A stretch of 29,335 nt of DNA from a virus (IMGVR_UViG_3300012663_000288:1-29335); one strand, 5' to 3'; positions 1 through 29,335 are shown, counted from the first letter of the stretch. Numbers and translations: made by a program. The notes: generated by a model not told the origin, from the sequence alone.

Positions 1-260
1 AAAGTAGAATGACCTAACGCAGTATTGTTAACTAAAGAGTTATTCCCTTTGCCAATTGTTAAACCTTGAACCTTTAAATCATAATTTCCCAAATCAACCG
101 CACCCGTTGCGCCGATGTACGGAACATTATTCAACAACGTACGGAATGCCGTTGCGGTTAATTTGAATGATGTTCCGGATGTTGGATCACCGATCAAAAT
201 CAAATCGGTTAACGCCGCGCCCGTCCTGGTATCTAATTGATTAATTTTTTTATTCGCCAT
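1..260 (-). CDS. Tail fibre / receptor-binding protein, N-terminal part (runs off the window)
   Basis: My translation from ATG at 260: MANKKINQLDTRTGAALTDLILIGDPTSGTSFKLTATAFRTLLNNVPYIGATGAVDLGNYDLKVQGLTIGKGNNSLVNNTALGHST. The MANKKINQL start, VPYxGATxxVDLG and NTALG motifs are typical of phage fibres. Overlaps the upstream stop; not in the ORF track. Confidence 0.75.
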   Translation of the reverse strand, partial: MANKKINQLDTRTGAALTDLILIGDPTSGTSFKLTATAFRTLLNNVPYIGATGAVDLGNYDLKVQGLTIGKGNNSLVNNTALGHST

Positions 261-1254
261 GAAATAATTTTGAATTATTATCGATTAAGAAATATTGATT
301 GTCGGCCCATAGCAAAAATTCATTTATGTCAACAACCGCTTGGCATTTGTTTGCATCAAAACGAACGCCAATTTCAACATTGATTGAAACGCCGGCGGTC
401 AAATCTTGCAATTGATAATCACGTATCGTTAAATCGTAATCCTCAGCAATGACCCATGAATGTTGGAAACCGAAATAATTCAACATCGCCAAAAAATCCA
501 TCGCAACGGATAACATATCGGATTTGATTTCGAATTCATTTTGTAGCGCGTTGTTTGCAATATCCATCAAATCAAAAAAATGAAACGTGAATGAATATTT
601 GCATAAACGATCCGTCAATGAAACAACCCCGGTTCGATCAAGTTCCGCGAAGCATGCCGGATAAACAACATCCGGGCCATCAAGGAATTCATCAAAATTC
701 CCAATGAAAAAATGATTGATTTGTTGATGTGATGTTGCCAATGCGCCGATCCTTGCCACCACTTGTTTCAATGTCAATGATGAATTCGCATATTCCGAAA
801 ATGAAAACGTTGTCGGAACTTGGCAACGATTCGCATCGAATTTGATTCCGATGGTTACATCAACGGAAACGCCACATGTTAAATCTTGTAATTCATAATC
901 GCGGATTGTCATGTTGTAATCATCGCCGATTTCCCAATCGGTATAATCTTGATCCTTTAACAATGCCAAATAATCCTGGGCCACGCTTGCCATGTCCGAT
1001 GTTACATCCCATACGTTTTCCAATGATCGGTTGGCGGTGTCCATCAAATCAAAAAAGTAAAACGTAAAATTCAAATTGGCCACGCGATTCGATAGCGATA
1101 TCGTTGAATCGGATTTCAATTCGCAAAATAACGCCGGATAGGTTACATCTTCATCATCCAAAAATTCATCGAATCCACCGATGAAAAAATGGTTAATTTG
1201 CCGATGGCTTTCCGCTAATTCCGTTAATCTTGATATGACTTGTTTTAACGTCAT
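250..1254 (-). CDS. Putative tail-completion/terminator-like structural protein with an internal tandem duplication
   Basis: 334 aa, acidic, two ~155-aa repeats (TLKQV..SH.QINHFFIG.FDEFLD..DV.YPA.F.EL). Lies between the adaptor-like and fibre genes; function inferred from position. Confidence 0.6.
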   Translation of the reverse strand: MTLKQVISRLTELAESHRQINHFFIGGFDEFLDDEDVTYPALFCELKSDSTISLSNRVANLNFTFYFFDLMDTANRSLENVWDVTSDMASVAQDYLALLKDQDYTDWEIGDDYNMTIRDYELQDLTCGVSVDVTIGIKFDANRCQVPTTFSFSEYANSSLTLKQVVARIGALATSHQQINHFFIGNFDEFLDGPDVVYPACFAELDRTGVVSLTDRLCKYSFTFHFFDLMDIANNALQNEFEIKSDMLSVAMDFLAMLNYFGFQHSWVIAEDYDLTIRDYQLQDLTAGVSINVEIGVRFDANKCQAVVDINEFLLWADNQYFLIDNNSKLFHGE

Positions 1255-1324
1255 TTATTTTTTCTTGTTGCGCTAAAAATAAACGCAATTTTTTTTCGTT
1301 TTTTTTCGATTTGTTTTTCGGCAT
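1193..1324 (-). CDS. Small basic hypothetical protein (43 aa)
   Basis: MPKNKSKKNEKKLRLFLAQQEKINDVKTSHIKINGISGKPSAN. ATG is 2 nt after the upstream stop and fills the intergenic gap. Confidence 0.45.
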   Translation of the reverse strand: MPKNKSKKNEKKLRLFLAQQEKINDVKTSHIKINGISGKPSAN

Positions 1325-1326
1325 CT

Positions 1327-1926
1327 TTAAATATAGTATGGATCATTCGAATTGTACCCGGCCGGCGGACGCTTATTCAACGAATAATCATCGCGCGGTA
1401 TTTCGGTTTCATCCCCCAAATATATTGGCGATGAATACGAAACGCGTTCCGGATGTACTACATCAACCCCCGAAACAAAATTCAAATATTCCGGAAAATA
1501 ATCATCGGCGTATTCAATCAAATAATTGCGCAACATTTTTGCGTAATGTTCCGCCCTCGATTTGTATTTCGCGACAATGGAATACATTTCCGACATGCTC
1601 GGTTGTGTTGCATTGTCCACTGTTTTTTGCGAAACGCCTTTATTCCAATATTGATAATTCAACCCTTCGGGTAATTCCGCCATTACATAATTGCAACAAC
1701 ATTCAACAATGTAATTGTCAACCAATGATTTGTAATTTCCGGCCAATGTATTCGTTGAAATGTCATTCAATATTTTATTGAACAAAGTTGATCCCAAAAT
1801 CGGCATGATGTACAAATCTTGAACCGCTTTGATTTCGGGATAAATCAATTTATCATCGATGTTATCATGCAATGACATGCGTTCCTTTATGACGGATGGT
1901 AAAATCAAATATGTTATTGTTGCCAT
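1327..1926 (-). CDS. Putative head-tail adaptor/connector protein
   Basis: 199 aa, predicted helical, directly downstream of the portal gene; AQD/VQDLYI.PILG..LF motif as in connector-like proteins. Confidence 0.55.
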   Translation of the reverse strand: MATITYLILPSVIKERMSLHDNIDDKLIYPEIKAVQDLYIMPILGSTLFNKILNDISTNTLAGNYKSLVDNYIVECCCNYVMAELPEGLNYQYWNKGVSQKTVDNATQPSMSEMYSIVAKYKSRAEHYAKMLRNYLIEYADDYFPEYLNFVSGVDVVHPERVSYSSPIYLGDETEIPRDDYSLNKRPPAGYNSNDPYYI

Positions 1927-1930
1927 TGTT

Positions 1931-3934
1931 TTATTTCTTTTTAATTACAACATGTTTCATCCACCCATGACGGCATTGGAATTCAATGGTTCCGTTGTTG
2001 TTCCAATATCCACCGGCGCGCTTGAAAACCGAATACCCCAAACGTTCCGAAAGTTTTTGAATATCTTGTCGGCTAAACATTCGCGATTTGCTTAACCCAA
2101 CCATTTTAACACAAAACGGCCTTGATGTTTTCAATAGTTCCGGCCCGGAAACGCCATCGCGTTTTTCATAGGTGTACATCACTTTAATTTCCGGTAATGT
2201 TCTTGCCGGTAACCTTTCCAATATTTTGCGGACGGGGATTCCGCCGACAATTTCGGCTTTGATTATTTCACGTTTAACAAGGTTCTCAACGATATCATCA
2301 ACAACGTTTGTATCGTATTTCAACGCCTCGGCGATTTGCACATTCGATAAATCCGGTTGTTTCTTTAACAACTCCATTATTTTGGCCTCCCTTTCGGTGA
2401 ATTCCGAAACCGCGGCGAATGACATTTTGAAATCATCATCATCCCCGGTGTAAACTTCGCTTTTTAATATGCTGAAATTTTCACGATTTTCCCCATATTC
2501 CGCAAACATGTCCGCGATGAATTCATCGGAATCATCCATGAATTGTTGATCCGCCATCATTGGGTTTTCATCTAATCCCAAATATTGATTGATTTGATCA
2601 TTGGTAAATCCGTATGCCGACAATTGAATTGATGCTTGGCCCTTTGTCAACTTACCCTGGCTGAACAAACGAACGATCCGCAAAAGGTTTTGTTGTTGCC
2701 TACCGGATAATTTTATCAATGCTTCATTGCCCATTTGTTCCGGCATCACGTTGTTTACGGCCGTTTTGATGCCGTATTTTGCCGGATCGATTCCGAACTT
2801 CTCAAGTATCCACTCCTTCGGTAAAAGTTCCTTAAATTGAACCGGATCAAGTTCCATGCCCACCGGCTCAACATCCTTCAAATGATATTCGGCATCAACA
2901 CCGGCAACCCCGGAAAAATACCCGACAATTTCCTCGATTTGTTTTTGCTTATGCGTTACATAGGTGTTTTTGAAAATCTCATAGGCCGTTTTCAATTCGC
3001 TTGAATTGCCCAACTTGCCCTCTTGTTGAATTCCAAAAAGTAACGGATGCGTGATATTATGGCCGCTAAAAATGTTATTCGTGATTAAATTATCAACCGC
3101 GCCGAAATCTTCCTTTGTTAAATCCGATGCTCCCAAATCATCAATTGTCGGTCGCTTTGTCGGATCATTGTTGAATCCGATTAAAACTTTTTTACCCTCG
3201 GCCCCGGTGGCGGCGTTTTCTAAACGCGCGGTGATTTTGCGCTTTTTATCTTCATCCGGTTCCCCGTTATAAAAATTTATGAATTTCGATGCGCTGAATC
3301 CGGTTTTCGCATTTGTTAACGTGTGCCTTGAAACCTCAATATCCGATTCAACCCAATTGCACGCCGCAACCCATGACGGCAACGCGTATGGGTTTTTGCC
3401 ACATCGGTATTCCTTAAAATAAAATATTGATGTTTTATTGTTCGATGGATTGAATGCCGGGTATTCCGCTTCGGGTTGTTCCCATGTATTGTTCCATTTT
3501 TTACGATAGTAAAAACATGTGTTATCCTCATTCGCGCGTATGCGATCGTATGACATGTGGTAAACATTGAATCCACCGGCCAATTTCGGGATGACCTGGA
3601 AATAAACACCACCAAAATTCTCAATGTCCAAACATGCCAATTTCATCAATTGATCCCATGATTGTTTTTCGTTGGCCTTTTGCAAAAATACCTTTCCGGG
3701 TTCGGAATCGGTTGTCAATCCATTACCTAAAATGTAAACACATTTCCCGTTGATGATGGCGTTGTGTTTTGCGGATTTGTTATACAACCACAATAAATAA
3801 GTTGGATAATCATTTCGATCGCCAAACGGAACGAAATCAACGCCACGCTTTTTTTCCATTAATGGAATGCGCGAATCGGCGAATTCCATCGCTCCAACCT
3901 CGATCATTTCATCATTTGTATTTTTAACCGGCAT
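1931..3934 (-). CDS. Portal protein with C-terminal extension (wHTH plus gpF-like Cys/His motif)
   Basis: FG.RNDYP.YL..LYNKSAKHNAII, DIENFGG, NIFSGHNITHPLLFGI and FKNTYV..KQ match the phage portal pattern. Start uncertain (3961, 3934 or 3907). Confidence 0.85.
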   Translation of the reverse strand: MPVKNTNDEMIEVGAMEFADSRIPLMEKKRGVDFVPFGDRNDYPTYLLWLYNKSAKHNAIINGKCVYILGNGLTTDSEPGKVFLQKANEKQSWDQLMKLACLDIENFGGVYFQVIPKLAGGFNVYHMSYDRIRANEDNTCFYYRKKWNNTWEQPEAEYPAFNPSNNKTSIFYFKEYRCGKNPYALPSWVAACNWVESDIEVSRHTLTNAKTGFSASKFINFYNGEPDEDKKRKITARLENAATGAEGKKVLIGFNNDPTKRPTIDDLGASDLTKEDFGAVDNLITNNIFSGHNITHPLLFGIQQEGKLGNSSELKTAYEIFKNTYVTHKQKQIEEIVGYFSGVAGVDAEYHLKDVEPVGMELDPVQFKELLPKEWILEKFGIDPAKYGIKTAVNNVMPEQMGNEALIKLSGRQQQNLLRIVRLFSQGKLTKGQASIQLSAYGFTNDQINQYLGLDENPMMADQQFMDDSDEFIADMFAEYGENRENFSILKSEVYTGDDDDFKMSFAAVSEFTEREAKIMELLKKQPDLSNVQIAEALKYDTNVVDDIVENLVKREIIKAEIVGGIPVRKILERLPARTLPEIKVMYTYEKRDGVSGPELLKTSRPFCVKMVGLSKSRMFSRQDIQKLSERLGYSVFKRAGGYWNNNGTIEFQCRHGWMKHVVIKKK

Positions 3935-4304
3935 AGCCTTTGTATATCGTTTCGGGTTCATAGCCTTGTTGTATTAAGTTTGCCGCCGGATTCAATAGCA
4001 TCTTGCCACATTCAACCAAATTCAACCCGGATGGATTCAAATTCGTTGAACTCGATTGCTCATAAACCTCATAGGAATATTGCCCGGCCTGGGCGGTTGC
4101 AAATAATGTAATTGTGTTAAACGTGTATATGTTGGCGCGTTCCGGATAACTTGATGTGTCGGACGCGGAATTTACAATGATTTTGTATTGAACTTTCGTT
4201 GATACATTCGTGAACACGAACAAATAATACGGATTGGGAATCGTTGTTGATTCATTCAACGTTACGATTGTGTCCGATTGTGTTCCGATTGTATAAACGA
4301 TCAT
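3924..4304 (-). CDS. Putative virion structural protein (beta-rich, head-closure-like)
   Basis: ORF 3924..4355. Start moved to ATG 4304 because the upstream part overlaps a terminator and the late-promoter motif. Contains GQYSYEVYEQ.S.TNL.P...VE.G. Confidence 0.55.
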   Translation of the reverse strand: MIVYTIGTQSDTIVTLNESTTIPNPYYLFVFTNVSTKVQYKIIVNSASDTSSYPERANIYTFNTITLFATAQAGQYSYEVYEQSSSTNLNPSGLNLVECGKMLLNPAANLIQQGYEPETIYKGYAG

Positions 4305-4310
4305 GTTATC

Positions 4311-4337
4311 ATGTGGCAAAAAACGTTCGTTTGTTGA
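4311..4337 (-). promoter_or_regulatory. Putative phage late promoter, copy 1
   Basis: TCAACAAAC-N10-TGCCACAT-N6-ATG, immediately after a terminator; same geometry as the copy at 14211. Confidence 0.7.
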
Positions 4338-4340
4338 AAT

Positions 4341-4370
4341 AAAAAAGGCCGCCAAATTAACGGCGGCCCC
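4341..4370 (-). terminator. Intrinsic terminator after the tail-tube-like gene
   Basis: GGCCGCCG-TTAAT-TTGGCGGCC followed by TTTTTT on the minus strand. Confidence 0.8.
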
Positions 4371-4402
4371 TCATGGAATCATGTGTAACCCACAACATGA
4401 AA

Positions 4403-4915
4403 TTATGTTAGCAATGTAGCCAGGGCGGTTGAATTTACTTCGTATGCAAGGTTTTTTTCATCGCCACTGAATGCCAATTCGTAACCATTACGATCGGCCA
4501 AAAGTTTGCCGGTCTTGTTTGCCGATGTGTCCAACATCAAACCATAATCGCGGCCATACATCCAACCGGTTCCGTTTTCATCAACGAAAACAAATATCAA
4601 TCGGTTTTGTGCCAACAACACCAATTCATTTCGAACGGATGCCGTCATTTTGTTGATCGGGAATTTAATCGTTTGCTTGTTAGTCAACGTTCCCATTTCG
4701 CGGTTTCCTGCATAGGCTTCATCGGCCTCGGCGGTGTGGGCGATCAAATTATATTTCTTGAATGTCTTTGTCGATGCTTTTGTAATCGCCGAAATAACGC
4801 CGGCGGATTCGGTAATCGCGGTAACGTTTTCGTATTCGATTACATAAATTTCCTTGATGCCCCCGAAATTGAATCGGCAGTCAAGGTTATATCCTTGGGT
4901 AAGTACGCAGGGCAT
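4403..4915 (-). CDS. Putative major tail (tube) protein
   Basis: 170 aa following the capsid gene; C......C....GGI..IY, VD.NG..W.YG and D.NGY.L.F.G.E motifs; followed by a terminator as expected for an abundant protein. Confidence 0.6.
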   Translation of the reverse strand: MPCVLTQGYNLDCRFNFGGIKEIYVIEYENVTAITESAGVISAITKASTKTFKKYNLIAHTAEADEAYAGNREMGTLTNKQTIKFPINKMTASVRNELVLLAQNRLIFVFVDENGTGWMYGRDYGLMLDTSANKTGKLLADRNGYELAFSGDEKNLAYEVNSTALATLLT

Positions 4916-4934
4916 ATTTGTAGTATTTTAAATT

Positions 4935-4959
4935 AGGGCCGGATAATATGTCCGGCCCT
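4935..4959 (-). other. GC-rich stem-loop after the capsid gene (stability element or partial terminator)
   Basis: AGGGCCGGA-N7-TCCGGCCCT perfect 9-bp stem; weak U-tract. Confidence 0.55.
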
Positions 4960-4970
4960 TATTGAATCAT

Positions 4971-5969
4971 TTATCCAAGATACAACACATTGTTAGCCTG
5001 GCGCGCAACGTGTGCGGCGATGGTGAAAATGTGTTTCACGAACATATCTTCACGATTGTTTGCAATCTTGTTGATTTCCATGCGATTGATATCGGCAACA
5101 AGATCGGTACACCAAATCAAATTTGATGGCAACGCGGCAACGATACAATTTTCGGGAACGGGAACGAATTTGATTTCGATTCCGTTGTAGAAATATTTAT
5201 CGGCCTTAATGTCAACGCTGAACAAATCGCGATATGTTGCACTAACATTGAAAATGTTAATGAACTGCTTATGCGAATATGGCGCGTACAAATACGGCTT
5301 TTCGGTTTGTGCCAAAACAACGGCCGGGATTGCGGCGTAAACTTTTGCATATTCGGCGGCAACATCACCGGCATCAATTGTGGTTCCGGCAACTTTAACG
5401 CGTGTTCCCAATGCGCCATTGTTGTATATCATCTTCGCAACAACACCATCAAATTGTGTGGCGGTTTGCGCTGCGGCCCATGTTTGTTCGGCGGCTCCAA
5501 CTGAACCCTGGCCGGTTCCCGGTGTCAACGCTGCGATAGCGGTTTTTGTTGCGGCGGTAATACCACTCCACCATTTTGTTTCGGCATCGGTTGAAATTTC
5601 TTTTCCGTATGCGGCCAAAACAACGCGTTCGAATTCGGTGGACATCATTTCCCATGCGCCCGGCTTCATTGACCTTTTGAACCTTGAAGGCCTCAATGTG
5701 TTGGGATCGAATTCTTGATAGTACATTACTTTGGTCGGTGTAACCGATGTATCATTCAAGGTGATCGTTCCCTGGCTTGTTGGTGCGCCGGATGCAAACG
5801 CTTGCAATGTTACCGCGTTTGTATTTTCGGTGAAAATACTTTCGTTTTTAACATCGCTTTCGAATGAAACCAAATTGTCTGCAATGGTTTTGTTTTCGAA
5901 TAAAAGTTCCTCCAATACCGGCTCGTATGCCTTACCGCGTATATCAACGATACTTGCTGAAATTGCCAT
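4971..5969 (-). CDS. Major capsid protein
   Basis: 332 aa in the order protease-scaffold-capsid; size and C-terminal pattern compatible with an HK97 fold. Confidence 0.75.
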   Translation of the reverse strand: MAISASIVDIRGKAYEPVLEELLFENKTIADNLVSFESDVKNESIFTENTNAVTLQAFASGAPTSQGTITLNDTSVTPTKVMYYQEFDPNTLRPSRFKRSMKPGAWEMMSTEFERVVLAAYGKEISTDAETKWWSGITAATKTAIAALTPGTGQGSVGAAEQTWAAAQTATQFDGVVAKMIYNNGALGTRVKVAGTTIDAGDVAAEYAKVYAAIPAVVLAQTEKPYLYAPYSHKQFINIFNVSATYRDLFSVDIKADKYFYNGIEIKFVPVPENCIVAALPSNLIWCTDLVADINRMEINKIANNREDMFVKHIFTIAAHVARQANNVLYLG

Positions 5970-5970
5970 T

Positions 5971-6147
5971 TTATTTTGTTTTAGATTTTGAAATTTTCTT
6001 TTCGGTTTCTACTTCCTCGATTTGATCCGGGAACCTTTTTTGCAAATGCTCCAATTGTTCTTGGCTCAAATTCGATTCCGATGTGAACGGGTTTGATGCC
6101 GGGCCGTATGCCCAAATTTCAATCCCATCTTTTATTTTTAATGCCAT
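5971..6147 (-). CDS. Small hypothetical protein (58 aa) between scaffold and capsid genes
   Basis: MALKIKDGIEIWAYGPASNPFTSESNLSQEQLEHLQKRFPDQIEEVETEKKISKSKTK exactly fills the gap; below the ORF-track cutoff. Confidence 0.7.
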   Translation of the reverse strand: MALKIKDGIEIWAYGPASNPFTSESNLSQEQLEHLQKRFPDQIEEVETEKKISKSKTK

Positions 6148-6150
6148 TTA

Positions 6151-6702
6151 TTAAAAGTTTTTTGATGCGCGGAATTTTTCCAATGCCGACATTTCATCAA
6201 ACGATTTCACCTTTTCGGTGGGTTGTTGAACGGATGTATTCGCGATGGTTTCCACCAAAGAAAACATTTGTTTCAATGTTTCCGCTTGTTTGTCGATTGT
6301 GTTTTTTTGCTCGGCAATGGTTTGCTTCAATTGTGCGATGTCGGTTTTCGCGGCCGCGAAACCTTGTTGGAAATCGCTAAACATTCCGGGTAGTTTTTTC
6401 ATCGCTTCAACTTCAACCTCAACAACGGGCGCAACTTCGGGTTGCTTTACTTCGGTAATCAATCCGCCGGCAACAACAATTTTTGAACCATCTTCGAATT
6501 CATGTTCGCCATCCGGTGCCGGTTCGCCGTTCAATGTAACCGATCCGCCAATTTCCAACTTATCGATGGAAACAACCGCGCCGGATTTCAATTTGTATTC
6601 CATGAACTTTTGCGGTTCCGCCGGAACCGGTGTTGCCAATTGTTTTTCCATATCGCCAAAAACCATATTTCTTATTTTTTCAACTGCTTCCTTTGGTGTC
6701 AT
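6151..6702 (-). CDS. Putative capsid scaffolding protein
   Basis: PAPDGEHEFEDG..IVV..G.ITE motif plus C-terminal coiled coil; upstream of the capsid gene. ATG 6702 preferred over TTG 6729. Confidence 0.7.
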   Translation of the reverse strand: MTPKEAVEKIRNMVFGDMEKQLATPVPAEPQKFMEYKLKSGAVVSIDKLEIGGSVTLNGEPAPDGEHEFEDGSKIVVAGGLITEVKQPEVAPVVEVEVEAMKKLPGMFSDFQQGFAAAKTDIAQLKQTIAEQKNTIDKQAETLKQMFSLVETIANTSVQQPTEKVKSFDEMSALEKFRASKNF

Positions 6703-6747
6703 GTGATTATTCTTTTTTGTTTGTGGCAAAATTTAAAAGGTTGTTGA
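6701..6747 (-). promoter_or_regulatory. Putative phage late promoter, copy 2 (with a possible tandem second unit)
   Basis: TCAACAACC-N10-TGCCACAA (6721-6747), overlapped by GCCACAAAC-N10-AATCACAT (6701-6727). Confidence 0.6.
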
Positions 6748-7989
6748 ATTTAAAATTTCAACTATTTTTTCAAATTGTTCCGCGTATTCATCTTTTTTCT
6801 TCATTCCAAAATTACCCTCAACGCTGAATCCCTTTATCATTCCATCCTTTACCATTTGCCACGCGACATCATTTTCAACGTACATTGAACCGAACAATGA
6901 TCCATCGGCCAAATCTTCAAACCCTTTCATCGGACGGATTCCGCGCGCTTTATCGGATTGGAATATTTCAAACAACGTAACCCCGGGAACCTTCATATCC
7001 GCGTTGTGCATCAAATTAACGTTGTTATGAAATCCCATTTTCGCCAACTTGATGGCAATTTTCTTGATTGTTTCCGGTGAAAAGAAAACCTCATAATCCC
7101 CCAATTCCGGATCGGTTCGGAATATCCTTTGATTCGCAATCATCAATGGCCCGGATATGATTCGCTTTTCTTCATCTTGAATCGCGAATGATCCGCGATC
7201 GATTTGCTTCAATTTACGTTCCGCCCATGCGATACCTTCATCGCCACCCCAACACAACCACATCAAACGGCCGCACCCTTCGCCCAATGGACGATCTGAA
7301 TTCTGTTTGTGCCTCTTAAACGCGGACATCCGGGCGATCGTTTCACGCGTCAACTTTTCGCGGTTCGCGATTTGGTTGGCTCTTATTTTCCCGGATGCTT
7401 CGCCACATTCACCCCATCCGTTTTTTTCAACCCAACGTAACGCCGTTTTTGCATTTTCAACGGCGGCATCCGGGTAATCATTCCATGATTCCGCGAATAA
7501 TTGCGGCTTGTTTACATATTCGCAATTGTGGCATTTGTACGGCATTTCGCCACCATCGGTTAAATTCCATGAATGTTCGCAATTGGCGCATTGAATGAAC
7601 AAATCGTTCATGTGGTACAAATAAACGCTATGGGCCGAATGTACGGCCCCGGACATCAATTTCCCGAATGAATCCAAATGCGTTGGCCCGGTGTATGGTT
7701 TGCCGTCCTTTGTGTAATGCGTAACGCCATCCGAAAAATGTTGATCCCACATCGAATAACAAATGGCGGCGGCTTGCCCGGCTTCCTTGCCTTCGCTAAC
7801 AACATAGGAAATGCAACGCGGAATGAAATCATCTTTGCGTTCGCCCTTTGTTGGCTCGACAAACTGATCATTGAATTTCACAAAATCTTTTTTAATCGCC
7901 GGGCGATCAACCAGGGCGATGAAATCAACCATTAAATCCGAATCCATATCATCGGAAATCATCATTTCATAAACGGGTAATTTTTTCAT
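6733..7989 (-). CDS. Prohead serine protease, XkdF-like, with inserted modules
   Basis: N-terminal IALVDRPAI; C-terminal DEEKRIISGPLMIA, N.MH and W.MVKDG.IKGFSVEG, typical of XkdF/Peptidase_S78_2-like proteases. Confidence 0.8.
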   Translation of the reverse strand: MKKLPVYEMMISDDMDSDLMVDFIALVDRPAIKKDFVKFNDQFVEPTKGERKDDFIPRCISYVVSEGKEAGQAAAICYSMWDQHFSDGVTHYTKDGKPYTGPTHLDSFGKLMSGAVHSAHSVYLYHMNDLFIQCANCEHSWNLTDGGEMPYKCHNCEYVNKPQLFAESWNDYPDAAVENAKTALRWVEKNGWGECGEASGKIRANQIANREKLTRETIARMSAFKRHKQNSDRPLGEGCGRLMWLCWGGDEGIAWAERKLKQIDRGSFAIQDEEKRIISGPLMIANQRIFRTDPELGDYEVFFSPETIKKIAIKLAKMGFHNNVNLMHNADMKVPGVTLFEIFQSDKARGIRPMKGFEDLADGSLFGSMYVENDVAWQMVKDGMIKGFSVEGNFGMKKKDEYAEQFEKIVEILNSTTF

Positions 7990-8007
7990 TTATATTATTT
8001 TTTTGTT

Positions 8008-9747
8008 TTATCCTAAACGGGCGGCGCGTTGCAAACGTACATTGCGTTCATCGGAATTCCTGATATCCGAATCCAACACATAGGCGCGATTGACCCCGCC
8101 GGCGGCGGCATTTCCAATATTTTGAATCGTTGATGCGCTTAATGATGTCGCGGTTGATTGTGGCGCAACGGGCGCGGCAACACTTGCCATTGTCGGCGTT
8201 GAACCACCGCCACCACCCCCGGCACCGGGAACTTGGGTTCTTCCAATATTCCGGACGGCCGAAAAACCGGACGCTAAAATTGTGGCAACCGATGCAACCT
8301 TTTGAATCGTTCCGAATGGTTCCGGGATGATTGTTTTATTCCGCAATACTTCGGTAACGCCCAAATATGTGTTAATTAACGCTTGGGATATTGCCAACGC
8401 TTTTCCGGCAATCGTTTGTTTTCCAACCAGGTCGCCCAATGCGCCTAACGTTTCGCCGGTCATTTTGTAGGTGTCGCGTTTTTGTTGTTCGAATAACAAA
8501 ACCGCGTCCTTTCGATCCTTTTCTAATTTCGTGGCATCATTTATTTTCTTTTGCGCTGCATCGTATGCTTTATTTTCCACCTCCGCTTCCGCTTCCATTC
8601 GTTTAACAAATGCCGCGTTTTCGGCTTCAAGGTCGGCCTTGTCTTTGTCGGCCTTTTCCCTTGACATCTTTATTTGCGTGTCGAATATATCTTTTTGCGT
8701 TTCGGCACTAATTTTATTGAATAATCTTCTTTGCGCTTCCTCCTCCTCCGCAATGGCTTTTTTTTCGGCGGCTTCCTCTTTTCGCTTTGCGATGCGTTTA
8801 TCGGATTCCTCCCTTTCAATCGATGTGATTTGCGATTGTGTTTTTTTCGAAATCTTCGCCATCGATGCCGCTTCATTTTCGGCGGCGATGATCATGGAAT
8901 CAATCGCGGATAATTTTTCCTTATCCACATTTTTCATGCCTTGCAATTCTAACCGGGCCGCCTTCAATGATTCAATTGAACCCTCACGAATCTTTGCAAT
9001 CAAATCGCCACGCGCGCCCAATTCCATCGCCATCGCCTCCATCGTTAGCCTCGCCTTCATTTGGTTAATCTCAATAACCTTTTGCGATTCCTCCCTTTCA
9101 ATCCGGGCGGCCTCTTTTAGCGCCGCAACGCGATCACGAATTGGTAAATTCGCATCCGCGGCGATTTCGCGCGCATCTTGCAATTTACGATTGGCCTCGG
9201 CCGTTGCAATTGCCGAATTCTTTTGCGCATCCTCCAAATCATCCAACGCCTCGGTGATTTCGCCAAACCTTTGCGCCGTTTGTTCCGTTGTAACGCCCAA
9301 CGCCGACAAGGCGCCAATTAATCCGCCGGTGATGTTTTCTATCAACCAAACAAAACCATCAATCAACGGCGTTAAAATCCCGGTGATGAACGTATTGAAA
9401 ACGCCGGACAATGTACCGAATGCCTTTCCCAACGAATCGGAAACGCCTTCCATTTGTTTGAACTTTTGGAATAGCGCCACAACCAACCCGGCAAGCAATG
9501 CAAAAACGCCGATGATCGGATTCGCTTTCAAGATATTAAACGCTTGGGTTAATGCCCCCACCCCCTGGGACGCCTGGCCCAATGCCGGCGACAATGCGCC
9601 CAATTCGCCCTTTAATTTACCGAATGATCCCCCGGCCTCTTTTGTTTGCGTTGATGCGCCTTTTAGCGCGTCTTGGGTTTTGCCTATTTTTTCCGCGGAA
9701 TTCCCGGTGTCAACTTGTAATTGCGCTTTTATATTTATGTCCGCCAT
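8008..9747 (-). CDS. Tape-measure-like protein (579 aa)
   Basis: Ala-rich coiled coils, ANPIIGVFALLAGLVVAL hydrophobic segment, C-terminal KALAISQALINTY.GV and RAYVL.SDI motifs. Confidence 0.75.
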   Translation of the reverse strand: MADINIKAQLQVDTGNSAEKIGKTQDALKGASTQTKEAGGSFGKLKGELGALSPALGQASQGVGALTQAFNILKANPIIGVFALLAGLVVALFQKFKQMEGVSDSLGKAFGTLSGVFNTFITGILTPLIDGFVWLIENITGGLIGALSALGVTTEQTAQRFGEITEALDDLEDAQKNSAIATAEANRKLQDAREIAADANLPIRDRVAALKEAARIEREESQKVIEINQMKARLTMEAMAMELGARGDLIAKIREGSIESLKAARLELQGMKNVDKEKLSAIDSMIIAAENEAASMAKISKKTQSQITSIEREESDKRIAKRKEEAAEKKAIAEEEEAQRRLFNKISAETQKDIFDTQIKMSREKADKDKADLEAENAAFVKRMEAEAEVENKAYDAAQKKINDATKLEKDRKDAVLLFEQQKRDTYKMTGETLGALGDLVGKQTIAGKALAISQALINTYLGVTEVLRNKTIIPEPFGTIQKVASVATILASGFSAVRNIGRTQVPGAGGGGGGSTPTMASVAAPVAPQSTATSLSASTIQNIGNAAAGGVNRAYVLDSDIRNSDERNVRLQRAARLG

Positions 9748-11771
9748 TAGTAAATTCTATTTATAATTTTAATTAATTCAACATTGCAAACATCTTCATT
9801 GGTGGCGTTGAAATCGGTGATTTTATTCAACCGATACAAAACCCCATCAATCCAAATTAACCGCGCGAAATCCAATTTATATATATCTTTAAACGCTAAT
9901 TTCATGGTGCATGTCAACAACCGGGAATCTTTGTCGGTGATTTCGGCCATGTAGGAACTCCAATAATTATTAAACAAGTTATTCGCGGTGTAATTGGTTA
10001 CCGAAAAATCCAATTCTTGTGGCGGTGAAAAACACAAATCAAACGTTGGTGTTATCGGATCATCGACATGGCCGGCATAACCATAATCGCCAAATGATGC
10101 CACAACGCTTGCCCCGTTTTTCATATTCCATGATGTTACCCCGGTGATTTTTTTGGCTTGCATGATTCGGATCACCGAATCCATTTTATCCTCTTTTGTG
10201 TTTTCGTTGGATTTTTTAAAAATGGACGGGTAAACCTTATCCGTTCCGGTGTATTTTGTCAAAACGGAATTCGCGAATATTAATTCAACGGATGTGGTTT
10301 CTTTTGCGAATTCGAATTCGGTATCGAAAATAAAATCGCCGTACCCCTCATTGAATTTATTTCGATAGTTTTCCGAATAAAAATCGTTGTCGGTTTTATA
10401 CTTAAAATTATAATATCGTGAATTAAGTTCCGCCATTGGTTTGATGCGCATCGGTTTCGAACGATCAACTTTTAGCGACCAATCAACCGATGTTGCATCC
10501 TCATAAAACGTAACGAATGGCAATACCTTCAATTTCTTTTCGGTTTCGTAATCTTCGAAAACGTAAAGGTTGAACATTTTGCATATTGTCGAAAAAAATT
10601 CCCGTTGGAAAACACCTTTGGGGATGGTGTCATTTACTACGATAGTATCACCATAATTCACCGCCGTTGCCGTTGGGTTGCTTGAATTGATACTAAAAAC
10701 CCCGGATTCGATATCCAAATCCGAAAAGTTCCCAACTAAATCAACGTCCAATGTATCGGTGTTAACCAATGAAAGGGATGCAACATCAAGGATCGCGTTA
10801 AAATTATAATTGTTCCCGGGTAACGTGTAAACAACGGCGGAAATTGGCGTTCCATTTTTACGCAATTGAATGGTAAAATCGCTTGATGGATTTATCGCAT
10901 TAATCACCCCGGATATGTTTAACGTAACGCTTCCGGCGAATGCCGTTGCGGAATTGTAGGTGAAATCGCTACCGCTTCCGGTGATGGTGAAATTCCCGGC
11001 CGTAACGATATCAAATTCAACATTTCCGGCGGCGGATGTGTAGTTTTTTATTTTCGGCGTTGCGTATAGTGCCAACGATGTGTTTTTCGTTAATGCTTTT
11101 TGATTATTCGGAACAATCAACCGGTTGAACAATGCCGATGATAACGCCGGGAAATCCCATGTGTAACCGGACGCGGTTAATGTTTTTTCCAATATTTGCC
11201 GAACGTACAACGCCGGGCGAAACGTTGTAAAATCAAAATCAACTTTATTTGTTGAAACCGCGCCGTAATCAATCAACGGAAAATACAATCCGGCCCCGGC
11301 GATAGTGTCCCATGATGCCGATATGTTCGTATAATTCCATATTGCATCGTATGCGCTAAAATCCAAATCCTCGATTTTCTTATTTGCCAATGCCGCGACA
11401 AAACCGCCCAGGGTTCCGAACACTGCGCATTCATATTCAATGAATCCATCCTCAATGATGATTTCAAGGATTCGAAAAACCCCGGTGAATACTTGCATGT
11501 TGTCCGCGAATATTATCGCATCCGCCGAAACCGCCGGATTGAAATTTTCACCGATGTTCGTTTGGGTTGAATTATAATCGTTCCGGGCGTTGATGTTGAA
11601 AATGTTTCCGAATATCTTGTTATTGTTTTTCGTTCCCGGCAAAACAATGGTTTTCGAAAACGTTGTGTTTTTCGCGCCAAAATCCTTGATATCATCAATC
11701 GACATCGTTAACAATGTGCTGAATGATTCGTTAATATCAACGGCTTGTTTTTCTACGAACAATTGGATCAT
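9747..11771 (-). CDS. Tail-tip/baseplate-hub-like structural protein
   Basis: 674 aa; SIDDIKDF....TFSKTI.LPGT..NN.IF N-terminus, central Ser/Thr beta-rich insert; TAATG-coupled to the tape-measure-like gene. Confidence 0.6.
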   Translation of the reverse strand: MIQLFVEKQAVDINESFSTLLTMSIDDIKDFGAKNTTFSKTIVLPGTKNNNKIFGNIFNINARNDYNSTQTNIGENFNPAVSADAIIFADNMQVFTGVFRILEIIIEDGFIEYECAVFGTLGGFVAALANKKIEDLDFSAYDAIWNYTNISASWDTIAGAGLYFPLIDYGAVSTNKVDFDFTTFRPALYVRQILEKTLTASGYTWDFPALSSALFNRLIVPNNQKALTKNTSLALYATPKIKNYTSAAGNVEFDIVTAGNFTITGSGSDFTYNSATAFAGSVTLNISGVINAINPSSDFTIQLRKNGTPISAVVYTLPGNNYNFNAILDVASLSLVNTDTLDVDLVGNFSDLDIESGVFSINSSNPTATAVNYGDTIVVNDTIPKGVFQREFFSTICKMFNLYVFEDYETEKKLKVLPFVTFYEDATSVDWSLKVDRSKPMRIKPMAELNSRYYNFKYKTDNDFYSENYRNKFNEGYGDFIFDTEFEFAKETTSVELIFANSVLTKYTGTDKVYPSIFKKSNENTKEDKMDSVIRIMQAKKITGVTSWNMKNGASVVASFGDYGYAGHVDDPITPTFDLCFSPPQELDFSVTNYTANNLFNNYWSSYMAEITDKDSRLLTCTMKLAFKDIYKLDFARLIWIDGVLYRLNKITDFNATNEDVCNVELIKIINRIY

Positions 11772-12913
11772 TGGAATTGTGTTTTATACGTTACCCCAAA
11801 ATCAACCTCAATCATTAAGTTGATCAACCCATCAACAATGTGTTCTTTAAATTCGTAATTATTGGCCGTCATGATGACCGGATATAATTCGCCTTCATCT
11901 TCAACATAAACCTCGGCCGATGTTGCCAATTGTGCCAACCATTGATATTCGGAATCGGAAAGCCAATCCGTATTCAATCGCAATTTTTCGCGGAACCGGC
12001 CCCCGAATTGCGTTGTTTGTTTATACATTGTATAGTTATTCAACACCGAAACGGCCCCGGCGGAACTTACCCGGTATGGCAATTGTTTGAACGTTTTCCT
12101 TTCAACATCGTATGTTTTCCGGGATACCTTGTTGAACATCATGGTTTCATATCCGCCCCATTTATTCAAAAAATGTACATTGTAATTTTTGTACAACCCG
12201 GTACAAATGATATTCACCACATAGGTTTTCGTTCCAATGGCCACCGAATACGTTGTTGTTGATGTTGTGAAATTTCCCGGGTATTCATCATTAATGGCCG
12301 ATGGCGATATGTTAATCAATTGCATTGTATTGGCCGCCGTTGGTGTGATGGATTTCGTCCGGGTTGATGTTCCACCGGTTACAACAACATTAAACGCCGT
12401 TGATAATTCGGCAAAATATGGGATGAAATAATTCCCCGTTGTGAATGTCAAATTGATGTTTGCCGGGCGATCGGATAAAACATCATCATCGTAATTCGAT
12501 AGTGATTCAAAACCCGGGTATCGGCCATTGTAGTAATTGAAATATACGCGTGATGAATCCGTAATCAATACCGCCGATGTTGTTGTTCCGTATTCCTCGC
12601 GTATTTTCACCACGCATGAAACGCGCCATTCACCTTCTCCCATTTCATCGGCAACCATTGAACCGCCAACGGATGCGCCAAATGATTGAACGCAATATTC
12701 GCGGATCACCGCGCCCAAATCAATAATACCCCGGTTTGATGTTGGATGTGGAAAATATTTCCCTTTGAAAACTTGGGTTCCGTTTATTTCAAGTTCGGCC
12801 ACATATTTATAATTTGGATATGTTGCCGGATCGGCGGCGTGCGCATCGTAGACAACGTAAACAAGTGGATCGTTTACGGATGAATATTGAACGGGCGTAA
12901 ATTCGAATGTCAT
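11768..12913 (-). CDS. Tail structural protein (distal-tail-like)
   Basis: 381 aa; FLNKWGGYET..F and LNTDWL....YQWL.QL..S..VY motifs; ATGA overlaps on both sides. Confidence 0.55.
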   Translation of the reverse strand: MTFEFTPVQYSSVNDPLVYVVYDAHAADPATYPNYKYVAELEINGTQVFKGKYFPHPTSNRGIIDLGAVIREYCVQSFGASVGGSMVADEMGEGEWRVSCVVKIREEYGTTTSAVLITDSSRVYFNYYNGRYPGFESLSNYDDDVLSDRPANINLTFTTGNYFIPYFAELSTAFNVVVTGGTSTRTKSITPTAANTMQLINISPSAINDEYPGNFTTSTTTYSVAIGTKTYVVNIICTGLYKNYNVHFLNKWGGYETMMFNKVSRKTYDVERKTFKQLPYRVSSAGAVSVLNNYTMYKQTTQFGGRFREKLRLNTDWLSDSEYQWLAQLATSAEVYVEDEGELYPVIMTANNYEFKEHIVDGLINLMIEVDFGVTYKTQFQ

Positions 12914-13539
12914 TGTGTGATATTATTTATAATGTCAATTTTTAGCGCAATGCCTAATTCATTTTCCATTTCGGTTTTGAATTCATCCGTTGCCTCGCCC
13001 CAAAACCTTCGCGGCCTTAATCCGTTTCTTTTGATGAAATAGGACGCGGTAACGGCGGCCCGGGTTGATGCGTCCATCATTGTTTTGCCTTTTGCTTCAC
13101 GCGCCGTTACGGCCCGGGAAACGTTCCGGGCCGATGCACCTTCGCGTTGAATCCATTGTTTCACCGACTTGACCATTTCGCCATTTGGATCAACGCCACG
13201 CGTTTTAAATGAAAATCGGGAATTTCGATTAATTGCCCACCCGTTTACCCCTTCATCTTGGTACGTTGAATATTCCGGCGCGGTTATTCCGATGCGATAC
13301 GATTTCCCATCGAATTCCATCATTGTCGGTTGCATTTCATCCGCCATGCGCCCGGATGAAACAACATCCTTTTCATTGATTTTATCGGAAACGATATCGA
13401 TGTACCGCGCCGCCAATTGCTCAATAGTATTGTTTACATCGCTTAATTCAACCTTTTGAAAATTGGATGTATCTTCCCCCAATAGGTCGATGAACCCATC
13501 CGCCAACGCCTCATGTTGAACTTTCGAAAACGATGCCAT
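12910..13539 (-). CDS. Neck/tail-completion protein (HK97 gp10-like)
   Basis: SSG.M..., Y..YQDEGV.G and I.RNG.RP..F motifs. Confidence 0.55.
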   Translation of the reverse strand: MASFSKVQHEALADGFIDLLGEDTSNFQKVELSDVNNTIEQLAARYIDIVSDKINEKDVVSSGRMADEMQPTMMEFDGKSYRIGITAPEYSTYQDEGVNGWAINRNSRFSFKTRGVDPNGEMVKSVKQWIQREGASARNVSRAVTAREAKGKTMMDASTRAAVTASYFIKRNGLRPRRFWGEATDEFKTEMENELGIALKIDIINNITQ

Positions 13540-14204
13540 TATTTATTCAAATGTTTTTGATATGATTGAAACGCCTTCAAATACGATAGATCATTAAACG
13601 CTTGGATGATAGGCAAATCGAACGCCTCGGCCAACGTGATCCCTTCATATTCCGCGACTTGTTTTGCCGAAAAAAACCATCCGTATTGATCCACAAACGG
13701 GTGTGGCTTTTCGGGTTTGGCTAATTCATCCCCTTCATCTTCCGTTTCTTCCTTTTCAAATAAACCTTTGTATGAATCAACCAACTCAAAAAACGATAGA
13801 AAAAAACGCGTGATGTCTTGAAGTACATGGCGAATGTTTGTGTTCAATAATATTTCCGATTTCAATTTATGATCCCGTTTATCCTTCCAAATCGATGCGC
13901 CGACCAGGTGCATGGAATCAACTTGCCCGGCCTTCATGAAATGTTGGCATTCGATAAATTGGCCCAATGTGATTTTTGTTGCATCGGTTTCGAACCGGAA
14001 CCATGAATAAAACGGCTTTTTATCGATGTTGCTAAATTGTTTTGCGATGCGTTTCGAATATTTCAAAAAACGTTTGGGTTCCATGTTGTTTACTTCATCA
14101 TAGGTAAGGCCGTAAACATCCATGATAATCCACGCCACTTGGGAAACATTATCATCCCCATCATTCCAAAACGCCGAAAGGCGTTGATATTCGCGCAACT
14201 TCAT
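13539..14204 (-). CDS. Hypothetical protein, possible tail assembly chaperone
   Basis: First gene of the late tail operon; ITLGQFIE and YGWF motifs with an acidic linker. ATG 14204 lies 6 nt after the late-promoter motif. Confidence 0.5.
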   Translation of the reverse strand: MKLREYQRLSAFWNDGDDNVSQVAWIIMDVYGLTYDEVNNMEPKRFLKYSKRIAKQFSNIDKKPFYSWFRFETDATKITLGQFIECQHFMKAGQVDSMHLVGASIWKDKRDHKLKSEILLNTNIRHVLQDITRFFLSFFELVDSYKGLFEKEETEDEGDELAKPEKPHPFVDQYGWFFSAKQVAEYEGITLAEAFDLPIIQAFNDLSYLKAFQSYQKHLNK

Positions 14205-14210
14205 GATATT

Positions 14211-14237
14211 ATGTGGCAATTTCCGGCGGTTTGTTGC
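14211..14237 (-). promoter_or_regulatory. Putative phage late promoter, copy 3
   Basis: GCAACAAAC-N10-TGCCACAT-N6-ATG, directly after a terminator. Confidence 0.7.
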
Positions 14238-14242
14238 GGCAT

Positions 14243-14268
14243 AAAAAAACCCGGCGATTTGCCGGGTT
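14243..14268 (-). terminator. Intrinsic terminator of cassette B
   Basis: AACCCGGC-AAATC-GCCGGG-TTTTTTT on the minus strand. Confidence 0.85.
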
Positions 14269-14272
14269 GATG

Positions 14273-14482
14273 TTAATTCAGATTAAACATCGGAGCCATT
14301 GAGTATGTGCCGTATGGCATAACATATTCGCGGCCATCGTATGATTTGCGGATTTTGCAACGAACAATCTCGCCACGCTCAATCATGATGAACGCGGTTT
14401 TTTCGGTTCTATTCACCAATGTAACGGAAACGATGATGTCATAATTCGTGATCAACCTGGTTGTTAAAGTTTGCTTTGTCAT
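14273..14482 (-). CDS. Small hypothetical protein (cassette B, 69 aa)
   Basis: ORF flanked by its own promoter and terminator. Confidence 0.75.
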   Translation of the reverse strand: MTKQTLTTRLITNYDIIVSVTLVNRTEKTAFIMIERGEIVRCKIRKSYDGREYVMPYGTYSMAPMFNLN

Positions 14483-14513
14483 GGTGGATGTGTTTAATTG
14501 TGTTTTGATGAAT

Positions 14514-14544
14514 CAAAGATAAAACAATATTGTTAAATACCAAA
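14514..14544 (-). promoter_or_regulatory. Bacteroidota housekeeping-sigma promoter (cassette B)
   Basis: TTTG-N19-TATCTTTG (-33/-7 consensus TTTG/TAnnTTTG); spacer holds the palindrome AACAATATTGTT. Confidence 0.8.
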
Positions 14545-14568
14545 TAAAAAACAATGTTTTTTTTAAAT

Positions 14569-14592
14569 AAAAAAACCCGGATGATCCGGGTT
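14569..14592 (-). terminator. Intrinsic terminator of cassette A
   Basis: AACCCGGA-TCA-TCCGGG-TTTTTTT; near-copy of the terminator at 14243. Confidence 0.85.
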
Positions 14593-14598
14593 GATGTT

Positions 14599-14796
14599 TT
14601 AGTTAATCCACTTGATAAATTTTTCTCTCGGTGCTTTCGCCTTTCCTTTGGATTGGAATTGATACCACTTTTTATTTTGGGTGTAGTCAATTTGAAATTC
14701 ACAAAATTGTCCATTGATTTCACATTGAACATAGTTTGAAGATTGAACATAGATTGTTGCAGGATTCAATTTTTCGATAAGTTGTTGTGCGTTCAT
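14599..14796 (-). CDS. Small hypothetical protein (cassette A, 65 aa)
   Basis: MNAQQLIEKLNPATIYVQSSNYVQCEING...; ATG 14796 lies downstream of the promoter with an A-rich leader. Confidence 0.75.
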   Translation of the reverse strand: MNAQQLIEKLNPATIYVQSSNYVQCEINGQFCEFQIDYTQNKKWYQFQSKGKAKAPREKFIKWIN

Positions 14797-14819
14797 GATG
14801 TTTGTTTTTAATTGTTTCA

Positions 14820-14852
14820 CAAAGATAAAACAATATTGTTAAATTATCCAAA
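14820..14852 (-). promoter_or_regulatory. Bacteroidota housekeeping-sigma promoter (cassette A)
   Basis: TTTG-N21-TATCTTTG; 25-bp exact repeat (14820-14844) of 14514-14538. Confidence 0.8.
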
Positions 14853-14880
14853 TAATTTTAAAATATTTTTTTTACCCCAT

Positions 14881-14908
14881 AAAAAAGGCCCGGATCAACA
14901 TCCAGGCC
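14881..14908 (-). terminator. Intrinsic terminator after terL
   Basis: GGCCTGGAT-GTTG-ATCCGGGCC-TTTTTT. Confidence 0.8.
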
Positions 14909-14932
14909 GGCCAAAACTAACTAAACACAACA

Positions 14933-16129
14933 TCAAAAATCATCATCATCCGCGAATGAATATTCGCCGATTGCTTCGAATTGGGATAATTTATTCAACC
15001 CCACATATCGAACCGCATCAATGGCATGGTTCAAAATATCCTCGGGCGCATTCAATGAACGCCCTTCGCGATCCTTTGCCCACCGGTATTGCCTCAATTC
15101 CTTGATCAAGTTTAATGAATTCTTTGTGATTCTCAATTCATAACCTTGCAACCGGTCGATTGATGCTTTGATGGAATCCGGGCCTTTCCTGGCGGCTTCG
15201 ACATAAAACCCGGCGTTTGTTAATTCCGCAATGGATTTCGGTTCGGCGGAATCGGCAACGATACACCGGGCCGAATTGATCCCGTATTGTTTTAAATGCG
15301 ATACAATTTCGGCGTTGGTCAACTTCGTTTGATACAACAATTCGTTGATGTATATTTTCCCATCATATCGGTAAACTTCGACCAATGCCGTTGGATCATT
15401 TGTGAACCCCCAATCAAGGCCATAGGCGATGAATTCCGATTCGGCCGGTATTCGTTCGCATTGTTGCCAATTTTGGAAAACCACGCCATCCAATGAACCG
15501 ATTTCACCCAATCCATAAACCCGAAACCAATTGGCCCAAAAAGCGGAACCATTGTCGGCCTTTTCCTTTGCCTTCAATATGAAATTCAACGCCGATTCCG
15601 GGCATGCTTCATTGTCGGTGTAATTGATTATGATGAAATCAACATCCGGATCATTGATCAATTCATCATGAAACCAAAACGGGTTTGTCGGGTTCCAATC
15701 CAAAAAAACACCCTGCTTTGTCCGGGATGCCAATTCGGTATAGGAATGAAATGACATGTTATTACACTCATTCATGTACAACCAATCCCGGCGCGCACCC
15801 CTCAACTTCGCGTCATTGTCCGCGCTAAAAAATTCGATTTGCGATCCGTTTGCGAAATTATATTTGAAATCGGTTGCGTTCCATCGATCATCGAACCATC
15901 GGCCCGTTTCAAACATGATTTTTTTGAAATCCTTCATCGCGCCACGTTTCAAATGTGGGATTGATTCGGCCACTATTGAAATTTCGCTAAATGGGTTTTT
16001 CGCCGCGATGTCAACCAATATGGGAATGATTGCATAGGTTTTGCCGGCCGATGTTCCGCCCTGGATTCCGCGAACGAATCGCTTCATCTTTAAAATCTTA
16101 TTGATCGCGGTTGTTCGAACGAATGGCAT
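14933..16129 (-). CDS. terL: Terminase large subunit (PBSX/SPP1-like)
   Basis: Walker A QGGTSAGKT, Walker B LYMNE, DWNP coupling motif, nuclease motifs GLDWGF..DP, ADSAEP and NHAIDAVRY. Confidence 0.95.
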   Translation of the reverse strand: MPFVRTTAINKILKMKRFVRGIQGGTSAGKTYAIIPILVDIAAKNPFSEISIVAESIPHLKRGAMKDFKKIMFETGRWFDDRWNATDFKYNFANGSQIEFFSADNDAKLRGARRDWLYMNECNNMSFHSYTELASRTKQGVFLDWNPTNPFWFHDELINDPDVDFIIINYTDNEACPESALNFILKAKEKADNGSAFWANWFRVYGLGEIGSLDGVVFQNWQQCERIPAESEFIAYGLDWGFTNDPTALVEVYRYDGKIYINELLYQTKLTNAEIVSHLKQYGINSARCIVADSAEPKSIAELTNAGFYVEAARKGPDSIKASIDRLQGYELRITKNSLNLIKELRQYRWAKDREGRSLNAPEDILNHAIDAVRYVGLNKLSQFEAIGEYSFADDDDF

Positions 16130-16133
16130 TCAA

Positions 16134-16577
16134 TTAGTTTTCCGGGAACAATGGTTGTTCGATTTTCAAATCGGTTTGGGTTTTTTCGACCAGGTTGTTC
16201 AATCGTTGCGTTATCGATGGATTGTAAAGGCCGGCCATTCCACCGGCGATTTGATCCTCACGAATGACGCGCTTTATACGCGAACAGACATCCGAATAGG
16301 ATTCGTATGCGCCACCCGTATTCCCGAAATAATCATCCGTATCTTTTATGATTCCTTTTGAAAAAACATAGTTTGAAAACCCTTCATAGGTTAGCGGTTT
16401 TTCCTTTGGGCGTTCCACTTGCATTGCCATTCCGCCAACCCAATCACGAACATAAAACGGATTTGATTTTACCTTTGATTGATATTCCTCAAACAATGTC
16501 CACATCATTTCCGGTGATTCGATATATTTTTTTTTAATCGGCGGCTTCGGGTTTGCTTGCTTTTTTGGCTTTGCCAT
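16134..16577 (-). CDS. terS: Terminase small subunit (P22 gp3-like)
   Basis: Directly upstream of terL; ESPE.MW..F.EY, PLT.EGF and G.MAGLYNPSI..RL motifs. Confidence 0.85.
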   Translation of the reverse strand: MAKPKKQANPKPPIKKKYIESPEMMWTLFEEYQSKVKSNPFYVRDWVGGMAMQVERPKEKPLTYEGFSNYVFSKGIIKDTDDYFGNTGGAYESYSDVCSRIKRVIREDQIAGGMAGLYNPSITQRLNNLVEKTQTDLKIEQPLFPEN

Positions 16578-16773
16578 CTAATTTGTTTTTGTTTTCGAAT
16601 ACGAACCGAACCAACTCATTCACACATGGTTGACATCCGCGGAATGAAAATTCGGATTGTGGATCAATCAATTTCGAAAGGCGTTCGAACTCTAACAATT
16701 CCGGTTGTGATGGGTGAACATCCACGCCGGATAAAATGCGATCATAAAGGAATGTTTGTGATAATACGTCCAT
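16534..16773 (-). CDS. Hypothetical protein with a CxxC motif
   Basis: 79 aa, GCQPCV, in the operon before terS. Confidence 0.65.
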   Translation of the reverse strand: MDVLSQTFLYDRILSGVDVHPSQPELLEFERLSKLIDPQSEFSFRGCQPCVNELVRFVFENKNKLDGKAKKASKPEAAD

Positions 16774-16784
16774 TGTTTAAAGTT

Positions 16785-17009
16785 TTATAAAATTTCGGAT
16801 GAAATATCCAATTTATTTTTGATTCCGTTTGCCCATAAAAGTTCGGATAACAACATTGATATTTTTATCAAATCTTCGCCATTTTCCAATGTGATTTTTG
16901 ATTTCATGTTTTGCCATTTGAATTCCACATGAAAAGGTTTTTGCTCAATCGTTGTTTCGCTTTGTTCATTTGGGCCACAATCAAAACGTGATGTGAATGT
17001 TGGTTTCAT
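16785..17009 (-). CDS. Hypothetical protein
   Basis: 74 aa; ATGA overlap with the sigma-like gene. Confidence 0.65.
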   Translation of the reverse strand: MKPTFTSRFDCGPNEQSETTIEQKPFHVEFKWQNMKSKITLENGEDLIKISMLLSELLWANGIKNKLDISSEIL

Positions 17010-17476
17010 AAATCCATGTGTTTTTTTATTTCAATTCTGGCTTTTTTTATCGTTTTGCATATCCCCGAAAATTCAATCCCGGTGATTGCTTCGACCTTTC
17101 GATACGAACCATGCTCGGCATAAAGTTCCAACATTTTCGCATCATACCAATACAACTTTTGCAAAGGTACAACAATGATTTCAACCGGTTGTTCATCGGC
17201 TATATCGGAAAACGATTCTAATGCCGTTTCCCGGCCTTGTAATTTGCGGAATGAACTTCGTTCCCACCGAACCATATTAACAAGCATTTTGGCCACGTAT
17301 GCAACGAATTTGCCCCTTTGATACAAATCAAGGATATCCGTTTCGGGTTTCAACAATAATTCGGTGAACACATGTTGCTTGACATCATCGCGAATATCCG
17401 GCGGTTGAATGCGTGATAGGCATTCCCGAAGATCATCCGACCGGTATAATTCCTCGATTATTTGTTTGGCGTTCAC
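17006..17476 (-). CDS. Sigma70/ECF-like transcription factor (probable late-gene activator)
   Basis: Region-2-like DDVKQHVFTELL...FVAYVAKMLVNM and region-4 HTH LELY....SYRKVEAITGI.FSGI.KTIKKAR; GTG start. Confidence 0.7.
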   Translation of the reverse strand: MNAKQIIEELYRSDDLRECLSRIQPPDIRDDVKQHVFTELLLKPETDILDLYQRGKFVAYVAKMLVNMVRWERSSFRKLQGRETALESFSDIADEQPVEIIVVPLQKLYWYDAKMLELYAEHGSYRKVEAITGIEFSGICKTIKKARIEIKKHMDL

Positions 17477-17511
17477 TTTGTAAATTTACGGGGTTTTTGT
17501 TGTTTGTCTTT

Positions 17512-17547
17512 TAGGGGATGCGCAGCGTTAGCATAGCGCATTCCCTA
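17512..17547. other. Isolated GC-rich hairpin at the edge of the AT-rich region
   Basis: TAGGGGATGCGC-N12-GCGCATTCCCTA (11 of 12 pairs Watson-Crick). Confidence 0.55.
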
Positions 17548-17593
17548 TAAATATTTATATTTATAGTTATATCAAGTTGATAGTTTTGAAATA

Positions 17594-17808
17594 GTTTTGT
17601 TATAACGTTGTTATTAATCAATTGATTTTCAATAAATAACATACTATAAATTTTTAATATATTGTTGATTTTTGACATATTATAAAAATTCATAATGTTT
17701 CACATTGTTTTTTGTAATTGATTGATATTCAATTGATTAATTTTTTTCATCAATTTTTCGGTGTTAATAACAAAAAATAACAAACGTATAACAACGTTAT
17801 AACAAAAC
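17594..17808. repeat. Nested long inverted repeat, candidate replication origin
   Basis: Perfect 21-bp arms at 17594-17614 and 17788-17808; imperfect 27-bp arms at 17614-17640 and 17714-17740; four tandem ATAACAA units at 17767-17806; very AT-rich and non-coding. Confidence 0.7.
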
Positions 17809-17812
17809 GCAT

Positions 17813-19570
17813 CTAATCAATCGCTTGATATTGACGCGTTAAAGTATTGAAACTGAACGATGTAAACCCAACCTTGCCCAACCACCACCATCGAATTTTT
17901 TGCACATAGGCCGTAACAACGTTCGTTTCGAAATCTCGATAGATTGTCAACCCATTATCCGTTTTGTTGAAAAAATTTGCCGATCCACTAATTGAATACA
18001 TTGTCGGAACTTCATATTTTCCGGTCGATTTGTCCTTTTGTAACTTGGTCGGATGCGCAATTAAAAATATGTGAATTCCTAATTTACGGGCCGCCATCCG
18101 GATTTTTGAAAGTACATCCGAAATGTATTGCGTTTCGGTTTGTCCGTTCGGAACTTTGTGTTCGATGTAATTCCAGGGATCAATTAACAATCCTTTGATT
18201 CCTTTACGCAAAACCAATTCGGCGGTTTTTGCCAATATTCCATCGATGGTTATGTCCGCTTCCATTGTATTGATAAAAAAGAAATTATCATTTAAATAAC
18301 CCATAACCATTTCAAGTTCAAATCTTGAAATGCCCATCGATGTTTTATTGAATGGTTTTTCGGATAACTTTTCAATCAATTTGGTTGCATGGAAAACCGG
18401 CGGTGAATTTTCAAATGAACAAATAGCCCATTTCCAACCATGATTGATTGATGTTTTAGTCATTAACCAATCCGTAAATTCCGATTTTCCCGATCCGGGA
18501 ATCCCGGTTATGGTTGTGAAATCACCGGGCATGAATGAAATCAATTCATCCAATGTAGGAATTCCAATCTTTGCGCCTTTCGGATAGCCATTTTCATAGA
18601 GATCAAATATTTCCGATTCCAATGTTTCCTTTTCAACAATGCCCGAAATCGGAAACGGGATGGCATTTTCAACCATCGCCTTGACGGCATCCCGTCCATG
18701 TTTGATCAATACATCATTGGCATCTTTGCAATCGTTTGGATATTGAATGAATGAACATTTTTCAATCCCAAAACGCCTCGATAATTCATCCTTTAAATTT
18801 TGCCCGACTTCATCGTTATCCGTTGCAATGATGATTTGTTTTTTATCGATAAAATATTCCGCGCAATTATCCAGGTACGGCAATTTCATTACCCCCTTTG
18901 GTGTTGTTCCATTTGGAACGCTTACCACGTTGTAAATGCCGGATTCATACATCGACATAGCATCAATTTCACCCTCAACAATGATGGCGGTGTCGGTGTC
19001 TTTAATTGCGTCCAAATTGTAGAATATCAATTCGGCATCCTTTGCCAACTTGAAATCCTTTCCCGGGCCGCGGAACTTGATGTTGATCAATTCATCGTTT
19101 CGGTAATAATTGAAACAAACAACATTGGTTTCCTTTTGCGCTTTCGGCATCCATTCAACCGATTGTGAAATCTTGAAACGCAACAATGTATTATTTGAAA
19201 TTCCGCGATCTTCAAAATATTTAATGAATTGTGGATGGATTTTTTCCAATCGTTGAACGGGGCGGATGTATTCCTTTGAATCTTTTTCCAATTGGAAATT
19301 ATAATATTTGGCCACATATTCAACGGCATCATTGAAATTGCAATTCGTATGTTTCATGACAAACGAAAACACATCGCCGGATTCACCACATCCAAAACAT
19401 TTGTAAAAATTGCCATTCACCGGTATTTTAAACGATGGCGTTTTTTCGTTGTGGAATGGACAATTCCCGACATAATCCGATCCGGATTTTTTTAACTTGA
19501 CAAATGATCCAACGATATCGGAAACCTTTGCAATTGCTTTCAATTGCATGATTGATTCATGGTTGATCAT
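17813..19570 (-). CDS. Bifunctional primase-helicase (CHC2 zinc finger, TOPRIM, SF4 helicase; Twinkle/T7 gp4-like)
   Basis: CPFHNEKTPSF...CFGC; IVEGEIDAMS, DND and KDAND; Walker A GIPGSGKS; LIDPWN, IAHPTK and ISGSA.F motifs. Confidence 0.93.
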   Translation of the reverse strand: MINHESIMQLKAIAKVSDIVGSFVKLKKSGSDYVGNCPFHNEKTPSFKIPVNGNFYKCFGCGESGDVFSFVMKHTNCNFNDAVEYVAKYYNFQLEKDSKEYIRPVQRLEKIHPQFIKYFEDRGISNNTLLRFKISQSVEWMPKAQKETNVVCFNYYRNDELINIKFRGPGKDFKLAKDAELIFYNLDAIKDTDTAIIVEGEIDAMSMYESGIYNVVSVPNGTTPKGVMKLPYLDNCAEYFIDKKQIIIATDNDEVGQNLKDELSRRFGIEKCSFIQYPNDCKDANDVLIKHGRDAVKAMVENAIPFPISGIVEKETLESEIFDLYENGYPKGAKIGIPTLDELISFMPGDFTTITGIPGSGKSEFTDWLMTKTSINHGWKWAICSFENSPPVFHATKLIEKLSEKPFNKTSMGISRFELEMVMGYLNDNFFFINTMEADITIDGILAKTAELVLRKGIKGLLIDPWNYIEHKVPNGQTETQYISDVLSKIRMAARKLGIHIFLIAHPTKLQKDKSTGKYEVPTMYSISGSANFFNKTDNGLTIYRDFETNVVTAYVQKIRWWWLGKVGFTSFSFNTLTRQYQAID

Positions 19571-19950
19571 AAAATCATTTTAGGTTGTTCGGGTTTTTGT
19601 TTCCATCGTTTTTCCATTCCGATTTTTCCGGCCTTTGAACGTGATGATTTCAATTCCTTGTATTGATTCATCGAACGAATCAAACGATCGGAAAAAAAGG
19701 TTTCATCAACAATCATGAATAAATCATAATTGCGAATAACCGCCTCAACCTTTTCCTTTGAACAATTAATCGAAAAACCAATATCATCAATCGATTCAAT
19801 CGGCAATTTATTTCCGGGTGCATCGCGTAACATTTCAATCAATGCCCAATAAATGCCGTACCCTTCCATTCCTAATTGGCGGCGCAACTTGATGATTTTA
19901 ACATCGTTTCGCGCGTTGCTATCATGCGAAAAATAAAATGATTCTTTCAT
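19567..19950 (-). CDS. DUF4373-like (Lin1244/Lin1753 N-terminal) replication-initiator-type protein, short form
   Basis: YFSHDSNARND.KI..LR...GMEGYGIYW.LIE.L and FFS.RL...RSKAGK.G...RW; ATG 19950; ATGA overlap with the primase gene. Confidence 0.8.
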   Translation of the reverse strand: MKESFYFSHDSNARNDVKIIKLRRQLGMEGYGIYWALIEMLRDAPGNKLPIESIDDIGFSINCSKEKVEAVIRNYDLFMIVDETFFSDRLIRSMNQYKELKSSRSKAGKIGMEKRWKQKPEQPKMIL

Positions 19951-19954
19951 AAAA

Positions 19955-20044
19955 TAAAAAACCTTTACGGGTTCAGGCGTGCCGGCCATCCCCCATAAAG
20001 GTCAAAAATGATTTGTTTAAAAATATCCGGCACGATATTTTAAT
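19955..20044 (-). ncRNA. Predicted kissing-loop/pseudoknot 5' leader of the replication operon
   Basis: Hairpin 1 AAAAUAUC/GAUAUUUU presents CGUGCCGG; hairpin 2 ACCUUUAUGGG/CCCGUAAAGGU has CCGGCACG in its loop and is followed by a U-tract. Confidence 0.6.
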
Positions 20045-20045
20045 A

Positions 20046-20516
20046 CTACAAACTTACGATTTTATCGTAAAGTTCAAAAAATTGTTCCGGTGTTCCGATG
20101 AATTCATAAATGCCACCGGCTTTGCGTTCCCGGATTTGTTCGGTTAATTGATCCGGTCGCGGTTTGTCTTTGCCAACTTTGATTTCAATCATGACGGAAC
20201 GCCCGTTGATGGTTGCGGATATATCCGCCGTACCTTTCCGGGTTGATGATGGCAACCACTTTTTAACGCCTATTTTTGCCCCCGATGGTTGTTTTTCAAC
20301 ACCATCAACAAGACGCCCCATCACGTTGATCCTCGTGGCCCGGTGGCCCTTCCATGATAGGTAATTGCAAATGAACGATGTTAATCCATTGGCGGTGTCA
20401 ACCTTCGGAACCTTCGGTTCTAAATAATACCCGTCTTTGTAGGCCGATGGATATTGAATTTTAAACCATTCCAAATGCGCGGACATGTACCGGGGGTGAT
20501 CAATTTTTTTTGCCAT
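20046..20516 (-). CDS. VRR-NUC / PD-(D/E)XK nuclease (Holliday-junction resolvase-like)
   Basis: KGTADISATINGRSVMIEIK...DK.RPDQ......RKAGG.Y. Confidence 0.85.
   Translation of the reverse strand: MAKKIDHPRYMSAHLEWFKIQYPSAYKDGYYLEPKVPKVDTANGLTSFICNYLSWKGHRATRINVMGRLVDGVEKQPSGAKIGVKKWLPSSTRKGTADISATINGRSVMIEIKVGKDKPRPDQLTEQIRERKAGGIYEFIGTPEQFFELYDKIVSL
20049..20078 (-). promoter_or_regulatory. Bacteroidota-type promoter for the replication operon
   Basis: TTTG-N18-TAAGTTTG within the 3' end of the VRR-NUC gene; overlapped by the inverted repeat TTACGAT-TTT-ATCGTAA (20054-20070). Confidence 0.65.
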
Positions 20517-20754
20517 CGGAATATGTTTCGTTGTAGTATTTTAAAAAATATGAAGGTTTTTTATCCCAATACTCAGCTCCACCATTTACCAAATCTCTCT
20601 GATATTGCATCCATTTAACACCTTGAATGAATGCTTCTGAATGTTGCTCTTTCTCGATTGCTTTTGCTTGTTGAATTAATTCATCATAAATTATTAATCC
20701 ATTTTTGCCGAATACTTTATCAACGAACCAATCAACTGCAGTTTGTTGTGCCAT
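20500..20754 (-). CDS. Hypothetical protein (QTAV.W family)
   Basis: 84 aa, MAQQTAVDWF...QAKAIEKEQ...YYNETY; atypical oligonucleotide composition. Confidence 0.75.
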   Translation of the reverse strand: MAQQTAVDWFVDKVFGKNGLIIYDELIQQAKAIEKEQHSEAFIQGVKWMQYQRDLVNGGAEYWDKKPSYFLKYYNETYSDGKKN

Positions 20755-20757
20755 TGT

Positions 20758-20961
20758 TTATTTGTTTATTGCGATTAAAAGTTTAAAAAGTACACATGTA
20801 ATAATAAATGTTAAAGCAGTTCCTGCAATAAATAATCCACTTGATGCGATGGTTTCATCATGTTCCAACATATCAATAGACTTTCGAAACAACCAATTAA
20901 AAACATGTTGTATAAATACGATGAATAAACATAGTGATATTGTTGCGATTGTTAGTGCCAT
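20758..20961 (-). CDS. Small two-TM membrane protein
   Basis: 67 aa with two hydrophobic segments; AT-rich. Confidence 0.6.
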   Translation of the reverse strand: MALTIATISLCLFIVFIQHVFNWLFRKSIDMLEHDETIASSGLFIAGTALTFIITCVLFKLLIAINK

Positions 20962-20971
20962 ATTATTTTTT

Positions 20972-21142
20972 TTAAATTATCCCAAACATTGAATCGCGTT
21001 TCCTTTCATCGCTTCGTTTTTTCCGTTCCGCGTTTTCGCATAATTTACAATAAACCGCCATCCTATCCTTTCGGGCGGTTGATTTGCTAAACATTGTTTT
21101 TTCTTTGAACTTATTGCATTTCGGGCATGTTTTTCCGTCCAT
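20972..21142 (-). CDS. Stand-alone Cys4 zinc-finger protein (56 aa)
   Basis: MDGKTCPKCNKFKEKTMFSKSTARKDRMAVYCKLCENAERKKRSDERKRDSMFGII; CxxC-22-CxxC; not in the ORF track. Confidence 0.75.
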   Translation of the reverse strand: MDGKTCPKCNKFKEKTMFSKSTARKDRMAVYCKLCENAERKKRSDERKRDSMFGII

Positions 21143-21240
21143 TGTTTATTTTTTATTTTTGAGTTGTTTCCATTATGGAAATAGGTTAAAAAATGAGCCA
21201 GGGTAGAAACCCCGGCCCGTTCACAATTAAAAACAAATAT

Positions 21241-21513
21241 CTAAAATGGTAAATCATCAATCACGTTGGCCGGTGGCGCATCCGGTTGCCTTAATTCGGA
21301 TTTTTTAAAATTACCGATGTACGTTTTTTTCTCTTTTGCTTCGCGTTGTTCCTTTGATTGCCTTACCGAAACGGAACCGATGTTCCCGTATTGATCAACA
21401 TTTTCATTGATCCAAATGTCGATGTTTAAATACAACTTGCCGTTTTTTGCTTGCGTTAATTTTTCCTTCGGGATGTCCGAAACGCAAATCGAACCATTGA
21501 ATAATTGATTCAT
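21241..21513 (-). CDS. ssb: Putative single-stranded DNA-binding protein
   Basis: 90 aa, beta-rich, acidic C-terminus DDLPF, located in the recombination module. Confidence 0.7.
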   Translation of the reverse strand: MNQLFNGSICVSDIPKEKLTQAKNGKLYLNIDIWINENVDQYGNIGSVSVRQSKEQREAKEKKTYIGNFKKSELRQPDAPPANVIDDLPF

Positions 21514-21556
21514 AAAATTGTCGGGTATAGGGAGCCGATGCCTTTAAAAGTTGATA

Positions 21557-22411
21557 TTATGATTTTTTAAATACTAAAATATTTTGGTGAACCTTTACAA
21601 GTTTTTGACTTTTCATGTTTCCATTTGCGCGCATACTTGCGCTTGCAATTGTATTCAATAAAATACCTTCATTGTAAAATTTCATGCCTGACTTTTGAAA
21701 TGCCCTTATTGTGTCCGGAACGAATCCAATGTAATCGCCTTTTTTATCCCTTACTTCGCCGACTACAAAACAAGCATATCCGCCGGATTTTAAAAGTTTG
21801 CAACTTTTTTGAATTATGCTTTCGTAAAGTTCTAAAAATTGATTGTATGGCTTATTGCTTATATCGCCATCCAAATCACTATAAACTTCCAAATCCGCGT
21901 ATGGTGGGCAACTAAATACCATATCAAATTTTGTTTGCCATGTATCATTTAAAATGATATTACTATCGCCAACGTACCATTGCGGTTGATTATCCATCGG
22001 CAAAATATCCAACGCTTGATCCCGGTTTGAATCAATTTGTTCCTTCCTAATATCAATTCCGGTGTATTTATAACCCAAATAATTGGCAACAACGCCACGA
22101 ACGGAACCCCCGGCAAATGGATCTAAAATTGAACCACCGGGAACACAAAACCAATTGTATAAAACTTCGCACAATGCCGGATCGAAAACGCTAACATATT
22201 CCGTTTGATTTTTTTCAACGGCCATCGTTCCCATGTTTATCACTTTTGAATCGCGCCCGACTTCGCTCTTTATTCCTTTTGCAATCCATAATTTTTTACG
22301 CCTTTGCCAATTCCCGGACTTTGTGTCCAATACCGAAAACGGGGGTTCGATAAAACGATCGCGTAAAATTTCATCCTTTATGATTTCGTTTCCAAACAAA
22401 TCTAAATTCAT
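21557..22411 (-). CDS. Orphan amino-DNA methyltransferase (N4-C or N6-A)
   Basis: Motif I ILDPFAGGSVRG, GIDIR, motif IV FSCPPY, HQNILVF; no cognate endonuclease recognisable. Confidence 0.85.
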   Translation of the reverse strand: MNLDLFGNEIIKDEILRDRFIEPPFSVLDTKSGNWQRRKKLWIAKGIKSEVGRDSKVINMGTMAVEKNQTEYVSVFDPALCEVLYNWFCVPGGSILDPFAGGSVRGVVANYLGYKYTGIDIRKEQIDSNRDQALDILPMDNQPQWYVGDSNIILNDTWQTKFDMVFSCPPYADLEVYSDLDGDISNKPYNQFLELYESIIQKSCKLLKSGGYACFVVGEVRDKKGDYIGFVPDTIRAFQKSGMKFYNEGILLNTIASASMRANGNMKSQKLVKVHQNILVFKKS

Positions 22412-22971
22412 ATCGCGATATTTTCAGGAATTCCGTATTTCAAAATTTGCCGTTCCCAAAATTCGGGCGATTGCCGGATCAACGCCTTTTCGGTATTTAG
22501 CGTTTTCGGACATACCCGAATGATGATCCCGGTTGGCGTATTGGTTGCCAAACAATACCCGGTTAATTGATTGCCATATCCGAAATGATCAATTGATTTG
22601 CCCAATGGCATTTCCGAAACCTTTAAATCAACAATCAATCGGCCGGGGCGAATCAAATCAATACGGCCTTTGTATTGCATCGACAACCCGGCATGTTCCA
22701 TGTTACATGTTACCGATACTTCGGATTGCATGTGTTTAACCAATTCGCCGATTTGGAACAATAATACCCGGGCAATGGGAACAACCAATTCCCGATTGGC
22801 CCCGTTGTATTTTTCCGGTTCCAAAATGTAATTGTGAACGGCGGTTCCCAACATCATTTTTTTAGTGGGTACGAAATCGCCGTTTTTGATTCCGGAATAG
22901 GAAAGGCCGGGCAATGCGCGGTATTGGTCAAAATCCAAACCGGGATGAACTTTCAATCTTGTTACTTGCAT
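22408..22971 (-). CDS. RecE/ExoVIII-like PD-(D/E)XK exonuclease (DUF3799-like)
   Basis: LSYSGIK, LGTAVH..ILEP, KGRIDL, DLK and Y..QL..Y motifs. Confidence 0.8.
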   Translation of the reverse strand: MQVTRLKVHPGLDFDQYRALPGLSYSGIKNGDFVPTKKMMLGTAVHNYILEPEKYNGANRELVVPIARVLLFQIGELVKHMQSEVSVTCNMEHAGLSMQYKGRIDLIRPGRLIVDLKVSEMPLGKSIDHFGYGNQLTGYCLATNTPTGIIIRVCPKTLNTEKALIRQSPEFWERQILKYGIPENIAI

Positions 22972-24002
22972 GTTTCAATCGTTTCAATGCCAGGGATTAC
23001 ATTTCCGGTTTCGTTGATATGCTTTGCCAACGCATCCGCCATTTGTCCGATGGTTAACTTTGTCCATGATTTTACACGAACGTATTGGTTAACATAGGGC
23101 CACAACCGAATGAAATTCGAAACGATTGTTTTTGCCCATTGCTCGGTTTCCTCCGCCTTGATTTTGATTTCCTTTTTTACTTTGGGCGTTTCAACGATCA
23201 ACGTTTCGGCTTCGGCAATCAACGCGTTGGTTGCGGTTTCGAATTCCAAATCCATTTCAAACGCCATTTCGGCGATTTGTTTATGCTTTTCGATGGATTC
23301 GATGGCAACATCAACATTGGCCAAATCATTGGAATAGGTTGACCAAATTACGGAAATGTTTTTAATTGCCGTTTGTAAATCATCCGCCGGATTGTATTTT
23401 TCAATCGAATCATAGATTTCTTTTGCCAATCCATCGGAAATCAATTTCCGGTCGAACTTTTGAAATTCCGGTAATTTCCAATCGTTCAAAATACGTTTCA
23501 TGTCTTGAACCATCGCCGGGATGGAATGCGTTGGATGTTTTTCTTTTAGGCAATTGGAATAGGATTCCAATGTAATGCGTTCAAGTTCATGGCGATATTG
23601 CGCCGCAATCCGGAACCATTCGTTCACAATGTGCGCCTTCAACGCCGCCGTTTCATTGGCGATGGCTTGTTGTTTTTGGGCGTTTTCGGCGGCTTGTTTG
23701 CGCATTTCCAATTCGATGGCGGCGGCTTGCTCGATTTGTTCCGCCATGCGTTTTTCGAATGCCGTTGCCGGCGTGATCAATTTATCATCAATCATGCGCG
23801 TAAATTCCAAACGTTTGGATTTCGCATCCGCCATGACTTGTTTTGCCGATTTGATATTGTGTTGAACAACATCAAGGGGGTTGCCCTCGATGCCATTCAT
23901 GTAATCTTGAACGGCCAATTCGGCGCGTTGTAATTCATCGAACAATGATGTTTTAATGTCGGCTAATTTTAACCAACCATTTTGAACCGGTGTCAAATTC
24001 AT
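22962..24002 (-). CDS. Coiled-coil hypothetical protein of the recombination module
   Basis: 346 aa, helical; between the SSAP and exonuclease genes, overlapping both. Confidence 0.7.
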   Translation of the reverse strand: MNLTPVQNGWLKLADIKTSLFDELQRAELAVQDYMNGIEGNPLDVVQHNIKSAKQVMADAKSKRLEFTRMIDDKLITPATAFEKRMAEQIEQAAAIELEMRKQAAENAQKQQAIANETAALKAHIVNEWFRIAAQYRHELERITLESYSNCLKEKHPTHSIPAMVQDMKRILNDWKLPEFQKFDRKLISDGLAKEIYDSIEKYNPADDLQTAIKNISVIWSTYSNDLANVDVAIESIEKHKQIAEMAFEMDLEFETATNALIAEAETLIVETPKVKKEIKIKAEETEQWAKTIVSNFIRLWPYVNQYVRVKSWTKLTIGQMADALAKHINETGNVIPGIETIETCK

Positions 24003-24715
24003 AAAATAAAGTTTTCTTTGTTTTTATATTCCCTGGCAACATCAAGTTGCAGGCGTTGGCCATCGGTCAATTCAACGTTTTCAATCGCCCATTCCCACAA
24101 TGTCAATTCGGAACCGGTTGCCATTTGTCCGGCTTCAATACTGGCGCAAAGTTTTTCGAATTGTTCCGGTGTCAACGATCGTTTTGTTGACTTCGGCGTT
24201 TCGATAACTTCGGCGGTCGTTTCTTCGGTTACGGATTCCATTTCTTCGGGAACGTAAACCGGATTTTCGTAAATGTCGGGCGTGTACCATTTAACGCCGT
24301 TTGACATGGCCCGGGCGAATAACATGTTTTTTGGGAATTTGTCCAGGTTTTTGGTTCCGGCTTTTTTGGCATCATCAATGGTGAATGTTGAAACGCCCAG
24401 GGATTGCAACCCATTAGCCGGCAACTTGGCAAAATATTCAATTGAACAAATTTTATCCGAATGTTCCAAAACTTTGTAATCGTACTTTCCAAATCCCTTA
24501 ACCCTTGCCGCCATTAATCCGGCCCCGATGGTTGGTTTTCCTTGAATGATATGGATTCCCGACATGGCCGCGAATGGTGAAATTCCCATTTCGGCCCCGG
24601 CCATGATTTTCACAACGGCTTGTTGCGCCGATTTAATGTCGGAAAACATTCCCGACTTGAAAAACGTTTCGCCGATTGTTAGCGCATCGGCCGCGCTTTT
24701 TACGATTTGATTCAT
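23999..24715 (-). CDS. Single-strand annealing protein (RecT/Red-beta-like)
   Basis: KIMAG.E.G..P..AM..IHII.GKP, FT..DAK.AG and P..ML.ARA...V....PD motifs. Confidence 0.75.
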   Translation of the reverse strand: MNQIVKSAADALTIGETFFKSGMFSDIKSAQQAVVKIMAGAEMGISPFAAMSGIHIIQGKPTIGAGLMAARVKGFGKYDYKVLEHSDKICSIEYFAKLPANGLQSLGVSTFTIDDAKKAGTKNLDKFPKNMLFARAMSNGVKWYTPDIYENPVYVPEEMESVTEETTAEVIETPKSTKRSLTPEQFEKLCASIEAGQMATGSELTLWEWAIENVELTDGQRLQLDVAREYKNKENFIL

Positions 24716-24728
24716 GTTGTGGGTTTTT

Positions 24729-24890
24729 TTATGATTCCAATGATGGGATGATCAACGCCTTTACGGCCTTTGTAAGTGATCCGTATTTTTTAACGATTGC
24801 TTTCTTATCGGCATCCTTTAAATAGGCCGATACCAATTTCGCGTGTTGATCGGCCGGAATTTTCTTTCGACCTGGTTTTAATTTTTCCAT
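24729..24890 (-). CDS. Small basic DNA-binding protein (possible RHH/Cro-like regulator)
   Basis: MEKLKPGRKKIP....KLVSAYL...DKKAIVKKYGSLTKAVK; first gene after the leftward promoter. Confidence 0.55.
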   Translation of the reverse strand: MEKLKPGRKKIPADQHAKLVSAYLKDADKKAIVKKYGSLTKAVKALIIPSLES

Positions 24891-24914
24891 GTGTTTTGAT
24901 TTTTTGATTTGATG

Positions 24915-24922
24915 CAAATATA
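24915..24922 (-). promoter_or_regulatory. Leftward early promoter, -7 element
   Basis: TATATTTG (TAnnTTTG) about 25 nt upstream of ATG 24890; no clear -33 TTTG. Confidence 0.6.
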
Positions 24923-24970
24923 GGGAATATTTGATATAAAAAATAAAATAAAAAATATTTTTAAAAATGT

Positions 24971-25000
24971 TTTGTAATATGGTTTTTTAGTTTATCTTTG
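24971..25000 (+). promoter_or_regulatory. Rightward early promoter
   Basis: TTTG-N18-TATCTTTG; downstream leader ACAATCAAAAACAAATAACATG resembles the cassette A leader. Confidence 0.75.
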
Positions 25001-25024
25001 AATTCACAATCAAAAACAAATAAC

Positions 25025-25240
25025 ATGGCAACTGCAAAAACAAACATTTGGAATTTAAAAATTGGCGATGTCATCACCTTTACAAGTTTATCTGGTTACA
25101 AAACTTTTTTGAATGTATATAGGGTTGAGGAAAAAAGTTGGTATGGTGGGAAAGGCCAAGTTAATGCCAGAAATAGTTATGGAACTTTGGAAAAACTTTC
25201 GAAATTGCCCGGCTTTCAAATCATCAGAAAATCAAAATAA
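25025..25240 (+). CDS. Early hypothetical protein (71 aa)
   Basis: MATAKTNIWNLKIGDVITF...; first gene after the rightward promoter; atypical composition. Confidence 0.75.
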   Translation: MATAKTNIWNLKIGDVITFTSLSGYKTFLNVYRVEEKSWYGGKGQVNARNSYGTLEKLSKLPGFQIIRKSK

Positions 25241-25248
25241 ATCACCTC

Positions 25249-25269
25249 GGGGCCGGCAATACCGGCCCC
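25249..25269 (+). other. GC-rich stem-loop after the first early gene
   Basis: GGGGCCGG-CAATA-CCGGCCCC, no U-tract. Confidence 0.55.
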
Positions 25270-25284
25270 ATAACATCAAATCAA

Positions 25285-25458
25285 ATGCAAAAGTTCATTT
25301 CAACCTACATCGCCGAATTCATCGCCGGAATCGAAATCACAAAATCAAAACCGGCGAAATGCGATTGTGGCGAAACCTACACATTGGTAACTGATAACGA
25401 TGAATACATCGTTTGCGATTCATGTTCCGATTTTTATAATTCAAAAAATGTCAAATAA
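25285..25458 (+). CDS. Small zinc-ribbon protein (57 aa)
   Basis: MQKFISTYIAEFIAGIEITKSKPAKCDCGETYTLVTDNDEYIVCDSCSDFYNSKNVK; TAATG coupling to the next ORF. Confidence 0.65.
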   Translation: MQKFISTYIAEFIAGIEITKSKPAKCDCGETYTLVTDNDEYIVCDSCSDFYNSKNVK

Positions 25459-25544
25459 TGAAAAATAAAACAATTCTAACATGGGCCATCATCATCACAT
25501 TGCTTTACATTGTCGGACAACTCCAGGATCAATGGTGCCGGTAA
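25458..25544 (+). CDS. Membrane micropeptide (28 aa)
   Basis: MKNKTILTWAIIITLLYIVGQLQDQWCR. Confidence 0.55.
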   Translation: MKNKTILTWAIIITLLYIVGQLQDQWCR

Positions 25545-25681
25545 CGCCTTATGAAATATGGCAAATGGAACGATATGGAAATTTTATTTCCGAATCGAAC
25601 CCAACGCCACCGGAACCAAGCAAAACATTTTTTGAATATCAAATTGAAATTTATGAATTTAATGAAGTACATAATCAATGA
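25532..25681 (+). CDS. Small acidic hypothetical protein (49 aa)
   Basis: MVPVTPYEIWQMERYGNFI...; internal ATG of ORF 25481..25681. Confidence 0.55.
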   Translation: MVPVTPYEIWQMERYGNFISESNPTPPEPSKTFFEYQIEIYEFNEVHNQ

Positions 25682-25862
25682 AAATGGGCCGGTTTTATTC
25701 CCGGAAAAAACATTTGTTCAAGTGCCTGGCGAAATCCAATCATCCGGATATTGTTCGTTTTGGTATAGTCCAGAAACGCAACGTTTCGAATGCTTTACCA
25801 CCCCGGAACCAACCGCAACCCCGAATGATTACGTTATCATTGAAAACTTTTTAAATGGCTAA
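25662..25862 (+). CDS. Hypothetical protein (66 aa)
   Basis: MKYIINENGPVLFPE...SSGYC; internal ATG of ORF 25551..25862. Confidence 0.6.
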   Translation: MKYIINENGPVLFPEKTFVQVPGEIQSSGYCSFWYSPETQRFECFTTPEPTATPNDYVIIENFLNG

Positions 25863-25971
25863 AATCGTAGCAATATGGATTCGGTGCCGTTCGTGCCGAT
25901 CCCTTTACACCATCTCACATTTAAAACAAAGTATATGCCCGAAATGTCATGCCATAAATGGCCCGAAATGA
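25855..25971 (+). CDS. Tiny zinc-ribbon protein (38 aa)
   Basis: MAKIVAIWIRCRSCRSLYTISHLKQSICPKCHAINGPK; CxxC-13-CPKC; ATGA coupling downstream. Confidence 0.6.
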   Translation: MAKIVAIWIRCRSCRSLYTISHLKQSICPKCHAINGPK

Positions 25972-26135
25972 ACACAATTGAACGCCATCGTTTAATTGGC
26001 GAACTGATTGACGCGATGATATATTCCGAAAACGCGGTAGCGATTCTCAAGGATTGCGTTGAAGGTTTCCGGGCCGCCGGATACATTAAATCCATAATTT
26101 TACCGGATAATAAAACGCTTGAAAATGGTATCTAA
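25968..26135 (+). CDS. Hypothetical protein (55 aa)
   Basis: MNTIERHRLIGELIDAMIYSE...; starts at an ATGA overlap. Confidence 0.6.
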   Translation: MNTIERHRLIGELIDAMIYSENAVAILKDCVEGFRAAGYIKSIILPDNKTLENGI

Positions 26136-26460
26136 TTTCATTACTTCAATCCATCATTTGCGCATCGCCACCGAATACATGGATGATATTGTACGGCAAT
26201 ATCCCGGTTCCCGTTCATGCGTTTTGTTTCAAAACTATTCCAAAAAATGCAAATGGATATTGCGCGATATTGCCACCTATCCACATTTTACCGATGAAAT
26301 CCGGGATGGCATCCAATCGGAAATAAATTCCGATCCGCTAACATACCGCGCCATCATGGAACGCATTTCATTGCTTGCCCCGGATCAACGCAATTTGTTG
26401 GAATTCGTGATTGATGATCTATTGAATGGTAAACAAATCAAAATTCAAGTCGATGAATAA
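26125..26460 (+). CDS. Hypothetical helical protein (111 aa)
   Basis: ORF track 26119..26460; ATG at 26125. Confidence 0.75.
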   Translation: MVSNFITSIHHLRIATEYMDDIVRQYPGSRSCVLFQNYSKKCKWILRDIATYPHFTDEIRDGIQSEINSDPLTYRAIMERISLLAPDQRNLLEFVIDDLLNGKQIKIQVDE

Positions 26461-26536
26461 CCGCCAATTTCAACATGGTTTCATTACCGGCTTTCTTGCC
26501 GCGATGATTGCAATTTTAATAATTGGATTGATATGA
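26453..26536 (+). CDS. Membrane micropeptide (27 aa)
   Basis: MNNRQFQHGFITGFLAAMIAILIIGLI; overlaps both neighbours. Confidence 0.55.
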   Translation: MNNRQFQHGFITGFLAAMIAILIIGLI

Positions 26537-26655
26537 AAAAAAACATTGAATTAATTGTGCAAGTTATTTTCTTTTTTGTCATCGCGATACCAACCGCCAT
26601 TTGTTTCTATATCGCCAATGAAATATTTTTCATCTTCAAAAGATTGTTCAAATGA
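26533..26655 (+). CDS. Small membrane protein (40 aa)
   Basis: MKKNIELIVQVIFFFVIAIPTAICFYIANEIFFIFKRLFK; ATGA overlaps at both ends. Confidence 0.65.
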   Translation: MKKNIELIVQVIFFFVIAIPTAICFYIANEIFFIFKRLFK

Positions 26656-26861
26656 AAATAACTCATTCAATCCAGGAATACATTGAGAAAAACGAAATCC
26701 GGAAAAACGTTCGATGGCGTATTCATGGCGGCCGATGGTTTTTTGAATTGTTCCCCGGATTTTGGCAACACGAACATTCGTTTGATCGGTTTTTCCCTAA
26801 ATACGATTTCGCCCGGTTCAATGATAAGGGATCAAACCCGGACAAAACGAAAATTGTATGA
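26652..26861 (+). CDS. Hypothetical protein (69 aa, aromatic-rich)
   Basis: ATGA overlaps at both ends. Confidence 0.7.
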   Translation: MKITHSIQEYIEKNEIRKNVRWRIHGGRWFFELFPGFWQHEHSFDRFFPKYDFARFNDKGSNPDKTKIV

Positions 26862-27070
26862 AAAAATATGTGTTGCGGTGCCGGACAATGGCCGGGAATA
26901 CTTTGTTTTTTTGCCATCAATACGTTGCCGGATCGAAACAAAACGTTTTCGTTTCGAATATCAACCAGGCCTTAATATACTATGAATACCAAATCGGAAC
27001 CGCGGAAATTGAATTACTTAAACTCATGTCAAATTATGGAATCAAATCCTACACAATTGAAATTTTGTAA
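26858..27070 (+). CDS. Hypothetical protein (70 aa)
   Basis: ATGA overlap with the upstream ORF. Confidence 0.6.
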   Translation: MKKYVLRCRTMAGNTLFFCHQYVAGSKQNVFVSNINQALIYYEYQIGTAEIELLKLMSNYGIKSYTIEIL

Positions 27071-27221
27071 ATATTGCAAGGAAACCAAATCACGCGATTT
27101 GTTCCCGGTTAACATCATGCTCAATGATCACCGGGAAAACAAATGTAAAAAATGCCGATCCGAATATGATAAAATGAAACGCGCTAAACGGAACGCGGAT
27201 AGGGAAATATCACATTTTTAG
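27036..27221 (+). CDS. Stand-alone Cys4 zinc-finger protein (61 aa)
   Basis: MESNPTQLKFCKYCKETKSRDLFPVNIMLNDHRENKCKKCRSEYDKMKR...; CxxC-22-CxxC; converges on the endolysin gene with a 4-nt stop overlap. Confidence 0.65.
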   Translation: MESNPTQLKFCKYCKETKSRDLFPVNIMLNDHRENKCKKCRSEYDKMKRAKRNADREISHF

Positions 27222-27682
27222 TAATTGGAATAAATGGTTTTCCCGTTTACCCTTGACGCGCGCAATATTTGTTTGCGTTGCTTACCGGTTGTTTCATACG
27301 AAACGTGAACCCAATCCGGATTTTGTGCATCCCCGAATTCATAAATCAATTGATCAAATATTAGGCTATCCTTGATGTAATCAAAAACCATGCGATTGGT
27401 AACGCCATGTGGCGTGCCGTCCATGTCAATGTCGATGGCCTCACCCGAACAATGTTGTGATGTTGCGGAACCCCCAATCGCGGCGTTTAATTCCTTTGAA
27501 CGATATCCGGATGAAATAATAATCGGACAACGGAAATGGGTTCGTATTGGTTCAAATATAGCCTCGGCCAATATTTTAAAATTGTTGATGTGTTCCGGCG
27601 TTGGCATGTTTGAAATTCCTTTGCGCTTTGCGGATTCCGACCGGGTTACTTCGGCCAAATCTAAATGTTCGGATAATTTCAT
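27218..27682 (-). CDS. Endolysin, peptidase M15A family
   Basis: ISSGYRS..LN.AIGGS..SQH..GEAIDID...WVHVSY (zinc ligands H, D, H). Confidence 0.92.
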   Translation of the reverse strand: MKLSEHLDLAEVTRSESAKRKGISNMPTPEHINNFKILAEAIFEPIRTHFRCPIIISSGYRSKELNAAIGGSATSQHCSGEAIDIDMDGTPHGVTNRMVFDYIKDSLIFDQLIYEFGDAQNPDWVHVSYETTGKQRKQILRASRVNGKTIYSNY

Positions 27683-28170
27683 TTTTTAAGTTTTAGATAA
27701 ATAAACCCGGCAATCGCCAGAATTAAAATAATTAGCCATCCGGCGCGCCTTTCGGCCTTTCGTTCCCATTCCATTGCCTTCGCATTTGATGCCGTTAAAT
27801 CGGCTTGTATTAAGTTTAAACGGGCATTGTCAACAACAACGGATTTGATTGTATCGTGAATGGTAATGGATTTGACAATATCGCGATATTTCAACCGGGT
27901 TAAAAACGTTGTATCGTTCCGGGTTTCAATTTGTATCGTTGTATCATTTTGAACCAATGTGTCGACCTGGATAGTTGTATCGGATTTCACAATGTACGTT
28001 GTATCATTGGCGCAATAACCCCCGGCAACCACAACCTTCGCAACGGCATCAAGTTTGTTTTGATCGCGCAAAACTTGTTTCACCGGATTACATGATAGCA
28101 ACCACAACAACGTAAACAACAAAATCAAAACCAATAAAACGACATTGATCGGATCAACTTTGATTTTCAT
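27679..28170 (-). CDS. Lipoprotein with C-terminal TM segment; unimolecular-spanin-like
   Basis: Signal peptide plus lipobox LLSC; C-terminal WLIILILAIAGFIYL followed by KLKK. Confidence 0.65.
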   Translation of the reverse strand: MKIKVDPINVVLLVLILLFTLLWLLSCNPVKQVLRDQNKLDAVAKVVVAGGYCANDTTYIVKSDTTIQVDTLVQNDTTIQIETRNDTTFLTRLKYRDIVKSITIHDTIKSVVVDNARLNLIQADLTASNAKAMEWERKAERRAGWLIILILAIAGFIYLKLKK

Positions 28171-28396
28171 TGGTCGGCTTTTTAAATATCTTTTCCGCGG
28201 ATGTTAATCCCAACGCCGCGAATGCCAATGATGCTACCGAATAAACAAGCGCCTCCGATGGATCGGTTTGTTCCGTATGATTGGCGTATAATGTCCAACA
28301 TAGGAACCCGGCGCACATTACCCCCACCAAACGTTTTGATGATGCCTGGCCGTTTTCCGAAACAAAACCCGATAAAAAATTAATTGCCTTTTTCAT
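28154..28396 (-). CDS. Putative holin (2 TM)
   Basis: 80 aa, SSKR followed by two hydrophobic helices and a charged C-terminus; in the lysis cassette. Confidence 0.65.
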   Translation of the reverse strand: MKKAINFLSGFVSENGQASSKRLVGVMCAGFLCWTLYANHTEQTDPSEALVYSVASLAFAALGLTSAEKIFKKPTNENQS

Positions 28397-28712
28397 ATTC
28401 GGTTGAATCTATTGATTGAATGGAATCGGTTGTTGTGCGTTTCCGGCCCCAAAAATTGGTTTTTTCTTTTATGATAATCGTATCATGAATGATGATCGTT
28501 TTCACCTTTAACGCCTTGAATGCGCGCAAATCCTTTGCGTTTTGTTGTTCCTTGACATGAATAAAATGATCAACTTTTGTGATCAAATTCGGTATGGTGT
28601 CCGTCCTGGAAATTGATTTTTGCAATAATGTATCAACATGATCAACAACAATGGTTGATTGTTGTTTCATTTCACATGCCACAAATAACACTATGCAAAA
28701 AATGTATTTCAT
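28380..28712 (-). CDS. Putative lipoprotein (o-spanin-like)
   Basis: MKYIFCIVLFVAC: short signal peptide ending in a lipobox-like FVAC. Confidence 0.5.
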   Translation of the reverse strand: MKYIFCIVLFVACEMKQQSTIVVDHVDTLLQKSISRTDTIPNLITKVDHFIHVKEQQNAKDLRAFKALKVKTIIIHDTIIIKEKTNFWGRKRTTTDSIQSIDSTEYEKGN

Positions 28713-28972
28713 TTGATGGCTCCCATTTCCTTTAATGTCAAAAGTTTGGCGGTTGTGGCGGCCAACAACGAATCGGAACGTTTAAGTTGAACCGATAACG
28801 CATCGATTTTCAATTCAAGGTTTTCAATTTTCGCGCCTTGCTTTTCGATTTGTTCCGTATACATTAATTTTTGATCAATGTATAAATAACCGATGGCAAA
28901 CAAGGTGATGAATAAAAACGCCTTTACCGGATCTTTGCTAAATTGCTCAAATGACAAAGGAAATGCCTTCAT
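28709..28972 (-). CDS. Single-TM coiled-coil protein (i-spanin- or holin-like)
   Basis: AFLFITLFAIGYLYI followed by a heptad coiled coil. Confidence 0.55.
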   Translation of the reverse strand: MKAFPLSFEQFSKDPVKAFLFITLFAIGYLYIDQKLMYTEQIEKQGAKIENLELKIDALSVQLKRSDSLLAATTAKLLTLKEMGAIK

Positions 28973-28996
28973 AACACATAAAGTATTTATACGGAT

Positions 28997-29023
28997 TTGT
29001 GGCGAAAAATACTTAATTGTTGC
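28997..29023 (-). promoter_or_regulatory. Putative phage late promoter, copy 4 (lysis operon)
   Basis: GCAACAATT-N10-CGCCACAA, immediately after a terminator. Confidence 0.6.
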
Positions 29024-29027
29024 AATT

Positions 29028-29066
29028 AAAAAACAACACCATCCCGGGAATGAAATGGTGTTATTG
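29028..29066 (-). terminator. Intrinsic terminator upstream of the lysis operon
   Basis: RNA stem AAUAACACCAUUUC/GGGAUGGUGUUGUU (with G-U pairs) followed by Us. Confidence 0.65.
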
Positions 29067-29071
29067 TTTTT

Positions 29072-29200
29072 TTAATCTTCGGATTTTTCCTCTTGCATTT
29101 TTTGCGCAATCTTTTGATTAACCTCTTGCAATTGTTTTTGCAAATATTCCAAATTGCTTAAAATGTCATAGGCCTGGGCCTTCAGTTCGATTAATTCCAT
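29072..29200 (-). CDS. Small coiled-coil protein (42 aa)
   Basis: MELIELKAQAYDILSNLEYLQKQLQEVNQKIAQKMQEEKSED. Confidence 0.65.
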   Translation of the reverse strand: MELIELKAQAYDILSNLEYLQKQLQEVNQKIAQKMQEEKSED

Positions 29201-29213
29201 GTTGTTTAATTTT

Positions 29214-29335
29214 TTACAAAATTACTAAATTTAATTTATCCGCTGACCATTGATATATCCATGCATTTATTGCCATTGCAGGTTGGTCTCCCCATGCAAC
29301 GTATTCCTCGCCAGAAATCGTGAGATTGCCTTGAG
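29214..29335 (-). CDS. C-terminal part of a hypothetical protein, possibly tail-fibre-associated
   Basis: ...QGNLTISGEEYVAWGDQPAMAINAWIYQWSADKLNLVIL*; open to the window edge. Confidence 0.6.
   Translation of the reverse strand, partial: QGNLTISGEEYVAWGDQPAMAINAWIYQWSADKLNLVIL

Follow-up and report, generated by a model that had tools for sequence, protein, structure and literature searches.

Double-stranded DNA phages mainly avoid sites that orthodox type II restriction enzymes recognise, type I and type IIG sites not being avoided and those of type III only rarely so, going by the available text of Rusinov et al. 2018 (PMC6286503). Shorter targets are on record for phosphorothioate systems: metagenomic PT-seq yielded the motifs C*AG and C*CGG (PMC11931770), and BREX type 4 has been linked to NCTC in Bacteroides salyersiae and to GAAG/GACG in putative Butyricimonas faecalis, CpsA being carried by Parabacteroides isolates and the anti-phage activity of these BREX type 4/CpsA variants still awaiting investigation (PMC12914056, available text). 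Furthermore, type I BREX reads GGTAAG and is retargetable (PMC11842806), and DISARM, as described in the accessible part of PMC9142583, is repressed by 5mC marks and not triggered by a site.

Here we describe a lineage of uncultured phages, likely infecting Bacteroidota, in which half to two thirds of the AG/CT dinucleotides are gone while CCWGG is kept. The purge works like restriction-site avoidance (in which selection strips words that are read by host defences), but it is not confined to recognised words, as orthodox type II avoidance would be, near-elimination of 4-6-base words being found in a type II-like layer only. It further differs from type II avoidance (as characterised in the available text of PMC6286503) by its two-base core, by extending over nearly all contexts and levelling off at ~0.3, by one exempt context, and by a purged word that switches between sister lineages. 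Phage site avoidance has so far concerned mostly 4-6-base type II sites; in the present lineage close kin are pushed differently at the level of 2-3 bases.

The phosphorothioate systems fit in target length, and the BREX type 4 hosts are Bacteroidota (PMC12914056). Their motifs CAG, GAG/CTC, GAAG (creation 16 vs 100 expected) and GACG (0.23) are low here, but so are most AG words, whereas TAG, which is depleted here, is not among the motifs in the available texts (PMC11931770, PMC12914056) and GGACG is not depleted (0.77). Moreover, the candidate host family (a candidate only) had BrxP in none of 251 genomes (profile at E<=1e-40) and DndC in 4 of 251, one inspected DndC-like gene having no brx neighbour among 8 proteins scanned. 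Type I BREX, IIL, ISP and type III systems resemble the present case in that their asymmetric m6A motifs may end in AG (e.g. GGTAAG, CAGCAG), that their specificity shifts easily, and that IIL restriction depends on site density (PMC11842806, PMC12707154, available texts), but those example motifs are six bases long and IIG sites are not avoided by phages (PMC6286503). DISARM could, through its repression by 5mC, favour the gain of CCWGG and CCGG (PMC9142583), but it predicts no AG deficit. Two further systems were considered as CAG readers and rejected: for Dpd (7-deazaguanine) the 'CAG/CTG' in the available text of PMC10164549 denotes the PvuII site, the motif put forward being CxGCxG, and for Druantia the type I motif is CAGCTGNC with m6A (10.1101/2024.04.14.589459, available portion), the accessible part of PMC12458937 gave no support, and no supporting report was found. 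No dinucleotide reader is named in the available text of a review on defences that target DNA (PMC12904381), and CCWGG receives no mention in that of a lake metaepigenome study (PMC6329791). A search of mainly open-access main texts turned up no description of phages purged of AG/CT, which does not imply absence from print.

The window, i.e. the whole stretch of DNA analysed, is an entire virus record of 29,335 bases (G000) representing a tailed phage, whose complete relatives measure 32-34 kb; no tRNA genes were found in it. The genes named here all lie on the minus strand. They comprise a portal protein (1931..3961, AG observed/expected ratio 0.32), which was used for the tree and the substitution counts, a virion structural protein (4971..5969, 53% identity to Cellulophaga phage phi46:1 gp03), which by its position is probably the major capsid protein, and the terminase large subunit (14933..16129, AG 0.26), which with ~50% identity to Flavobacterium phage terminases provides, together with the structural protein, the closest cultured matches. 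A primase-helicase (17813..19570), an N6/N4-type DNA methyltransferase-like gene (21557..22411), a RecT-like annealing protein (23999..24715) and a peptidase M15 endolysin (27218..27682) complete the set; the endolysin, with 69-76% matches in G019 (two contigs) and G020, served as a route to phages with possibly related hosts. Among 15 relatives the methyltransferase-like gene had no full-length homologue (13 of the 15 without any match), with weak partial matches in two non-purged relatives only. This sporadic gene is already purged (AG 0.41, 1 CWG), as compared with 0.80-1.03 and 9-11 CWG in five homologues from other phages.

The rarity of CAG/CTG, which the original prediction had put at roughly 80-90 sites against about 700 expected, was borne out by counting: 93 sites were present (37 CAG, 56 CTG) against 715.5 expected from base composition. 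As had been anticipated (about 35 survivors inside CCWGG, near chance, and a more than 10-fold depletion elsewhere), 36 sites fall within CCWGG, at 1.21 of the base-composition expectation, and the other 57 CWG stand at 0.08 of theirs. The CCWGG sites (225..29177, the first at 225 and the last at 29173) make up 39% of the surviving CWG, and nine of the ten positions named for them earlier were exact (3594 is really 3595). What had escaped notice is a deficit of AG/CT as a whole (1078 vs 3539 expected, 0.30), which is even over the entire contig (1..29335; 18-54 AG+CT per kb). CAG (0.13) is the rarest trinucleotide of the window, with GAG at 0.18, TAG at 0.20 and AAG at 0.61; corrected for the dinucleotide level, CAG/CTG amounts to 93 vs 239 (0.39). 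The AG/CT deficit is present on both strands and in intergenic DNA (0.35 in 2271 non-coding bases), and at codon positions 1-2, 2-3 and 3-1 (AG 0.36, 0.42, 0.35; CT 0.33, 0.11, 0.17). Within the 42 called genes, CWG numbered 80, against 359 +/- 13 when synonymous codons were shuffled (a control called for by the original prediction, which codon usage thus fails to explain) and 715 +/- 22 when the proteins alone were preserved; the corresponding values for CCWGG were 31 against 18.5 and 31.8. Furthermore, CCGG stands at 5.2 times expectation, and the window has a single AGCT and no CTAG. UV pyrimidine dimers were rejected as a cause, TT being enriched (1.41) and TC normal (0.96).

For comparison, 15 long relatives were hand-picked from terminase and structural-protein matches to span the patterns, so that frequencies among them do not constitute a sample. 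Seven of the resulting 16 genomes (G000-G005 and G011) are AG-poor (AG 0.30-0.53), their CCWGG being 1.2-7.3 times and their CCGG 2.8-7.7 times as frequent as expected; another three are poor in CA/TG (G006 0.47, G015 0.52, G014 0.55), G014 having in addition GAG at 0.02, and six are neither AG-poor nor CA-poor. Kin at 75-90% protein identity have purged CA/TG or GAG/CTC instead of AG; G006, for example, is CA-poor, its terminase and structural protein being 85-89% identical to those of the window. Across the AG-poor kin CAG varies from 0.13 to 1.10 while TAG (0.14-0.29) and GAG (0.18-0.42) are uniformly low, so the shared core is AG/CT and not CAG, the target originally predicted. G005 keeps CAG at 1.10 and nevertheless has the strongest CCWGG excess; together with G011 it also avoids CG words (G005: ACG 0.33, CGA 0.36) but not CCGG (6.3-7.7-fold). 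In the trees of terminase and portal protein both genomes fall outside the main clade of AG-poor phages, which indicates that the AG trait was gained twice or lost in between; convergence across lineages is observed for CA and GAG, and for AG the trees hint at it weakly. No phage gene follows the trait, none among the 16 genomes being specific to the AG-poor set; the primase-helicase, for instance, is present in three of the seven AG-poor genomes and in one non-purged genome, and therefore does not track it. A wider set of 107 loci of at least 7 kb (out of 130 reached via endolysin, methyltransferase and primase; overlapping and non-independent) contained eight AG-poor loci, every one close kin of the window, six CA-poor ones, for which the endolysin was the sole gene common with G006 in the stretch compared, and five with GAG at or below 0.25.

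To separate selection from mutation, we counted synonymous third-position changes with unchanged flanks. In the tree-based set (448 short branches, 3959 synonymous changes), in which phage recombination makes parsimony an approximation and the branches are not independent of one another, the rate of AG/CT-creating relative to AG-neutral changes was 0.26, 0.37, 0.32, 0.29, 0.26 and 0.57 in the six mutation classes, as opposed to 0.71-2.07 for the 1561 changes on 126 branches of non-purged kin. The triplet method, applied to 115 gene pairs, gave 426 AG creations vs 1344 expected (0.32) and 192 losses vs 118 (1.62); the 35 pairs at >=95% identity showed 47 creations vs 123 expected, and 18 non-purged control pairs 127 vs 124. 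In the CA-poor kin, CA/TG creation was reduced likewise (24 vs 90 expected, 8 pairs). The serine AGY share goes from 0.36 to 0.15-0.16, a change that takes a two-step switch. As suppression extends to all six mutation classes, these counts point to selection rather than to deamination, Vsr repair or codon bias, and the creation ratio of ~0.3 would imply that selection per site is weak. The long-term selection by a host defence that had been proposed from the start therefore holds in its selection-like character (neither codon usage nor one mutation type being sufficient), and fails in its choice of CAG as the shared target.

Superimposed on the diffuse deficit are near-eliminated words (both-strand counts/expected: ACNGT 2/128, CCCGC 1/60, CGWCG 0/116, GGWCC 0/69, GTSAC 0/53), with GASTC, AGCT, CTAG and CCATGG also at or near zero. 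We take all nine to be restriction-enzyme sites; the loss of ACNGT, CCCGC, CGWCG, GGWCC, GTSAC, AGCT and CTAG is likely the work of ordinary type II enzymes. Other zeros are lineage-specific: ACAGG is absent from G000, G003 and G004 and occurs 80 times in G005, and CCAGA numbers 0-6 in six genomes and 119 in G004. When near-zero pentamers are removed, AG in the window still stands at 0.44 of the non-purged level (164 hexamer contexts; 0.44-0.67 of control for the window and its kin). In G006, 55 of the 64 NCANN contexts lie below 0.7 of controls with four near zero, i.e. CA is smoothly depleted, whereas the six CA-poor loci of other phages are a mosaic of absent and normal pentamers, from which it follows that unions of longer words can imitate a dinucleotide purge. 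In G014 and a further locus (L383), all 16 NGAGN contexts are at or below 0.28; a GAG purge this close to complete speaks for targets of genuinely three bases among the hosts of this range. The 3-bp-scale target with a methylation-defined escape, first supposed to be unusual, has a parallel in length in the 3-4-base targets already described for phosphorothioate systems (PMC11931770, PMC12914056, available texts).

AG creation was suppressed in 60 of 61 NNAGN contexts (each with >=5 expected events), the sole context above expectation being CCAGG (clade-wide, created 27 vs 12.5, other CAG 160 vs 582). CCGG was gained more and lost less often than expected (clade substitution counts: gain 43 vs 27, loss 64 vs 92). 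A glutamine codon between C and G was CAG 25 times out of 26 in G003 and 29 times out of 29 in G005 and G011, compared with 7 of 27 in non-purged kin. The inner C of CCWGG is the base methylated by Dcm-type enzymes, and it is plausible from these sequence patterns that CCWGG is masked by host cytosine methylation. The window's own branch behaves differently. Over 24 matched genes CWG numbers 46 in the window, vs 128 and 108 in its two closest relatives (G001, G002), with GAG, TAG and AAG little different; of the sites common to these two relatives, the window lacks 17 of 28 CCWGG and 28 of 41 other CWG, and with seven outgroups the loss on its branch is 54-83% for CCWGG (5/8 to 5/6), 33-80% for other CWG and 17-27% for AAG (small counts in this outgroup comparison). 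CCWGG having been lost there as often as other CWG, this purge does not fully spare it. Among lost sites the deamination product was not in excess (CCWGG 6/17, other CWG 11/28). Of the window-specific CWG gains, 7 of 17 are CCWGG, which suggests that CCWGG still enjoys its older advantage under a newer CAG pressure that reduces CWG of every kind. CCWGG is thus exempt in the clade-wide layer and not exempt from the window's own CAG loss, so the predicted CCWGG escape stands for the clade, where CCAGG creation is unsuppressed, but not for the window's branch, where CAG loss took CCWGG equally. The 'CAG purge' being branch-specific and the CCWGG exemption clade-wide, the two features stem from different layers, and we read the pattern of the window as three overlapping ones: a clade-wide AG/CT purge, a branch-specific CAG loss, and the type II-like zeros.

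The lone CAG-reading defence blocked by CCWGG methylation, which in its exact form was the original prediction, could draw on CAG being the rarest trinucleotide (0.13) and on the low count relative to the two closest genomes. It leaves the values of GAG, TAG and AAG unexplained, conflicts with the equal loss of CCWGG on the window's branch, and is at odds with the CCWGG excess of G005, which keeps its CAG; as an account of the whole pattern it is very improbable, and as the sole cause largely refuted. A single undescribed host system that reads bare AG/CT in a graded, density-dependent manner (a loose nickase, glycosylase or backbone modification) and is blocked by C methylation, variants of which would read CA or GAG in sister hosts, seems unlikely to us. 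Such a reader would be in keeping with the 60 of 61 suppressed contexts (the lone exception lying where the C of CT would be methylated), with the diffuse 0.44 that is left after removal of zero words, with the smooth CA deficit of G006 and with the avoidance of CG words save CCGG in G005 and G011, but the context ratios span 0 to ~1 with zeros that vary by lineage, the pentamer patchwork of the six CA-poor loci reveals how word unions mimic a dinucleotide purge, and hundreds of thousands of AG sites in the host's own DNA would need protection.

A conversion process favouring the non-AG allele would yield an identical substitution pattern, and a bias of mismatch repair or gene conversion towards that allele, acting on heteroduplexes formed in recombination, would likewise cut creation and raise loss across several mutation classes in a phage that carries a RecT-like gene (on which rival alone this gene bears). 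We regard it as improbable: known patch-repair systems correct one mismatch type, whereas all six classes are affected here, the lineage-specific hard zeros are unexplained by it, and RecT homologues also occur in G006 and G007, which are not AG-poor. Mutation pressure, be it C-to-T deamination at CT or Dcm/Vsr-type T-to-C repair, is highly unlikely and refuted as the main cause, although it may have a minor share in the CCWGG/CCGG excess. The footprint of Dcm/Vsr very-short-patch repair is CTAG down and CCWGG up, as is found here (along with raised CCGG), 18 of the 53 candidate-host genomes encode Vsr, and CT-to-TT loss is raised 1.4-2.0-fold (other losses being up too). However, CT-to-CC, the T-to-C change at CT, is not raised (27 vs 33 per 1000, tree-based; ratio 0.74-0.85, triplets), which excludes Vsr-type repair as the main cause; suppression is no weaker for AG-creating transversions than for transitions; under hypermutation creation should be normal, against the 0.32-0.38 found over all classes; and the lost CCWGG sites carry no excess of the deamination product. 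That codon or amino-acid usage or a phage enzyme (a primase start site, or the phage's own methyltransferase) causes the bias is extremely unlikely. Bacterial and T7-type primases read CTG/CTA or GTC, and the window does carry a methyltransferase-like gene, but the deficit persists across codon junctions (AG 289 vs 751, CT 77 vs 432; codon-shuffled controls, 42 genes) and in non-coding DNA, the AG-poor genomes have two different replication modules that each occur also in genomes without the deficit, and the methyltransferase has no counterpart in three complete AG-poor genomes; both enzymes were rejected on their distribution across relatives, the lack of a match in five further, incomplete records being uninformative.

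Taken together, we consider it somewhat better than an even bet (probability of roughly 0.55) that the lineage fixes new AG/CT about three times less often than its other synonymous changes, under selection by host defences with short, shifting targets of AG core, CCWGG being likely masked by methylation. The filter would consist of host DNA-reading defences with 3-5-base targets that share an AG/CT core and differ between host strains and over time; each AG would then be a small cost, since one host strain or another may read a word that it completes, and a small cost per AG would lead to a plateau near 0.3-0.5 and not to zero. The escape of CCWGG may come from its inner C, which supplies the C of CT and lies opposite the G of AG. 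In addition, the branch leading to the window was likely exposed to a system that reads CAG and is not stopped at CCWGG. Type I and IIG sites not being avoided by phages, and type III sites rarely (PMC6286503, available text), the combined avoidance of such motifs would be out of the ordinary, which counts against this proposal. TAG/CTA, the most constant part of the deficit, is matched by no known short target, and the AG-poor signature is limited to close kin; both observations, like the rarity of BrxP and DndC in the candidate host family, were counted against it too. A wider reading, which is speculative and rather doubtful, is that Bacteroidota carry an undescribed, retargetable defence family whose members read 2-3 bases (AG/CT, CA/TG, GAG, CAG), penalise each site in a graded way and are blind to targets with methylated cytosine. 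If true, whole-genome dinucleotide make-up would have been rewritten within ~15% protein divergence, and such signatures would label phages by host defence type. The footprint yields predictions for methylome and phosphorothioate mapping of hosts (AG/CT with a CCWGG exception, CAG, CA, GAG), and could be natural evidence for the targets of short-motif systems such as BREX type 4, or indicate a new system.

With regard to the host, an alignment scan placed terminase relatives at 34-64% in genome records, many of them titled Flavobacteriales or Chitinophagales, and by this resemblance, together with the cultured and the endolysin matches, a Bacteroidota host is likely; a single-protein scan of genomes gave no match, a DNA search of 401 genomes no close prophage, and four short DNA matches that were inspected no CRISPR array. 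Sequencing runs matched with shares of at most 0.14, too low to be of use, and three further homologue or family comparisons pointed to no host. Of 72 candidate-host stretches fetched, 59 were retained (10 under 7 kb and 3 phage-like contigs being dropped). The comparison with candidate hosts, which the original prediction had asked for, found the bias absent from these 59 chromosome stretches (AG 0.76-1.05, CAG 0.88-1.86), and with such a departure in composition, predicting the host of these phages from k-mers can go wrong. Putative C5 methyltransferases occur in 25 of the 53 candidate-host genomes, and no link by eye was seen in the host stretches between CCWGG excess and the presence of these or of Vsr. 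Moreover, the 59 stretches have medians of 1.71 for CCWGG, 1.89 for CCGG and 0.13 for CTAG, and as CCWGG and CCGG are raised in candidate-host chromosomes too, part of the phage excess may be unrelated to shielding.

The GAG/CTC trinucleotide was found to be purged almost completely (observed/expected 0.02-0.09), and in 16 of 16 flanking contexts, from a phage genome related to the window (G014; L160-L161) and from two further phage loci (L383 and L388), a pattern that matches the NCTC phosphorothioate motif of the type 4 BREX system of Bacteroides salyersiae (PMC12914056). The same genome was additionally depleted in CA (0.55), GGA (0.14) and TCA (0.16), and carried CCWGG at 4.2 times expectation. 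Flavobacterium prophage loci (L199-L208, among them one record from outside Flavobacterium, L206) showed GAG at 0.22-0.59, with near-zero GATC in nine out of ten.

Sister phages sharing ca. 85% terminase identity (G006, L144-L145; G015, L162-L163; and L477) were poor in CA/TG (0.47-0.52), with TA at 1.3 and CG at 1.5, and changes creating CA/TG were suppressed in them (24 vs 90). A CA deficit (0.48-0.56), composed of many pentamers with exactly zero occurrences (CCAGA, CCAGG, CCAGT, TCAGA, TCAGG, TCACC and NCATG), was observed in phage loci L364, L368, L370, L375, L378 and L394, for which, over the stretch covered, the endolysin is the only gene shared with G006. Two AG-poor relatives of the window (G005, L142-L143; G011, L154-L155) avoided CG words (in G005: CGCG and GCGC 0, TCGA 0.06), while CCGG (6.3-7.7 fold) and CCGGC (10-13 fold) were over-represented.

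In the candidate host family (that of G019; chromosome stretches L233-L292), many chromosomes combined near-zero CTAG with CCGG up to 5.6 fold and CCWGG up to 3.4 fold, including genomes in which no C5 methyltransferase or Vsr was detected (e.g. G027). In genome G148 (L463:4546-10923), a DndC-like PAPS-reductase gene lies near genes for PDC-S73 and KwaB; none of the 8 proteins scanned there was a recognised dnd/brx neighbour.

Within the window, two small accessory genes (20500-20961) are more weakly purged (AG 0.59; 7 CAG/CTG in 462 bases), which suggests their recent acquisition. The terminase of L018-L021 is AG-poor (0.33), but these loci overall have AG at 0.59-0.80 and lower GC, which suggests a mosaic or chimeric contig. 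The 334-aa protein encoded at 250-1254 (minus strand) of the window appears to consist of two similar halves; at its position, G003 and G004 carry a 174-aa form.
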